DNA of 64,000 bases from Thermoanaerobaculia bacterium (GCA_963719225.1 CAVRAY010000001.1:2432001-2496000); one strand, 5' to 3'; numbered from the stretch's first letter, positions 1 to 64,000 are shown. Notes: generated from the letters alone by a model not told the origin. A program made the numbers and translations.

Positions 1-1
1 C

Positions 2-802
2 AAGGGACCCGTCACGACGCCCATCGGCACCGGCTTCCGAAGCGTGAACGTGACTCTCCGCCAGGCGCTCGACCTCTACGCGAACCTGCGGCCCGTCAAG
101 AACGTGCCCGGCGTCGCCTCCCGTTACGGCGATCTCGACCTGGTCGTCGTGCGCGAGAACACGGAGAGCCTCTATTCGGGAATCGAGCACGTCGTCGTGC
201 CGGGCGTCGTCGAGTCGATCAAGGTCATCACCGAAAAGGCTTCCACGCGCATCGCGCGCTTCGCCTTCGCGTGGGCCCGCGCGAAGGGCCGCAAGAAGGT
301 GACGATCGTGCACAAGGCGAACATCATGAAGCTCTCGGACGGCCTCTTTCTCGACAGCTGCCGGAACGTCGCCACGGACTTCCCCGACATCGAGGTGAAC
401 GACGTCATCGTCGACGCGGCCTGCATGAAGCTCGTCATGAACCCGAAGCAGTTCGACATGCTGCTCCTCGACAACCTCTACGGAGACATCGTCAGCGACC
501 TCGCTTCCGGCCTCGTCGGGGGGCTCGGCATCACGCCCGGAGCGAATCTCGGCGAGACGTGCGCCGTCTTCGAGTCGGTGCACGGCTCGGCTCCCGACAT
601 CGCCGGCAAGGGCATCGCGAACCCGACGGCGCTCCTTCTCTCGGCCGTGATGATGCTCCGCCACATCGGCGACGAGGCGTGTGCCCGGCGCGTCGAGGGA
701 GCTCTCTTTGCGGCCCTCGAGGAGGGAGGCGCGAGGACTCGCGATGTCGGCGGGACGGCGACGACACAGCAGTTCGCGCGGGCCGTCGCCGCGAAGCTCT
801 GA
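2..802 (+). CDS. NAD-dependent isocitrate/isopropylmalate dehydrogenase family protein, 5'-truncated by the window edge
   Basis: Frame is open from base 2 (KGPVTTPIGTGFRSVN). Family motifs RENTE, HKANIMK, NLYGDIVSDL and HGSAPDIAGKGIANP are present. Confidence 0.92.
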   Translation, partial: KGPVTTPIGTGFRSVNVTLRQALDLYANLRPVKNVPGVASRYGDLDLVVVRENTESLYSGIEHVVVPGVVESIKVITEKASTRIARFAFAWARAKGRKKVTIVHKANIMKLSDGLFLDSCRNVATDFPDIEVNDVIVDAACMKLVMNPKQFDMLLLDNLYGDIVSDLASGLVGGLGITPGANLGETCAVFESVHGSAPDIAGKGIANPTALLLSAVMMLRHIGDEACARRVEGALFAALEEGGARTRDVGGTATTQQFARAVAAKL

Positions 803-813
803 GCGGAGACGCG

Positions 814-1107
814 TTGCCCAAGATCGTTTTTTTGAACGAGGGCAAGAGGGCGAACGTCGCCGCCGGCCGGACGGTGCTCGACGTCGCGCTGGAGCTCGGC
901 GTCGCGATCGGAAACGTCTGCGGCGGGGGCGGGACGTGCTCCACCTGCCGCATCGCGTGCGTCCTCAACCCCGAGAACCTTTCGCCGCTCCAGCCGAACG
1001 AGATCGCCTTCGAGCTCGGAGAAAGCGTGCGACTCGGCTGCCAGGCGCGCATCGAAGGAGACGTGGGGGTTCGCGTCGTGCCGATTCCGAGGGCGATCCT
1101 TGTCTAG
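814..1107 (+). CDS. 2Fe-2S ferredoxin
   Basis: CGGGGTCSTC...RLGCQ plant/adrenodoxin-type Cys pattern. Start is TTG 814, or CTG 799 overlapping the upstream stop. Confidence 0.85.
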   Translation: MPKIVFLNEGKRANVAAGRTVLDVALELGVAIGNVCGGGGTCSTCRIACVLNPENLSPLQPNEIAFELGESVRLGCQARIEGDVGVRVVPIPRAILV

Positions 1108-1810
1108 GCCGTCCATCCGGCGGGCCCTGCGCCGCGCGGGCGCGGAGACGCCGCCGCGCGCGCCGCGCCCCGACGGCCCGCGGAACCTGGACAGGATCCC
1201 GCCGCCGAAGATCTTCCTGCCCGGCGAGACCGAAGCTGCGGGCTTCGTCGACTTCTCGGACGTCTTCGGGCGCGTCGCCCCGGTCGAGATGGAGATCGGC
1301 GTCGGCAAGGGCTCGTTCCTCCTCGCGGCCGCGGCCGCGCGAGGCGATCGGAACTGGTTCGGCCTCGAGATCGAGCCCGAGTACGCCGCGATCGTGCGTC
1401 TCAGGGCCGCGCGGGCGGGCCTCTCGAATCTCCGCGTCGAACGCCTCGACGGCAAGGCGTTCGTGCTGCGCCGGCTTTCCCCCGGATGCCTCGCGGGCCT
1501 TCACGTGTATTTCCCGGATCCGTGGCCCAAGAAACGGCACCACAAGCGCCGTCTCGTGGATGCCCCGTGGGCGGAGGCCGCCGCTCGCTCTCTCGCGCCC
1601 GCGTGCGCTCTGAGGGTCGCCTCGGACCACGAGGAGTACTTCGCGTTGATGGACGAGGTGCTCTCGAAAGAGTCTCTCTTCGAGAAGCTCGCGCCCGAAG
1701 AGGCGGGCGACTGGTCGACGGGAACGAGCTACGAATTGAAATTCCGGAGGACGGGTCGGCCGATCTACAAGGCGGTCTTTCGAAGGCGCGCTTCGGGCTC
1801 GGTGCGCTGA
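1100..1810 (+). CDS. trmB: tRNA (guanine-N7)-methyltransferase
   Basis: Motifs EIGVGKG, FPDPWPKKRHHKRR, ASDHEEY and TSYELKF. Start codon uncertain. Confidence 0.9.
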   Translation: MSRPSIRRALRRAGAETPPRAPRPDGPRNLDRIPPPKIFLPGETEAAGFVDFSDVFGRVAPVEMEIGVGKGSFLLAAAAARGDRNWFGLEIEPEYAAIVRLRAARAGLSNLRVERLDGKAFVLRRLSPGCLAGLHVYFPDPWPKKRHHKRRLVDAPWAEAAARSLAPACALRVASDHEEYFALMDEVLSKESLFEKLAPEEAGDWSTGTSYELKFRRTGRPIYKAVFRRRASGSVR

Positions 1811-2403
1811 CGCTCCTCGGGCACCGTCGAGACGAGCACAGAGGCTTCCTCGCGCCCTTTTGCGAGGAGCGGCTTGAGGAATTTGCGGAAGTAGTCGATT
1901 CCCGAGATGAGCGCCATCGCGGTCATCACGTAGAGGGCCGCCCGACCCGTCTTGCGCCAGAGACCGATGTCGTCGAGCTTGCCGCCCATGATCATCAGGG
2001 AGATCCCGACGATCTGACTCCCCATCTTCCATTTGCCGAGCTTCGAGGCGGCGATCGTCAGCCCGTGGCTCACGGCGATCGAGCGCAGCCCGGTCACCGC
2101 GAACTCCCGACCGATGATGATGCACACGCACCAGGCGTCGGCCTCCTGCAGGTCGACGAGCGAAATCAGCGCGGCCGAGACCAGGAGCTTGTCCGCGATG
2201 GGGTCCAGGAGCATCCCCATCGTCGTCACTTTCTTGAAGCGTCTCGCCCAGTAGCCGTCCAGCCAGTCCGTGATCGCGGCGAGGAGAAAGACGGCGAGCG
2301 CGAGGTACTCGCGAGCCGGAAGCTTCGTCAGGAGGATGACGACGAGGAGCGGAACGAGAAAAATCCGGAACAGGGTGAGCGCGTTGGGGACGTTGACGAA
2401 CAC
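1765..2403 (-). CDS. pgsA: CDP-diacylglycerol--glycerol-3-phosphate 3-phosphatidyltransferase
   Basis: NVPNALTLFRI and the CDP-alcohol motif DWLDGYWARR...G.LLDPIADK. Overlaps trmB convergently by 46 bp. Confidence 0.92.
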   Translation of the reverse strand: MFVNVPNALTLFRIFLVPLLVVILLTKLPAREYLALAVFLLAAITDWLDGYWARRFKKVTTMGMLLDPIADKLLVSAALISLVDLQEADAWCVCIIIGREFAVTGLRSIAVSHGLTIAASKLGKWKMGSQIVGISLMIMGGKLDDIGLWRKTGRAALYVMTAMALISGIDYFRKFLKPLLAKGREEASVLVSTVPEERQRTEPEARLRKTAL

Positions 2404-2486
2404 CAGACCACGATTCTAGACCCGCGAGCGGTCACGGGGCCGCGCGCTGGACACGCCCCGATCGCTCCCTGACAATCGGCTGCCCC

Positions 2487-3905
2487 ATGGAAAATGCCCC
2501 CATCGTCTTCGGCACCGACGGCTGGCGGGGGCGCATCGCACGCGATCTCACGTTCGACAGCGTTCGCCGCGTCGTGTCCGCAGCTGCCTCGTGGACGATC
2601 GACGAGACGAACGTCGAGCCGGGAGATCCCTGGACGCTCCCGGTCGTCTTCGACACGCGATTCCTCTCCCCGGAGCTGGCCGCCGAGAGCGCTGCGCTCC
2701 TCTCTTCCCTCGGTTTTCGCGTCCTGCTGTCGGACCGCCCCGCTCCGACGCCGTGCGCGTCGTGGCACGTCGCCTCCCGCGGCCTCAGGGCGGGCCTCGC
2801 GATCACGGCGTCCCACAACCCGCCGCCCTGGAACGGCGTGAAGGTGAAATCCTCGTTCGGCGGCAGCGCGACCCCCGCCACGTACGACGCGATCGCCCGA
2901 GCCGTGGACCGGCCCGTGGCGGAAAAGACCGGCGGCTCGGTCGAGACGCTCGACCTCGCCACGCCGTACCGCGATGCGCTCGCGAGCCTCGTCGATCTCG
3001 AGGCGATCCGCGGGGCCGGCCTCAGGGTCCTTTTCGACGCGATCCACGGAGCGGCGGGGACGCTCCTCGAAGCGATCGTCGGCGCCGGCCACCCGACGAC
3101 CGTGGTCTCGCTCCGTGCGAACCGCGATCCGCTCTTCGGCGGAGTCAACCCCGAGCCCATTCCCGAGAATCTCGCCGCGTCGCGGCGGGCGCTCACCGAG
3201 GGTCGCTTCGACGTCGTGCTCGCGAGCGACGGAGACGGCGACCGGCTCGGCGTGCTGGACTCGGGCGGCCGCTTCGTCACGCCGCACCGGATCCTCGCGC
3301 TCCTGGCCGAGAGTCTCACGATTCGCGGTCGCATCCGCGGCGGCATCGCGAAGACGTTCTCGACGTCGCTTCTCCTCGACCGCGTCGCCTCGCGTCTCGG
3401 CGTGGAGCTCCACGTCACGCCGGTGGGCTTCAAGCACATCGCCGCGAAGATGATTTCCGGCGAGGTCGCGATCGGCGGCGAGGAATCGGGCGGCCTGGGC
3501 GTCTCCTTCCACCTGCCCGAGCGCGACGGAGTCCTCTCGGCGCTCCTCGTCCTGGAGGCGATCGCGCACTCGGGCGGGACGCTCGAGACGATGTTGACCC
3601 GACAGGAAGCCGCCTACGGCGCGCTCGCCTACGGCCGCCGGGACCTCCATCTGCCGATGCAGGTCCTGCGCGCTTTCGTCGAGAGCCTGAGGTCCGGTCC
3701 GCCGGCCTCCCGTTGCGGCGAGCGCGTGACGGGCATGGACGACATGGACGGCGTGAAGCTGCTCTTCGGGTCTCGCGGCTGGCTGCTCCACCGGCTCTCC
3801 GGTACGGAGCCCATCATCCGCATCTACGCCGAGCACGAGGATCCGGGGATGATCGCGAAGCTCCTCGACGAGACGGAGGCGGAGCTCGCGAAGCTTCCAA
3901 GTTGA
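2487..3905 (+). CDS. phosphoglucomutase/phosphomannomutase family protein
   Basis: Motifs FGTDGWRG, TASHNP, DGDGDR, GEESGG and SGTEP. Confidence 0.93.
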   Translation: MENAPIVFGTDGWRGRIARDLTFDSVRRVVSAAASWTIDETNVEPGDPWTLPVVFDTRFLSPELAAESAALLSSLGFRVLLSDRPAPTPCASWHVASRGLRAGLAITASHNPPPWNGVKVKSSFGGSATPATYDAIARAVDRPVAEKTGGSVETLDLATPYRDALASLVDLEAIRGAGLRVLFDAIHGAAGTLLEAIVGAGHPTTVVSLRANRDPLFGGVNPEPIPENLAASRRALTEGRFDVVLASDGDGDRLGVLDSGGRFVTPHRILALLAESLTIRGRIRGGIAKTFSTSLLLDRVASRLGVELHVTPVGFKHIAAKMISGEVAIGGEESGGLGVSFHLPERDGVLSALLVLEAIAHSGGTLETMLTRQEAAYGALAYGRRDLHLPMQVLRAFVESLRSGPPASRCGERVTGMDDMDGVKLLFGSRGWLLHRLSGTEPIIRIYAEHEDPGMIAKLLDETEAELAKLPS

Positions 3906-4039
3906 GCCCCGGTCGTCGAGACCGCAGAGATGTTCGTTTCACGGTATGTCGCGGCCCGCGGCGGCTTGGGGAAGATCAAATCGATTCGAACGTTGGTTCT
4001 CCGCGGTCCTCCGCGCGAGGGAGGCAAGCCCGGACGGTT

Positions 4040-4204
4040 CATGGCCCGAGCGCGGCCTTGTTACTGGCTCGTTGGCGAGCCTTCGGCTCGGCGGGGCGCG
4101 AAACAGAGGCAGTCGCGCAATTTCGAGCCGCGCTCACGATCGATCCCACCTACACGCGGGCGTCCGAAGCGCTCGTGCAGTCGCCGCCGGCGAAAATGAG
4201 ATAA
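4040..4204 (+). pseudogene. possible TPR-repeat gene remnant
   Basis: Reads GRETEAVAQFRAALTIDPTYTRASEAL, a TPR-like helix pair. No credible start or N-terminal part. Confidence 0.4.
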
Positions 4205-4216
4205 CGCGGCAACACG

Positions 4217-5491
4217 CTACCGCGCGTCGGCGAGGACGAATCCGGAACCGCTGAAGCGCATCGAGGCGCCCGCGCCGAGGCCCGCGAGCGGATCGGACTC
4301 CGAGAGGAGCTCGGGCAGGACGTCTCCCCCGTAGGCGACGACGGCGCGCGCGGCAATGGCGAGCGGCTGACCCTGCGTGACCTCGAATCGGGCCGGCTCG
4401 GACGAGACCGCGAGCGCCACGGCCCCGCTGCCCGACAGCTTCAGGAAGGGAGGCGCCGTGCGGTCACCCGCGTCCGGCGTTACGTCCGCGCGGCACGAGA
4501 GGGCGCTCTCGAACGCGAGCAGCCTCTCGGGATGGACCGAGAGGGTCTCGCTCGCGAGCGCCTTGAGCCACGGCACGCGGCCCGGATCCGCCACGAGCAG
4601 GATGCCGTCGCCCGACGCGCCGACGAGGATTCGGTCGAGGCCGTCGGGCGTGGCAGCCGGAGAGCTGTCGATCACCGGCGATCCCGAGCGGCCCACCACG
4701 ATTCCGCGCCGCACGCGCACGCCGCTCGCGCAGGAAACGGAAAGGAATCCGCCGGGCTTCGGGGAGAAGGGTCCGAGAGGCCGGGCCACGGCCGGCGCGG
4801 CGGTCTCCAGCCCGGCCAGAATGGCCATGGAGGGCCGCGGCCTCACACCCGAGGAGATCTTGTTCTTGCCGCTCGCCGTGAGGGAGTCCAGCGGCTCGGG
4901 CTTTACCATCGGGCTCGGCCGGGTGTCGGCCGGGGAGGGGCTCTTCGCCGTCGCGATCCGCACCTCGGCCGCCGCGGCGCGCGCCGTGCGGGCGACCGAG
5001 TCGTCTCCCTCGGCCCCGTCCTTGAGCTCCGCGCCCGCCATCTTGAAATGCCGCTGCGCTTCGTCCCAGGCTCCCCGCCGCTGCGCGACGAGTCCCAGCG
5101 TCAGATGCGCCTTGCGATGCGCCGGCGCGAACCCGAGGACCTTCTCGAGCGGCTCTCGCGCGTCGCGATCCCGGCCCGACTTGAACAGGATGAGGCCGAG
5201 GTTGAACAACAGCGGAACCGACTCGGCATGCTCGTTGAGGAGATCGCGCGTCATCGTCTCGGCCTCGTCGTACTGGCCCAGATGGAAGAGCGTGATCGAG
5301 AGATTGAGCAGGACTTCGGGGTCGCGGGGGCGCAACCGCCGCGCCTCCTCGAACTCGCGCCGCGCGGTCTCGTGGTAACCGCGGGCCATCTCCTCCTTGC
5401 CGCGGTTCAGGTGGAGGAGGAAGAGTCCGTGGTCGAAGAAGGGCGCGGGTCTGAAGGCCCTGGTCGTCTCTGATCCCCGCGTGGCCGCCAT
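4217..5491 (-). CDS. TPR-repeat protein with C-terminal AIM24-like domain
   Basis: N-terminal TPR pattern (LLNLSITLFHLGQYDEA, LFNLGLILFKSG). C-terminus FLKLSGSGAVAL...MRFSGSGFVL resembles AIM24/DUF124. Confidence 0.7.
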   Translation of the reverse strand: MAATRGSETTRAFRPAPFFDHGLFLLHLNRGKEEMARGYHETARREFEEARRLRPRDPEVLLNLSITLFHLGQYDEAETMTRDLLNEHAESVPLLFNLGLILFKSGRDRDAREPLEKVLGFAPAHRKAHLTLGLVAQRRGAWDEAQRHFKMAGAELKDGAEGDDSVARTARAAAAEVRIATAKSPSPADTRPSPMVKPEPLDSLTASGKNKISSGVRPRPSMAILAGLETAAPAVARPLGPFSPKPGGFLSVSCASGVRVRRGIVVGRSGSPVIDSSPAATPDGLDRILVGASGDGILLVADPGRVPWLKALASETLSVHPERLLAFESALSCRADVTPDAGDRTAPPFLKLSGSGAVALAVSSEPARFEVTQGQPLAIAARAVVAYGGDVLPELLSESDPLAGLGAGASMRFSGSGFVLADAR

Positions 5492-5507
5492 TCCGCCCCC
5501 GTCCGCC

Positions 5508-6242
5508 TCAGCGCACCCGCCCGAGCAGAGGAGCCTGTCGTTCCGTGAGGTCGACGGCCGTGTTCGAAAGGACCGCCATGCCGTTCATGCTCGAGACGCG
5601 GATCGGAGCCGCCGGCCTCGTCGGCGTTCCCCGGAAGCCGCCGCCGAACGCAGGCCCAGCTGCGCCCTCTCCGTGCCGCGCGACCAGGACGCGCCGGATG
5701 TACTCGCGCGTTTCGCGGTATGGCGGCACGCCGGAGTGGTGCGTCACGGCGTTCTCGCCGGCGTTGTAACCCGCGAGCGCGAGGGTGACGTCGCCCTTGA
5801 ACTGCTCGAGAAGGGCGGCGAGGTATCTCACGCCCGCGCGAATGCTCTGTCCCGCGTCATTCCGGTCGGAGACGCCGAACCTCATGGCCGTGCCCGGCAT
5901 GAGCTGCATGAGGCCGCGGGCGCCCTTCCGCGACGCGGCGCGCGGGTTGAAGTTGGACTCCACGAGCATGACGCTCTTGACGAGCGCCGCGTCGACGCCC
6001 GCCGCGCGCGACTCGCTCGCGATCGTCGCGTCGTACGGAGACGGCGTGTTCCGGCGTTCGACGAGGTAGGCGTCCGAAGGCACGCCCCCGTTCACGCGCC
6101 AGCCGCTGCCGACCTTGTCGTTGAAGATCAGCGCCGAGCCGTTCGACTGCCGCACGAGATGGACGTCTGCTTGCAGGACCCCCGCCGCCGCGAGCACAGC
6201 GACCACCGACACCCGGGTCAGAACGATCCCGCGAGACAGCAT
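5508..6242 (-). CDS. secreted lytic transglycosylase (SLT domain)
   Basis: Signal peptide; motifs VESNFNPRAAS, GARGLMQLMP, ALAGYNAGE and ETREYI. Confidence 0.9.
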   Translation of the reverse strand: MLSRGIVLTRVSVVAVLAAAGVLQADVHLVRQSNGSALIFNDKVGSGWRVNGGVPSDAYLVERRNTPSPYDATIASESRAAGVDAALVKSVMLVESNFNPRAASRKGARGLMQLMPGTAMRFGVSDRNDAGQSIRAGVRYLAALLEQFKGDVTLALAGYNAGENAVTHHSGVPPYRETREYIRRVLVARHGEGAAGPAFGGGFRGTPTRPAAPIRVSSMNGMAVLSNTAVDLTERQAPLLGRVR

Positions 6243-6275
6243 TGCCCGAAGATTATAGCCCAGCGGGGTACAGCC

Positions 6276-9080
6276 TCAGGGGGCGAGCCGCTCCCTCACC
6301 TTCGCGACGCCCAGCGCGAGGGCCGGCTCGATCTGGGCCGCGTCCTTGCCGCCCGCCTGCGCGAGATCGGGCTTTCCGCCGCCCTTTCCCCCGACCGCCG
6401 GCGCCATGACCTGCGCCAGCTCGTTGGCGGAGACCCGGGCCACGAGGTCGGACGTCACGGCTGCGAGCAGCGTGACCTTGCCTTCCAGCTCGGTTCCGAG
6501 GAGGACGACGCCGGACTTCAGCTTGCTTCGGAACGTGTCGGCGAGATTACGCAGCTCGTTCGTCGGGAGCGACGGCACGCGGCGGGCGAGGACCTTCACT
6601 CCCGCAATCTCCTCGATGCCATCGTTGTCGCGGCCGGAGACGTCCGAAGAGGACGAAGAGGAAGACTTCTTAGAAGGTGAATGTCCAGAGGCAGAGGCGC
6701 CCGGCTGCCCGCCCGAGGCGACCATCGCGCCTGCGCTCACCCCCGCGCCGCCGCCCGCCAGCGCGAGATCGCGCTTGAGAGCGGCAATCTCTTTTTCTCT
6801 CCTTCTAAGCAAATCGACCATTTCCCTGAGCTTCGAGGGCAGCACGTCGAGCGGTGTGTTCACGATCTGCGAGATCTGAGAAAGGATGTCTTCGTCCCTC
6901 TGGAGCCTTTCGACCGCGTTCAGCGACGTGACCGCCTCGAGGCGGCGGACGCCCGCAGCGAGGCCCTTGTCCGAAAGGACCTTGAAGGCGCCGATTTCGC
7001 CCGTGCGCCCGACGTGACAGCCGGCGCAGAGCTCCGTCGAGAAGCCCGGCACGTCGACCACGCGAACGCGCTCGCCGTACTTCTCGCCGAAGAACATCAT
7101 GGCGCCTTTCTTCTTCGCGTCGTCCATCGACATGACGGCCTTTGACACCTCGCGGTCGCGCAGGATTTCCTCGTTTACGAGGCGCTCGATCTCGCGGATC
7201 TCCTCGGCGGTCGTCGGGCGCGAGGCCGCGTAGTCGAAGCGCAGGCGGTCCGGCGAGACGAGCGAGCCCATCTGGCGAACGCTCTCCCCGAGGACCTTCC
7301 GCAGCGCGGCATGCAGGAGGTGCGTCCCCGTATGGTTCGCCTGGGTCTTGCGGCGCGTCCACTCGGGAACACCCATAGAAACCAACTGCCCGGGGGCCAG
7401 GGCACCAGAAGAAATTCTTAGAAGGTGAAGAATGGCGCGGCCATTGGGCGCGCGGCGCGTGTCGAGGACCGTCGCGGCGCCCGCCTCGCCGCCGGTTCCC
7501 TTCCAGAGGAATTCCCCCTGGTCGGCGACCTGGCCGCCGCCCTCGGGATAGAAGACGGTGCGTTCCATGACGACCCACCCCTGCTGACCAGCGGTGAGGC
7601 GTTCGCCACGTTCGAAGAGACCCTGCTTAGAAGGTGTAAAGAGACCGAGGACTCGCCCGCCTTCCAGGCTCACGAAATCCTGCTCGGGATACCCGCGGAA
7701 TTCGGTCGTCCACGACGGATCGATCTGGTCGTCCGGCGGCAGACCGCCCTCCCCTTCGAACTTCGACGCGCCCTTGCTCCGCTCGCGGGCCGTGGCGAGC
7801 TCCTTTTCGAAGCCCGCAACGTCCAGCTTGACGCCTTCATCAGAAGAAATCTCTTCGATCGTCTCCAGCGGAACACCATACGTGTCATAGAGGCGGAAGG
7901 CAGCCTCGCCCGAAAGAAGCGCCTCGCCGCGACGCCGCATTTCCGAGATCGCCTCGCCGACGCGGTCGACGCCGACAGACATCGTCTTCGCAAAGCGCGC
8001 CTCTTCTTCTTCGATCAACCCGAAGATCGCCTTTGCGCCGGGATTCTCTTCACCTTCAAAGAAAATCTCCAATGACTCCGTTACCCCGGGGACGAGCCTG
8101 AAGAGGAACGTATCGACGATGCCCAGCCGGCGCCCGTACCGGACTGCACGCCGAATGATCTTTCGCAGAACGTATCCGCGGCCTTCATTCGAAGGAATGA
8201 CTCCGTCCGCGATGAGCATCGTCGCGGCGCGGGCGTGATCGGCGACGACCCGGAACGGCGCGTCTTCGACCGCCATCCCTCCGACGTACTTCCGGCCTGA
8301 GATTGCCTCGATCTTCGCGATGATTCGCGCGAACAGGTCCGTGTCGTAGTTGTTGTTCTTTCCCTCGAGGATCGCGGTGATGCGCTCGAGGCCGGCGCCC
8401 GTGTCGACGCTCGGCTTCGGGAGCGGGGTCATCTTCCCGGAGGCGTCGCGGTCGAACTGCATGAAGACGAGATTCCAGATCTCCATGACGCGATCGCCTG
8501 CGCCGTTCGGCGTCGCGTCGCCGGGCACTCCGTCGCCCTGGTCGTAGTGGATCTCGCTGCACGGGCCGCAGGGACCCGTATCGCCCATCGACCAGAAGTT
8601 GTCCTTCTCGCCGAAGCGGGCGATGCGTTCTTTCGGGAGGTACTTCCCCCACAGCGCGGCCGCCTCGTCGTCGTCCGTGAAGACCGTCGCCCACAGGCGC
8701 GAGGGGTGGAGCCCGTAGCGTCCCGTGACGAGCTCCCACGCGTAGTCGACCGCCTCCTCCTTGAAGTAATCGCCGAAGGAGAAATTGCCGAGCATCTCGA
8801 AGAAAGTGTGGTGCCGCGCCGTGTATCCCACGTTGTCGAGGTCGTTGTGCTTGCCGCCCGCGCGCACGCACTTCTGCGAGGAGGTCGCCCGCACGTAGCC
8901 GCGCTTCTCCCGCCCGAGGAAGAGGTCCTTGAACTGGTTCATCCCCGCGTTCGTGAAGAGCAGGGTCGGATCCTCGGCCGGCACGAGCGAGGAGGACGCC
9001 ACGCGCGTGTGCCCCTTCTCCTCGAAGAAGGACAGGAACGTCTCGCGGACCTTGCGGGAGGTCCAGCCGGAGGCCGCCAT
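6276..9080 (-). CDS. alaS: alanine--tRNA ligase
   Basis: LLFTNAGMNQFK, HHTFFEMLGNFSFGDYFK, editing motifs HTGTHLLH and ELCAGCH, and a C-terminal GGKGGG. ATG at 9080. Confidence 0.97.
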   Translation of the reverse strand: MAASGWTSRKVRETFLSFFEEKGHTRVASSSLVPAEDPTLLFTNAGMNQFKDLFLGREKRGYVRATSSQKCVRAGGKHNDLDNVGYTARHHTFFEMLGNFSFGDYFKEEAVDYAWELVTGRYGLHPSRLWATVFTDDDEAAALWGKYLPKERIARFGEKDNFWSMGDTGPCGPCSEIHYDQGDGVPGDATPNGAGDRVMEIWNLVFMQFDRDASGKMTPLPKPSVDTGAGLERITAILEGKNNNYDTDLFARIIAKIEAISGRKYVGGMAVEDAPFRVVADHARAATMLIADGVIPSNEGRGYVLRKIIRRAVRYGRRLGIVDTFLFRLVPGVTESLEIFFEGEENPGAKAIFGLIEEEEARFAKTMSVGVDRVGEAISEMRRRGEALLSGEAAFRLYDTYGVPLETIEEISSDEGVKLDVAGFEKELATARERSKGASKFEGEGGLPPDDQIDPSWTTEFRGYPEQDFVSLEGGRVLGLFTPSKQGLFERGERLTAGQQGWVVMERTVFYPEGGGQVADQGEFLWKGTGGEAGAATVLDTRRAPNGRAILHLLRISSGALAPGQLVSMGVPEWTRRKTQANHTGTHLLHAALRKVLGESVRQMGSLVSPDRLRFDYAASRPTTAEEIREIERLVNEEILRDREVSKAVMSMDDAKKKGAMMFFGEKYGERVRVVDVPGFSTELCAGCHVGRTGEIGAFKVLSDKGLAAGVRRLEAVTSLNAVERLQRDEDILSQISQIVNTPLDVLPSKLREMVDLLRRREKEIAALKRDLALAGGGAGVSAGAMVASGGQPGASASGHSPSKKSSSSSSSDVSGRDNDGIEEIAGVKVLARRVPSLPTNELRNLADTFRSKLKSGVVLLGTELEGKVTLLAAVTSDLVARVSANELAQVMAPAVGGKGGGKPDLAQAGGKDAAQIEPALALGVAKVRERLAP
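6669..6677 (+). repeat. CTTAGAAGG dispersed motif, first of 9 exact copies (others: 6801-6809 -, 7417-7425 +, 7626-7634 +, 14888-14896 +, 19483-19491 +, 19615-19623 -, 20493-20501 -, 30650-30658 -)
   Basis: Read directly from the sequence on both strands. Confidence 0.85.
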
Positions 9081-9114
9081 GGCTCGGAGGATAAGGGGTC
9101 TCCCCCCCACCCCC

Positions 9115-10293
9115 CTAGCCAGGCTGGTTGGAGAAGTCGAACGGCGAGGCCGCCTCCTCCGAGCTGAGCGCATCGGGCGACTGCAGGGCGCCTTCCATGA
9201 GCTCGTTCGCGATGTCCGACGTCGACTGGATGCCCTGCACCTTGAGCTTGAACTCGTTCGGGTTCGACGAGCGGCGGATCGCCTCGTCCAGCGTGATGAG
9301 GCCCGTCTTGTAGAGCTGGAAGAGCGACTGGTCGAACGTCTGCATCCCGTACTGCGAGGTACCGGCCTTGATCGCGTCGTGGATGTACTTCGTCTTTTCC
9401 TTGTTCTCGATGCAATCGCGGATGTAGTTCGTCGCCACGAGCACCTCGACGGCCGGCACGCGGCCGAGGCCGTCCGCGCGCGGGAGGAGGCGCATCGAGC
9501 ACACGGCCTTGATGACGGCCGCGAGCTGGAGGCGGATCTGCTTCTGCTGGTGGGGCGGGAAGACCGAGATGATGCGGTTGACCGTCTCGGTCGCGTCCAT
9601 CGTGTGGAGCGTCGACATGACGAGGTGGCCCGTCTCTGCGGCCACGAGAGCCGTCTCGACGGTCTCGAAGTCGCGCATCTCGCCCACGAGGATGACGTCC
9701 GGGTCCTGCCGGAGGGCGGCGCGGATCGCCGACGCGAACGAGCGCGTGTCCACCTCGAGCTCGCGCTGGTTGATGATCGATTTCTTGTCGCGATGGAGGA
9801 ACTCGACCGGGTCCTCGATCGTCATGATGTGCTCGGCGCGGGTCGAGTTGATGTAGTCGATCATCGCGGCGAGCGACGTGGACTTGCCCGAGCCGGTCGT
9901 CCCGGTCACGAGGATGAGGCCGCGCGTCTCCTCGCAGATTTTCTCGAGAATGGGCGGGAGGAGAAGGTCACGGACCGTGAGGATGCGGGCCGGGATGACG
10001 CGGCAGACCATTCCCACCGTCCCGCGCTGCTGGAAGATGTTGCAGCGGAACCGCCCGAGCCCCGGCACCGAGTACGCGATGTCGATCTCGAAGTTGTTCT
10101 TGAACTTTTCCTTCTGCCGCGAAGACATGATCGAGAACGCCATCGCGATCGTGTCTTCCTGCATCAGGCGCTTGAGGTCCACGAGCGGGGTCAGCTCGCC
10201 GTCGACCCGGATGATCGGATGCGCACCGACCTTCAGGTGGAGGTCGGACGCTTTCCGCTCGACCGAGATCTTGAGCAGGTCGTTGATGTGCAT
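9115..10293 (-). CDS. pilT: type IV pilus retraction ATPase, PilT/PilU family
   Basis: Motifs ASDLHL, GTTGSGKST, TIEDPVE, ALRQDPDVILVGEMRD, STLHT and GMQTFDQSL. ATG at 10293. Confidence 0.9.
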   Translation of the reverse strand: MHINDLLKISVERKASDLHLKVGAHPIIRVDGELTPLVDLKRLMQEDTIAMAFSIMSSRQKEKFKNNFEIDIAYSVPGLGRFRCNIFQQRGTVGMVCRVIPARILTVRDLLLPPILEKICEETRGLILVTGTTGSGKSTSLAAMIDYINSTRAEHIMTIEDPVEFLHRDKKSIINQRELEVDTRSFASAIRAALRQDPDVILVGEMRDFETVETALVAAETGHLVMSTLHTMDATETVNRIISVFPPHQQKQIRLQLAAVIKAVCSMRLLPRADGLGRVPAVEVLVATNYIRDCIENKEKTKYIHDAIKAGTSQYGMQTFDQSLFQLYKTGLITLDEAIRRSSNPNEFKLKVQGIQSTSDIANELMEGALQSPDALSSEEAASPFDFSNQPG

Positions 10294-10420
10294 GAGCGAC
10301 CTCCGGGCCCTTACGGGATTCGGGCAAGGATAAGACTTTTCAGGCACTTGGGTCAACGCGGGGGGTGACACCGAGGCTCGATCTCGCTGTATATTTCGGG
10401 GGCGCCGAGGGAGGACGAAG

Positions 10421-11053
10421 ATGGCCGACGACAAGCCTCACCGACCCGACGAAACGAGCGGCGTCACCCGCCGCGGCCTCATCAAGGGAATCGCGAGCGC
10501 CGTGACCGCAGCCTCGGCGGGCGCAACGGCGCTGCTCGTCGAGACGCGCCACGAGCTCGAGGCCGCGAGCCCCTCCGGGCCGATGGCCGTGAGCGTCACG
10601 GTGAACGGCGCCGTGAAGACGGGCTCTTTCGAGCCGCGCGTGACGCTCGCGGAAGCTTTGCGCGATTCGTGGGGCCTGACGGGGACGAAAGTCGGGTGCG
10701 ACCGTGGAGCGTGCGGCGCCTGCACGGTCCTGCTCGACGGCATCCCCGTGAATTCCTGCCTCACGCTGGTCCACGACGCGGACAAGAGGAAAGTCACGAC
10801 GATCGAGGGCCTCGGCACGCCCGAGTCCCTCGCGCCCATCCAACGGGCCTTCCTCACGGCGGACGCGCTGCAGTGCGGCTTCTGCACCCCGGGCATGGTC
10901 GTTTCGTGCGCGGCGCTCCTCGCGAAGACCCCGAAGCCCTCGCCGGACGAGGTGAAGAACGCCGTGAGCGGCAATCTCTGCCGGTGCGGAACGTACCTCG
11001 GCGTCCTCGATGCCTGCCGGATGGCGGGAGAGACGGGGGTGGCCCGTGGCTGA
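10421..11053 (+). CDS. xanthine/aldehyde oxidoreductase (2Fe-2S) small subunit with Tat signal (PaoA/YagT-like)
   Basis: TRRGLIKG twin-arginine motif; GCDRGACGACTV, QCGFCTPG and NLCRCG. Confidence 0.9.
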   Translation: MADDKPHRPDETSGVTRRGLIKGIASAVTAASAGATALLVETRHELEAASPSGPMAVSVTVNGAVKTGSFEPRVTLAEALRDSWGLTGTKVGCDRGACGACTVLLDGIPVNSCLTLVHDADKRKVTTIEGLGTPESLAPIQRAFLTADALQCGFCTPGMVVSCAALLAKTPKPSPDEVKNAVSGNLCRCGTYLGVLDACRMAGETGVARG

Positions 11054-13415
11054 AGAGAAGAAGCTGGAGAAAGAAAAGACTTCTATGAAGGTGCCCGACG
11101 CGACGGGGACCGAGACGGTCGTCGAAATAGGCCTCGCTGGCCATACCCTTTCCAAGAGAATCCTTCTTCCTCCCGGCGATCCCGTTCCGTACGACAAGGT
11201 CGACCGTCCGCTGACCGGCAAGCGCCGCCCGCGCCTCGACGGCCCCCAGAAGGTGACCGGCCGGGCCACCTACACGCACGACGTCAGCCGGCCCGGAATG
11301 CTCTACGGGCGCGTCGTGCGGTCTCCCCACGCACACGCCGACATCGTGTCGATCGACACCTCGAAGCTCGACGCGATGGGCGTGGTCTGGGTCAAACCGG
11401 ACAAGAAGAAGGTTCGATACCACGGTGAGGCGGTGCTCGCGCTCGCAGCGGCGACGCCCCAGCTCGCCGACGACGCGCTTCACGCCGTGGCCGTGAAATA
11501 CGACGTGAAGCCGCACACGGTGAGGCTCGTCGACGCGATGAAAGACGGTGCCCCGCTCGTCTTCGAGAAGCCCGTCGAGGAGAAGCGCTCCGCCGGCGAC
11601 GCGCCCGCGGCAGGCGGGGCGGTGGCCCAGCACGGCAATGTGCGCGGCCCGAAGACCTCCGGGAAGGGCGACGTCGCGAAGGGCTTCGCGGAAGCCGACG
11701 CCACGCTCGAGCTGACGATGACGACCGCCGTGCAAACGCACGTCCCCATGGAGACGCACTCGCTCTTCGCCGAATGGGAAGGCGACAACCTGAAGGTGTA
11801 CGCCTCCACTCAGGGCACGTTCACCGTCAAGGACGAGCTCGCGACCGTCCTCGGAATCCCGAAGGACAAGGTCGAAGTCGTGACGGAGTACGTCGGAGGG
11901 GGCTTCGGCGCGAAGTTCGGGGCCGGCGACTACGGCGTCTTCGCGGCGCAGCTCGCGAAGAAGGCCGGCAAGCCGGTGAAGCTGGTCCTCGACCGGAAAG
12001 AAGAGCACCTCGCCGCGGGGAACCGGCCGGACTCCATCAACACGATCAAGGTCGGATACAAGAAGGACGGGACCGTGACGGCCGTCCAGTACACGTCCGT
12101 GGGGACCGCCGGCGTCGCCACCGGGACGGGAACAGGCTCCTTCGCGAAGAACGCGTACGGCTTCGAGAACGTCAAGGTCGACGAGTCTGACGTCTTCACG
12201 CACCTCGGCCCCGGATGTGCGATGCGCGCCCCCGGGCACCCGCAGGGAGCGTTCACCGTGGAGGCCGCCCTCGACGCGGTCGCCGAGGCGTGCGGGCTCG
12301 ACCCGCTCGCCGTGCGCTTCAAGAACGATCCTTCCGAGATCCGCCGCGCGGAATGGGAAGCGGCGGCGAAGGCCATCGGCTGGTCGCGCCGCGACGCGAT
12401 CACACGGGCGAACAAGGCCGCGGCGGCCGCCGGCCTTCCTCTCCGGCGCGGGCTCGGATGCGCCGCTGCCGTCTGGTACAACATCGTCAACAAGGGCTCG
12501 CAGGTCCAGGTCCGGATCCACAAGGACGGCGCCGTCGAGGTCGAAAACGGCGTCCAGGAGATCGGCTGCGGCATCCGCACGGCGATCGGACTCGTGACCG
12601 CGGAGGAGCTGGGCCTCCCCGTCGAGGCCGTGAGCGTTCACATCGGCAACTCGAAGTATCCCTACGGGCCCGCCTCCGGTGGGTCGACGACGACGGCCTC
12701 CCTCATCCCCGCCGTCCGCGCGGCGGCTTTCCACGCGGCGCGGAAGATGGCCGAGATCGCCGCTCCGCTCCTCGGGGCGAAGCCGGAAGACGTCAAGCTC
12801 GAGGGCGGCGCGTTCCTCGCGAACGGAAAGCGCGCCGACTGGGCGAAGGTCTGCTCGCGGATGAGCGGAGAGTCGATCCTCGCGACCGGCGACCGCGCTC
12901 CCGACTACGACGGGGCCGATCCGCGCCTCCTGGGCGCGCAGTTCGCCGACGTCGTCGTGGACGTCGAGACGGGCGTCGTGAAGGTCGAGAAGGTCGCCGC
13001 CGCGCACACATGCGGCCTTCCCGTGTGGAGGACGGGCGTCGAGAGCCAGATCCGGGGCGGCGTGCTGCAGGGCGTCAGCTACGCGCTCTTCGAGGAGCGC
13101 GTCATCGACCTTCCGACGGGCCGCTTCCTGAACCCGAACATCGAGCAGTACAAGATCCTCGGCGCCAAGGACGTCCCCGAGGTCGTGACCATCGTCCTCG
13201 ACCTCTTCGCCGGCAAGAACAACGCGCACGTGAGAGGCATCGGCGAGCCCGCCACCGTCCCGACCGCCGCGGCGATCGCAAACGCCGTCTCCCACGCGCT
13301 CGGCAGCCGCGTCACGGACCTGCCCATCACGCCGGCGCGCATCCTGGCCGCCGCACCCACCATCGTCAATCCGCTCCGCGCCGAAAGGCCGGCGGGAGCC
13401 GAGGTGAAATCATGA
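11046..13415 (+). CDS. xanthine dehydrogenase family molybdopterin-binding large subunit (PaoC/YagR-like)
   Basis: Motifs KVTGRATY, VRSPHAHA, VGGGFGAK, MRAPG, SGGS and RGIGEP. GTG 11046 overlaps the upstream gene. Confidence 0.9.
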   Translation: MAEEKKLEKEKTSMKVPDATGTETVVEIGLAGHTLSKRILLPPGDPVPYDKVDRPLTGKRRPRLDGPQKVTGRATYTHDVSRPGMLYGRVVRSPHAHADIVSIDTSKLDAMGVVWVKPDKKKVRYHGEAVLALAAATPQLADDALHAVAVKYDVKPHTVRLVDAMKDGAPLVFEKPVEEKRSAGDAPAAGGAVAQHGNVRGPKTSGKGDVAKGFAEADATLELTMTTAVQTHVPMETHSLFAEWEGDNLKVYASTQGTFTVKDELATVLGIPKDKVEVVTEYVGGGFGAKFGAGDYGVFAAQLAKKAGKPVKLVLDRKEEHLAAGNRPDSINTIKVGYKKDGTVTAVQYTSVGTAGVATGTGTGSFAKNAYGFENVKVDESDVFTHLGPGCAMRAPGHPQGAFTVEAALDAVAEACGLDPLAVRFKNDPSEIRRAEWEAAAKAIGWSRRDAITRANKAAAAAGLPLRRGLGCAAAVWYNIVNKGSQVQVRIHKDGAVEVENGVQEIGCGIRTAIGLVTAEELGLPVEAVSVHIGNSKYPYGPASGGSTTTASLIPAVRAAAFHAARKMAEIAAPLLGAKPEDVKLEGGAFLANGKRADWAKVCSRMSGESILATGDRAPDYDGADPRLLGAQFADVVVDVETGVVKVEKVAAAHTCGLPVWRTGVESQIRGGVLQGVSYALFEERVIDLPTGRFLNPNIEQYKILGAKDVPEVVTIVLDLFAGKNNAHVRGIGEPATVPTAAAIANAVSHALGSRVTDLPITPARILAAAPTIVNPLRAERPAGAEVKS

Positions 13416-14423
13416 AGGCGTTCGAGCGCGTTCAGCCCGCCTCGTGGGAAGACGCGGCCGCCGCCCTGGCGGCCGCGAAAAAGGCCGGCGTCGCCGCCGA
13501 GGCGAAGGGCGCCGGGACGGACATCCTCGACCGGCTCAAGGAGCGGAGCGCCGCGCCGGACCGCCTCGTCGACCTCCGCCGGCTCACGGGAAACGACACC
13601 ATCGAGAAGTCTCCTTCCCAGATCGCGATCGGCGCCCTCGTCACGCTGACGCGCGTCGCCGAAGGCCTGCGCGCCGAGCTCCCCGCCCTCGCCGCCGCGT
13701 GCGAAGGCGCGGCGACCCCGCAGATCCGGAACGCCGCGACACTCGCGGGAAACCTCTGCCAGCGCCCGCGGTGCTGGTACTTCCGCTCCGCCGACTTCAC
13801 CTGCCTGAAGAAGGGCGGAGGCGAGTGCTATGCGCAAAAGGGCGAGAACGCGTTCCACGCCATCTTCGGGAACCGCACGTGCGCGATCGTCCACCCTTCG
13901 GCGGCAGGAGTCGCGCTCGCGGCGTACGGAGCGCGCGATCGAGACTCTCTCCGCGGGATCCAAGCGGACGATTCCGATCGCCGATTTTTTCGTGACTCCC
14001 GAGGTGAACCTCGCGGGTGAGAACGCGCTCGCCGACGGTGAGCTCATCACCCGCATCGTCGTGCCCCGCCGCGCGGGCCTTCGATCGGCCTACCGCAAGA
14101 TCAAGCACAAGCAGACTTTTGACTGGCCGCTCGCCGACGCCACCGTTGTCTACCGCGACGACGGAGGCATCGCCCGCGACGTGAGAATCGTGATCGGGTC
14201 GGCAGCTCCCGTGCCGTGGCGCGTGAAGAAGGCCGAGGCGCTCGTCGAGGGTCAACACATCGACGGAACGCTCGCCGCGCGGGCTGCCGCCGCCGCGACC
14301 GAAGGCGCCACGCCGCTCGCGGGCAACGCGTACAAGCTGCCGCTCGTCTCGGCGGCCGTCCGGCGCGCGCTGCTGGGCGCCGCGGGGCTTCCCGACGGGA
14401 CCGAAAGGGCACCACAGGCATGA
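13412..14423 (+). CDS. FAD-binding subunit (PaoB/YagS-like), split by a +1 frameshift near 13931-13940
   Basis: N-terminal half has GAGTD, ATPQIRNAATLAGNLCQRPRCWYFR and CAIVHPS. C-terminal half (IPIADFF...GSAAPVPWR...NAYK) is in the next frame. Confidence 0.85.
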
Positions 14424-14653
14424 GCGAAACGGCATTCAACGACATCCGGCCCGACCCCGCGGCATGCTGCCGCCACCTGCGCACGAAGATGATGTCCGTC
14501 GTCATGGAGTGGGACGAGCACGCCGCCGAATACCCGTCCACGAGCGCGGCCTACTGGTGCCTGAAGACGATGGGGCCCGTGGGCCCCGACGACGGCCCCG
14601 CGGCGCTCGACGACTGCCGGGCCGGCCGACCCTGCTTCCAGGCTCAGCTGTAA
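14420..14653 (+). CDS. small Cys-rich hypothetical protein (77 aa)
   Basis: ATGA overlap with the FAD-subunit stop; sequence CCRHLRTK...YWCLKT.GPVGPDD...CRAGRPCF. Confidence 0.75.
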   Translation: MSETAFNDIRPDPAACCRHLRTKMMSVVMEWDEHAAEYPSTSAAYWCLKTMGPVGPDDGPAALDDCRAGRPCFQAQL

Positions 14654-14686
14654 AAGGCGGCGGGCGGGCAGAAGAGCGAGATCGAG

Positions 14687-15307
14687 CTGTTCGTCTCCGG
14701 AGTTCTTCTCGCGGCAGGTGCCTCCACGCGCTTCGGATCTTCGAAGATGCTCGCGCCGGTCGGAGAAGAAAAAACACCTTTGCTTCGCAGGGTGCTGGAG
14801 ACATGGCTCGCATCCGGGTTCGACGAGGTGATCGTCGTTCTGGGAAGGGATGCCGCTGACATTCGAGCCAGGCTCGAAGAGAACCTGCTTAGAAGGGTCA
14901 ATGGGGAAGAATCAGCCGCAGCGCCTGTCCGCTTCGTCGAGAACCCGAAGTGGGAGGCTGGGATGTTTTCTTCTGTGAAAGCGGGGCTCGCCGCGACGTC
15001 CGCCCACTCGACGCACATCGCCATCTCCCCCGCCGATCTTCCCTTTCTAAGCAAAGGTACTCTTCGGACCGTGATCGGTGCAGCAGCCTCCGCCGACGAG
15101 CGCACGGTCGTCGTTCCGACCTTCGGCCGCCGCCGCGGGCATCCGCTCGTGATTCCCGCGTCCCTTCGGGCGCGTCTGCTCTCCTGGCCCGACACCGCCC
15201 GCTTGAATCTTCTCTTCGAGGAAAAAGATCTCTCGGTCCTCCATCTCGAAGGCTTCGATGAAAGCATCCTTCATGACGTCGACACGCCGGGCGATCTCTC
15301 CCGATGA
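14687..15307 (+). CDS. molybdenum cofactor cytidylyltransferase-like NTP transferase (MocA/MobA family)
   Basis: Motifs GVLLAAGASTRFG..K, GMFSSVKAG, PADLP, GHP and DVDTP. The signature motif lies upstream of the first ATG (14747), so the start is uncertain (CTG 14687 used). Confidence 0.82.
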   Translation: MFVSGVLLAAGASTRFGSSKMLAPVGEEKTPLLRRVLETWLASGFDEVIVVLGRDAADIRARLEENLLRRVNGEESAAAPVRFVENPKWEAGMFSSVKAGLAATSAHSTHIAISPADLPFLSKGTLRTVIGAAASADERTVVVPTFGRRRGHPLVIPASLRARLLSWPDTARLNLLFEEKDLSVLHLEGFDESILHDVDTPGDLSR

Positions 15308-16092
15308 GCAGCCGACTCCTCACCGAGCTTCCCGCCCTGCTGGAAGTCCATGGCCAGCTCGCGATGGCGACGGTGGTCTCCGCCGTCGGATCCACGCCCC
15401 GCGAGACCACGGCCCGCATGCTCGTCCTGCCCGACGGATCGACCGTCGGGACGATCGGCGGCGGGAAGTTCGAGTCGCTCGTCGTCGGGGATGCCCGGAA
15501 GCTCCTCGAGTCCCACGGTCTTCCTTTTACCCACGACTATGCCTTCGTGCCGACGGGGGAGGGCTCGTTCGGCGCGGTCTGCGGCGGGACGGCCACCGTC
15601 CTTCTCGAGATCGTCGAGCGTGCGCCGCATCTCCTCGTCGTCGGCGCCGGGCATTGCGGCCGCGCGCTCGCGCGCGCCGCGCGCTTCACGGGCTGGGACG
15701 TGACGGTCGCCGACGAAAGGCCCGCGCAGCTCGATCCGGCGGCGTTCCCGGACGGCGTCCGGCTGGTGCATGTGAAGGACGACTACTCGGACCTGCCCAT
15801 CCCCGCTCCACGTGATTCCGTCGCTCTCGTTTCGCGCGGGCACGTGACGGACGGCCGCGCCTTTCGCCGCCTCCGCGGCGTCCCCCTCGCCTATCTCGGG
15901 ATGATCGGCAGCAAGGCGAAGCGAAAGGCTCTTTTCGACGAGCTGCGTGCCGAGGGCTATACGGAGGCCGAGCTCAATCGCGCGCACAACCCCATCGGCC
16001 TCGAGATCGGGGCGGAGTCCCCCGAGGAGATCGCGATCGCGATCATGGCGGAGCTGATCGCGACCCGGCGCAAGGCCGATGGGCGGACGTGA
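15304..16092 (+). CDS. xdhC: XdhC/CoxI family molybdoenzyme maturation protein
   Basis: Motifs GSTPR, GTIGGG, CGG, GAGH, YLGMIGS and PIGLEIGAESPEEIAIAI. Confidence 0.9.
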   Translation: MSSRLLTELPALLEVHGQLAMATVVSAVGSTPRETTARMLVLPDGSTVGTIGGGKFESLVVGDARKLLESHGLPFTHDYAFVPTGEGSFGAVCGGTATVLLEIVERAPHLLVVGAGHCGRALARAARFTGWDVTVADERPAQLDPAAFPDGVRLVHVKDDYSDLPIPAPRDSVALVSRGHVTDGRAFRRLRGVPLAYLGMIGSKAKRKALFDELRAEGYTEAELNRAHNPIGLEIGAESPEEIAIAIMAELIATRRKADGRT

Positions 16093-17591
16093 GCGTACTT
16101 CCAAAACCTCGCGGAGGCGTCCTCGTCCTCACCGCGATCTCTGCGGCGGCGTTCGCGTATGCCGCGGCTCGGGCGATCCGGATCCCGATCGTCCACGACG
16201 AAGCCCTCACGTACTTCCAGTTCGTGGCGGGCCCGTGGGCCGGAAGGCTCGACCCGGGCATCCCGTTTCCCGAGAACAACAACCTCAACGCAATCCTTTC
16301 GGCCGCGGCCTGGAAGGTTTTCGGAGGCGGCGACCTCTCCCTCCGTCTGCCGAACCTGCTCGCTTATCCCCTCTTCCTCGTCGCCACGGCGCGCCTCGCC
16401 CTCCGGCAGAGCACGGTTGCGCTCTGTGTTGCTGCCTTCCTTCTTCTCAACGCCAACGCGTTCGCGCTGGAGTTCTTCTCTCTCTCTCGGGGTTACGGCC
16501 TCGGACTCGCGTTCCTCGCCTCCGGCGTCGCGTTCCTCGTCGGGGCGCTCGAGCGGCCCGGGCGCGCCCCGATCTCCGCGAGCCTCGGGGTTCTCAGCCT
16601 CGGATTCGCCGCGTATGCTCACCTGTCGTTTCTCTTTCCGCTCGCCGCCTGCGCGGCGGCGATATTCGCCCGGGAGGCGTGGCGCCTCGTCTCCCGGGCC
16701 CGCTCCGCGAATCCTGGATCCTCGTCTGGTCCGTCCCTGCTGATCCCCCTCGGCATCTCGGTGCCCTTCCTTCTCGTGCTCGTCCCGTATTCCATGGAGC
16801 TGACGAAGCTGGGACGCTTCTACATGGGAGGCGTCCAGGGCCTCTGGTCCGACACGGTCGTCTCCCTGCTCGCCACGTTCCGGTATCTCCCGCCCGCCGA
16901 GGCGCCCCGCGCTCCCCTCCTGGAGGCGGCCCTCGCCGCGGTTCTTTTCCTCCTGGCCGCGGCCGTCGTCGCCCGGCCGGCACGGCTCTCGCCGCTCTCC
17001 CTCGTTCCCGCCTCTCTCCTCGCTCTCACGGCGGCGGGCATCGAGCTGTCGGGCCGACTCTTCGGCGCCCGGTATCCCGTCGAGCGAGCCGCTCTTCCGG
17101 TCCAGTTCCTCTTTCTCGCGACGGCGACCGGCGTCGCCGGGGACTGGATCGCCAAGGCGCGATCGGGCCGGAAGCCGGCCTCGGCCGCCGTGTTTCTTTC
17201 GGCGGCTCTCGCGGTCGCCGCGTTCGCCGCCGCCGCGAACACGACGCACACCCTCCTCTGGCGGTTCGACGCCGACACTCCCCGGATGCTCGACGACCTG
17301 GACCGGGAGCGCCGCGAGCGTGGCCTCCTCCAACGCGTGCGCCTCGGGATCACCTGGCTCATGCAGCCTTCCATCAACTACTACCGGGTGCGCCGGCGTC
17401 TCGACTGGCTCCTCCCCGTGAACCGGCGCGGCCTGGCTGACCTGGACCCGGACTTCTTCTACTGGACGCCGAAGGACGACGACGCGGCTCGGGCTCTCGG
17501 TGTCGCGGCGACGACGATCTATCCGACGTCGGGGAACCGCTTCGCCGCCCGCGTCAGGCCTCCGGCCCCTTCGCACGTGACTCCACCCTGA
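16089..17591 (+). CDS. polytopic membrane protein, GT-C glycosyltransferase-like
   Basis: Many hydrophobic segments; HDEA motif after the first TM segment; SLRLP and SRGYGL. Confidence 0.6.
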   Translation: MSVLPKPRGGVLVLTAISAAAFAYAAARAIRIPIVHDEALTYFQFVAGPWAGRLDPGIPFPENNNLNAILSAAAWKVFGGGDLSLRLPNLLAYPLFLVATARLALRQSTVALCVAAFLLLNANAFALEFFSLSRGYGLGLAFLASGVAFLVGALERPGRAPISASLGVLSLGFAAYAHLSFLFPLAACAAAIFAREAWRLVSRARSANPGSSSGPSLLIPLGISVPFLLVLVPYSMELTKLGRFYMGGVQGLWSDTVVSLLATFRYLPPAEAPRAPLLEAALAAVLFLLAAAVVARPARLSPLSLVPASLLALTAAGIELSGRLFGARYPVERAALPVQFLFLATATGVAGDWIAKARSGRKPASAAVFLSAALAVAAFAAAANTTHTLLWRFDADTPRMLDDLDRERRERGLLQRVRLGITWLMQPSINYYRVRRRLDWLLPVNRRGLADLDPDFFYWTPKDDDAARALGVAATTIYPTSGNRFAARVRPPAPSHVTPP

Positions 17592-17643
17592 TCGCCGCGG
17601 CGGAGATACGATTCTCCTGGATCCCGGGGCGAAGGAGGCACGC

Positions 17644-17904
17644 GTGACGAAGAGACGCCGCAGGAAGACCCGGACGGCCGCGCGACTCAACAAGAAGCAC
17701 ACGGTCAAGGCCCACTTCAACGTCCCGCAGCTCACGAAGGCGGGCTCGTCTCTCTCCCTCGAGGTCTACGCCGACGAACAGAAGATCGGCGAGGTCACGA
17801 TCGGGCGCGGTTCGCTCTTCTGGCGCGGGGGCCGCCGGCATCTCCTGAAGAAGATCTCCTGGACCCGATTCGCCGAAAAGATGGACGAGCTCGCGTACGG
17901 CTGA
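17644..17904 (+). CDS. small basic hypothetical protein
   Basis: AGGAGG RBS upstream of GTG; GC3-rich codon usage. Confidence 0.7.
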   Translation: MTKRRRRKTRTAARLNKKHTVKAHFNVPQLTKAGSSLSLEVYADEQKIGEVTIGRGSLFWRGGRRHLLKKISWTRFAEKMDELAYG

Positions 17905-17922
17905 GCGCGGATCTGCGAAGCG

Positions 17923-18870
17923 CTATCGCGCGCCCGCCGCCACGGGAGCATGCACGGGCGTCAGCCAGCCGTAGCGGTCGTCGACCTTGCCCTCCACGAT
18001 GTCGAAGAAGGCCTTCTGCAGGGCTTCCGTCATGGGGCCGCGCTTGCCGTTTCCGACGGGAATCCGGTCCACCGAGCGGATCGGCGTGATTTCGGCAGCC
18101 GTGCCCGTGAAGAACATCTCGTCGGCGGCGTAAATCATCTCGCGCGGAATCGTCTTCTCTTCCATCTGGAAGTCGAGCTCGCGGGCGAGCTGGATGACGG
18201 ACAGGCGCGTGATGCCCGGAAGCGTCGAGGCCGAAAGGGGCGGCGTGTAGAGGCGGCCTTTCCACACGAGGAAGAGGTTCTCGCCGGAGCCTTCGGAGAT
18301 CCGCCCGTTGTGGTCCATGGCGATCCCCTCGTGGTAGCCGTTCGTGATGGCCTCCATCTTGATGAGCTGGCTGTTCGCGTAGTTCGCCGTGGCCTTCGCC
18401 ATCGCGGGCATCGTGTTCGGCGCGATGCGCATCCAGGACGAGCAGCAGGCGTCGACCCCCTGCTCGAGCGCGTCGGCGCCGAGGTACTTGCCCCACGGAT
18501 AACACCCGATCGCGACGTCCACCGGGTTCGGGAACGGGTTCACGCCGAGCGTCCCGTATCCTCGATAGACGAGCGGCCGGATGTAGCAGGCCTTGAAGTC
18601 GTTCGCGCGCACGACCTCGAGCGTCGCCTCTCGGAGCTGTTCGATCGTGTACGGAATCACCATGCGGTAGATCTTCGCGGACCAGAAGAGCCGGTCGAGA
18701 TGCTCGTCGAGCCGGAAGATCGCGGGCCCGCGGGCCGTGTCGTAGCAGCGCTCGCCCTCGAAGACCCCGGATCCGTAGTGAAGGGCGTGCGTGAAGATGG
18801 AGATCTTCGCGTCGGCGAGATCCACCAGCTTCCCGTTCATCCAGACCTTCTTGACGTTTTCGAAGCTCAT
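17923..18870 (-). CDS. ilvE: branched-chain amino acid aminotransferase
   Basis: Motifs HALHYGSGVFEG, AKATANY, EGSGENLF, LPGITR and FTGTAAEITP. Confidence 0.95.
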   Translation of the reverse strand: MSFENVKKVWMNGKLVDLADAKISIFTHALHYGSGVFEGERCYDTARGPAIFRLDEHLDRLFWSAKIYRMVIPYTIEQLREATLEVVRANDFKACYIRPLVYRGYGTLGVNPFPNPVDVAIGCYPWGKYLGADALEQGVDACCSSWMRIAPNTMPAMAKATANYANSQLIKMEAITNGYHEGIAMDHNGRISEGSGENLFLVWKGRLYTPPLSASTLPGITRLSVIQLARELDFQMEEKTIPREMIYAADEMFFTGTAAEITPIRSVDRIPVGNGKRGPMTEALQKAFFDIVEGKVDDRYGWLTPVHAPVAAGAR

Positions 18871-18933
18871 GAAGCCCTCCGCGTCGATCTCGAGGAATCC
18901 TAACCGAAACGAAGCGTGTGACCGGAAACGGTT

Positions 18934-19734
18934 TCAAGCGGAATCGACCAACTTCGCAAGCGCCACGACCACGGCGGTCTCGAGGCGGAGAATGCGGGGG
19001 CCGAGAGAGAAGAAAAGAGCACGGTTTTCTTCGAATAACGAGATTTCGGCCGGAGCGAACCCACCCTCGGGACCGATGGCGACAAGGGAGGGCTGGGAAA
19101 ACGCCTGGGCGCCGCCCAGAGGCGCCGCTGGATCCAACACGACGAGCCTTTCCCCTCTTACCTCTCCAAGAAACTCTTCGGTGCTCTTCGGACCTTCCAC
19201 TCCCGGCACGATCGTCCGGTCGCACTGCTTCGTCGCTTCGACGGCGATCCGGCGCAGGCGCTCGAGGCGGGCGGGCGACGAGAGCGCCGTCACGTGCGAC
19301 TTCTGCGACCGTTCGCACGCGAGGAGGACGAAACCCGCCGCTCCGCATTCCGTGCCCTTCTCGATCGCCCATTCGACGCGCGCGGGCTCGGCGCACGCGA
19401 GGGCGACGGTCACGCGGTTCGCGGGCTCGCCGGGGAGAGAAGGGGAAGAAGAAGAGGAAGAGGAGGAAGAAGAGAAGATCTTCTTAGAAGGTAATAGGGC
19501 GATCGCGGCGCCTCCCCTCGCGAGAACGGCCCTGACACGTGCGCCCTTTCCGTCGAGCGCGATGACCTCGTCGCCGTCGCGCAGGCGCCTCGAGCGAACG
19601 TGTTCTCTCTCTTCCCTTCTAAGTAGAATCTCTTTCTTCCGGTCTTCGTGCTCTTCGAACGTCGCCATCTGCTCCGCCAGATCGGGCACGTAGACCCGTG
19701 GCGGCCGCGCGGGGGCGGGGGCGTTCTCACTCAT
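18934..19734 (-). CDS. rsmE: 16S rRNA m3U1498 methyltransferase
   Basis: Motifs EKGTECG, EATKQC, IGPEGGF and LGPRILRLETA; lies after prmA. Confidence 0.9.
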   Translation of the reverse strand: MSENAPAPARPPRVYVPDLAEQMATFEEHEDRKKEILLRREEREHVRSRRLRDGDEVIALDGKGARVRAVLARGGAAIALLPSKKIFSSSSSSSSSSPSLPGEPANRVTVALACAEPARVEWAIEKGTECGAAGFVLLACERSQKSHVTALSSPARLERLRRIAVEATKQCDRTIVPGVEGPKSTEEFLGEVRGERLVVLDPAAPLGGAQAFSQPSLVAIGPEGGFAPAEISLFEENRALFFSLGPRILRLETAVVVALAKLVDSA

Positions 19735-20572
19735 TCGAAGAAGCCCACGCTGTCCCGAGCCATTCGTTCTCCTGAATGGATCGGACCAGCCGAAAGCCTT
19801 CCTTCCGAAGCAGAATCTCCCACTCCCCTTCCCTCTCCACGAGCTGTCCGGAACAGAGAAGCCTCCCGCCCGGCGCGAGATGCCCGCGGAGCACCGCAAG
19901 GAGCGGAGCCGTCTCCTCGTGGATCATGTTCGCCACGACGAAGTCGAACCGGGCTTCGTCTCGGATCGCCTCGAGGGGACCGGCGAACGCCTCGACGCGC
20001 GGAATCCCGTTCGCGCGGGCCTGCTCGCGCGTCGCGAAGGCGGCGAGTGGGTCGACGTCGAACGCCACGACCCGGCGCGCCCCTTCGAGCGTGGCGACGA
20101 ACGCGAGCGTCCCGGTGCCGCAGCCCACGTCGAGGACCCGCGCGCCGCGCAGGTTCTCCGCGAGGAGGAGACGCACGGCGATGCGCGTGGACTCGTGCGA
20201 GCCGGTCCCGAAGGCGCGGACCGCGGGAAGGAAGAGCCGACGAACGCCGGGAGGCGCCGCAGTTGCGAGAGGACCGTCGTGTGGGTCGAAGAGAAATTTC
20301 TCGACGAGCACGGCCTTCCTCAAGGCAGCCGACTCGGCGACCCAATCGGTGGATTCTTCTTCGAAGGTGGAAAGACCGCGAGCGCCGAGCGCCTCGAGTG
20401 CGGAAAGCGCAGCCGCGACGTCCCACGTTCGGACCCAGAGAAAGAGTTTGCCATCCACGTCGGCCGCAGACGAAAACTCCAGCCCCCCTAACCCTTCTAA
20501 GAAATCCCCATGGTTCTCTTCGAATCTGGCGGCCAGCTTCGCGGGGACTTCAATGCGAACCGCAGTTGTCAT
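19727..20572 (-). CDS. prmA: ribosomal protein L11 methyltransferase
   Basis: Motifs AFGTGSHESTR, VLDVGCGTGTLA and VVANM; synteny after dnaJ. Confidence 0.9.
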   Translation of the reverse strand: MTTAVRIEVPAKLAARFEENHGDFLEGLGGLEFSSAADVDGKLFLWVRTWDVAAALSALEALGARGLSTFEEESTDWVAESAALRKAVLVEKFLFDPHDGPLATAAPPGVRRLFLPAVRAFGTGSHESTRIAVRLLLAENLRGARVLDVGCGTGTLAFVATLEGARRVVAFDVDPLAAFATREQARANGIPRVEAFAGPLEAIRDEARFDFVVANMIHEETAPLLAVLRGHLAPGGRLLCSGQLVEREGEWEILLRKEGFRLVRSIQENEWLGTAWASSNE

Positions 20573-20629
20573 GCACCGAGGAAAACCGGGGCGAACACTC
20601 CGTGTCGCGTTCCCCCCGGCGCCCCCCTC

Positions 20630-21751
20630 CTACGTACGAACAAATTCTCTCAATCTCTCGAAAAAGCCTTTTTCATCCTTCGTCGGCGTTCCCGACTCCG
20701 AACCGAACGCTTTCGCGAGCTTCTCCATCGCCTCGCGCTGCACGGCGTTCATCTTCTTCGGCACGCGCACGGTGAGGAGGACGTGCTGATCGCCCTTGCC
20801 GCGGCCGTCCAGCCGCGGAACGCCTTTCCCCTTGAGCGTGAACACGCGGCCCGCGGCCGTGCCGGGCGGGACATCGAAGGTGGCGTCGCCGTGGAGCGTC
20901 GGAACCCGCAGCGTGCCGCCGAGGGCGGCGAGATGGAACGGCACGGCCCACGTGAGGATCACGTCGAAACCGTCGCGCCGGAACTGCTCGTGCGGCGCGA
21001 CCGAGATGAAGACATAGAGATCGCCGACGCGGCCGCCGCGCCGGCCCGCATTCCCCTCTCCCGTGAGGCGCAGCCTCGCCCCTTCGTCCACGCCTGCGGG
21101 GATCGCCACCGTGAGGGTTCGCGCGCGGCGCGTACGGCCGTCTCCCCGGCATTCGGGACAGGGATCCTTCACGCGTTCGCCCGCGCCCTCGCAGTCAGGA
21201 CACGGACGGGCGAGGGCGAAAAACCCCTGCCGATACTGGACGCGCCCCTGGCCCCGGCACGTCGAGCACGTGACGGGAGCGGCCCCGCCGCGACCTCCGC
21301 GGCCCTGACAGGCCTCGCAACGCTCGTAGCGGTGGATCGGGAGCGAGACTTCCGAGCCGAAGGCGGCGGATTCGAATGACAGCGTGACATCGGCCTTCTG
21401 GTCCTCGCCGTTGCGGCGCGCCCCCCGCACGTCTCCTCCGGTCGCGAAGCCGAACAGGTCGCCGAGGATGTCGGCGAAGTCCACGAACTGTGTCGGATCG
21501 AATCCCACCCCGCCCATCCCGCGCAGCCCTTCGTGCCCGAAGCGGTCGTAGCGCTCGCGCTTCTCGGGGTCCGAGAGCACGGAATATGCCTCGGCCGCCG
21601 CCTTGAACTTCTCCTCGGCGCTCTTGTCCTCCGGGTTCTTGTCGGGGTGGTGCTTCAGCGCGGCCCGGCGGTAGGCGGACTTGATCTCGTCGGTCGAGGC
21701 GCTTCGCCCCACACCGAGTACCTCGTAATAGTCGCGAAGGGTCGTGCTCAC
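20630..21751 (-). CDS. dnaJ: molecular chaperone DnaJ
   Basis: J domain with HPD; four CxxCxGxG motifs. Confidence 0.96.
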
Positions 21752-21773
21752 GGCAGGCTGCTAGGGCTCGGAG

Positions 21774-23624
21774 TCAGGCGGGTTTCTCCGCGCCATCGCC
21801 CCGCCGCTCCTTGGACTCGGGCTTGTAGAGCATGGCCTGCGTCAGGATGCGCGAAACGCCTTTCATGTCGATCATCGCGTCGTCGATCGGGCCTCTTTCC
21901 TCGCCCGTCAGGACCTCACGCGCGTTCTCGAGCGTGCGCTGGACGCGGTCTTTCTCGTCTGGCTGCAGGAGATTGCCGAACTCGCGGAAGATGCGGTCGT
22001 TGCCCCCGATCATTCCCTCGAGCTTGTTCTTGAGCTGGCGGAGCTCCTTGCGCTTCGTGTCGGCCGCCTTGTTCACGGTGGCCTCCTCGATGATCTTCTC
22101 GATCTCGGTCTGCGACAGGCCGCCAGCCGGGTTGATCTGAAGCCCCTGCGCCTTTCCGGTCGCGAGGTCCTTCGCCGAGACGTTCACGATTCCCGAAGAA
22201 TCGATCGCGAACGTGACCTCGATCTGGGGAACCCCTTTCGCGGCCGCCGGGATGCCGACGAGCTGGAACTTGCCGAGGGACTTGTTCTCCTTGGCGATGT
22301 CGCGCTCGCCCTGCAGGACGTGGATCTCGACGGTCGTCTGGTTGTCGGCGACAGTCGTGAAGATCTGGGTGTTCTTCGTCGGGATCGTCGAGTTGCGCTC
22401 GATGAGCTTGACGAAGATGCCCCCGTGCGTCTCGAGGCCGAGAGACAGCGGCGTGACGTCCAGGAGGACGAGGTCCTTGATGTCGCCGCGCAGGACGCCC
22501 GCCTGGATCGCCGCGCCGACCGCGACGACCTCGTCCGGGTTGATCGAGCGGTTCGGCGGCTTGCCGAAGATCGTCTCGACCATCTGCTGGACCTTCGGCG
22601 TGCGCGTCTGACCGCCCACGAGGATGATCGTATCGATCTGCTCGGGCTTGAGCTCGGCCGCTTCCAGGGCATTCCGACACGGCCCCTCGGTGCGCTTGAT
22701 GAGGTCCGCGGCGAGCGCCTCGAACGTGTCGCGTGTCAGGAGCTTGTTGATGTGCTTGGGGCCCGAAGCGTCGGATGCGATGAACGGGAGAGCGATCATC
22801 GTCTCGAGCGCGGTCGAGAGCTCGCACTTGGCCTTCTCCGCGGCCTCTTTGAGCCTCTGGAGCGCCAAGCGGTCCTGCCTCAGGTCGATCCCCGTCTGCG
22901 TCAGGAACTCGGCAAGGAGCCAGTCCATGATCGTCCGGTCGAAGTCCTCGCCGCCGAGGAACGTGTCGCCCGAGGTCGCGAGCACCTCGAACATGCCGTT
23001 GTCGATGCGCAGGATCGAAATGTCGAACGTGCCGCCGCCGAGGTCGTAGACGGCGATCGTCTCCTGTTTGCGGTTCTTCTCGAGCCCGTATGCGAGCGCG
23101 GCCGCCGTGGGCTCGTTGATGATGCGGAGCACCTCGAGGCCGGCGATGCGGCCCGCGTCGCGCGTGGCCTGGCGCTGGGAATCGTCGAAATAGGCCGGGA
23201 CCGTGATGATCGCTTCCTTGATCTCCTCGCCGAGCGCCTCTTCGCAGAATTCCTTGATCTCGCGCAGGGTGAACGAGGAGATCTCCTCGGGCGAATAGTC
23301 GCGGTCGCGCACCTGGATCTTCACATCGCCGTTCGGAGCCTCGACGAGCGCATACGAAAGGTGCTCGCGCGCGTGCTTGACGTTGGCGTCCGACATCTTG
23401 CGGCCGATGAGCCGCTTCACGGCATAGATCGTCTGCGTCGGGTTCGTGATTGCCTGGCGCTTCGCGATCTGGCCGACGAGCCGCTCGCCGTCCTCCGTGA
23501 AGCCCACGATCGAAGGCGTCGTCCGGGCGCCCTCGCGGTTCGGGACGACCTGGGGCGAGCCGACTTCGACGACGGCCACGCACGAATTCGTCGTGCCGAG
23601 ATCGATGCCGAGAACCTTAGCCAC
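21774..23624 (-). CDS. dnaK: molecular chaperone DnaK
   Basis: Motifs [34 protein letters not shown] and DVTPLSLG. Confidence 0.97.
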
Positions 23625-23639
23625 GGTGCTCCTCCTGGC

Positions 23640-24373
23640 TCATGCCTTCGTGTCCCCGCCGGCCCGGGGCGCTGCGACCTTCACGCGCGCGGGCCTGAGA
23701 AGCCGGTCGTTGAGGAGGTATCCCTTCTGGAAGACCTCGAGCACGGTGCCGGGAGCGACGGATTCCGTCTCCTCGCGCATGACGGCCTCGTGAACGTTCG
23801 GATCGAACGGAAGCCCCAGGGCCGGCACTTCCACCACGCCGTATTTCTTCAGCGTGTCCGCGAATTGTTTCGCGATCATGTCGATGCCCGCGTGGAACTC
23901 GTCCCCCGTGGCGTCGGCGCGATGGACGAGGGCGCGCTCGAAGTTGTCGACGACGCCCAGAATGTCGGCGAACGCCTCCGCGAGCGCGAACCGGAAATAC
24001 TCGGCCTTGTCCCTTTCGGTCCGGCGCTTGAGATTGTCGAAGTCGGCCGACTTCCGGAGCAGCGCCTCGCGAACGCGGCCCAGGTCCTCCTCGGCGCTGA
24101 TCGCACGTTCGCGCTCCTTCGCGACCCGATTCTCCAGGACGGCCAGCCGAGGGTCCGGGGCGGCCGGCGCGGGAGGGGGGGTGCGGCCGCCGGCGCGGGA
24201 TCGGGCGCCGCGACGGCCACCGGACGCGTGGCTTCGTGCTTTCGGTGCTTTTCCTCGACGGCTTCGACGGCGCGCTCGGCCTCGGCGAGAGCGCGCGCGA
24301 CATCGCTGCGGCTCTCCGTCTCGAGGAAGATGATGTCCTCGTCCTCGCGGCGCGGCTTTTTCGGGCCGCTCAT
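23640..24373 (-). CDS. grpE: nucleotide exchange factor GrpE, frameshifted at the G7 run 24175-24181
   Basis: ADFDNLKRR, VVDNFERAL, FDPNVHEAV and QKGYLLNDRLLRPARVKV are in a different frame from the ATG at 24373. One extra base in the run restores the frame. Confidence 0.88.
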
Positions 24374-25428
24374 GCGGCTCCCTCCGTGAGCCGTCGGCTC
24401 ACGTAGCGCGAGAGCTCGGCGACGAGCGGCACGACGCGCGCGTACTTCATCCGGCGCGGCCCGATCACGCCGAGCGCGCCGATCACACGGTCGCCCCTGC
24501 GGTACGGAGCGGAAACCACCGCGCTGCCGGTCTCGTCCGTGAAGGGGCTTTCCGAGCCGATGACGACCGCGAGAGAGTCGGCCGTGATGCAGTCGGTCAG
24601 GAGGTTCACGAGCCGAGCCTTCTCCTCGAAGGCGTGAAACATCCGGCGCAGGGCTTCGAGATCGTTCCGGAACTCGGGTTTCTGGAGCAGCGACTCGGTG
24701 CCCTCCATGTAGACCGCCTCTTCCGGCGGGCGCGCCTCGGCGAAGGCCCGGCGCCCGAGCTCGAGGGCGCGAGCGAGAGCGCTGTCCATCCGCACCTTTT
24801 CCTCTCCCAGCGACGCGAGGAGAAGGATGCGGATCTCGTCGAGAGTCTTTCCGGCGAAGTCAATCGTCAGCCGGTTCGAGATGCTTTCCAGCTCGGCCTG
24901 CGAAAAGTCCTCGCGGGTCTCGATGAGACGGCTCTCCACGAGCCCCGTGTCGGAAACCTCGGCCACGACGAGCCTGCGGTCGGCGACACGCGTGAAATGC
25001 ACGGACTCGAGGACGAAGCTCATGGAGGCGGGAGCGGCCACGACGCCCACCTCGCCCGTCAGGCGGCAGAGAACGCCCGACGTGGCCTTGAGGAAGAGCT
25101 CGATCTCGAACGGCTCCGGCGAGAGCTCGTCTGCGATGCGCGCGCGGTCCGTCTCGGAGGGGGTCTGCGCCGGCATCAGCTCTCGAACGAACGCGCGGTA
25201 GCCGCGATCGGTCGGCACGCGGCCGGCCGAGACGTGAGGGTGCGTGAGAAAGCCGAGATCCTCGAGATCGGCCATCGCATTTCTGAGCGATGCCGACGAA
25301 AGGCCGAACTTTCCCCCCTTCGTCAGCTGACGCGACGACACCGGGACCGCGCTCTCGATGTACGCGACGATCACCGAGGCGAGAACCTCGCGGGACCTCG
25401 CGTCCAAACCGTTGAAATCGTTGGTCAT
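24370..25428 (-). CDS. hrcA: heat-inducible transcription repressor
   Basis: Motifs PVSSRQL, SSASLRNAMADLEDLGFL, SAGRVPTDRGYR and GVIGPRRMKY. Confidence 0.93.
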   Translation of the reverse strand: MTNDFNGLDARSREVLASVIVAYIESAVPVSSRQLTKGGKFGLSSASLRNAMADLEDLGFLTHPHVSAGRVPTDRGYRAFVRELMPAQTPSETDRARIADELSPEPFEIELFLKATSGVLCRLTGEVGVVAAPASMSFVLESVHFTRVADRRLVVAEVSDTGLVESRLIETREDFSQAELESISNRLTIDFAGKTLDEIRILLLASLGEEKVRMDSALARALELGRRAFAEARPPEEAVYMEGTESLLQKPEFRNDLEALRRMFHAFEEKARLVNLLTDCITADSLAVVIGSESPFTDETGSAVVSAPYRRGDRVIGALGVIGPRRMKYARVVPLVAELSRYVSRRLTEGAA

Positions 25429-25557
25429 CGCGACGCAAGGCCCTCCGCCCTTGCCTGACTCCCTGAGCTTCCCGGGAGAGGGCCATGATATCAAAGCGAC
25501 TCGCCCTCGGGTGTAAGATCAGATGCCCCCTGGGGAGGTCGGCAGAGCCTTATCCGT

Positions 25558-26901
25558 ATGGTTTTCTTCAATTACGCGACGATGCAGATGGCCGCCAAGA
25601 TCGTGTACTACGGTCCGGGCCTCTGTGGGAAAACGACGAATCTTCACGTGATTTACGGGCGCACGGCACCCACCTCTCGAGGGGAGATGGTCTGTCTCGA
25701 GACGGAAACGGACCGGACGCTCTTCTTCGACCTCCTTCCCCTCGACGTCGGCGTCATCGGCGGATTCAAGACCCGTCTTCAGCTGTACACCGTCCCCGGA
25801 CAGGTCTTCTACAACACGACCCGGAAGCTCGTCCTCAAGGGCGTGGATGGAATCGTATTCGTCGCCGACTCGCAGCGACCCATGAAGGATCCGAACGTCG
25901 AGAGCCTCCGCAACCTCCGGGAGAACCTCGCGGAGATCGGCGTGTCACTCGATGCGACTCCCCGCGTTTTCCAGTACAACAAACGGGACCTCGCGAACAT
26001 CCTGACACTCGACGAGCTCAACGAGGCGTTGAACCCGGACGGCTCAATCGAGTGGTACGAGGCGTCGGCGACGAACGGGACGGGAGTCTTCGAGACCCTC
26101 AAGGCGATCTCGAAGCTGACCCTGCGCTCGCTCAAGGGACGGATGGCCGTCGAGCAGCGGCGTCCCGCGGTCGTCGCGTCCGCGGCCACGCCGGGTCCCC
26201 AGCCGCTCATGTCGTCCAAAGCCGCCGCGTCGGGCATCGGCGAAGCCATCGACGCGATGGCGACGTCTGCGGTCTCCGCGTCCCATGTCGCGCCGGGAGA
26301 CGGCTTCGACTCGACGATCTCCCGTCTCAAGCGCTTCCAGGAAGCCGCCCGGCAGTCCCGCGATCTCGATTCACGCGAAATTCCAGCCGACACCTCGCCC
26401 GCGATTCCCCTTCCCGCCGAAACCGCCCCGTTCGACGCCGCCAATTTCCCGCATCCCGACGACGCGTCCAGCGAGGTGAGTTTTGCCGAGATCCAGCCTC
26501 CGCCGGACGACGTCCCCATGGACTCTTCGATGAAGCACGTGCGCGTGCGCTCGAACGTCGACATCCTTTCCGAGCTCGAAAAGCTCCGCAAGCTCGCGAC
26601 GCAGCGGCCCGCCTCGCCGAGCGGCTCCCACAAGACGAAGACCAAGAGCGCGGCCGACGTCTCGCTCGACGACCTGCTCGGGTCGACGCGGAATCACCGC
26701 AAGGACGTGGTGCAGTCGTTCGACCTCCAGGTCCCCCGCGACACGCTCGCGAAAACCCGGCACGTGACGGTCGGGCTTTCGTTCGGGGACGGAGAGGGCG
26801 CCGCGCTCGGCTCCGAGAAACGGTTCGACGTGGATTTCGCGGGCTTGAAGGACATCAACAAGCTCCTGCTTTCGCTGAAGTTCCATGTCAAAGGCGAGTG
26901 A
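25558..26901 (+). CDS. MglA-like small GTPase with long C-terminal extension
   Basis: KIVYYGPGLCGKTTNL, RTLFFD, LYTVPGQVFY and YNKRD; about 250 extra C-terminal residues. Confidence 0.88.
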   Translation: MVFFNYATMQMAAKIVYYGPGLCGKTTNLHVIYGRTAPTSRGEMVCLETETDRTLFFDLLPLDVGVIGGFKTRLQLYTVPGQVFYNTTRKLVLKGVDGIVFVADSQRPMKDPNVESLRNLRENLAEIGVSLDATPRVFQYNKRDLANILTLDELNEALNPDGSIEWYEASATNGTGVFETLKAISKLTLRSLKGRMAVEQRRPAVVASAATPGPQPLMSSKAAASGIGEAIDAMATSAVSASHVAPGDGFDSTISRLKRFQEAARQSRDLDSREIPADTSPAIPLPAETAPFDAANFPHPDDASSEVSFAEIQPPPDDVPMDSSMKHVRVRSNVDILSELEKLRKLATQRPASPSGSHKTKTKSAADVSLDDLLGSTRNHRKDVVQSFDLQVPRDTLAKTRHVTVGLSFGDGEGAALGSEKRFDVDFAGLKDINKLLLSLKFHVKGE

Positions 26902-26957
26902 GGCCGGGGGCGATTTCGCTTGACCTCGTGCTCCCGGCTCGGGTCCACTTCCAAACG

Positions 26958-28796
26958 ATGAGTATCCGCCGGCGTCTTCTTGCCCGGGTCGCGGGCCTCC
27001 TGGCGGGGCTTCTGCCGTTCGTGATCGCCGGCTGTTCGGCAGCGCCTCGCGAGGTCCCGGTGACTTCAGCCGCACCGCCGGAGGACCCGCCGGCGATCTC
27101 CGCGGCGCGCAAGCTCGCCTCCGAGCAGTTCCACCAGGGCAAGGCGCTCGCGCTCGAGGGCGAGAGCGATTGCGCCCGCCAGGCATTCCGCGATGCCCTC
27201 GAGGGCTTCCGGATCGCGGCCCGAGAGGGCAACCCCTCCGATCTCGCCTTTGCGAGAGAGCTCTACGATTCGATCACTCTTTACCGCCCCGCGATCGAAG
27301 CCGGCGCGCGGGCACGCGAAGCCGAACGGCCGCCGGCCGAAGACCCGCGCGACAGCCTCGTCGCCACGGCGCCGCTCCCCTCTGCCGACGAGGTCGAGAA
27401 GGCCAAGAAGGAGGTCTCGTCGGCACCTTCCGGAATCGGCTTCGACATCCCGATCGTCGTGAACGACGCCGTTCTCAAGGCCGTCGCCTTTTACCAGTTC
27501 CGGACGCCCATGGCCTTCGCCGCGGCCCTGAAGCGCAAGGGACGCTATCTCGACCTCATGCGCGGGATCCTCAGGGAAGAGGGGGTTCCCGAGGACCTCG
27601 TCTACGTCGCGATGGTCGAATCCGCCTTCAAGTACCAGGCACATTCCCGCGCCGCCGCGCACGGCTTCTGGCAGTTCATCGCGGGCACCGGCAAGCGTTA
27701 CGGCCTCAAGCGGAACGGCTCGCTCGACGAGAGGAGCGATCCGATCAAGTCCACGCGCGCCGCAGCGGCCTATTTCCGCGACCTGTACGAGATGTTCGGC
27801 GACTGGCATCTCGCGATGGCCGCGTACGACGCGGGCGAGGGTCGGATTCTGAAGGGACTCCAGCGCACCGGCGCGCGCGATTTCTGGGAGCTCGCGGCGG
27901 GCGGCAGCCTCCGGCGCGAGACCCGCGATTACGTCCCCTTCGTTCTCGCGACGGCCCTCATCGCGAAAGATCCGGCGCGCTTCGGTTTCGACGTCGTGCC
28001 CGATCCGCCACTCGCGTGGGAAACGGTGACGGTGCGGAAGAGTGTCGATCTCGCGCGCGTGGCCGACCTCACCCATTCGACGCTGCCGGAGCTCCAGCTT
28101 CTCAACAGCGAACTGAGGACCCGTGCGACTCCGCACGGTGTTTCCACGTACGACGTACGCGTTCCCGCCGGCTCGGCGGCCCTTCTGGCGTCGCAGATCG
28201 CTGCCCTGCCCGCCGCGCACGCCGTCCTCGAGAAGCGCGTCGTCGTCCGGAAGGGTGAAACGCTCCAGAAGATCGCGCGCCGCGCGCGCGTGTCCGTGGC
28301 CGAGCTGTGCGACTGGAACGACCTGCCCCGCACGGCCCGCCTGAAGAAGGGCACCGTGCTCGTCGTGCCGGGCAACCGCGGGACCGTCCCGAAACGTGTC
28401 GCGGTCGCTTCGGAGTCTCGCGCACCTCAGGGCGAGATCCGCGGCGTTCCGACGCCCGCGGCCGCCGTGACGTCGGCGTCCGGCGTCGGGCCATACACGT
28501 CTGTTCCGCTCACGACCGATTCGCGGCAGAGCGGCCCGGCGGGAGCCCTCGAGATTCCCCAGGAAGGGTTCGTCGATTCACCTTCGCGAACCGCCCTGGC
28601 AAAGAGCACGAAGGCGCAGGAAGTACGCGGCATCCGCGTCGTCCGCCACACGGTCAAGAAGGGCGACACGCTTTACTCCCTCGCCGCTCGATACGGGACG
28701 ACGATCGACGCCATCCTCCGCGAGAACCGCCTTCGCTCTCCGCACTCGCTCAAGGCCGGGCAGACGCTCGTCCTCTCGCTCGTCGCTCTGAACTGA
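26958..28796 (+). CDS. MltD-like lipoprotein lytic transglycosylase with LysM domains
   Basis: Lipobox VIAGC; motifs VESAF, GFWQF and ETRDYV; two LysM domains (VRKGETL, VKKGDTLYSLA). Confidence 0.9.
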   Translation: MSIRRRLLARVAGLLAGLLPFVIAGCSAAPREVPVTSAAPPEDPPAISAARKLASEQFHQGKALALEGESDCARQAFRDALEGFRIAAREGNPSDLAFARELYDSITLYRPAIEAGARAREAERPPAEDPRDSLVATAPLPSADEVEKAKKEVSSAPSGIGFDIPIVVNDAVLKAVAFYQFRTPMAFAAALKRKGRYLDLMRGILREEGVPEDLVYVAMVESAFKYQAHSRAAAHGFWQFIAGTGKRYGLKRNGSLDERSDPIKSTRAAAAYFRDLYEMFGDWHLAMAAYDAGEGRILKGLQRTGARDFWELAAGGSLRRETRDYVPFVLATALIAKDPARFGFDVVPDPPLAWETVTVRKSVDLARVADLTHSTLPELQLLNSELRTRATPHGVSTYDVRVPAGSAALLASQIAALPAAHAVLEKRVVVRKGETLQKIARRARVSVAELCDWNDLPRTARLKKGTVLVVPGNRGTVPKRVAVASESRAPQGEIRGVPTPAAAVTSASGVGPYTSVPLTTDSRQSGPAGALEIPQEGFVDSPSRTALAKSTKAQEVRGIRVVRHTVKKGDTLYSLAARYGTTIDAILRENRLRSPHSLKAGQTLVLSLVALN

Positions 28797-28891
28797 GGCT
28801 CCGAGATCCCATGCGGGGCGTGGCCCCTTATCCTCGTTGCGTCGTCAGCAGCCGAGGCGTTGATGGTCGCGGGGGCTCCGGCCCCGGCTGC

Positions 28892-28932
28892 TTGCATGCT
28901 ATGAATGCAGCGCCTATAGTGTCTGCATGCAA
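28892..28932 (+). promoter_or_regulatory. sigma70 promoter with overlapping inverted repeat (probable toxin-antitoxin operator)
   Basis: TTGCAT-17 nt-TATAGT ends 6 nt before ATG 28927. TTGCATGC (28892-28899) and GCATGCAA (28925-28932) are inverted. Confidence 0.7.
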
Positions 28933-29169
28933 TACACAGTCCGTGGAATTCCCGAAGAGCTCGACGCCGCGATGCGCGAGCGCGCGCGGCGCGAGGGGAA
29001 GAGCCTCAACGAGGTTGCGGTCGCGGCGCTCGCCGAAGGGATCGGCCTCGGGGACGAGCCTGTCGTGAGGCGCGATCTCGCCGACATCGTCGGGACCTGG
29101 AAGAGAGAGGCGGCGGTCGAGAAAGCGCTCGCGGCGCAGGACGAGGTGGACGAGAGCCTCTGGAGATGA
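28927..29169 (+). CDS. ribbon-helix-helix antitoxin (FitA/VapB-like)
   Basis: MQYTVRGIPEELDAAMRERARREGKSLNE fits the RHH pattern; ATGA overlap with the toxin. Confidence 0.85.
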   Translation: MQYTVRGIPEELDAAMRERARREGKSLNEVAVAALAEGIGLGDEPVVRRDLADIVGTWKREAAVEKALAAQDEVDESLWR

Positions 29170-29549
29170 GGCTTGCCCTCGACACGAATCGCTACGTCGA
29201 TCTGTGCAACGGTCGCGCTCAGACGGCTGAGCTCGTCGCCACGGCCGAGGAGGTTCTCCTTCCCTTCATCGTCGTCGCCGAGCTCCGCGCCGGCTTCTCG
29301 ATCGGCCGCCGATCCGCCGAGAACGAGCGCGTCCTCCGGCTCTTCCTCCTGAAGAGCGGCGTCCGCGCCCTCTACGCCGACGAGCAGACGACACACCACT
29401 ACGCGGCCGTCTTCCGGCAGCTTCGGAGACAAAGCACGCCGATCCCCACGAACGACATCTGGATCGCCGCATTGGTGCTCCAGAACGACCTCGCTCTGCA
29501 CGCCCGCGACAAGCACTTCGACGAGCTGCCGCAGATCGTCAGAAGGTAG
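29166..29549 (+). CDS. vapC: VapC-family PIN domain toxin
   Basis: Motifs LDTN, VAEL, IPTNDIWIAA and RDKHF. Confidence 0.92.
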   Translation: MRLALDTNRYVDLCNGRAQTAELVATAEEVLLPFIVVAELRAGFSIGRRSAENERVLRLFLLKSGVRALYADEQTTHHYAAVFRQLRRQSTPIPTNDIWIAALVLQNDLALHARDKHFDELPQIVRR

Positions 29550-29673
29550 CGCCGCCCCGGATGTTTGCGACCGCGACGTAAACCGCGCAACCACACGCGC
29601 GCGGCGTGGAGAACGGCGGCGTTTCGACGCGACGGGCTCCCCACACCGCGTCCGGTGCATGTCAGATCTTGAG

Positions 29674-29698
29674 ATGCACGTCACTAATCCGCGGGGTC
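29674..29698. repeat. 25-bp direct repeat, copy 1 (ATGCACGTCACTAATCCGCGGGGTC)
   Basis: Identical to 32409-32433. Confidence 0.9.
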
Positions 29699-29943
29699 CC
29701 GAGCACGCGTTCGAGGTCCAGCTTCCGTTCCTGCAGCGAATCCTCGGCGAGGGCTTCACGTTCCTTCCCGTAGCCGTCTCGGAGCAGTCGGCTTCGGAGA
29801 AGGCGGATCTCATCGACGTGTTCCTCGGCGAGACCGGCACGCTGGTCCTCGTAAGCACCGACCTCAGCCACCATCACGGCGTCGAGACCGCCCGCCGGCT
29901 CGACCGCGAAACGGCGGAGAACGTCGTCGCGCGGAAAGCAAAC
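29698..29943 (+). pseudogene. internal fragment of an AmmeMemoRadiSam protein B (Memo family) gene
   Basis: EHAFEVQLPFLQ and VSTDLSH motifs. Cut at the repeat on the left and at IS481 on the right. Confidence 0.75.
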
Positions 29944-30880
29944 TGTCGGGGCTAAACAGATTGTTCACTCTGGACACCGGCGGTTTACCTCCGAGTGAGG
30001 AGTGCTGGCGGTGGAAATTGTAGTAGTGGAGCCAGCGCGGTAAAGCGTGGCGGCGCTTTGCTGAGGAAGAGTAAGAGCGGCGATAGGCCCACTCCCTGAG
30101 CATGGTCTGGATGAAGCGCTCGGCCTTGCCGTTGGTGCGCGGGCGGTAGCGGTGGGTGAAGCCGTGCCGAATCGAGGCCCTGTCGAGGACTTCGTTGAAA
30201 GTGCCCGAGGTAAAGACCTTGCCGTTATCGGTGAGGAGTCGTCGGGGCTGTATCCCCGAGCCGCGGTACCAGGCGATGGCGCGCTCGAGGAATCCGGCCG
30301 CCGTGTGTTTGTCTTCGGTTTTCAGCGGCTCGACGTAGCTCAGGCGCGAGTGGTCGTCGATGCACACGTAGATGTGCTCGTAGCCGACGCCGCGCTTCAT
30401 TCTTGTGCGGTCGCCGTGGATGCGGTGGCCTGGACCTCCGACGATGTGGGCCAGCTTCTTGATGTCGATGTGGAGGAGGTCTCCGGGATTCGGGAGCTCG
30501 TAGCGATTCGGCGGCTCGGGCGGCTGACGGGATCGCAGACGGCCCACGCCGGCCTTTCGAAGAATCCGGCTCACCGTGGCCCGTGGCAGCCCGATCGTCT
30601 CGGAGATCTCGCGCCCCACGAGGCGCTTCTGGCGCATCTCCAGTACCCTCCTTCTAAGCTTCTCTGGCGTTCGCGTGGGAGAGCTGCGCGGCCGGCTCGT
30701 TCGGTCCAACAGCCCCGCCAAGCCTTCCTCACGGTAGCGCCTCAGCCCCTTGGCCACGGTTCTGACGCTCAGTCCAAGGGCTTCCGCCGCCTCCCGGCGG
30801 CTCCAGCCCTCGGACTGCACTCTGTGGACGGTTAGCTCTCGACTTCGGGGGTTCGTTCTTGCTCTGCTATGGCAGTTCAT
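29864..30880 (-). CDS. IS481-family DDE transposase (frame reads through the IS end)
   Basis: HTH N-terminus; motifs HIDIKK, IDDHSR, TDNG, TNGKAERF and YN.HR.HSSL. Confidence 0.92.
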   Translation of the reverse strand: MNCHSRARTNPRSRELTVHRVQSEGWSRREAAEALGLSVRTVAKGLRRYREEGLAGLLDRTSRPRSSPTRTPEKLRRRVLEMRQKRLVGREISETIGLPRATVSRILRKAGVGRLRSRQPPEPPNRYELPNPGDLLHIDIKKLAHIVGGPGHRIHGDRTRMKRGVGYEHIYVCIDDHSRLSYVEPLKTEDKHTAAGFLERAIAWYRGSGIQPRRLLTDNGKVFTSGTFNEVLDRASIRHGFTHRYRPRTNGKAERFIQTMLREWAYRRSYSSSAKRRHALPRWLHYYNFHRQHSSLGGKPPVSRVNNLFSPDSLLSARRRSPPFRGRAGGRSRRRDGG

Positions 30881-30966
30881 CCGGGTCTCTCCGATGGCCT
30901 GCTGATGTTTCGCACCAACAGCTTCCCACCGGTTAACCCGGGTGAACAACCTCCTGAGTCTTTACA
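29944..30966 (-). mobile_element. IS481-family insertion sequence
   Basis: TGT...ACA ends with imperfect terminal inverted repeats (TGTCGGGGCTAAACAGATTGTTCAC / TGTAAAGACTCAGGAGGTTGTTCAC). Right flank is GCTAGC. Confidence 0.9.
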
Positions 30967-30980
30967 GCTAGCTGAGCTCT

Positions 30981-32369
30981 CTAGGGCAGCGGCGTTATGA
31001 ACGAGCCGTCCGACGTCACGTTGTCGTTGATGACGGCGTAGGCGTAGTACGGCGCGCTGCCCGACACGCGCTCCACCCGGACATAGCCGTTGGCTGCCGC
31101 CGGCGCGATGTCGGTCAAGCGGTACTGGTGGAAGTCGCCGGGCGAGAGCGTCTGCTCGACCGAGCCGGTGACGGAGCTGCCGTCACCAGAGAGGAACGTC
31201 ACCCGCAGCCTCACGTCACCGTCGGCCGCCGCTCCGCCGTTCTGGATCGCCACATTCGTGCGGTCCGACGCGCTCTCGCGCAGCGCGCAAAGGTACGCCG
31301 TGCCGGCGAGGAGCTGGCCGACCGGCACGCCGGAGTACGCCAGGCCCGCCCGGCCGGCCGGGGCGCCCGGCGGGACGGGCGTCGCCGTGCGCACGGTGAC
31401 GACGGCCGCAGAGGCCGACGAGAGGCCGGCGAACGCCACGCGCAGCGTGCCGACGCGGTTGCCGCTGTCGGGGAGCGGCACGCCCTTCACGCGCAGATAG
31501 TTGATCGCGTCCGAGACGATGCGCTGCTCTCCGGGGGCGAGCGAATCCGAGGCCGAGCCGGTGCCGCCGCCGGTCGCCGCCACGTACGTGTAGGTGATCG
31601 AGGCGGGCGTCGTCCCGCGGTTCGTGAGCGCCATCTCCGACGTGTAGAACGAGCCCGCGGCACCGGACGAGGAGAGGATGACCGGCACGAAGAGCGTCGC
31701 CGTCGTCGATGCCGGCGTGTACGTGAGTTGCGTAACGTTTCCGCCCGGGCCGAGCTCCCCGGTCGCGGCGTCGACCGGCACCGCGAACACACCGTTGATC
31801 ACGCAGCTCGAGTTCGCGCACTGTATGACATCGAATTCCCCGGTTCCCGATCCCGAGAAACTTGTGGCCTGGATATCGATCAGGAGGGGGCCGTTCGCCC
31901 GGTTGTACCGAAATGGCGTGGTGAACACGATGTTGTTGGCGAATGGGCACGGACCGGGTGCGGCACACCCGGCGCCCGTAAGCGTGAAATTGCTGGGTGA
32001 CATCACGAGCGTGTTATCTGACCCGACATTGTTCGCGAAGGTCGTGCTGATCAGCGGGTGTCCCGTCGAATTCGCCCAATTGGGGCTGGTAGACAGATAG
32101 ATGTTCCCGCTGAGGCTGACATTGACCGCTCCCGTGCCGGGGGCTGCCCGCCACGTAAACCCCGTGATGTCGATCGGCCCCGACGGGAACTGGTCCGGGT
32201 CAAACACCGTCTGAGACCGCGCGGAAACCGACGACCCCGGAAGCGGCCCCGATGTATCGTTTCCCGTGACTGTTGCGTTGCCGTTGGGCACCACGACACT
32301 CTGCCCGAAAACGGGCGCGGCCATCGCGGTGGAAAGAGCGATGGCGATCCGAAGCAAAGAACGATGCAT
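30981..32369 (-). CDS. secreted beta-rich protein with conserved C-terminal domain
   Basis: AGGAGG RBS; signal peptide MHRSLLRIAIALSTAMAAPVFG; C-terminal domain LFVPVI.SSSGAAGSFYTSE...AYAVINDNVTSD. Confidence 0.8.
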   Translation of the reverse strand: MHRSLLRIAIALSTAMAAPVFGQSVVVPNGNATVTGNDTSGPLPGSSVSARSQTVFDPDQFPSGPIDITGFTWRAAPGTGAVNVSLSGNIYLSTSPNWANSTGHPLISTTFANNVGSDNTLVMSPSNFTLTGAGCAAPGPCPFANNIVFTTPFRYNRANGPLLIDIQATSFSGSGTGEFDVIQCANSSCVINGVFAVPVDAATGELGPGGNVTQLTYTPASTTATLFVPVILSSSGAAGSFYTSEMALTNRGTTPASITYTYVAATGGGTGSASDSLAPGEQRIVSDAINYLRVKGVPLPDSGNRVGTLRVAFAGLSSASAAVVTVRTATPVPPGAPAGRAGLAYSGVPVGQLLAGTAYLCALRESASDRTNVAIQNGGAAADGDVRLRVTFLSGDGSSVTGSVEQTLSPGDFHQYRLTDIAPAAANGYVRVERVSGSAPYYAYAVINDNVTSDGSFITPLP

Positions 32370-32408
32370 GTCAGCCTCCTTAAGAGCATCCAATTTCTGT
32401 GACCGAAA

Positions 32409-32433
32409 ATGCACGTCACTAATCCGCGGGGTC
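32409..32433. repeat. 25-bp direct repeat, copy 2 (contains the stop of the 32419-33711 gene)
   Basis: Identical to 29674-29698. Confidence 0.9.
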
Positions 32434-33711
32434 GAAAGCGAAGTCCGTTGGGCCGAGGAAGATCGAGTCACCGGTCTGGTTGTCGATCACGGTGACGTAC
32501 GGAAGCACGGCGAGCGCCGACTCGACGTCGAGGAACGCGTCCGTCGTGACCTCCGCGCCGCCCCCCACGGCCGCGAAGATGTCGTTGATCTGACGCGACT
32601 CGAAGGGTCCCCAGCTCTGCGTCACGGTCTGTCCGATCTGCCTGACGCTGGTCCCGACCGGCTGGAAGAGCCTGAAGGACACGTCGACCGCGATGTCGTT
32701 ATTGTTGTATACGCCGACATTCGACCGGAATCCGGCGCTGCGGTCCCCGCCGTTGTTTCCGAGGCCCGGGAAGCCCGCGTGCCCCGTCGCCGCGTAGGGT
32801 CCGAGGGCCGGGACGGCCGCTCCGTTCGTCGGGGCCGGGAGCGAAGGCGTGTAGACGCGGGAGAGAGCGACGAGAGTGTCGGTCTTGTACTTCGTCTGGT
32901 AGGACAGCTCGAGGGCGCCGGCCGTCCCGGGAGCGCCGAAGAGAGTTCCCGCGATGTCCGGGATCGTTTTCCCCGAACCCGCGGGCATCACGAAAGAGGC
33001 CGTAGCGCTGCCGCAGTTCTGCCCGTTGAAGCAGCGGTACCGGGCCGTCACGTTCTTGGTCTCGGTTGTGCCGTTGACCAGCCAGACATCGGAGTGGAAG
33101 AAGGAGTTGTTCACGCCGTGCACCGACGCGACGGCCGGGATCGTGATCGTCCGGTTGAAGGTGGCGGGCTCGTCGCCCGTGATCCTGACCGCCACGCCGT
33201 TGGCCCGGAATTTGTCGAGAGGCGGGTTGAAGCCATACGTTTCGATGACCGGACAGGTCTCCGACGTCATGATCTGGAAGACCGGGCGGTTACCGCCGAC
33301 GTCCGCCGGCTTGCTCACCGTCTGCGTCTCGAACGTCAGAGTCGAGTCCTGGGGGACGGCGACGGTTCCGAAGTCGAACGTGACGGGCTGGTAACCGAGC
33401 GTCGAGGCCGAGACGTTCAGGGAGACGGTGGCTCTACCCAGGCTGGTCCCCGTGCTGAAAGTGCCCGACCGGGCCTGAAGCGCGAGACTGTAGGCGCCGG
33501 CTCCCGGAAACGCGATGTAAAGCGTGACCTGCTTGAGCGATGTGCCCGGGTAGGACTTGAGGTAGAACCCCAGCCGCCCGAAAACGTTGCTCGCGCTGGC
33601 GGTCGACAGCCACGGGCAGTCCACCACGGGCGGCTGGTCCGCCAAGGCCGACCCGCCGAGAGCGAGAAAGAGTAGGGTGAGAAAGCCTCGTTGCGAGCGA
33701 CGTCTTTGCAT
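32419..33711 (-). CDS. secreted beta-rich protein with related C-terminal domain
   Basis: Signal peptide ending ALA; C-terminal domain ITIPAVASVHGVNNSFFHSD...YVTVIDNQTGD. Confidence 0.8.
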   Translation of the reverse strand: MQRRRSQRGFLTLLFLALGGSALADQPPVVDCPWLSTASASNVFGRLGFYLKSYPGTSLKQVTLYIAFPGAGAYSLALQARSGTFSTGTSLGRATVSLNVSASTLGYQPVTFDFGTVAVPQDSTLTFETQTVSKPADVGGNRPVFQIMTSETCPVIETYGFNPPLDKFRANGVAVRITGDEPATFNRTITIPAVASVHGVNNSFFHSDVWLVNGTTETKNVTARYRCFNGQNCGSATASFVMPAGSGKTIPDIAGTLFGAPGTAGALELSYQTKYKTDTLVALSRVYTPSLPAPTNGAAVPALGPYAATGHAGFPGLGNNGGDRSAGFRSNVGVYNNNDIAVDVSFRLFQPVGTSVRQIGQTVTQSWGPFESRQINDIFAAVGGGAEVTTDAFLDVESALAVLPYVTVIDNQTGDSIFLGPTDFAFDPAD

Positions 33712-33863
33712 CTCTTCCTCCTTCGTCCTGCACCTGTAGGCGAATGAGTGCGTGGAAACGGCTCACGCGCTTCTCAACCGAGGCGATCGTCCTGGCCGAC
33801 ATCGGCTACGTGCAGCACGGCAGCGAGGAGATGGAACCTCCCGGCCGCTTCGGAAGCGCTCCG

Positions 33864-35594
33864 CTACCCGAGAATCTCGAAGCGAAGCCCCCCGAAGACG
33901 GCGGACGCCATTGAGCCGTCGAGGCTGCCGATCCCGAACCAGACGCCCAGGTCGTCGCGGTACTCGGTGTGGCCGGTGTAGTCGCGGATGAGAATCTGCC
34001 CGTCCACGGATAGGGCGGCGGCGGCGCGGACCGGATCGTATGCCATCTCCAGTCGAACCAGACGCGGCGCCGGCGGAAGGTTGACCGCCGCGTGAATCCC
34101 GTCCCAGCCGGTGCGAATCTGTTTCGTGGCGATTAACTCGACGCCGTCTCGCGTCACGTTGAACCCAGCGTCGAAGCGGGGCGCGAAATGGCCGGAGTCG
34201 ACTCCTAACACGGCGTTTCCGGACTCCGGCCGGCAGAGTGCCGATACCTTCCAGCCGCGGCGAAAGGCCCATTCCTTTTGCCGCGGCGTTAGCTTCCTGT
34301 GCAGCTGCCCTTGATCCGGCGAGATACATCGCATCGCGCTGATGGTGCCGCCGGTAAAGTCCCGTATGGCGCGCTCCGTCAGCTCCCGGTGAATGCTGAA
34401 CCCGGCCATCTCCGCCTGAGCGCCCCGTGGGAAATCGATGACCCGCTCTTTCGAGTCGAGCGGGGCCATCCGGTCCCGCAGCCACCATCCTCCGGCGGCC
34501 GCCCCCATGACCGCCGTCGCCCCGCTCGCCAGCATCCAGCGCCGTGAGCGGCGAAGGACCCAGAGCCGGGCGAGCCGCGAATCGATCGCGCCCGCCTGGA
34601 GCGCGTCGGCCATCTCCCCGGTGAAAGCGGTGACTGGCGCCGGACGGCGCGCCGCCACGTATGCCAGCGCGCGCGCCAGCAGCTTGCCAACTCCGGTCCC
34701 GAGGTCCGGGCGCAGCCGGTAGAACGCGTCCCCCACGCCCTTCCTCTGAAGCTCCGGCAGGGCAAACGGAGACACGGAATCGAACGGGCGCGCTCCGGCC
34801 AGCATCTCCCATGCGATCACGCCCAGCGCATAGACGTCGCTCGGGGCCTCGGCCTTGCCCATGAGGTGCTCCGGAGCCATGTAGACGGCGCTGCCCATGA
34901 GGTGGGTCGTGGTCTCGGGTGACGCGCCAGCGTCTCCGACCTGGGCGATGCCGAAGTCGATCAGGAGCGGATGCTCGCCGTCCGCGCGCCTCACCAGCAG
35001 AATGTTCTCGGGCTTCAGGTCGCGATGGAGCACTCCCTTTGCATGAGCGTAGCCGACGGCCTCACCGATCTCGCGCAGGAGGCGCGCGGCGAACGGAGCG
35101 TCGAGAGGCCCGGCGGCGAGCCCGTCGCGCAGCGTACGTCCTTCGTGAAACGGGAGGACCAGAAAGAGGCGCCCGTCCTCGATCTCGCCGGCGTCGATCA
35201 GGCTCACGATGCCGGGATGATCCAGTCGCGCCAGCACGCCGGCTTCCTCGCGAAAGCGCCGGCGCATCCAGTCTTCCGAGGACCAGAAATCGTGCAGCAG
35301 CTTGACGACGACGCGGCGCCCGGCGACCTGTTCGTCGCAGGCCTCGAAGACCACGCCCGAGCCTCCCCGTCCCAGCACGCATCTCAGCGAATACCGCCCG
35401 GCGATTCGGCGGCCCACCCACGGGTTCTCCCGCTGCGGGCCGCCGCCTTCCAGAAAGTCGCCCGCCCGGCGGTGCCAGGCGAAGAGTCCGGCCAGGTCGG
35501 GATCGCCCGAGGCGGCGACGTGGGCCTCTGGATCGGCCGATTCCAGCGCTTCCGCCAGGCGCTCGGAGAGCTCCTCCCAGCGCCGCCCGATCAC
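33864..35594 (-). CDS. membrane-anchored Hanks-type Ser/Thr protein kinase
   Basis: Motifs LGRGGSGVVF, VVKLL, HRDLKPEN, DFGIA and YMAPE; a TM segment then an extracytoplasmic domain. GTGA overlap with the ECF gene. Confidence 0.92.
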   Translation of the reverse strand: MIGRRWEELSERLAEALESADPEAHVAASGDPDLAGLFAWHRRAGDFLEGGGPQRENPWVGRRIAGRYSLRCVLGRGGSGVVFEACDEQVAGRRVVVKLLHDFWSSEDWMRRRFREEAGVLARLDHPGIVSLIDAGEIEDGRLFLVLPFHEGRTLRDGLAAGPLDAPFAARLLREIGEAVGYAHAKGVLHRDLKPENILLVRRADGEHPLLIDFGIAQVGDAGASPETTTHLMGSAVYMAPEHLMGKAEAPSDVYALGVIAWEMLAGARPFDSVSPFALPELQRKGVGDAFYRLRPDLGTGVGKLLARALAYVAARRPAPVTAFTGEMADALQAGAIDSRLARLWVLRRSRRWMLASGATAVMGAAAGGWWLRDRMAPLDSKERVIDFPRGAQAEMAGFSIHRELTERAIRDFTGGTISAMRCISPDQGQLHRKLTPRQKEWAFRRGWKVSALCRPESGNAVLGVDSGHFAPRFDAGFNVTRDGVELIATKQIRTGWDGIHAAVNLPPAPRLVRLEMAYDPVRAAAALSVDGQILIRDYTGHTEYRDDLGVWFGIGSLDGSMASAVFGGLRFEILG

Positions 35595-36136
35595 GCGGAA
35601 TTCCCGCGGAGCTGCCCGTACAGCCACGCCCGCCCGGCGAGCCAGTCGCGCTTGACCGTGGCGGGCGAGACCTCGAGGCATTGCGCGATCTCCTCGTTCG
35701 ACATGCCGCCGAAGTAGCGCAGCTCGATGACGCGACCCGCACGCGGGTGAGCCTTTTCGAGCTTGCTCAGCGCGAGATCCAGATCGAGCGTGTTCTCTTC
35801 AATCCGATCGTCGATGCGCATCGAAACGACGGCGCGCTCGTGTGTCGCGCGGCGCCTGGCGTGATCGACGAGGATCTGGCGCATCAACCGCGAGCACAGC
35901 GACAGGAAATGCACGCGGTCACGGAGCTCGACCGCGTCGAGCGCCACGAACTTCTGCCACGCCTCGTTCACCAGGGCCGTGGGCTGCAACAGATGGCCGG
36001 GGCGCTCGTGTCGAAAATGGGCCTGCGCGATGCGATAAAGCTCCGGGTAGGCCTTTTCGATCAAGCGATCCCCGGCGGTCCGGTCGCCGGATCGGAGTTC
36101 GCGCAGAAGGGCCGTGATCTCGCCGGTCTGAGACAT
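35591..36136 (-). CDS. ECF RNA polymerase sigma factor (TIGR02999/ECF43-like)
   Basis: Motifs EITALL, LQPTALVNEAW, MRQILVDHAR, VIELRYFGG and TVKRDW. Confidence 0.9.
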   Translation of the reverse strand: MSQTGEITALLRELRSGDRTAGDRLIEKAYPELYRIAQAHFRHERPGHLLQPTALVNEAWQKFVALDAVELRDRVHFLSLCSRLMRQILVDHARRRATHERAVVSMRIDDRIEENTLDLDLALSKLEKAHPRAGRVIELRYFGGMSNEEIAQCLEVSPATVKRDWLAGRAWLYGQLRGNSA

Positions 36137-36303
36137 CTGGATGAGATCCGGAATCTTATCGTGGCCGGGGGAAATTCTGGCAACGTGAAACGGTCGAGAC
36201 CATCGAGGCTGGCGGTGGTCATTAGCGGTGGCGGCTCACGGAGACTGGTCGCACTACATCCCGACAGGCGCCGGTCGCCTCATTTCGGTAGAGTCATCCG
36301 CAG

Positions 36304-37830
36304 ATGACCGTTGCCCGTGCGTTTTCGGCCGCCGTTGTGGGACTCGAAGGCCGCACGGTCGTCGTCGAGGCCGCGATCGGGGCGGGGCTTCCCGCCCTGA
36401 CGATCGTCGGCCTCCCGGACGCGGCTGTAAAGGAAAGCCGCGAACGCATCCGCTCGGCGCTCCGCCACGTCGGGTTCCCGCTTCCCTCGAAGAACGTGGT
36501 CGTCAACCTCGCGCCGGCCGATCTTCCGAAGTCGGGCACGGCACTCGACCTTGCCGTGGCGCTCGCCATCCTCGCCGCGAACGGCGACCTGCCGGCCGAA
36601 GCGCTCGCGAAAACGACTCTCGTCGGCGAGCTCGCCCTCGACGGAGAGCTCCGCGGCGTTCCGGGCGTGCTGTCGTTTGCCGAGACGTCGCGCCGGGAAG
36701 AGCGAGCCCTCCTCGTTCCGGCCGAAAACGCGGAGGAGGCGGCCGCCGTTCCCTCCCTTCACGTTTTCGCGGCCCCGCACCTCGGCGCGGCGATCGCCCA
36801 CCTCCTCGGGCGGGAAGTGCTTCCGCGCGTCGTGCCTTCCGCCGTTCGCCCGCCGACTCCGGGAGCCGAGCCCGATCTCGCGGACGTGAGAGGCCAGGCG
36901 GTCGCGCGCCGGGCCCTGGAGATCGCCGCCGCGGGCGGGCACAACATCCTTTTTTCCGGCCCGCCGGGCGCCGGCAAGACGATGCTGGCGCGGAGGCTTC
37001 CGGGGATCCTCCCGCCGCTCTCGCGCGAGGAGAGCCTGGACGCGACGCGCATCTGGAGCGTCGCGGGGCGTCTTCCCGCGGGAAGCGGGCTCCTGACGCA
37101 GCGCCCGTTCCGCGCGCCGCATCACGGCGCGTCCGCGGCTGCTCTCGCGGGCGGCGGAGCCGACCCGCGTCCCGGAGAGCTCTCGCTCGCGCACTTCGGC
37201 GTCCTGTTCCTCGACGAGCTCCCGGAATTCCGAAGGGACGCGCTCGAAGCTCTGCGCGAGCCCCTCGAAGACGGCGTCGTCTCCGTCGCCCGCGTGGCCG
37301 GAGCGCGCACGTTTCCCGCGCGCTTTCTCCTCGTCGGCGCGATGAACCCATGCCCCTGCGGCTTCCGCGGAGATCCGCGCCGTGCCTGCACCTGCTCACC
37401 GCGGGACGTGGCGCGCTACCGCAGGAAGATTTCCGGGCCGCTCCTGGATCGAATCGACCTGCATGTCGAGGTGCCGGCGCTCGCCTCGTCGGACCTGGGC
37501 GCGGACGGAGATGGCGAAGGGTCGGCCGCGGTCCGTGCGCGCGTGGAGAAGGCGCGGGCGCGACAGGCCGCACGCACCGGAGACCCGCGGCTCGTGAACG
37601 CGGCCGTGCCGGGCCGGCTCGCGCGATCCATCCTGAAGACGACTCCCGAGGCGCGCGCGCTCCTGACGCGGGCCGTCGACCGCCTCACGCTTTCGGCAAG
37701 GGGCTTCCAGCGCGTTTTGCGCGTTGCCAGAACAATCGCGGACCTCCAGGAGGGAGCGGTCATCCAGCCCGCGCACGTGGCCGAGGCCCTTCGCTACCGT
37801 CCCGTTTCCGAGTCCGCCAATACGACGTAG
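36304..37830 (+). CDS. comM: ComM/YifB Mg-chelatase-related AAA+ ATPase
   Basis: Motifs VGLPDAAVKESRER, NLAPADLPK, GPPGAGKTM, FRAPHH, LFLDELPEF and MNPCPCG. Confidence 0.92.
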   Translation: MTVARAFSAAVVGLEGRTVVVEAAIGAGLPALTIVGLPDAAVKESRERIRSALRHVGFPLPSKNVVVNLAPADLPKSGTALDLAVALAILAANGDLPAEALAKTTLVGELALDGELRGVPGVLSFAETSRREERALLVPAENAEEAAAVPSLHVFAAPHLGAAIAHLLGREVLPRVVPSAVRPPTPGAEPDLADVRGQAVARRALEIAAAGGHNILFSGPPGAGKTMLARRLPGILPPLSREESLDATRIWSVAGRLPAGSGLLTQRPFRAPHHGASAAALAGGGADPRPGELSLAHFGVLFLDELPEFRRDALEALREPLEDGVVSVARVAGARTFPARFLLVGAMNPCPCGFRGDPRRACTCSPRDVARYRRKISGPLLDRIDLHVEVPALASSDLGADGDGEGSAAVRARVEKARARQAARTGDPRLVNAAVPGRLARSILKTTPEARALLTRAVDRLTLSARGFQRVLRVARTIADLQEGAVIQPAHVAEALRYRPVSESANTT

Positions 37831-37965
37831 ACCGTCCTTTGTCAATGAGTTGAATGAGAGACGACTTTCTTTCTTGACTCCCTTTTCTGCGGGCATAAGA
37901 TTCGTCTCGCTCAATCGAGGGCCTTCCAGGTGTAAGGCTGTGCGTGTGTTTGTGTGAAGGAAAAG

Positions 37966-38844
37966 ATGTCGAAAAGAGAGCACACCATCATCTTCCTGCC
38001 GCACGCCAGAGCGCGTTTCCGGCAGTTCCGCGTCTCATCGCGGCTTCTCTGGGGGATGGGGATTTCTTTCGGCTTGGCCGTCGTCCTCGGCGTGACCTTC
38101 TCCGTGCTGTGGGTGCGGTCGATGCGCAGAAACCGGGAGGTCACCGCCATCCTGGCCGAGAACTCCGACCTGAGGTCGCGGGCCGCCCTCACGAACACGC
38201 GCCTCGAGTCGATCGAGAAGATGCTGGCCGACTTCGAGGATCGGACGCGGCGCCTCTCGATCGTCGCCGGCTTGTCGGCGGTGCGGGACCCCGGCATGGG
38301 CGGCGTGGGAGGACTCACGGCGGTGCCCGTGAATCCAGCGGATTCCGTCGAATCGGGCCTCAGTGAGGCCGGGCGCCGGGGCGCGCTCCTGTCGTCGCGC
38401 CTGACGGTCGTCGAGAAGAAGCTCTTCCTTCAGGCGGACCAGCTCGCCCTGACACCGAGCATCACCCCCGCCGCCGGGGTGCTGACGGCGGGTTTCGGGG
38501 CGCGCTCCGACCCGTTCACGAACCACTCCGAATTCCACACGGGCATCGACATCTCGACGCCCGCCGGTAACCGCGTCGTCGCTCCGGCGTCCGGCACGAT
38601 CGTGCGCGTGGGCTGGGACAAGGGGTACGGCCGCTTCGTGGAGATCGCCCACGGCTACGGCGTCACGACGCTCTTCGGCCACCTCCAGACAGCGCGCGTC
38701 GCCGAGGGCCAGCGCGTCAAGCGCGGAGACCTCGTCGCGCTCGTGGGCTCCACGGGCCGCTCCACCGGGCCTCACCTCCATTACGAGGTACACACCGACG
38801 GCAAGCCGGTGAACCCGCTGGATTACGTCCTGAACGCGTTCTGA
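37966..38844 (+). CDS. M23 family metallopeptidase
   Basis: N-terminal TM segment and coiled coil; motifs HTGID, GYG and STGPHLHYEV. Confidence 0.92.
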   Translation: MSKREHTIIFLPHARARFRQFRVSSRLLWGMGISFGLAVVLGVTFSVLWVRSMRRNREVTAILAENSDLRSRAALTNTRLESIEKMLADFEDRTRRLSIVAGLSAVRDPGMGGVGGLTAVPVNPADSVESGLSEAGRRGALLSSRLTVVEKKLFLQADQLALTPSITPAAGVLTAGFGARSDPFTNHSEFHTGIDISTPAGNRVVAPASGTIVRVGWDKGYGRFVEIAHGYGVTTLFGHLQTARVAEGQRVKRGDLVALVGSTGRSTGPHLHYEVHTDGKPVNPLDYVLNAF

Positions 38845-39872
38845 AAACTCTCTCCTTCCTCCCGCTCCTTCTCGCGGCGTTCGCCTCGCTCGGGCAGGAA
38901 CCCGTGCGTGTCCCGGTCGCGGCGACTCGCCACTTCCTTTTCTACAGCGACTTCGAGCCGAACCTGAACGACGCGTTGATCGCAGCCGGGGTGGCGCGCC
39001 GGTTCCGCAAGCCCGAACTGTTCCGAGACGGCGTGGAGGCGGGCTGCTTCGCGGCTCTGCCGGAGCCCGTGCGCGCGGGCTGGGACGGCGCCGCCGACTA
39101 CTACACGAGGATCGTCTCGCCCTCCGGCTCGAATTCAAGGGAGCGGTACCTCATCCGCGTCCAGATCGCGGGCTTCGACGAGGAGTTCCGCGACGACGCG
39201 GACCGCCAGTTCACGCTGATCGCCCGGAGCTTCCGCGCGGCGGCCGCGCCCGCCTACCGCGCGTGCCGCTGGGCGGCCCAGGACGCGGCGAATCGGCGGT
39301 GGATCGAGGACCTGAAGCCGCGCCTCCTCGCCGACGAAGGGAAAATCGGTCCGCGGCTGGAGGACCTCTACCGGCAGAAGTGGGCCCGCGAGCGCCTCCC
39401 GGTGGACGTCGTCCAGACCGTGGATTTCAGCGGGGCCAACACGATCCTGCGTGACGCGGGACGCGGGCACATCCTGGTCGCGATCGAAAACCCGCCCCGC
39501 TCCGCCGTTGAGGTGGTCTTCCACGAGGCCTCGCACATTTTGATGGGCCGGGGCGCCCCCGTCCGGCAGGCTCTCGAAGACGCCGCGAGCACCGCCGGTT
39601 TCCGTCTGCCAGACGACCTGTGGCACGTCGTCCTCTTCTACACGACGGGCGAGGTGGTGCGCGGGATCCTCGACGAGGGGCACGCACCGGCCTACACGCC
39701 GATGCTCTACGAGATCTTCGACCGGGGTTCCTGGGGTGATTACCGACGACCCCTCGAGAAAGCGTGGCTTCCCTACGTGGAGGGGAAGGCGACCCTCCCG
39801 AACGCTGCCGCCGCGCTCATCGAGGCGATCCGGACCTCGCCGCCCGCACCGACCCCGCCCCCGAAGCCCTGA
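38841..39872 (+). CDS. secreted hypothetical protein with HExxH motif
   Basis: Signal-like KTLSFLPLLLAAFASLG lies upstream of the first GTG (38904), implying a CTG start at 38841; VFHEASH motif. Confidence 0.7.
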   Translation: MKTLSFLPLLLAAFASLGQEPVRVPVAATRHFLFYSDFEPNLNDALIAAGVARRFRKPELFRDGVEAGCFAALPEPVRAGWDGAADYYTRIVSPSGSNSRERYLIRVQIAGFDEEFRDDADRQFTLIARSFRAAAAPAYRACRWAAQDAANRRWIEDLKPRLLADEGKIGPRLEDLYRQKWARERLPVDVVQTVDFSGANTILRDAGRGHILVAIENPPRSAVEVVFHEASHILMGRGAPVRQALEDAASTAGFRLPDDLWHVVLFYTTGEVVRGILDEGHAPAYTPMLYEIFDRGSWGDYRRPLEKAWLPYVEGKATLPNAAAALIEAIRTSPPAPTPPPKP

Positions 39873-40070
39873 CGGCGCCGCTCCGGTCGATCCGCCGGGG
39901 ATTTCGGATTTCGGATTCTCTTCTGAATGAGAGTGATCGCCGCGGTGGAGCTCTGCGGCCTCGGCCGTGCGGACCCTGCGGCCCTTCTTCACCTTCTCAG
40001 AAAATCCCCGGTCCTTCTCTCCTGTTAAACTCCACGATCTTCGCGCGAAAGTGCGCGGAGCCTTCCTTTT

Positions 40071-42932
<2,862 letters not shown>

Positions 42933-42976
42933 CCTGGAGAAGGAAAGGGCATTCGCCGTCTGTGGTATGAATCCCC

Positions 42977-44449
42977 ATGGTGAATGACCGGGAAATCCCG
43001 CTGGCCCTCACGTTCGACGACGTCCTCCTCCTCCCCGCCCGCTCGAAAGTCCATCCAGGCGAAACCGATCTGAAGACGCGGCTCGCGCCCGGAATCGGCC
43101 TCAACATCCCGATCCTCTCCGCCGCGATGGACACGGTCACCGAGTCGCGCCTCGCGATCGCGATGGCGCAGAACGGTGGGCTCGGCGTCATCCACAAGAA
43201 TCTCACGATCGATTCACAGGCCGCCGAGGTCGACAAGGTAAAGCGTTCGGAGAGCGGCATGATCGTGGATCCGGTCACCTGCCGCCCGACGCAGAGGATC
43301 TCGGAGGCGCTCGAGGTCATGGCGAACTTCCGGATCTCGGGAGTGCCGATCGTGGACGACCGCGGCAAGCTCGTCGGCATCCTGACGAATCGCGACCTGC
43401 GCTTCGAGACGCGCATGGACCTGCCCATCTCGGAGCGCATGACGAAGGAGAACCTCGTGACGTGCCCACCGGGCACGACCCTCGAGCAGGCCAAGGAGCT
43501 GCTTCACCGCCACCGTATCGAGAAGCTGCTCGTCGTGGATCGCGCCGGCAACCTCAAGGGCCTCATCACCGTCAAGGACATCCAGAAGCAGATCAAGTAT
43601 CCGAACGCCTGCAAGGACTCGTTCGGCCGCCTGCGCGTGGCGGCGGCGGTGGGCGCGAGCACCGATCTCCTCGACCGGGCCCGGGAGCTCGTCGACGCGA
43701 AGGTGGACCTGCTCGTCCTGGACTCCTCCCACGGTCACAGCGAAGGCGTGCTCCTGGCTCTCACGTCGCTGAAGAAGAAGTTCCCGTCCGTGCCCGTTCT
43801 CGCGGGCAACGTGGCGACGGCGGAAGGGACGCGCGACCTCGTCCGCCGGGGGGCGGACGCCGTGAAGATCGGGATCGGACCCGGCTCCATCTGCACGACG
43901 CGCGTCGTGACGGGTGCCGGCGTGCCGCAGATCCACGCCATCCGCGAATGCGTGAAGGGCGTGGGCAAGGCGAACGTCCCCCTCGTGGCCGACGGCGGCA
44001 TCAAGTTCTCGGGCGACGTCACGAAGGCGCTCGCCGCGGGCGCGCATTCCGTGATGATCGGCAGTCTCTTCGCGGGCACGGACGAGGCGCCGGGCGAAAC
44101 GATCCTCTATCAGGGCCGCACGTTCAAGGCGTATCGCGGCATGGGGTCGATCGGCGCGATGAAGCTGGGTTCGGCCGACCGGTACTTCCAGGACGAGGAA
44201 GAGCCGCGGAAGCTCGTGCCGGAGGGCATCGAGGGCATGGTCCCGCACAAGGGCCCCGTCACGACGCTCCTGACACAGCTGACGGGCGGCGTGCGCGCGG
44301 GCATGGGCCTCGCGGGCGCGGCAACTCTCCCGGAGCTCGTGAAGAAGGCGCGCTTCGTGCGCATCACGGCGGCGGGCCTCAGGGAGAGCCATGCCCACGA
44401 CGTGATCATCACGAAGGAAGCGCCGAACTACAGGCGCGAAGAGATCTGA
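42977..44449 (+). CDS. guaB: IMP dehydrogenase
   Basis: LTFDDVLL, a CBS pair, [16 protein letters not shown] and YRGMGS. Confidence 0.97.
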
Positions 44450-45207
44450 GTCATCTGAGCGAGCTTTCTTTCAAGGACCACTTCTCGGGCCATTCGGGCG
44501 ACTATGCCCGATACCGACCCACGTACCCTTCGTCCCTGTTTTCGGCGGTTTCGTCCCTGGCACCGCGGCGCGAACACTGCTGGGACGCCGGGACGGGAAA
44601 CGGTCAGGCGGCGATCGGCCTGGGAGAGTTCTTCGAAGAGGTCGTGGCGACGGACGCGAGTGCCGAGCAGATCGCACATGCGAAGCCGCATCCGCACGTT
44701 GCCTATCGCGTCGCGTCGGCTGAGAAGTCCGGGCTCCCCGATCGATGGGCCGACCTCGTGACTGCCGGGCAAGCGCTGCATTGGTTTCATTTGAAGATTT
44801 TCTATGAAGAGGTGAGAAGGGTCGGCGCGGCGGGAAGCGTTCTCGCTGCGTGGGCCTACGATCTCTTCACCGTCGACGCGCCCGTCGACCTGGTCTTTCG
44901 GGGCTTCCACGAGTCCGTCGAGCGTTTCTGGCCCGCGGAGCGCGCGCTCGTGGCCCGCCGCTACGCCGACCTCCCCTTCCCATTCGAAGAAATCCCCGTC
45001 GCGCCCGTGACGATGACAGCCTCATGGGATCTCGAGCATCTGCTGGGCTACCTCTCGACATGGTCGTGCGTGAAGCGCTGCACGAGGGAAACCGGCCGCG
45101 ACCCGATCGCCGAGTTCGCGGATCCCTTCGCGAACGCCTGGGGCGGACTGCAGAACGAGAAGAGCGTCACCTGGCCGCTCGTTCTTCGCGCGGGACGCAT
45201 CGCCTGA
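44446..45207 (+). CDS. class I SAM-dependent methyltransferase
   Basis: FKDHFS...[20 protein letters not shown] and GQALHWF. Only CTG starts (44446/44455) are available. Confidence 0.85.
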
Positions 45208-45270
45208 CACAGCCGTTTATCATTGGCTGCGCCGACCGTTCGCGCCAGAATCTCGAAAGGGGGACGCTCC

Positions 45271-45705
45271 GTGAAAGAGGAGCGCGTCATCGTCGTGGTC
45301 CCGAGGCTCAATCTCGACGGGGCGCCCCGCTCCGTCGGAGACCTCGTTTTCACGACCCGGCAGGTCTTCCTGGCGAAGAGGACCGGCGGCGCCGAACTGG
45401 AGCGCGCGTTCGACCTCACCGGGGGTGACCCGGCCGCGCCGCGCAGCCGGAAGTCGTCCACGCGCCTTCGCGCCCAGTCTCTCGACAAGATTCTCGCCGC
45501 CGCGGATCGCCGCACGCGTTTCGAGTATCGCGAGCTCGAGAGCATCGTGGTCAAAGTCGGCGGTCTCTTTTCTTCCCCCAGCGTGAGGCTCATCCCCCGC
45601 CACGGGAAGCGCGTCAAGCTCCTGGGCAAGAGGGCGGCTCTCGAGCTCCTCGCTTCGGCCATTCCCGACCTGACGGGCGCAGGAGCTCCGATCTCCCTGA
45701 CGTAG
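45271..45705 (+). CDS. hypothetical protein (PH-like fold possible)
   Basis: GC3-rich ORF filling the gap; GDLVFTTRQVFL pattern. Start uncertain. Confidence 0.6.
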   Translation: MKEERVIVVVPRLNLDGAPRSVGDLVFTTRQVFLAKRTGGAELERAFDLTGGDPAAPRSRKSSTRLRAQSLDKILAAADRRTRFEYRELESIVVKVGGLFSSPSVRLIPRHGKRVKLLGKRAALELLASAIPDLTGAGAPISLT

Positions 45706-45780
45706 CGGGCGATCTCTAGTTCGGGAGAAACACAGCCCCGGTGGGTACCGAGAGTGACGCGACAGCTGCGAGCGCCAGAA

Positions 45781-47238
45781 TCATTCTTTCTCTCTCTTCC
45801 TCTTCAGCCTCTCGCGCAGCGCGCGTACCGCTTCCGCCCGCGCCTTGAGCTCCTTCTCCGCTCCCTCGCCCGACGGGCGGTAGTAATTCCGCCCCTGCAG
45901 CGCGTCGGGAAGACACGAGAGTCCCGCCGTCTTCTCGGCCAGGTCGTGCGCGTAGCGGTAGCCCGACCCGTAGCCCACGGCTTTCATGAGCTTCGTCGGC
46001 GCGTTGCGGATCGCGAGGGGAGGCGGCTCGTTCGGACGCTCGTGCACGTCGGCCACGGCCTCCCCGTACGCCGTGTAAAGCGCGTTCGACTTCGGCGCCA
46101 GCGCCAGATGCACCGCGATCTCGGCGAGCGCGAGCGCGCCCTCGGGCATGCCGATGAAGTGAACCGCCTCCTTGGCCGCCATCGCGAGCGCCAGCGAGGA
46201 CGGGTCGGCGAGGCCCACGTCCTCCGAGGCGAAGCGCACGAGGCGGCGGGCGACGTAGAGGGGATCCTCCCCCGCCTCGAGCATTCGGGCGAGCCAGTAG
46301 AGCGACGCGTCGACGTCCGAGTCGCGGAGCGACTTGTGGAGCGCGGAGATGAGATTGAAGTGCTCCTCGCCGGACTTGTCGTACAGCAGGACTTTCCGCT
46401 TGAAGAGATCCTCGAGGACGGAGACGGTGAGACGCGGGGGGACGTCCGAAGAGACAGAGGGATTTTCTCTTGAAAGGGAAAGAGGGGCGGCGGAAGCGGC
46501 GGAGTGCGCCGAGGCGCGCCCGTCGGAAATGAGCTGCATCGCAGCCGCCTCGAGGCCCGTCAAGGCTCGTCGCGCGTCGCCGTCGGCAAAGCGTCCTAAC
46601 CATTCGAAGGAATCTTCATCGACCTTGACGCTGCTCCCGAGCCCCCTCGTGGGGTCGGCCAGCGCCCTCTTCATCAGAAGAATCAAACCCTCTTCTTTCA
46701 AAGGCGGCAGGATGACGACGCGCAGTCGGGAGAGCAGGGCGCCGTTGAGCTCGAACGAGGGATTCTCGGTCGTCGCGCCGACGAGCACGATGTCTCCGGC
46801 CTCGACGAACGGCAGGAACGCATCCTGCTGCGCGCGGTTGAAGCGGTGGATCTCGTCCACGAAGAGCAGCGTGCGGCGGCCGCGGCGCTTGGCGCGGGCC
46901 GCCTCCTCCATCACGTTCCGGATCTCCTTGATGCCCGAGACGACGGCCGAAAAGCCGATGAACCGTGCCTGCGTCTTCGCCGCGATGATCCGCGCGAGCG
47001 TGGTCTTTCCGCTCCCGGGAGGACCCCAAAAGACGAGCGAGGGGACCTTGTCGGCCGCGAGCGCCTTCGCGAGAAAAGAATCCGGACCGACGAGGTCGGG
47101 CGGTCCTTCAACCTCGGAGAGGTCGCGGGGCCGCATCCGCTCGGCGAGCGGGGCGTCCCCCGAGACCGTCTTCTCGGCGGCGGGCCAGCCTTCGGCCGGG
47201 CGCTCGTCCTCGAAGAGGTCGCCCGGCGACGAGGTCAC
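45781..47238 (-). CDS. rarA: replication-associated recombination protein A (RarA/MgsA)
   Basis: Motifs PLAERMRP, GPPGSGKTT, DEIHRFN, ATTENPSF, SALHKSLR and ASEDVG. Confidence 0.95.
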   Translation of the reverse strand: MTSSPGDLFEDERPAEGWPAAEKTVSGDAPLAERMRPRDLSEVEGPPDLVGPDSFLAKALAADKVPSLVFWGPPGSGKTTLARIIAAKTQARFIGFSAVVSGIKEIRNVMEEAARAKRRGRRTLLFVDEIHRFNRAQQDAFLPFVEAGDIVLVGATTENPSFELNGALLSRLRVVILPPLKEEGLILLMKRALADPTRGLGSSVKVDEDSFEWLGRFADGDARRALTGLEAAAMQLISDGRASAHSAASAAPLSLSRENPSVSSDVPPRLTVSVLEDLFKRKVLLYDKSGEEHFNLISALHKSLRDSDVDASLYWLARMLEAGEDPLYVARRLVRFASEDVGLADPSSLALAMAAKEAVHFIGMPEGALALAEIAVHLALAPKSNALYTAYGEAVADVHERPNEPPPLAIRNAPTKLMKAVGYGSGYRYAHDLAEKTAGLSCLPDALQGRNYYRPSGEGAEKELKARAEAVRALRERLKRKREKE

Positions 47239-47975
47239 GCCCCCGGGCGTCCCTTTGCCCTCTGCTCGATCTCGCTCGTGAGGCGGTCGAGAGCGGGGAT
47301 CTCGGGATGATCCTTCTTGAGCTTCTTCAGGATCTCGAGCGCTTTTTTGGGGTCGCTCTTGTCGATGCCGTAGACGATCGCGAGATTGAACTGCGCCGGC
47401 CAGTGGTTCGGGTCGCGCGCCGACGCCTGCGTGAACATCGCGAGCGCCTTGTCGACGTTGCCGAGATTCCGATACGCGACCCCGAGATCGGTGAGGACGT
47501 TGGGGTCCGCCTCTCGCAGCTTGAGCGCTCTCTCGTACGCGTCGATCGCTTTCTTCCAGTCCTCCACGTCGTACGCCGTATTCCCGAGCTGGACGAGGAG
47601 GTCCGCGTTCTTCGGCTCCTTCGCCACGGCCGCCTCGAGGTCGCTCAGCTTCTGCCGGACGACCGGATCCGCCGCCAGTGAGGGCTGTCCCCCGCCGCTG
47701 CCCGGCAGATCGCGCGTCGCGCCGGGTCCGACGCCGGTGAGCCCCGCATGCGGGTCGGCGAGCGAAGCTTGCGGAACCGACGACGGATTCTTGTCCAGGT
47801 ACAGGTAGGCGGCGGTGAAGCCCGCGAGAAGGCCGATCGCGAGGAACAGGCCCCGGTCCCCCCAGGGGGAAGTACGGGGCGCCGAGGTCTTCGCCGCGCG
47901 GGCCTTCTTCTCCCGAGCGGCCTTGCCGGCCGGAGCCGGGGGGGGGAGGTGGTCATCCAACTCTTCGGCCGTCAT
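47235..47975 (-). CDS. membrane-anchored TPR protein
   Basis: One TM segment then TPRs (LVQLGNTAYD, LTDLGVAYRNLG, AQFNLAIVY). Confidence 0.85.
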   Translation of the reverse strand: MTAEELDDHLPPPAPAGKAAREKKARAAKTSAPRTSPWGDRGLFLAIGLLAGFTAAYLYLDKNPSSVPQASLADPHAGLTGVGPGATRDLPGSGGGQPSLAADPVVRQKLSDLEAAVAKEPKNADLLVQLGNTAYDVEDWKKAIDAYERALKLREADPNVLTDLGVAYRNLGNVDKALAMFTQASARDPNHWPAQFNLAIVYGIDKSDPKKALEILKKLKKDHPEIPALDRLTSEIEQRAKGRPGA

Positions 47976-48754
47976 CTCGATTCACTCTCCTCGTCACGCA
48001 CCGGCGCCGCCGACCATGTGCCCGCTACGGGCCCCGACACCGGAGCGGGCGCGATCTGCGTCCCGTCCCAGGTGCCCGCGAGGCGACGCGTGGGTCCCAT
48101 CGTCAAACGGCCGTAGAACTTGGCATCAAGTCCGCGTTCGGAGTCGATCCGCTCGAGCATGACGCGGTCGCCCACGAACGTGCCTCTCAGGGAACCACGA
48201 AAACCGCCGTCGAGAACATAGTCTCCCGAGAGGATTGTGCCGTCCAGCGAGAGGCGGTAGAAGCCGCGCCGCGCTCCCGGGTTGATGAACACCTCCCAGC
48301 GGCCCGTGAGAGGGTCGGAAAGAACGCCTCGCAGGGCCTCGCGGCGGCGAGCGATCTCCTCCCGGAACGCGGCGAGCCGGCGAACGCGCTCGGCGAGCCG
48401 CTCGGAAACGGCGCGGCGCCGGTCCTGGCTGGCCTCCATGCGCGCCCGCGCGTCGGCCGCGGCCTGTTCGGCCTGCTCGAGGGCCGTGCGGTCGAGCAAG
48501 CCTTCGCGGGCGAGCCGGGCGATCTGATTGAGGGCCGTGTTGAGGTCGTGATCCGCGCGCGATGCCTGCCCCGAGATCCGGTCGAAGTCCTCGAGGTCCT
48601 CCGTGACACGCCGCTTTTCCATGTCGACCGACGCCAGGAGGACGTCGAGAACGCCATCACCCGTCCGGGTCGGGGAGGTCGCGGCGGCCGCCGGCAGGAC
48701 GAGCGTCAGGAGAAGGCCAGCCGTGAGGCCGGCGAGCATCGGGCGCGAAGCCAT
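47972..48754 (-). CDS. secreted coiled-coil protein with C-terminal beta domain
   Basis: Signal peptide, long helical region, then LTGRWEV...GTW. Confidence 0.75.
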   Translation of the reverse strand: MASRPMLAGLTAGLLLTLVLPAAAATSPTRTGDGVLDVLLASVDMEKRRVTEDLEDFDRISGQASRADHDLNTALNQIARLAREGLLDRTALEQAEQAAADARARMEASQDRRRAVSERLAERVRRLAAFREEIARRREALRGVLSDPLTGRWEVFINPGARRGFYRLSLDGTILSGDYVLDGGFRGSLRGTFVGDRVMLERIDSERGLDAKFYGRLTMGPTRRLAGTWDGTQIAPAPVSGPVAGTWSAAPVRDEESESR

Positions 48755-48779
48755 CTCGCCACTATACGGAAGTGGAAGG

Positions 48780-49316
48780 TCAGTGGTCGCGGTGGTTCCC
48801 GGCCACGGCCGAGACGGGACGCCGCTTGAGAATCGCCCGGTCGAGAGCCTTCTCGACCTCGGTCGCGACCTCGCCCTCCGGCAGCCCGTTGATCTGCGCG
48901 ATCTCCGAGACGATCAGATAGCGGGCCCGCTCGTACATCTTCTTCTCGCGGAACGAGAGGGCCTTCTGCTTCTGCACCCAGGTCAGGTTCTTGAGGACGT
49001 CCGCGATGTCCGTGAGGCGGCCGGACCGCATCTTGTCGAGGTTCTGCTTGTACCGGCCTTTCCAGTCACCGCTGGGCGGGAGGGTCGCGTTCTCGAGGAC
49101 GCGGAACACCGAGCCGACGTCCTTGCGGCGGGTGAGAGGACGAAGGCCGATCCGGTCCGAGTTCCCGACCGGCACCATCACGCGCGAGTTGTTTCCGATG
49201 AGACGCAGCTGATAGCAGGGCGCCGGCGAGCCTTCGAGGAGGGATTCCTGAATCGTCTCCACGACCCCGACGCCGTGGTTCGGATAGACAAGCCTGTCGC
49301 CGATCTTGAAAGCCAC
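48780..49316 (-). CDS. carD: CarD/CdnL family transcriptional regulator
   Basis: Motifs FKIGDRLVYPNHGVGVVE, WKGRYK and LSFREK. Confidence 0.92.
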   Translation of the reverse strand: MAFKIGDRLVYPNHGVGVVETIQESLLEGSPAPCYQLRLIGNNSRVMVPVGNSDRIGLRPLTRRKDVGSVFRVLENATLPPSGDWKGRYKQNLDKMRSGRLTDIADVLKNLTWVQKQKALSFREKKMYERARYLIVSEIAQINGLPEGEVATEVEKALDRAILKRRPVSAVAGNHRDH

Positions 49317-49446
49317 GGCATCGCCTCCTTCGGGAAAGGGAATAGGAGCCTACTCCCCCACCCCTCACCCGTCAATGGAGTTTGACGATAAGAGCGCGCG
49401 GATCGTCGGAAAGTGAACGTTTCCGGTTCAGTCTGAAGGCGGTCGC

Positions 49447-50568
49447 TCATTTCCCCGGCGCCGCGCCTTGTAGAACGGCGTCCACGACGGCCTCGCCCTC
49501 CTTACCGTCGGTTTCGCGGAGCGCCCGGTGGTCCTCGACCGCGTCCGGGTCGAGGTAATCGTCGAGCCAGTGCTTTTCGAAGACGGGATACGCCGCCACG
49601 ATCGGCAGCGCCAGAACGGCTCCGATGACGCCACCGATGGTTCCGCCCGCGAGAATCGCGAGAAGAACCGTCAGCGTCGAAAGCTTCAGGCGGTTTCCAT
49701 ACAGTCGCGGAACGAGGATGTAGGCCTCGAAGAGGTGGTAGCAGACGTAGATGCCGAAGACCATCAGCGCGACCGAGGGGCTGACCGCGAGCGCGCAGAG
49801 AGATGCCGCCGCCGTCGCCACCGAGATTCCCGCCACCGGGATGGCGTCGCACAGGCCGGCGAAAAGAGCGAGGGGAAGCGCGGCCGGGACGTGAAGAGCG
49901 GTCAGGACGGTGAACGTGAAGACCGAAAAGAGAGAGGAAGTGATCAGCTGGCCCGTCGTGAACGCCTGCACGACCTCGAACATCTCCGGAACCATGTCTC
50001 CCATCCGCCGCCGGTGGTCGCGTGGCACATACGCGAGGAGCCAGGCCACGACCTTTCTGCCGTCGAGGAGGAGATAAAGACTGAGCACGACCGCGATCAG
50101 GAGGCCCGCCAGCACCTCGAGTGCTTTCGGCCCCCACGCGAGGGGCCTGGAGAGCCACGCGTCGAACTCCGGAGAACGCGGCAGCTCGAGGAGCGGAAGG
50201 AGGATGCGCGAGGGCAGGCCGCCGTGTTCGAGCTGCTTCGCGAGCGAGCTCGAGAAGTGCGGCAGGTTCTTCCAGAGAGCCGAGAGCTGCTGAACGAGCG
50301 CCGGCAGGACGAAGAACGAAAAGGCCGCGACGACGACGACGATCGCGAGCGCCAGAAGGCTGACCGCATATCCGCGAGCCATCCTGCGCTTCTCCAGGCC
50401 ATCCACGATCGGGCTGAGCGCCACGGCGAGGAGAACCGAGACGAGGAAGATCTGGATCGACAGCAGGAGGCGCAAGACCGCCCAGCCGACTGCGACCGCG
50501 GCAAGGATCTTCACGAGCGTCGCCCACGGGAGGTGGAGCTCCTTCGACTGCCTTGCAAAGGTCTTCAT
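49447..50568 (-). CDS. AI-2E family transporter
   Basis: Polytopic; motifs AIPVAG, EAYILVPRLYG and GVIGAVLALP. Confidence 0.88.
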   Translation of the reverse strand: MKTFARQSKELHLPWATLVKILAAVAVGWAVLRLLLSIQIFLVSVLLAVALSPIVDGLEKRRMARGYAVSLLALAIVVVVAAFSFFVLPALVQQLSALWKNLPHFSSSLAKQLEHGGLPSRILLPLLELPRSPEFDAWLSRPLAWGPKALEVLAGLLIAVVLSLYLLLDGRKVVAWLLAYVPRDHRRRMGDMVPEMFEVVQAFTTGQLITSSLFSVFTFTVLTALHVPAALPLALFAGLCDAIPVAGISVATAAASLCALAVSPSVALMVFGIYVCYHLFEAYILVPRLYGNRLKLSTLTVLLAILAGGTIGGVIGAVLALPIVAAYPVFEKHWLDDYLDPDAVEDHRALRETDGKEGEAVVDAVLQGAAPGK

Positions 50569-50580
50569 CACCGCGAAAGT

Positions 50581-50595
50581 GCACGTGGTGTGCCA
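50581..50595 (-). promoter_or_regulatory. sigma54-type -24/-12 promoter upstream of the AI-2E gene
   Basis: TGGCAC-ACCAC-GTGC on the minus strand. Confidence 0.6.
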
Positions 50596-50835
50596 GCAAC
50601 CGACGGTCCGGTTTCACGCCTCGCCCGGTGACGCGCTCTGGCTCACTTCTTGCTCGCTTGCGTGCGCCCGCAACCAAGGGAAAAGCCTATTCAATCTCGA
50701 AACGCGCGAACGAACCAAAACGAAGAGCTAATGGCTTCCCGTCCAAGGATTTACTGCGTTTGGAAGACGAGCGCTTGAGCTGCCGAGAGGAAGTCGGGTT
50801 GTAAAAAAGCCAACGCGCGAACAGGGAGGAAGAGG

Positions 50836-53800
50836 ATGCGCAACGGACGCGTGGAATCTTCGGCAAGCGGCTTGGGAGACGGCAGTCAGATCGCCAGGTC
50901 CGGACTCGAGAAGAAGGCGCTCCTCTCGGCGCTGACGCGCTTCAAACGCGGGGATTTCTCGGTGCGGCTTCCCTCCGACGAGACGGGCGTCGACGGCAAG
51001 ATCGCCGACACCTTCAACGAAGTCGTCGAGCTCAACGAGCGGATGGCAGCCGAGCTCGAACGCCTGAGCCAGGTCGTGGGAAAGGAAGGCCGCATCACGC
51101 AGCGCGCGTCGCTCGGCGACGTGCGGGGGGCGTGGGCGGCGTCGCTCGAATCGGTGAACGCCCTCATCACGGACCTCGTCGATCCCACCACCGAGACGGC
51201 CCGGGTCATCGGAGCGGTCGCCAAGGGCGATCTCTCCCAGAAGATGGAGGTGGAGAGCGAAGGGCGGCCCCTCAAGGGCGAGTTCCTGCGCACCGCGCGC
51301 ACCGTGAACACGATGGTCGACCAGCTCGCGTCGTTCGCGTCGGAGGTCACGCGCGTGGCCCGCGAGGTCGGGACCGAGGGAAAGCTCGGGGGGCAGGCCA
51401 AGGTCCGCGGCGTCGCCGGCACGTGGAAGGACCTCACGGACGGCGTCAACCTCATGGCGGGCAACCTCACGGCGCAGGTCCGGAACATCGCGACCGTCAC
51501 GACCGCGGTCGCGAACGGGGACCTCACGAAGAAGATCACCGTGGACGTCGCCGGCGAGATCCTGGAGCTGAAGGACACGATCAACAAGATGGTCGATCAG
51601 CTCCGTTCCTTCGCTTCCGAGGTGACCCGGGTCGCGCGCGAAGTCGGCACGGAAGGAAAGCTGGGCGGGCAGGCGGACGTGCGCGGTGTCGCGGGCACGT
51701 GGAAGGACCTGACCGATTCCGTGAACTCCATGGCCGGCAACCTGACGGGACAGGTGCGCAACATCGCCGCGGTCACGACGGCGGTCGCGAACGGCGACCT
51801 CTCCAAGAAAGTCACGGTCGACGTCAAGGGCGAGATCCTCGAGCTGAAGGACACGATCAACACGATGGTCGACCAGCTCTCGTCCTTCGCCGCCGAGGTC
51901 ACGCGCGTCGCGCGCGAGGTCGGCACGGAGGGAAAGCTCGGCGGCCAGGCCGACGTCCGGGGCGTCGCCGGAACGTGGAAGGACCTCACCGACTCCGTCA
52001 ACTCCATGGCCGGAAACCTGACGGCCCAGGTGCGCAACATTGCGGCCGTCACGACGGCCGTCGCGAAAGGCGACCTTTCCAAGAAGATCACCGTCGACGT
52101 GCGCGGCGAGATCCTCGAGCTCAAGGACACGATCAACACGATGGTCGACCAGCTCTCGTCCTTCGCCGCCGAGGTCACGCGCGTCGCGCGCGAGGTCGGC
52201 ACCGAGGGAAAGCTCGGCGGCCAGGCCGACGTCCGGGGCGTCGCCGGAACGTGGAAGGACCTCACCGACTCCGTCAACTCCATGGCCGGAAACCTGACAG
52301 CCCAGGTGCGCAACATCGCGGCCGTCACGACGGCCGTCGCGAACGGGGACCTCTCGAAAAAGATCACCGTCGACGTGCGCGGCGAGATCCTCGAGCTCAA
52401 GGACACGATCAACACGATGGTCGACCAGCTGCGCTCCTTCGCTTCGGAGGTCACGCGCGTCGCGCGCGAGGTGGGCACCGAGGGCAAGCTCGGCGGCCAG
52501 GCCGACGTCCGGGGCGTCGCCGGAACGTGGAAGGACCTCACGGATTCGGTCAACTCCATGGCGGGCAACCTCACGGGCCAGGTACGGAACATCGCGGCCG
52601 TCACGACGGCCGTCGCGAACGGTGACCTCTCGAAAAAGATCACGGTCGACGTGCGCGGCGAGATCCTCGAGCTCAAGGACACGATCAACACGATGGTCGA
52701 CCAGCTCTCGTCCTTTGCTGCCGAGGTCACGCGCGTCGCGCGCGAGGTCGGCACGGAGGGCAAGCTCGGCGGCCAGGCCGAGGTCCGCGGCGTCGCCGGC
52801 ACGTGGAAGGACCTCACCGACTCCGTGAACTCGATGGCCGGCAACCTCACGGGGCAGGTCCGGAACATCGCCGCCGTCACGACGGCCGTCGCGAACGGGG
52901 ACCTCTCCAAGAAGATCACGGTCGACGTCCGGGGCGAGATCCTGGAGCTCAAGGACACGATCAACACGATGGTCGACCAGCTGCGCTCCTTCGCTTCGGA
53001 GGTCACGCGCGTCGCGCGCGAAGTCGGCACGGAGGGCAAGCTGGGCGGGCAGGCCCGGGTGGAGGGCGTTTCCGGGACGTGGAAAGACCTGACCGACAAC
53101 GTGAACTCCATGGCGGGCAACCTCACGAGCCAGGTGCGCAACATCGCCGCAGTGACGACGGCCGTCGCGAAGGGAGACCTGTCGAAGAAGATCACGGTCG
53201 ACGTCGAGGGCGAGATCCTGGAGCTGAAGAACACCGTCAACACGATGGTCGACCAGCTCTCCTCGTTCGCGGCCGAGGTCACGCGCGTCGCGCGCGAAGT
53301 CGGCACGGAAGGGAACCTCGGCGGACAGGCGTACGTGCTCGGAGTCTCGGGGACCTGGAAGGACCTGACGGACAACGTGAACTCCATGGCGGGCAACCTC
53401 ACGAGCCAGGTGCGTGGCATCGCGAAGGTCGTCACGGCGGTCGCGAACGGGGACCTGAAGCAGAAGCTGACCGTCGACGCGAAGGGAGAGATCGCAGCGC
53501 TCGCCGACACGATCAACGGGATGATCGAGACGCTCGCCACGTTCGCGGACCAGGTCACGGGCGTCGCGCGCGAGGTCGGCGTCGAAGGAAAGCTCGGCGG
53601 ACAGGCCAGCGTGCCGGGCGCCGCGGGGACCTGGAAGGACCTGACGGACAACGTGAACCGGCTCGCGGCGAATCTCACGACCCAGGTGCGCGCGATCGCG
53701 AAGGTCGCGACCGCCGTCACGAAGGGCGACCTGACGCGCTCCATCCAGGTCGAAGCCCAGGGAGAGGTCGCCGCGCTCAAGGACAACATCAACGAGATGA

Positions 53801-56574
53801 TCCGGAACCTCAAGGACACGACGCTCAAGAACAGCGAGCAGGACTGGCTGAAGACGAACCTCGCGAAGTTCAGCCGCATGCTCCAGGGCCAGCGCGACAT
53901 CCTTGCGGTCGGACAGTTGATTCTCTCGGAGCTCGTGCCGGTCGTCTCGGCGCAGCAGGCCGTGTTCTACACGCTGGACAAGGGCGAGTCCGGCCCCGAG
54001 CTCCGCCTCCTCGCGGGGTATGCGACCTCCGAGAGGAAGCGCGTCTTCCGCCTCGGGGAAGGCCTGATCGGACAGTGCGCGCGCGAGAACAGGAAAATCG
54101 TCCTCAAGGACGTCCCGAAGGAATACGCGCAGATCTCCTCGGGCCTCGGGGAGGCATCGCCACTGAACCTCATCGTGCTACCCGTCGTTTTCGAGGGCCA
54201 GGTCAAGGCCGTGCTCGAGCTCGCGTCCTTCGAGGCGTTCAATCCGACGCACGAGGCTTTTCTCGCAGAGCTCACGGAGTCGATCGGCATCGTCCTCAAC
54301 ACGATCCAGGCGAACACCCGGACGGAAGACCTCCTCGCCCAGAGCCAGTCCCTCGCCCGCGAGCTCCAGAGCCAGCAGGAAGTCCTTCAGCAGACGAACC
54401 AGGAGCTGGGAGAGAAGGCGGGACTTCTCGCCGAGCAGAACGCCGAAGTCGAGCGCAAGAACCACGAGGTCGAGCAGGCGCGCCAGGCCCTGGAGGAAAA
54501 GGCGAAGCAGCTCGCCCTGACGTCGAAGTACAAGTCGGAGTTCCTCGCGAACATGTCACACGAGCTCCGGACGCCCCTGAACAGCCTCCTGATCCTCTCC
54601 GACCAGCTCTCACAGAACCGGGACGGGAACCTCACGGAGAAGGAGACGGAGTTCGCCAAGACGATCCACTCGGCCGGAAACGATCTCCTGAACCTGATCA
54701 ACGACATCCTCGATCTCTCGAAGATCGAGTCCGGCACGGTCGTCATCGACGTCGGCGACGTTCGATTCGCGGACCTGCAGCAATACGTCGAGCGCACGTT
54801 CCGGCACGTGGCCGCGGCGAAGGGCCTGGACTTCCGGGTCCAGCTGGATTCCGCCCTGCCGCATTCCCTGAAGACGGATTCGAAGAGACTCCAGCAGGTC
54901 ATCAAGAACATGCTCTCGAACGCCTTCAAGTTCACGGAACGCGGAGAGGTGGTGCTGTCGGTCTCGCGGCCGGAGAGCGGGTGGGGACAGGATCACGAGA
55001 TCCTCGCCAAGGCCCGCGGCGTCCTCGCGATCTCGGTCCGCGACACGGGCATCGGCATCGCACCCGACAAGCAGCAGATCATCTTCGAGGCATTTCAGCA
55101 GGCCGACGGCTCGACGAGCCGCAAGTACGGCGGAACGGGCCTCGGCCTCGCGATCAGCCGCGAAATCGCCCGGCTCCTCGGCGGCGAGATCCGTCTCGTG
55201 AGCGTGCCGGGCGCGGGAAGCATGTTCACCCTGTACCTGCCGCAGTCGTACGTCCCGCCGAAGCAGGCGGCGCGTACGGACACGGAGCCCGCGGCGACGA
55301 CCGGCGTCGTCACTCTCATGTCCGAGCGCGACGCCGCGCGCGAGCCGGACCCGGTGGCCGCAACGCCTCTCGACGTCGCGGACGACCGCGAGACCATCCA
55401 GCCCGGCGACAGAGTCCTCCTCATCGTCGACAACGACGAGAACTTCGCGCGTTTCCTGCTCGACATGGCGCACGAGAACGGATTCAAGGCCGTCGTCACC
55501 GCTCGCGGAGCCGACGCCGTCTCGATCGCGCGGGAACGCGTTCCCGACGCCGTGACTCTCGACCTCCAGCTTCCCGACATGGACGGCTGGCGCGTCCTGG
55601 ACCGCCTCAAGAGCGACCTGTCGACCCGGCACATCCCGGTCTACGTCATCTCGACCCAGGACGACGCGGACCGGGGCGTCATCCTGGGGGCGCTCGGAGT
55701 TCTCAGGAAGCCCATCAAGAGCAAGACGATGCTGGACGCCGTCTTCGAGACGGTGAAGTCGTTCCTGACGAGGCCCGAGCGGGAAATCCTCCTCGTGGCG
55801 CGGGAAAGCGCTCTCGGCCCCCTGGCCACGTGTCTCGACGGAGTGCCATTGCGTGCCGTTCTGCCGGGGCCCGGAGCGCTCGGCGCGCTCGACGAGAAGC
55901 CGTACCGCTGCGTCCTCCTCGCGCCGGCCCTGGACGAGGAAGACTCGCTCGCGACGTCGGAGGAGCTCCTCCGCCTCAGCTCCTCACGATCGATCCCGGT
56001 GCTCGCGTGGCTTCCCGACTCCCCCTCGAGCGCCGAGGAAGACGCGATCCGCCGGCTCGGGCGGGCAGGTCCGTTCCGGCCGGTCTCGTCTCACGAGCGT
56101 CTCGTGGATCAATCGGCACTCTTCCTCCACCAGAGCCTGAGTCAGATCCCCGCCGAACGCCGTCACCTGATCGAAAGCCTCTATTCGAACGAGCGCGCAC
56201 TCGCCGGCCGTACCGTGCTCATCGTGGACGACGACATCCGCAACATCTTCGCGATGACGAGCGTCCTCGAGCGCCACGACATGCGGGTCATGGCCGCCGA
56301 GACGGGGCGCGCGGCGATCGCCACGCTGGAGACCACCGAGGGCATCGACATCGTGTTGATGGACATCATGATGCCCGACATGGACGGGTACGACACCTTG
56401 CGCGCGATCCGAAAGCTCCCGCGGTTCCGATCCCTGCCCATCATCGCGGTCACGGCCAAGGCGATGAAAGGGGACCGGGAGAAGACGCTCGAGGCGGGGG
56501 CGTGGGATTACCTCGCGAAACCCGTGGATGCGGACTACATGCTCTCGGTCCTTCGCGCATGGCTGCACCGCTGA
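50836..56574 (+). CDS. poly-HAMP hybrid histidine kinase (HAMP array-GAF-HisKA-HATPase-REC x3)
   Basis: About 10 tandem 92-aa repeats; [20 protein letters not shown] and receiver domains (the middle one degenerate). Confidence 0.95.
51300..53790 (+). repeat. 276-bp tandem coding repeat (HAMP units)
   Basis: The REVG codon block recurs at 51361, 51637, 51913, 52189, 52465, 52741, 53017, 53293 and 53569. Confidence 0.92.
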
Positions 56575-58984
56575 GCTCCGGGACCGCGGGCAGGCGCGGG
56601 GCGATTCTCGCCGTGGACGACAACCCGGAGAAGCTCTTCGCTCTTCGCGCGGTCCTCTCCGACCTCGGCGAGGAGATCGTCGAGGCGCGTTCCGGGAGAG
56701 AGGCTCTTCGCCACCTCCTGGGGCGCGAGTTCTCGGTGATCCTCCTGGACGTCAACATGCCGGGAATGGACGGCTTCGAGACCGCGGCCCTGATTCGACA
56801 ACGGAAGATCTCGGAGCACACGCCGATCATCTTCGTAACGGCCTTCAGCGACGACACGCACGTGGCGCGTGGCTACTCCCTCGGCGCCGTCGACTACATC
56901 ATTGCGCCCGTCGTGCCGGAAGTCCTCAAGTCGAAAGTCGGGGTGTTCATCGACCTCTTCCGCCAGGCCGCCCAGATCCGTGCCCAGGCCGAATCCCTGA
57001 GAGCCCGCGCGGAACAACTTCATCGCCTGACCCGCGCTTCTCTCGCCATCAACGCCGCCCTCTCCCTGGACGCGATGCTGCGCGTCGTCGCCGAGCGCGC
57101 GCGCGAGCTCCTCGGGGCGCGCGAAGCCGTCGCGATCGCGCTCGCCGACGACGCCGGTCTCACCACGCGTGCCTTCGCCGCGACGCGGGAAGGCACCGAA
57201 GAGCTGTCCGCCGCGGCGTGCGACGCGTGGTACGGCGCCGTCCAGAGGCCTCCCGGCTCCTCCGCCATCATCGCGGATGCCGATCGCAGGAAGCTGTCGA
57301 CGCCCCTGACGCGACGCGACGGCTCCGATCTCGGCTGGATCCACGTGGTCGATGCGCCGACGGAGACGTTCACAGCGGACGACGAGGCTCTCCTCGTCCC
57401 GCTGTCTCAGATGGCGGCGATCGCGATCGAGAACGCTCTCTCGAGCGACCTGCGCGAAGCCAACCGCCTCAAGGACGAGTTCCTGACGACCCTCTCGCAC
57501 GAGCTCAGGACGCCGCTTTCCGCCGTGCTCGGATGGGCGCGCCTCCTGCGCGGCTCGGCCGGCGACCCGGCCCGCGTCGACCACGGCCTCGAGGTGATCG
57601 AGCGAAACGCCCTCTCGCAGGCCAGGATGGTGGAGGATCTCCTCGACATCTCCCGGATCGCGCTCGGGAAGCTGCGCTTCGCGCGGAGAACGATCGAGCT
57701 GGTTCCGCTCCTCCACACCGCCGTCGAGGCCATGCGGCCGGCCGCTCTCGCCAAGCGACTCTCGCTTCGCTTCCGGGCGGACCCGGAGCTCGGCTCCCTC
57801 GGCACGGTCTCCGGAGATCCGGAGCGCCTCCAGCAGGTGTTCCGCAACCTGCTCTCGAACGCGTTGAAGTTCACGGGTCAGGGCGGGCACGTCGACGTCT
57901 CGTTGACCCGGGAGGGAGATGACTTCCTCGTCGCCATCCGGGACGACGGCATCGGGATCAGCCCGGCTTTCCTCGGGCTCGTCTTCGAGCGTTTCCGGCA
58001 GGCGGACGCATCGAGCTCCCGCTGGCACAGCGGGCTCGGCATCGGGCTCTCGATCGTGCGGCACATCATGGACGCTCACGGGGGAAGCGTCGCCGCGGAC
58101 AGCGCGGGGCCCGGCCACGGCGCGACCTTCACCGTGAGGCTTCCCGCGGCCCTGCCTGCGGAGACCTCGGGGGAAGTCGAAACCGCCGCCGAATCGAGTC
58201 TCTTGAGCCTCGCCGGGATGCGGATCCTTCTCGTCGACGACGACCTGGACGGCCGGGAGGCGATCCACGAAGCGCTGTCCTCTTACGGCGCGGAAGTCAC
58301 ATTAGCCGAATCCATGGCGGAGGCACTCTCGCGGCTCGAACCGCTCCACGACATCCTCGTCAGCGACATCGGGATGCCCGGCGGCGACGGCTACGAGCTC
58401 CTGGCCCGGATCCGCAGACGAGAGCCGGAAGGCGGCGGCGCGATTCCCGCCATCGCGTTGACGGCGTACGCGCGACCCGTCGATCGGCGCAGGGCTCTGG
58501 AGGCCGGCTTCAACGCCCATGTCGCGAAGCCGGTCGATCCGGCATCCCTCGTCGCGACGGTGCTCGGACTCACGCGCCGGTCTCCGGATTCCGCGATCCC
58601 GGCGGAGGCGCCGGCCAGGACCTCTTCCCGGAGGATCCTCGTGGTGGACGACGACCCGGACAATCTCGAGGGAATCCGCCTCCTGCTCGAAATGAGCGGG
58701 TACGTCGTGGACATCGCGGAAACCGGCCGCGAAGCGATCGAGAAGGCGCGCCGCAACGGCGCCGACGTCGCGCTTCTCGACTGGCGGCTGCCGGACATGT
58801 CGGGACACGAGGTCGCCGAGGTGCTCCGCCGCGAGCGAGCGCCGCTCCCGATCCTCCTCGTCGCCATCTCCGGACTCTCTCCCTCGAGGCCGAAGCGGGA
58901 GCTTCCTCCTTCGACGCGTGGCTCTCCAAGCCTTTCGACGTCAGCCGGCTGAGCGCGCTCCTGGAGTCCCGGGCGAGGGCCTGA
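56559..58984 (+). CDS. hybrid histidine kinase (REC-GAF-like-HisKA-HATPase-REC-REC), frameshifted near 58880
   Basis: Motifs [15 protein letters not shown] and GLGIGL. The last receiver's [10 protein letters not shown] continues in the -1 frame to TGA 58984. Confidence 0.88.
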
Positions 58985-58999
58985 CCTTTTCCCGACCGC

Positions 59000-59317
59000 T
59001 CACCGCTTCTCGACCTGCAGCTCGTTGTTGACCCTCACGACGCCCTCGACCGAGCGCGCGATCTCGCCCGCGTCGATGCGGTCCTTCTCGGTCTTCACCT
59101 GACCCGCGAGCGTCACGATGCCGTTCGTCGAGTTGACCTCGATGTTCGTCAGCGTCGAGAACCGAACGTCTTTCGCGAGCTTCGCCTTCACGGCGACCTT
59201 GATTCCCGCGTCGTCCACCTGCTTCCCGGCGGACTGTGTCGTGCGGCATCCGCCCGTCGCGGCGGCTCCGCTGACCGAGAGAGCGAGGATGAGCGCGACC
59301 CCTTGAAGATTCTTCAT
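59000..59317 (-). CDS. BON-domain (OsmY-like) lipoprotein
   Basis: Signal peptide ending ..GGC; DDAGIKVAVKAKL, GIVTLAG and VEGVVRVNNEL. Confidence 0.9.
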   Translation of the reverse strand: MKNLQGVALILALSVSGAAATGGCRTTQSAGKQVDDAGIKVAVKAKLAKDVRFSTLTNIEVNSTNGIVTLAGQVKTEKDRIDAGEIARSVEGVVRVNNELQVEKR

Positions 59318-59345
59318 CGAAAGTTTTCCTCCTGACTTCGTCGGA

Positions 59346-59360
59346 GCAACTCCGATGCCC
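59346..59360 (-). promoter_or_regulatory. sigma54-type promoter upstream of the BON gene
   Basis: GGGCAT-CGGAG-TTGC on the minus strand. Confidence 0.55.
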
Positions 59361-59399
59361 ATGGCACGGCACCGCCGATGTCAAACCGGGCCGGGTGCC

Positions 59400-59609
59400 T
59401 CAGGACGAAGACCGCTTGGAGCGCGAGGACGAGCGCTTGGACGGGACTTTCCCGCCGGCCCGCCGGGCTTCCGACAGCCCGATGGCGATCGCCTGCTTCC
59501 GACTCTTCACCTTCCTGCCCGACGCTCCCGACTTCAGCTCGCCCCGCTTCATCTCGTGCATGGCGCGTTCGACCTTCTGCGAAGCCTTTTTCCCGTACTT
59601 GGTGGCCAT
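59400..59609 (-). CDS. small basic protein (DUF6496-like)
   Basis: KVERAMHEMKRGELKSG...VKSRKQAIAIGLSEAR; GGAGG RBS. Confidence 0.85.
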   Translation of the reverse strand: MATKYGKKASQKVERAMHEMKRGELKSGASGRKVKSRKQAIAIGLSEARRAGGKVPSKRSSSRSKRSSS

Positions 59610-59659
59610 GGTTCCTCCTCGAGGTTTTTTCATCCGCATCGAGCGGAGACCCTGGAGGT

Positions 59660-59674
59660 GCACGAGTCGTGCCG
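59660..59674 (-). promoter_or_regulatory. sigma54-type promoter upstream of the DUF6496-like gene
   Basis: CGGCAC-GACTC-GTGC on the minus strand. Confidence 0.55.
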
Positions 59675-59720
59675 GAGGAGAGGGTATGCTTTCCCCGACA
59701 CGACGAGTGAGTCGGGACTA

Positions 59721-60833
59721 ATGGCAGAAGCTGAGGCGGCTCTTCCGGAACGCGAGGACGAAGACGGCATCCGTCTGCTTGCCGCGATCGTGGAGTCCAG
59801 CGAGGACGCGATCATCGCCAAGGACCTTCGGGGCCGTATCGTCGAATGGAATCGTTCGGCCGAGCGGCTCTTCGGATACCCGCGGGAAGAGGTGCTCGGC
59901 CGTTCGATCGAGATCCTGATGCCGCCGGACAGGGCGGACGATTGGCGGCAGATCCTGGCGCGCGTCATCGCCGGGGAGCGCGTGGAGCACTTCGAAACGC
60001 GCCGCCGGACGCGCGACGGCCGGATCCTCGACGTGTCTCTCACGGTCTCTCCGGTGCGCGACGAGGAGGGCCGGATCGTGGGCGCCGCGAAGATCGTCCG
60101 CGACATCACGGCCGAACGGGCGGCGTGGCAGGAGAGCGAGAAGACGCGGGAGCTGCTGCTCGGAACGCTCAGCCACGACCTGAGGACGCCTCTCAACACG
60201 ATCAACGTGTCCGTACACACCTTGAAGCGGCATGCCGCCGAGGCGGATCAGAAAGTGCTCTCGCGGATCTCGAAGAGTACGGAGCGCATGTCGCGCATGA
60301 TCGACCAGCTCCTGGACTTCACGCAGAGCCGTCTCGGCGGCGGGATCCCGATACACCCGCAGAGCATCGACCTCGCCGCCGTCTGCCGAAGCGTCGCGGA
60401 CGAGTTCGAGGCTCTTCATCCCGGACGGGTGCGCTTCTCGACGGAGGGGGACTTGAGGGGCACCTGGGACGGCGACCGGCTCGCCCAGGTCCTTTCGAAC
60501 CTGCTGTCGAACGCCTTCAAGTACGGCGATCCGGGCGCGCCCGTCGCGTTCCGGGGCCGCTGCGTCGACGCCGGCGTCGTCGTCCACGTGACGAATCAAG
60601 GGCCGGAGATCCCGGCCACTCTTCGGGACGTGATCTTCGATCCGTTCCAGCGCGGTCCGGCCGAACAGCATCGCGGAACCAAGGGGATCGGGCTGGGCCT
60701 CTACATCGCGGAGCAGATCGTGCGCGCGCACCACGGCGACATCACGGTGCGCTCCGCAGCTGCCGGAGGCACGACGTTTGCCGTGAGACTGCCGCGTTCA
60801 ATCGAAGGAGCTTCGACCGACTCCTTTCCCTGA
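59721..60833 (+). CDS. PAS-domain sensor histidine kinase
   Basis: PAS/PAC (AIVESSEDAII, WNRSAERLFGY); SHDLRTPL, NAFKY and GIGLGLYI. Confidence 0.92.
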   Translation: MAEAEAALPEREDEDGIRLLAAIVESSEDAIIAKDLRGRIVEWNRSAERLFGYPREEVLGRSIEILMPPDRADDWRQILARVIAGERVEHFETRRRTRDGRILDVSLTVSPVRDEEGRIVGAAKIVRDITAERAAWQESEKTRELLLGTLSHDLRTPLNTINVSVHTLKRHAAEADQKVLSRISKSTERMSRMIDQLLDFTQSRLGGGIPIHPQSIDLAAVCRSVADEFEALHPGRVRFSTEGDLRGTWDGDRLAQVLSNLLSNAFKYGDPGAPVAFRGRCVDAGVVVHVTNQGPEIPATLRDVIFDPFQRGPAEQHRGTKGIGLGLYIAEQIVRAHHGDITVRSAAAGGTTFAVRLPRSIEGASTDSFP

Positions 60834-60956
60834 ACGGAACGCCCTCGCCGTTACGACATCGCCCACTCAGACGCATCGCGAGGATCGACTTTCCGCATCC
60901 TGCCGCGCCGCAGACCCGCGTGGGACGCCCCCGTGGCAGGCCCGCCCGCGGTCGGA

Positions 60957-61457
60957 TTATTTTCCGTGCACGCGGGTCCACGAGTCGCGCGTGGCGTCCC
61001 GGACCTCGTCCCACTCGTAGCGGCTGTTTCCGCGAGCGGTCGGCCACGTGCGCTCGAGCTCGGACTCCACGTCCTCGAACCTCTGCTCGGCCTTCGCGTC
61101 CGCGGCCCGCTCCCATCCGTGCCGGTAAGCCGGCTCGAGATCCTCGAACTTCCGGTCCCTGCGATAGTACGGGCGGGTGGCGTACGCCGATCTCCAGTAG
61201 GCGACCTCGACTGTCGGATCCAGCGCCTCTCCGGCGGCGTGACCGGCTGCTCCGCCCGCCATCGCTCCGGCGACGCCTCCGACCACCGCTCCGACCGGCC
61301 CCCCGACCGCGGCGCCGACCGCGGCGCCCGCGGCTGCCCCGCCGGCGGACCCCAATCCGGTGCCGACGGGGTGGGAGCCTGGTTCGCCGGTAATCGGATC
61401 CCGGTTGGGGTTGGACTCGACAATGGTTTCGGACATCTCCTCAGTCCTTTTCATCAT
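60957..61457 (-). CDS. glycine-zipper-containing hypothetical protein
   Basis: NRDPITGEPGSHPVGTG followed by GxxxG repeats; C-terminal YW..Y..RPY...W. Confidence 0.8.
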   Translation of the reverse strand: MMKRTEEMSETIVESNPNRDPITGEPGSHPVGTGLGSAGGAAAGAAVGAAVGGPVGAVVGGVAGAMAGGAAGHAAGEALDPTVEVAYWRSAYATRPYYRRDRKFEDLEPAYRHGWERAADAKAEQRFEDVESELERTWPTARGNSRYEWDEVRDATRDSWTRVHGK

Positions 61458-61500
61458 CTGTTCTCCATTTATCTCTTCCTCGAGGTTTCGTAATCGAGCT

Positions 61501-61839
61501 CTAGCGCCGGCTCGCGAGGTACCCCACGAGGAGTCCCGCGGCGAACGCCCCGACCGCGACGACGGCGGTGTTGTCGTCGGCGTACACGGAGACGCGTTCA
61601 GCCGTTTGAGACATCCGCCGCTTTCCGCGCTCCAGGTAGTCCCTGGCGACTTCGCGTCCGGAACCGGCCGCATCTTCGGCCGCTCCGCGTACCTCGTCAC
61701 CCAGATCCCTGGCGGCGTCCTTGCCCCGGCTCACCGCCTCGTCGAAGTCACTCTTGAGCTCTCTCCCGATCCTCTGTGCGTCCTTCGCGGCCTTTCGCGC
61801 AGCGTCCTGGGAAGTCGAAGAATCGAGAATAGTTTCCAT
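61501..61839 (-). CDS. DUF883/ElaB/YqjD-like tail-anchored protein
   Basis: Helical charged body; C-terminal TM segment AVVAVGAFAAGLLVGYLASRR; GGAGG RBS. Confidence 0.8.
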   Translation of the reverse strand: METILDSSTSQDAARKAAKDAQRIGRELKSDFDEAVSRGKDAARDLGDEVRGAAEDAAGSGREVARDYLERGKRRMSQTAERVSVYADDNTAVVAVGAFAAGLLVGYLASRR

Positions 61840-61863
61840 AGGAACCTCCGGAGACACGGCAGC

Positions 61864-61878
61864 GCAACACGTGTGCCA
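61864..61878 (-). promoter_or_regulatory. sigma54 promoter (consensus match) upstream of the DUF883-like gene
   Basis: TGGCAC-ACGTG-TTGC on the minus strand. Confidence 0.75.
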
Positions 61879-61890
61879 GAGATCCAGGCC

Positions 61891-62322
61891 TTACCAGCGG
61901 CGACGAATCGCGCGGGGAGGCAGGTGGCGGTCGACGGCCGCCAGAAGCGCGTCGAAGTTGACGGGCTTCTTGAAAAAACCGGCGTCGGTTTCGCACGGCG
62001 GGGCGTCGGAATCGGAGGCCACGCCCGACATGATGGCGATCGGGATCCTGGGAAGCTCCGGCATCCGTTCCAGAGCGGATACGAAATCCCAGCCGTTCAT
62101 CGTCGGCATGTTGAGGTCGAGAAGGATCACGCCCGGCCAGACTTCCTTGCCGAGGAGGAAAAGTGCCTCGGCCCCGTTCGACGCTCCCATCGCGCTCCGA
62201 CCCTCGAGCCGGAAGAACCCGATGAGCCCCTCGCGCAAGGTGGCATCGTCGTCGACGACCAGGACGTCGGGGCTCAAGGCCCGTTGGACAGATCGGCGTC
62301 CCATGGCCGCTGTGCTTCTCAT
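61891..62322 (-). CDS. single-domain response regulator
   Basis: Motifs VLVVDDD, LLDLNMP, MSG and KKPV. Confidence 0.88.
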   Translation of the reverse strand: MRSTAAMGRRSVQRALSPDVLVVDDDATLREGLIGFFRLEGRSAMGASNGAEALFLLGKEVWPGVILLDLNMPTMNGWDFVSALERMPELPRIPIAIMSGVASDSDAPPCETDAGFFKKPVNFDALLAAVDRHLPPRAIRRRW

Positions 62323-62446
62323 GTTGTCTCCCGGGCCCCGCTTCGGCTCCATCTGCGGCTTGCCCCGCCCGCCGCGCCGCAAGTTGCGGGCCATGGAAGG
62401 AATGACTCAACGGCGAAAGAACGTGGCGAACTCACCGTGCCGCGCT

Positions 62447-62461
62447 CGGCACGGGAGTTGC
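62447..62461 (+). promoter_or_regulatory. sigma54-type promoter upstream of the hemerythrin gene
   Basis: CGGCAC-GGGAG-TTGC. Confidence 0.68.
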
Positions 62462-62512
62462 GGATAGCGTCTGCGCGTTCGGCACCAAGGAAAGAAATGC
62501 CAGGAGGGCCAT

Positions 62513-63154
62513 ATGAATCTCACCGAGATGTTCAAGGGAAAAGACGACACGAGCGGAAGCGCTCCACGAAAGGCGACGGACCTGCTGAAAGAGGATCACC
62601 AGAAGGTCAAGGGTCTCTTCAAGGAGTTCCGTGGACTCGAGGAGGACGAGGACCAGGAGAAAGGCCGCCTTTTCGAGGAAATCCGCAGGGAGCTGACGAT
62701 TCACGCGAAGGTCGAGGAGGAAATCTTCTATCCCGCCGTCAAGAAGATTCCCGAAGCCGAGGCCAGGCGTCTCGTGCTCGAAGCCGGCGAGGAGCACGCG
62801 ATCGTGAAGACGCTTCTCGGACAGCTGGAAAGTCTCGATCCCGGCGACGAGGTCTTCGACGCGAAGATGAAGGTCCTGATGGAGGGCGTCGAGCACCACG
62901 CGGACGAGGAAGAATCCGACATGTTCCCCGAGGCCCGGAAGGGTCTCGACGATGACGAGCTCCTCGAGCTCGGCAGGCGGATCGAATCGCGGAAGAACGC
63001 GCTCCTCGGGAGCGAGACACGCCCGGCACGCGAGTCCCGGCGTTCCGCGGCCTCGGCTCCGAGGCGTCCGAACCCCGCTCGCCCCGCGGTGAAGGCCGCG
63101 TCCGCGAGAAAGAGCTCCGCGGGCAGCGCGCGCCGGCGGTCTCGTAAAAGCTGA
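62513..63154 (+). CDS. hemerythrin/HHE domain protein with basic tail
   Basis: Motifs LKEDH, HAKVEEEIFYP, EEH and HHADEEESDMFP. Confidence 0.9.
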   Translation: MNLTEMFKGKDDTSGSAPRKATDLLKEDHQKVKGLFKEFRGLEEDEDQEKGRLFEEIRRELTIHAKVEEEIFYPAVKKIPEAEARRLVLEAGEEHAIVKTLLGQLESLDPGDEVFDAKMKVLMEGVEHHADEEESDMFPEARKGLDDDELLELGRRIESRKNALLGSETRPARESRRSAASAPRRPNPARPAVKAASARKSSAGSARRRSRKS

Positions 63155-63218
63155 CATGAGCCCGTTCCACGATCTCGGCCCGCGTTCTGATCCGAGCTGA
63201 TCGGGCCAAGCTGATCGC

Positions 63219-63263
63219 AGCCTCGCGCGCCTTCCCGCCGGCCGGGAGCGCGCGAGGCTTTTT
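63219..63263 (+). terminator. Rho-independent terminator
   Basis: Stem AGCCTCGCGCGC/GCGCGCGAGGCT followed by a T run, between convergent genes. Confidence 0.75.
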
Positions 63264-63282
63264 CATTCGAACGGAGACTTCT

Positions 63283-64000
63283 TCAGCCAGACGGAGACTT
63301 TGCGTGGACGAGCTCGGGCTCGCGGACCGGGGGGCGCGAGATCTCCTGGGCGGGCGCCGGCCGCCGGATTCCGGACGGAGGATGCGGGAGCCGAACGGGA
63401 TGCCCCGTTTCCGCCGAGCGGGCGATGGCCTGGATGATGCGTACGTCGGCCAGGCCTTCGGTGCCCGAGGGTTCAGGATCGCGACCATTCAGGACGCAGT
63501 CGGCGAAGTAGACGATCTCGGGGCCGAACTGGTCGCGCTTCGGGAACTTCTTCTTCGTCGTCTTGTCCCCGATGCGGAGCCGATGCGAGATCCCTTCGGC
63601 GTACTCGTAGGCGGGCTCCACTTCCAGCGAGCCCTTCGTCCCGACGACCGTGTAGATGGCCTTGTCGGCCGCGCCGAAGCTGGACGTGAAGCTGGCGAGC
63701 CTCTCGTCGGGGAATCGCAGGACCGCGCTCGTCATCTCGTCGACCTCGCGGAAGCGCGCGTCGCCGCCGTTCGCGCGGAAGGCCACGACTTCGAGGGGCT
63801 CGCTCCGGAAGAGCGCCCTTGCCGCGTTGATGCAGTAGATGCCGATGTCGTAGAGCGTGCCCCCGCCGGCTTTTGCCTGGAGCCGGATGTTCTCCGGGTC
63901 CCGAACCTGCATCGTGAAGATCGAAGAGAAGATCCGCGGATCCCCGAGCTCTCCCGAACGCACGAGGCGCGCGGCCTCGAGGTTCCCCTCCTCGAAGTGG
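63283..64000 (-). CDS. Gfo/Idh/MocA family oxidoreductase, 5'-truncated by the window edge
   Basis: GGGTLYDIGIYCINAAR and EGLADVRII; frame is open to the window end. Confidence 0.88.
   Translation of the reverse strand, partial: HFEEGNLEAARLVRSGELGDPRIFSSIFTMQVRDPENIRLQAKAGGGTLYDIGIYCINAARALFRSEPLEVVAFRANGGDARFREVDEMTSAVLRFPDERLASFTSSFGAADKAIYTVVGTKGSLEVEPAYEYAEGISHRLRIGDKTTKKKFPKRDQFGPEIVYFADCVLNGRDPEPSGTEGLADVRIIQAIARSAETGHPVRLPHPPSGIRRPAPAQEISRPPVREPELVHAKSPSG

What the first reader, a model, noticed from the sequence alone, without database searches (positions are those of the whole stretch)
6669..30658. Over-represented intragenic 9-mer CTTAGAAGG: candidate DNA-uptake or chromosome-organising sequence
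Seen: nine exact copies, at 6669+, 6801-, 7417+, 7626+ (alaS), 14888+ (mocA-like), 19483+, 19615- (rsmE), 20493- (prmA) and 30650- (IS481 transposase). Near-copies lie at 8053, 11083, 15043, 20359, 39992, 44802 and about 46467. A rough independent-base estimate at about 69% GC gives roughly 0.2 copies per window on both strands. Flanks share a looser consensus, about RRAGATTTT-CTTAGAAGG-TGAAGA. Copies are read in four registers (CCT-TCT-AAG = PSK, CTT-AGA-AGG = LRR, CTT-CTA-AGA = LLR, TTA-GAA-GGG = LEG) and use TTA/CTA/AGA codons that look rare elsewhere in the window. Inference: selection acts on the DNA rather than the protein. Established: Neisseria DUS, Pasteurellaceae USS and matS/SlmA/Noc sites are similar dispersed intragenic motifs, but I recognise this as none of them. 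pilT and comM in the window are compatible with competence.
Basis: partly seen in the sequence, partly recalled or inferred. Interest (0 to 1): 0.85.

Follow-up and report, generated by a model that had tools for sequence, protein, structure and literature searches.

The report
Facing DNA site pairs near terminus
A soil bacterium's chromosome carries about 500 copies of a 30-letter DNA word that even rewrites essential proteins, mostly as pairs facing each other at least about 72 letters apart and crowded into the half of the chromosome copied last, which likely makes them docking sites for a still unknown protein that would help fold or separate that half.

Summary
Real, and larger than reported. 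The 9-mer is the core of a ~30-bp asymmetric motif (purine tract-TTCTTNGAARG-KGAAnRGG) in a Thermoanaerobaculia genome. It has 207 exact copies and ~500 matrix sites, about 100-fold above a synonymous-codon null.

(1) Sites form head-to-head pairs: 206 of 344 strong sites have a facing partner, against 2 of 344 in the control. Spacing has a floor near 72 bp and a mode near 80 bp, with no helical phasing and no clear arm covariation.
(2) Density steps up 2-2.6-fold in the dif-centred half of the chromosome, with no leading-strand bias.
(3) Sites are kept at synonymous positions across the genus and mostly arose in place.

The motif is abundant in one genus and sparse in its sister genus. It fails tests for matS, KOPS/Chi, REP/REPIN and RPE, and departs from known uptake sequences. 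Best reading: paired sites for an unidentified chromosome-organising protein (0.5). An uptake-type signal is the rival (0.25). No binder was found. Two earlier scan notes saw the pairs on other genomes.

The parts
6656..6686 (+). Motif site (35 bits), left arm of a facing pair with 6792-6822 (140 bp core to core). Antisense in alaS; encodes HSPSKKSSS in a Ser-rich linker insert absent from outgroups
6792..6822 (-). Motif site (31 bits), right arm of the alaS pair (DLLRRRE). Pair present in 17 of 18 close alaS copies, spacing 74-140 bp
7404..7434 (+). Motif site (36 bits) in alaS (LHLLRISSG; outgroups have HHVKV/HRVRV). Unpaired here; a site at this position faces a partner 169-184 bp away in 12 of 18 aligned copies
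7613..7643 (+). Motif site (26 bits) in alaS (FTPSKQG); nearest facing site 435 bp away
8044..8074 (-). Motif variant TTCTTTGAAGG (33 bits) in alaS (IFFEGE)
11070..11169 (.). Facing pair, weak left arm (12 bits) and 20-bit right arm, 73 bp, at the start of a molybdopterin oxidoreductase gene
14875..15064 (.). Facing pair (26 and 29 bits), 163 bp, inside the mocA-like gene
19016..19183 (.). Possible facing pair (10 and 21 bits), 141 bp, inside rsmE
19470..19636 (.). Facing pair (38 and 28 bits), 140 bp, inside rsmE
20346..20514 (.). Facing pair (21 and 30 bits), 142 bp, inside the prmA-like gene
30641..30671 (-). Exact 9-mer in the IS481 transposase without the flanks (11 bits) and without a partner; probably a chance copy, not part of the system
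39983..40013 (-). Single intergenic site (30 bits) just upstream of secA
44789..45002 (.). Facing pair (17 and 22 bits), 187 bp
46456..46622 (.). Facing pair (17 and 15 bits), 140 bp, inside the rarA-like ATPase gene

Best explanation
The motif is likely the binding site of an unidentified lineage-specific protein that would act on two sites facing each other and would help organise or segregate the terminus-proximal half of the chromosome.

Shown: a ~30-bp asymmetric word, held at DNA level inside and between genes. About 60% of strong sites have a facing partner, seldom closer than ~70 bp (15 of 338 pairs below 66 bp), most often 76-85 bp, tailing to ~300 bp. There is no helical phase, no strand bias and no clear arm-to-arm covariation. 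Density is 2-2.6-fold higher in the dif-centred half.

Inferred: each site holds a complex reaching about 35-40 bp inward, so two complexes meet head to head. They would either bridge a short U-turn through a flexible linker or bracket something that slides between them. This would set the floor and explain the missing phase. A weaker same-strand element (purine tract-TTYTGCT) 62-73 bp upstream of some sites fits a footprint of about 65 bp. A MatP-like job in the late-replicated half is inferred from position alone.
For: Orientation: 65 of 112 facing neighbours lie within 300 bp, against 4 of 112 back-to-back; 338 against 21 within 500 bp; 206 of 344 against 2 of 344 with a flank-only score.

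The floor is under selection: alaS linker length varies between species, but pair spacing stays 74-140 bp in 17 of 18 copies. An ileS pair stays at 82-86 bp in 15 of 17 genus copies.

Arms match the consensus, not each other. Duplex energy is -21.3 against -21.4 for shuffled partners. G-U-type and A-C-type mismatches are 330 and 310 along transcripts. Phase test p=0.25.

Position: dif is at C1 2.0376 Mb and dnaA on C2. A symmetric step at 0.51 of each arm fits best (logL -309.1; linear -314.8; uniform -345.7; 348 clusters). GC and coding density are equal in both halves, and unrelated control words are flat. G019 shows 89 against 26 sites per 400 kb with similar orthologous cover, 79% and 75%. 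G231 has 78 of 119 sites within 1 Mb of dif, in 2.0 of ~4.1 Mb.

Domain-restricted over-representation is how matS was found (PMC4786541, passages).
Against: No binding protein was identified. MatP was not found in 5 of 5 genomes. The dif-linked ParB-like protein has the same recognition helix in motif-free relatives. One small basic family-specific protein also occurs in motif-free genomes and has no significant fold match.

Rigid loops of 80-150 bp usually show helical phasing (own knowledge), and none was found. About 40% of strong sites are unpaired. The origin half still holds about a quarter to a third of the sites.

The three genomes showing the step are largely syntenic, so gene identity and position are not separated. 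The order of contigs C1/C2 is assumed, and G000 has 6% contamination. Two core positions showed weak arm agreement (86 vs 78.0, p~0.045; 133 vs 128.6, p~0.06). Genus-wide gene mosaicism is not explained by this model.
Confidence: 0.5

Rival explanations
1. A genus-specific DNA uptake signal. A surface or periplasmic receptor would prefer fragments carrying the word, best as a facing pair that lets the duplex fold back into the pore. Biased uptake plus homologous recombination would drive the word into permissive places in core genes.
For: It shares the evolutionary marks of DUS/USS (PMC2817400, passages): both orientations, all frames, under-representation in coding DNA (12.6 vs 71 sites per 100 kb in the dense half) and poorly conserved protein positions. 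It arises by substitution in 34 of 41 cases. It is absent from species-specific DNA: 1 site in 66.5 kb, about 9 expected. It doubles to sextuples motif-encoded peptides such as PSKK. Competence genes are present. Four genes are mosaic across the genus (quartet clustering 0.08-0.15), against about 0.01-0.04 in motif-free groups and about 0 in the null; alaS segment trees conflict.
Against: Known uptake sequences are spread more evenly than random and reach 0.8-0.9 cores per kb. Here there are 0.04 exact cores per kb, clumped, with a 2-2.6-fold step. Their pairs are intergenic terminators; here 93 of 162 pairs lie inside one called gene, the inner gap is about 40 bp or more, and only 3 of 35 intergenic pairs lie between convergent genes. 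Mosaicism is not tied to sites: site-poor, origin-near polA scores 0.092 and site-rich ileS 0.083. Competence genes do not track the motif. The motif-free controls are few (17 quartets in g13) and less diverse.
Confidence: 0.25
2. A Chi-like recombination or repair handle. A nuclease-helicase entering from either end would be stopped by the site facing it, so a facing pair would protect and recombine the short segment between the sites.
For: It explains orientation, the missing phase, a minimum length and the decay with distance without needing a loop (inference). Indels are 4-5-fold more frequent downstream of sites than upstream. The genus shows short-patch mosaicism.
Against: No leading-strand bias (260 of 546), which Chi sites show (own knowledge). 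The same protein stretches are variable between low- and no-motif relatives (drop 0.24, 4 genes). Mosaic patches in alaS do not end at sites. The motif is far longer (28.6 bits) than known Chi words.
Confidence: 0.1
3. Relic ends of a miniature mobile element (MITE, REPIN or Rickettsia-type palindromic element) that inserted widely and then decayed inside.
For: The arms are inverted. In the parB-dif spacer whole pairs are present in some species and absent in others. 7 of 41 cores lie in lineage-specific insertions.
Against: Interiors are unrelated between loci except in paralogous kinase genes. In genes they align with motif-free orthologues. The outer flank fades gradually, with no sharp end. 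No Y1/RAYT transposase was found in G000 or G019. Arms are more conserved than their interiors.
Confidence: 0.05
4. The two arms pair with each other as an RNA or single-stranded DNA stem, or are the repeats of invertible segments.
For: Any two arms can form a duplex of about -21 kcal/mol.
Against: True partners pair no better than shuffled ones, and there is no G-U excess along transcripts. A stem forms equally from back-to-back copies, which are not enriched. Interiors fold no better than random DNA. No Rfam match. Inversion would break essential genes such as alaS and ileS (inference).
Confidence: 0.05

Closest known systems
matS/MatP Ter macrodomain system (PMC4786541 and PMC6379681, passages read)
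   Same: Over-represented word concentrated around dif, no strand bias, found by domain-specific enrichment.
   Different: About 500 asymmetric ~30-bp sites rather than a few dozen short palindromes (matS size and number recalled). It covers half the chromosome with only a 2-2.6-fold step and forms facing pairs. No MatP homologue was found.
Neisseria DUS / Pasteurellaceae USS (PMC2817400, passages read)
   Same: Non-palindromic, lineage-specific, both strands, all frames, arises by mutation in permissive protein positions, missing from accessory DNA, reshapes the proteome.
   Different: About 20-fold sparser, unevenly spread, and pairs lie inside genes at 72-300 bp rather than as terminators. 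No receptor or uptake bias shown.
KOPS and Chi (KOPS: PMC4786541, passages; Chi recalled)
   Same: Directional chromosome-maintenance words; KOPS is also richer in the ter half.
   Different: No leading-strand bias (260 of 546), whereas GGGNAGGG in this genome is skewed as expected.
REP/BIME/REPIN with RAYT (BIME-gyrase link: PMC6379681, passages; REPIN and RAYT features recalled)
   Same: Inverted doublets with a preferred spacing, enriched just after stop codons (60 sites in the first 50 bp).
   Different: Mostly intragenic, not palindromic hairpins, interiors unrelated, no Y1 transposase in the two high-copy genomes tested.
Rickettsia palindromic elements (PMC10969869, passages read)
   Same: Repeat sequence translated in frame inside housekeeping proteins.
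   Different: RPEs are ~150-bp insertions encoding a conserved peptide. Here the interior is the host gene's own sequence and the arms mostly arise in place.
Head-to-head site logic of type III/ISP restriction enzymes, eukaryotic ORC-MCM loading and CTCF anchors (all recalled, no paper read)
   Same: Two inverted asymmetric sites, a minimum spacing, and no helical phasing.
   Different: Analogy only; no such enzyme was linked to the motif. Restriction sites are not enriched in their own genome.

Membership tests
DNA uptake sequence (DUS/USS) | Strong over-representation, both orientations, non-palindromic | tested here: met
DNA uptake sequence (DUS/USS) | Scarce in genes without homologues, placed in poorly conserved residues | tested here: met
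DNA uptake sequence (DUS/USS) | Even spread round the chromosome at about 0.8-0.9 per kb | tested here: not met
   0.04 per kb, 2-2.6-fold step, clumped in pairs; reference values from PMC2817400
DNA uptake sequence (DUS/USS) | Dyad pairs are intergenic terminators | tested here: not met
   93 of 162 pairs within one called gene; 3 of 35 intergenic pairs between convergent genes
DNA uptake sequence (DUS/USS) | Sequence-biased uptake by a competent cell | not testable with these tools
   needs a cultured member; competence genes are present but also in motif-free relatives
matS/MatP | Enrichment around dif | tested here: met
matS/MatP | MatP protein in the genome | tested here: not met
   PF06303 in 0 of 5 genomes, control rings in E. 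coli
matS/MatP | Palindromic site confined to the Ter domain | tested here: not met
   only the TTC-N3-GAA core is a dyad; flanks asymmetric; many sites in the origin half
KOPS / Chi | Leading-strand bias | tested here: not met
   260 of 546, p=0.28; unpaired sites 105 of 240, p=0.06
SlmA/Noc binding sites | Excluded from the terminus region | tested here: not met
   enriched there; feature from PMC4786541
REP/REPIN | Y1/RAYT transposase in the genome | tested here: not met
   PF01797 not found in G000 or G019; found in G174, G082, G166
REP/REPIN | Extragenic, with conserved palindromic interior | tested here: not met
   341 of 450 strong sites in reading frames; interiors unrelated and not unusually folded
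MITE / Rickettsia palindromic element | Insertion of a shared interior between terminal repeats | tested here: not met
   34 of 41 cores align without insertion; interiors orthologous to motif-free genes
Intragenic inverton | Reads showing both orientations of the interior | tested here: inconclusive
   no raw reads; contigs of relatives only; the 15 joints shown of 64 were all skips, none changed strand
Structured RNA family | Compensatory pairing between arms or an Rfam match | tested here: not met

The most novel reading that the evidence does not exclude
A new class of bacterial chromosome signal: asymmetric sites that work only head to head, with a hard minimum spacing and no helical phase, like miniature CTCF or ORC-type anchor pairs. 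They mark the terminus half of the chromosome, and selection on them is strong enough to rewrite tRNA synthetases and kinase domains. The system is caught at rising copy number from a sister genus (few sites) to this genus (hundreds).
Probability: 0.35. Interest if true: 0.9.

Novelty: new variant of a known kind. Interest (0 to 1): 0.72.

Why it matters
Only a handful of dispersed chromosome-maintenance words are known, nearly all from model organisms. None of the families tested combines facing pairs, a spacing floor and a mid-arm density step. If the sites organise the terminus half, they point to an unknown MatP-like solution in Acidobacteriota and give a ready bait for finding its protein. 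If they are uptake signals, they would be a further independent origin of sequence-specific uptake, with a new two-site geometry, in an unusually recombining soil genus. Either way the graded copy number (0, tens, hundreds) across sister genera makes the rise of such a signal, and its cost to proteins, directly testable.

Tried and rejected
Helical phasing of pair distances: none. A second spacing peak near 140 bp, striking in this window: p=0.06 in G000 and not seen in relatives, p=0.41.

A consensus inside the pairs: none; only mild GC/TGCG excess.

Anti-Shine-Dalgarno or 16S mimicry: the reverse strand resembles the 16S 3' junction, but the anti-SD is standard and sites show no sense bias. 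Promoter reading: no second box in the matrix, and sites are depleted just after starts and lie on both strands before them.

Accessory-DNA explanation of the sparse half: orthologous cover is similar. Site-induced local hypervariability: the same stretches vary in low- or no-motif relatives. Site-linked recombination: not seen.

Other dialects in relatives: 200 kb near dif in a motif-free genus showed no comparable paired word.

Viral contigs: 120 or more single 16-mer hits; none of the 80 loci examined had GC above 50%, so chance in AT-rich viruses. Phylum scan for the pair: 4 of 4 genus genomes and 1 of 297 others, the latter inside a long perfect inverted repeat.

Binder hunt: the dif-linked ParB-like protein, HU/IHF copy number, a subtractive screen against 600 kb of G082 (void because G082 carries low-level pairs), and two small basic proteins. 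None tracks the motif. The wide structural search was not obtained.

Sequencing runs: only small-share contigs, no evidence either way.
Full report
OBSERVATION. The nine copies are as listed; shuffles give 0.08. The window is C1:2,432,001-2,496,000 of a 4.75-Mb, two-contig genome, 97% complete and 6% contaminated. Its closest named alaS relatives are Thermoanaerobaculia. The genome holds 207 exact copies, 196 on C1 against 9.6 from an order-4 Markov model, and the top-scoring 9-mers by z-score are overlapping words of the same motif. I called 4,211 genes with my own hexamer model, which can clip N-termini. In them the 9-mer occurs 119 times, against 1.1 and 3.15 under two synonymous shuffles.

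THE REAL UNIT. Column profiles show a ~30-bp asymmetric motif: a purine tract fading in from about -24, then W-T-T-C-T-T-N-G-A-A-R-G, then KGAAnRGG to about +17 (28.6 bits). A matrix finds 546 sites above 22 bits, against 62 in the reversed genome. Of 450 sites above 25 bits, 109 are intergenic, 191 sense and 150 antisense, in all six registers. Per base, intergenic DNA holds about five times more. The IS481 copy lacks the flanks and a partner. A second, same-strand element (purine tract-TTYTGCT) lies 40-110 bp upstream of 39 of 606 sites, mostly at 62-73 bp, and mainly where the site's own purine tract is poor.

PAIRING. Successive CTTAGAA copies lie within 300 bp in 65 of 112 facing arrangements, 4 of 112 back-to-back and 11 of 158 same-strand. 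With the three central bases ignored, 206 of 344 strong sites have a facing partner 50-230 bp ahead, against 2 of 344 behind. Of 338 facing combinations within 500 bp (the 97-bp pairs of paralogous kinases left out), 15 are below 66 bp, 17 at 66-75 and 44 at 76-85, then a long tail; back-to-back combinations number 21. G019 repeats this, with 39 facing of 46 close neighbours. There is no 10-11-bp phase.

Partners resemble each other no more than shuffled partners overall (two positions borderline, p about 0.045 and 0.06), and show no G-U excess. Interiors are unrelated except among tandem kinase paralogues. Of 162 unique pairs, 93 lie in one called gene and 38 are wholly intergenic; some short 'genic' calls are doubtful.

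CONSERVATION. 74 of 88 strong sites in aligned blocks recur at the same place in G019, at about 78% identity. Third codon positions in cores are 82% identical, against 64% elsewhere. In alaS, sites replace outgroup residues in place (HHVKV to HLLRI) or sit in a Ser-rich insert absent from outgroups. The C-terminal pair is in 17 of 18 close copies (two look identical) at 74-140 bp, never shorter, although the linker varies by over 20 residues. An ileS pair keeps 82-86 bp in 15 of 17 genus copies (four more dropped for failed ORF extraction), 1 of 3 sister-genus copies and 0 of 6 motif-free copies. Against G082, 34 of 41 cores align without an insertion, and the surrounding protein stretches are variable even between low- and no-motif relatives.

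RANGE. TTTCTTAGAARG occurs 27-245 times in 24 of 24 genus genomes and in 0 of 16 from other families of the order (one of the 16, G025, is unpublished and counts only as a negative here and). In 251 class genomes only the genus and G174 (25 copies) exceed 4. In the sister genus 6 of 8 genomes have 14-35 copies of a looser pattern, against controls of 1-5; two have 3; 25 other family genomes have 0-3. Even G082 keeps a few facing pairs. The pair pattern was found in 1 of 297 other phylum genomes, inside an unrelated perfect inverted repeat. These are samples, and kin are not independent.

CHROMOSOME POSITION. dnaA is at C2 0.326 Mb. dif is at C1 2.0376 Mb, near the skew maximum. Assuming C1-C2 order, density by tenths of each arm runs 2-9 per 100 kb in the origin half and 11-24 in the terminus half. 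With clusters collapsed, a symmetric step at 0.51 of each arm (2.68 vs 1.02 per 25 kb) beats a linear gradient by 5.7 log units. Unrelated control words are flat (0.73-0.99); words overlapping the motif reach 1.2-1.6. There is no leading-strand bias (260 of 546).

In G019, 400 kb sampled from the dense part holds 89 sites and 400 kb from the sparse part 26, with 79% and 75% alignable to G000, mapping mostly to the same halves. In G231, 78 of 119 sites lie within 1 Mb of dif (19 unlisted places taken to lie beyond the last listed). Synteny makes these three genomes non-independent.

UPTAKE AND RECOMBINATION. comEC and dprA occur in 5 of 5 genomes tested, two of them motif-free, and ComEA-type domains in 59 of 61. 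Species-specific stretches of G019 hold 1 site in 66.5 kb, about 9 expected from the flanking rates; any slowly accumulating site would show this. Genes of the genus are mosaic: alaS segment trees conflict. Quartet clustering is 0.09, 0.14, 0.08 and 0.15 for polA, valS, ileS and alaS (150 quartets of 11 genomes each). It is -0.04 to 0.09 in 17 motif-free quartets, 0.01 in another family and about 0 in the null. It does not follow local site density, and parAB next to dif is barely mosaic. So recombination coincides with the motif at genus level only.

MECHANISM. Sequence-specific arms that do not covary, one favoured orientation and a spacing floor point to protein bound on duplex DNA (inference). 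An inward reach of 35-40 bp per complex gives a floor near 72-80 bp for facing sites. With an outward reach of about 25 bp it gives about 65 bp for same-strand neighbours, matching the upstream element (inference). The lack of phase argues for a flexible bridge or a sliding step rather than a rigid loop (own knowledge). The mid-arm step around dif suggests a role in the late-replicated half (inference from position; precedent in PMC4786541). I put this at 0.5, an uptake signal with two-site geometry at 0.25, a Chi-like handle at 0.1, element relics and RNA or inversion models at 0.05 each, and the remainder unassigned.

No binder was found. MatP was not found in any of the 5 genomes searched, and Y1/RAYT was not found in G000 or G019. 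The dif-linked ParB-like protein is order-wide with a near-invariant helix. A 164-aa basic protein, nearly confined to the family (26 of 28 family genomes, 1 of 12 outside), is predicted as two three-helix units plus a disordered tail. It has no significant structural match and also occurs in motif-free genomes, so it is only a name for a pull-down list.

LITERATURE. Searches: Thermoanaerobaculia + overrepresented + motif, 0 papers; uptake sequence + Acidobacteria, 1 unrelated; seven broader searches listed nothing on this motif or lineage (listings only). Passages read: PMC2817400, PMC4786541, PMC6379681, PMC10969869. No supplements were opened, and subscription journals are mostly outside the library. 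Features of Chi, REPIN, type III enzymes, ORC and CTCF are recalled. Two earlier scan notes on other genomes describe the same facing pairs. I had found the pairing before reading them; their short entries do not mention the terminus step, the spacing floor or the upstream element.

VERDICT. A real, lineage-specific, DNA-level signal with an architecture that fits none of the families tested; function inferred, protein unknown.

Noticed in passing
L150:7865-9524 (G000 C1 2.0379-2.0395 Mb): A second parA-parB-like operon lies beside dif, besides the usual one near dnaA. The ParB-like gene was found in 29 of 30 genomes of the order tested, with dif just downstream in most of those inspected. dif is flanked by two motif pairs in G000.
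   Followed up: partly
L467:3048-3539 (-): Uncharacterised 164-aa basic protein nearly confined to the family: two predicted three-helix units, a basic tail with an AT-hook-like RGRP in some members, and a short C-terminal helix. Possible nucleoid protein; no link to the motif shown.
   Followed up: partly
L157 (G000 C1 2.293-2.320 Mb): Tandem array of about nine Ser/Thr kinase-like paralogues; these and further copies elsewhere carry a facing pair 97 bp apart that rewrites the N-terminal kinase lobe (EEFFEGEE / DFLEGEE) (kinase label read from the sequence).
   Followed up: partly
L075-L088, L377-L395, L407-L424, L437-L452: Housekeeping genes of this genus are finely mosaic between species at about 80% nucleotide identity, more than in neighbouring groups; worth a study of its own.
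   Followed up: partly
G000 C1 1.103-1.116 Mb and 2.197-2.209 Mb: Arrays of a repeated TAACGATAT word spaced 0.5-1.5 kb apart, the first next to a tyrosine recombinase that reads like an integron integrase (label recalled, not tested): probable cassette arrays.
   Followed up: no
L151:5130-5840 (G000 C2 230.1-230.8 kb): A facing pair 85 bp apart sits just upstream of comEA and a pilin-like gene; a pair lies at the same place in G001.
   Followed up: no
G019 C2 107.8 kb and 838 kb: dif and dnaA are only 0.73 Mb apart in this relative: a strongly unbalanced chromosome or a misjoin.
   Followed up: no
G000 C2 217-303 kb and 575-615 kb; C1 56-62 kb: Two tmRNA genes with slightly different tags and two tRNA-Pro(TGG) on C2, and a poly-A/ACAAAC-rich low-complexity stretch on C1; may reflect the 6% contamination or assembly artefacts.
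   Followed up: no
window 13412-14423: The FAD-binding subunit of the molybdopterin oxidoreductase is split into two overlapping ORFs matching the two halves of the family, a likely frameshift.
   Followed up: no
G443 C33:12207-12310: In a distant Acidobacteriota genome the 11-mer flanks a long perfect inverted repeat of REP-doublet appearance; a single case, taken as chance.
   Followed up: no
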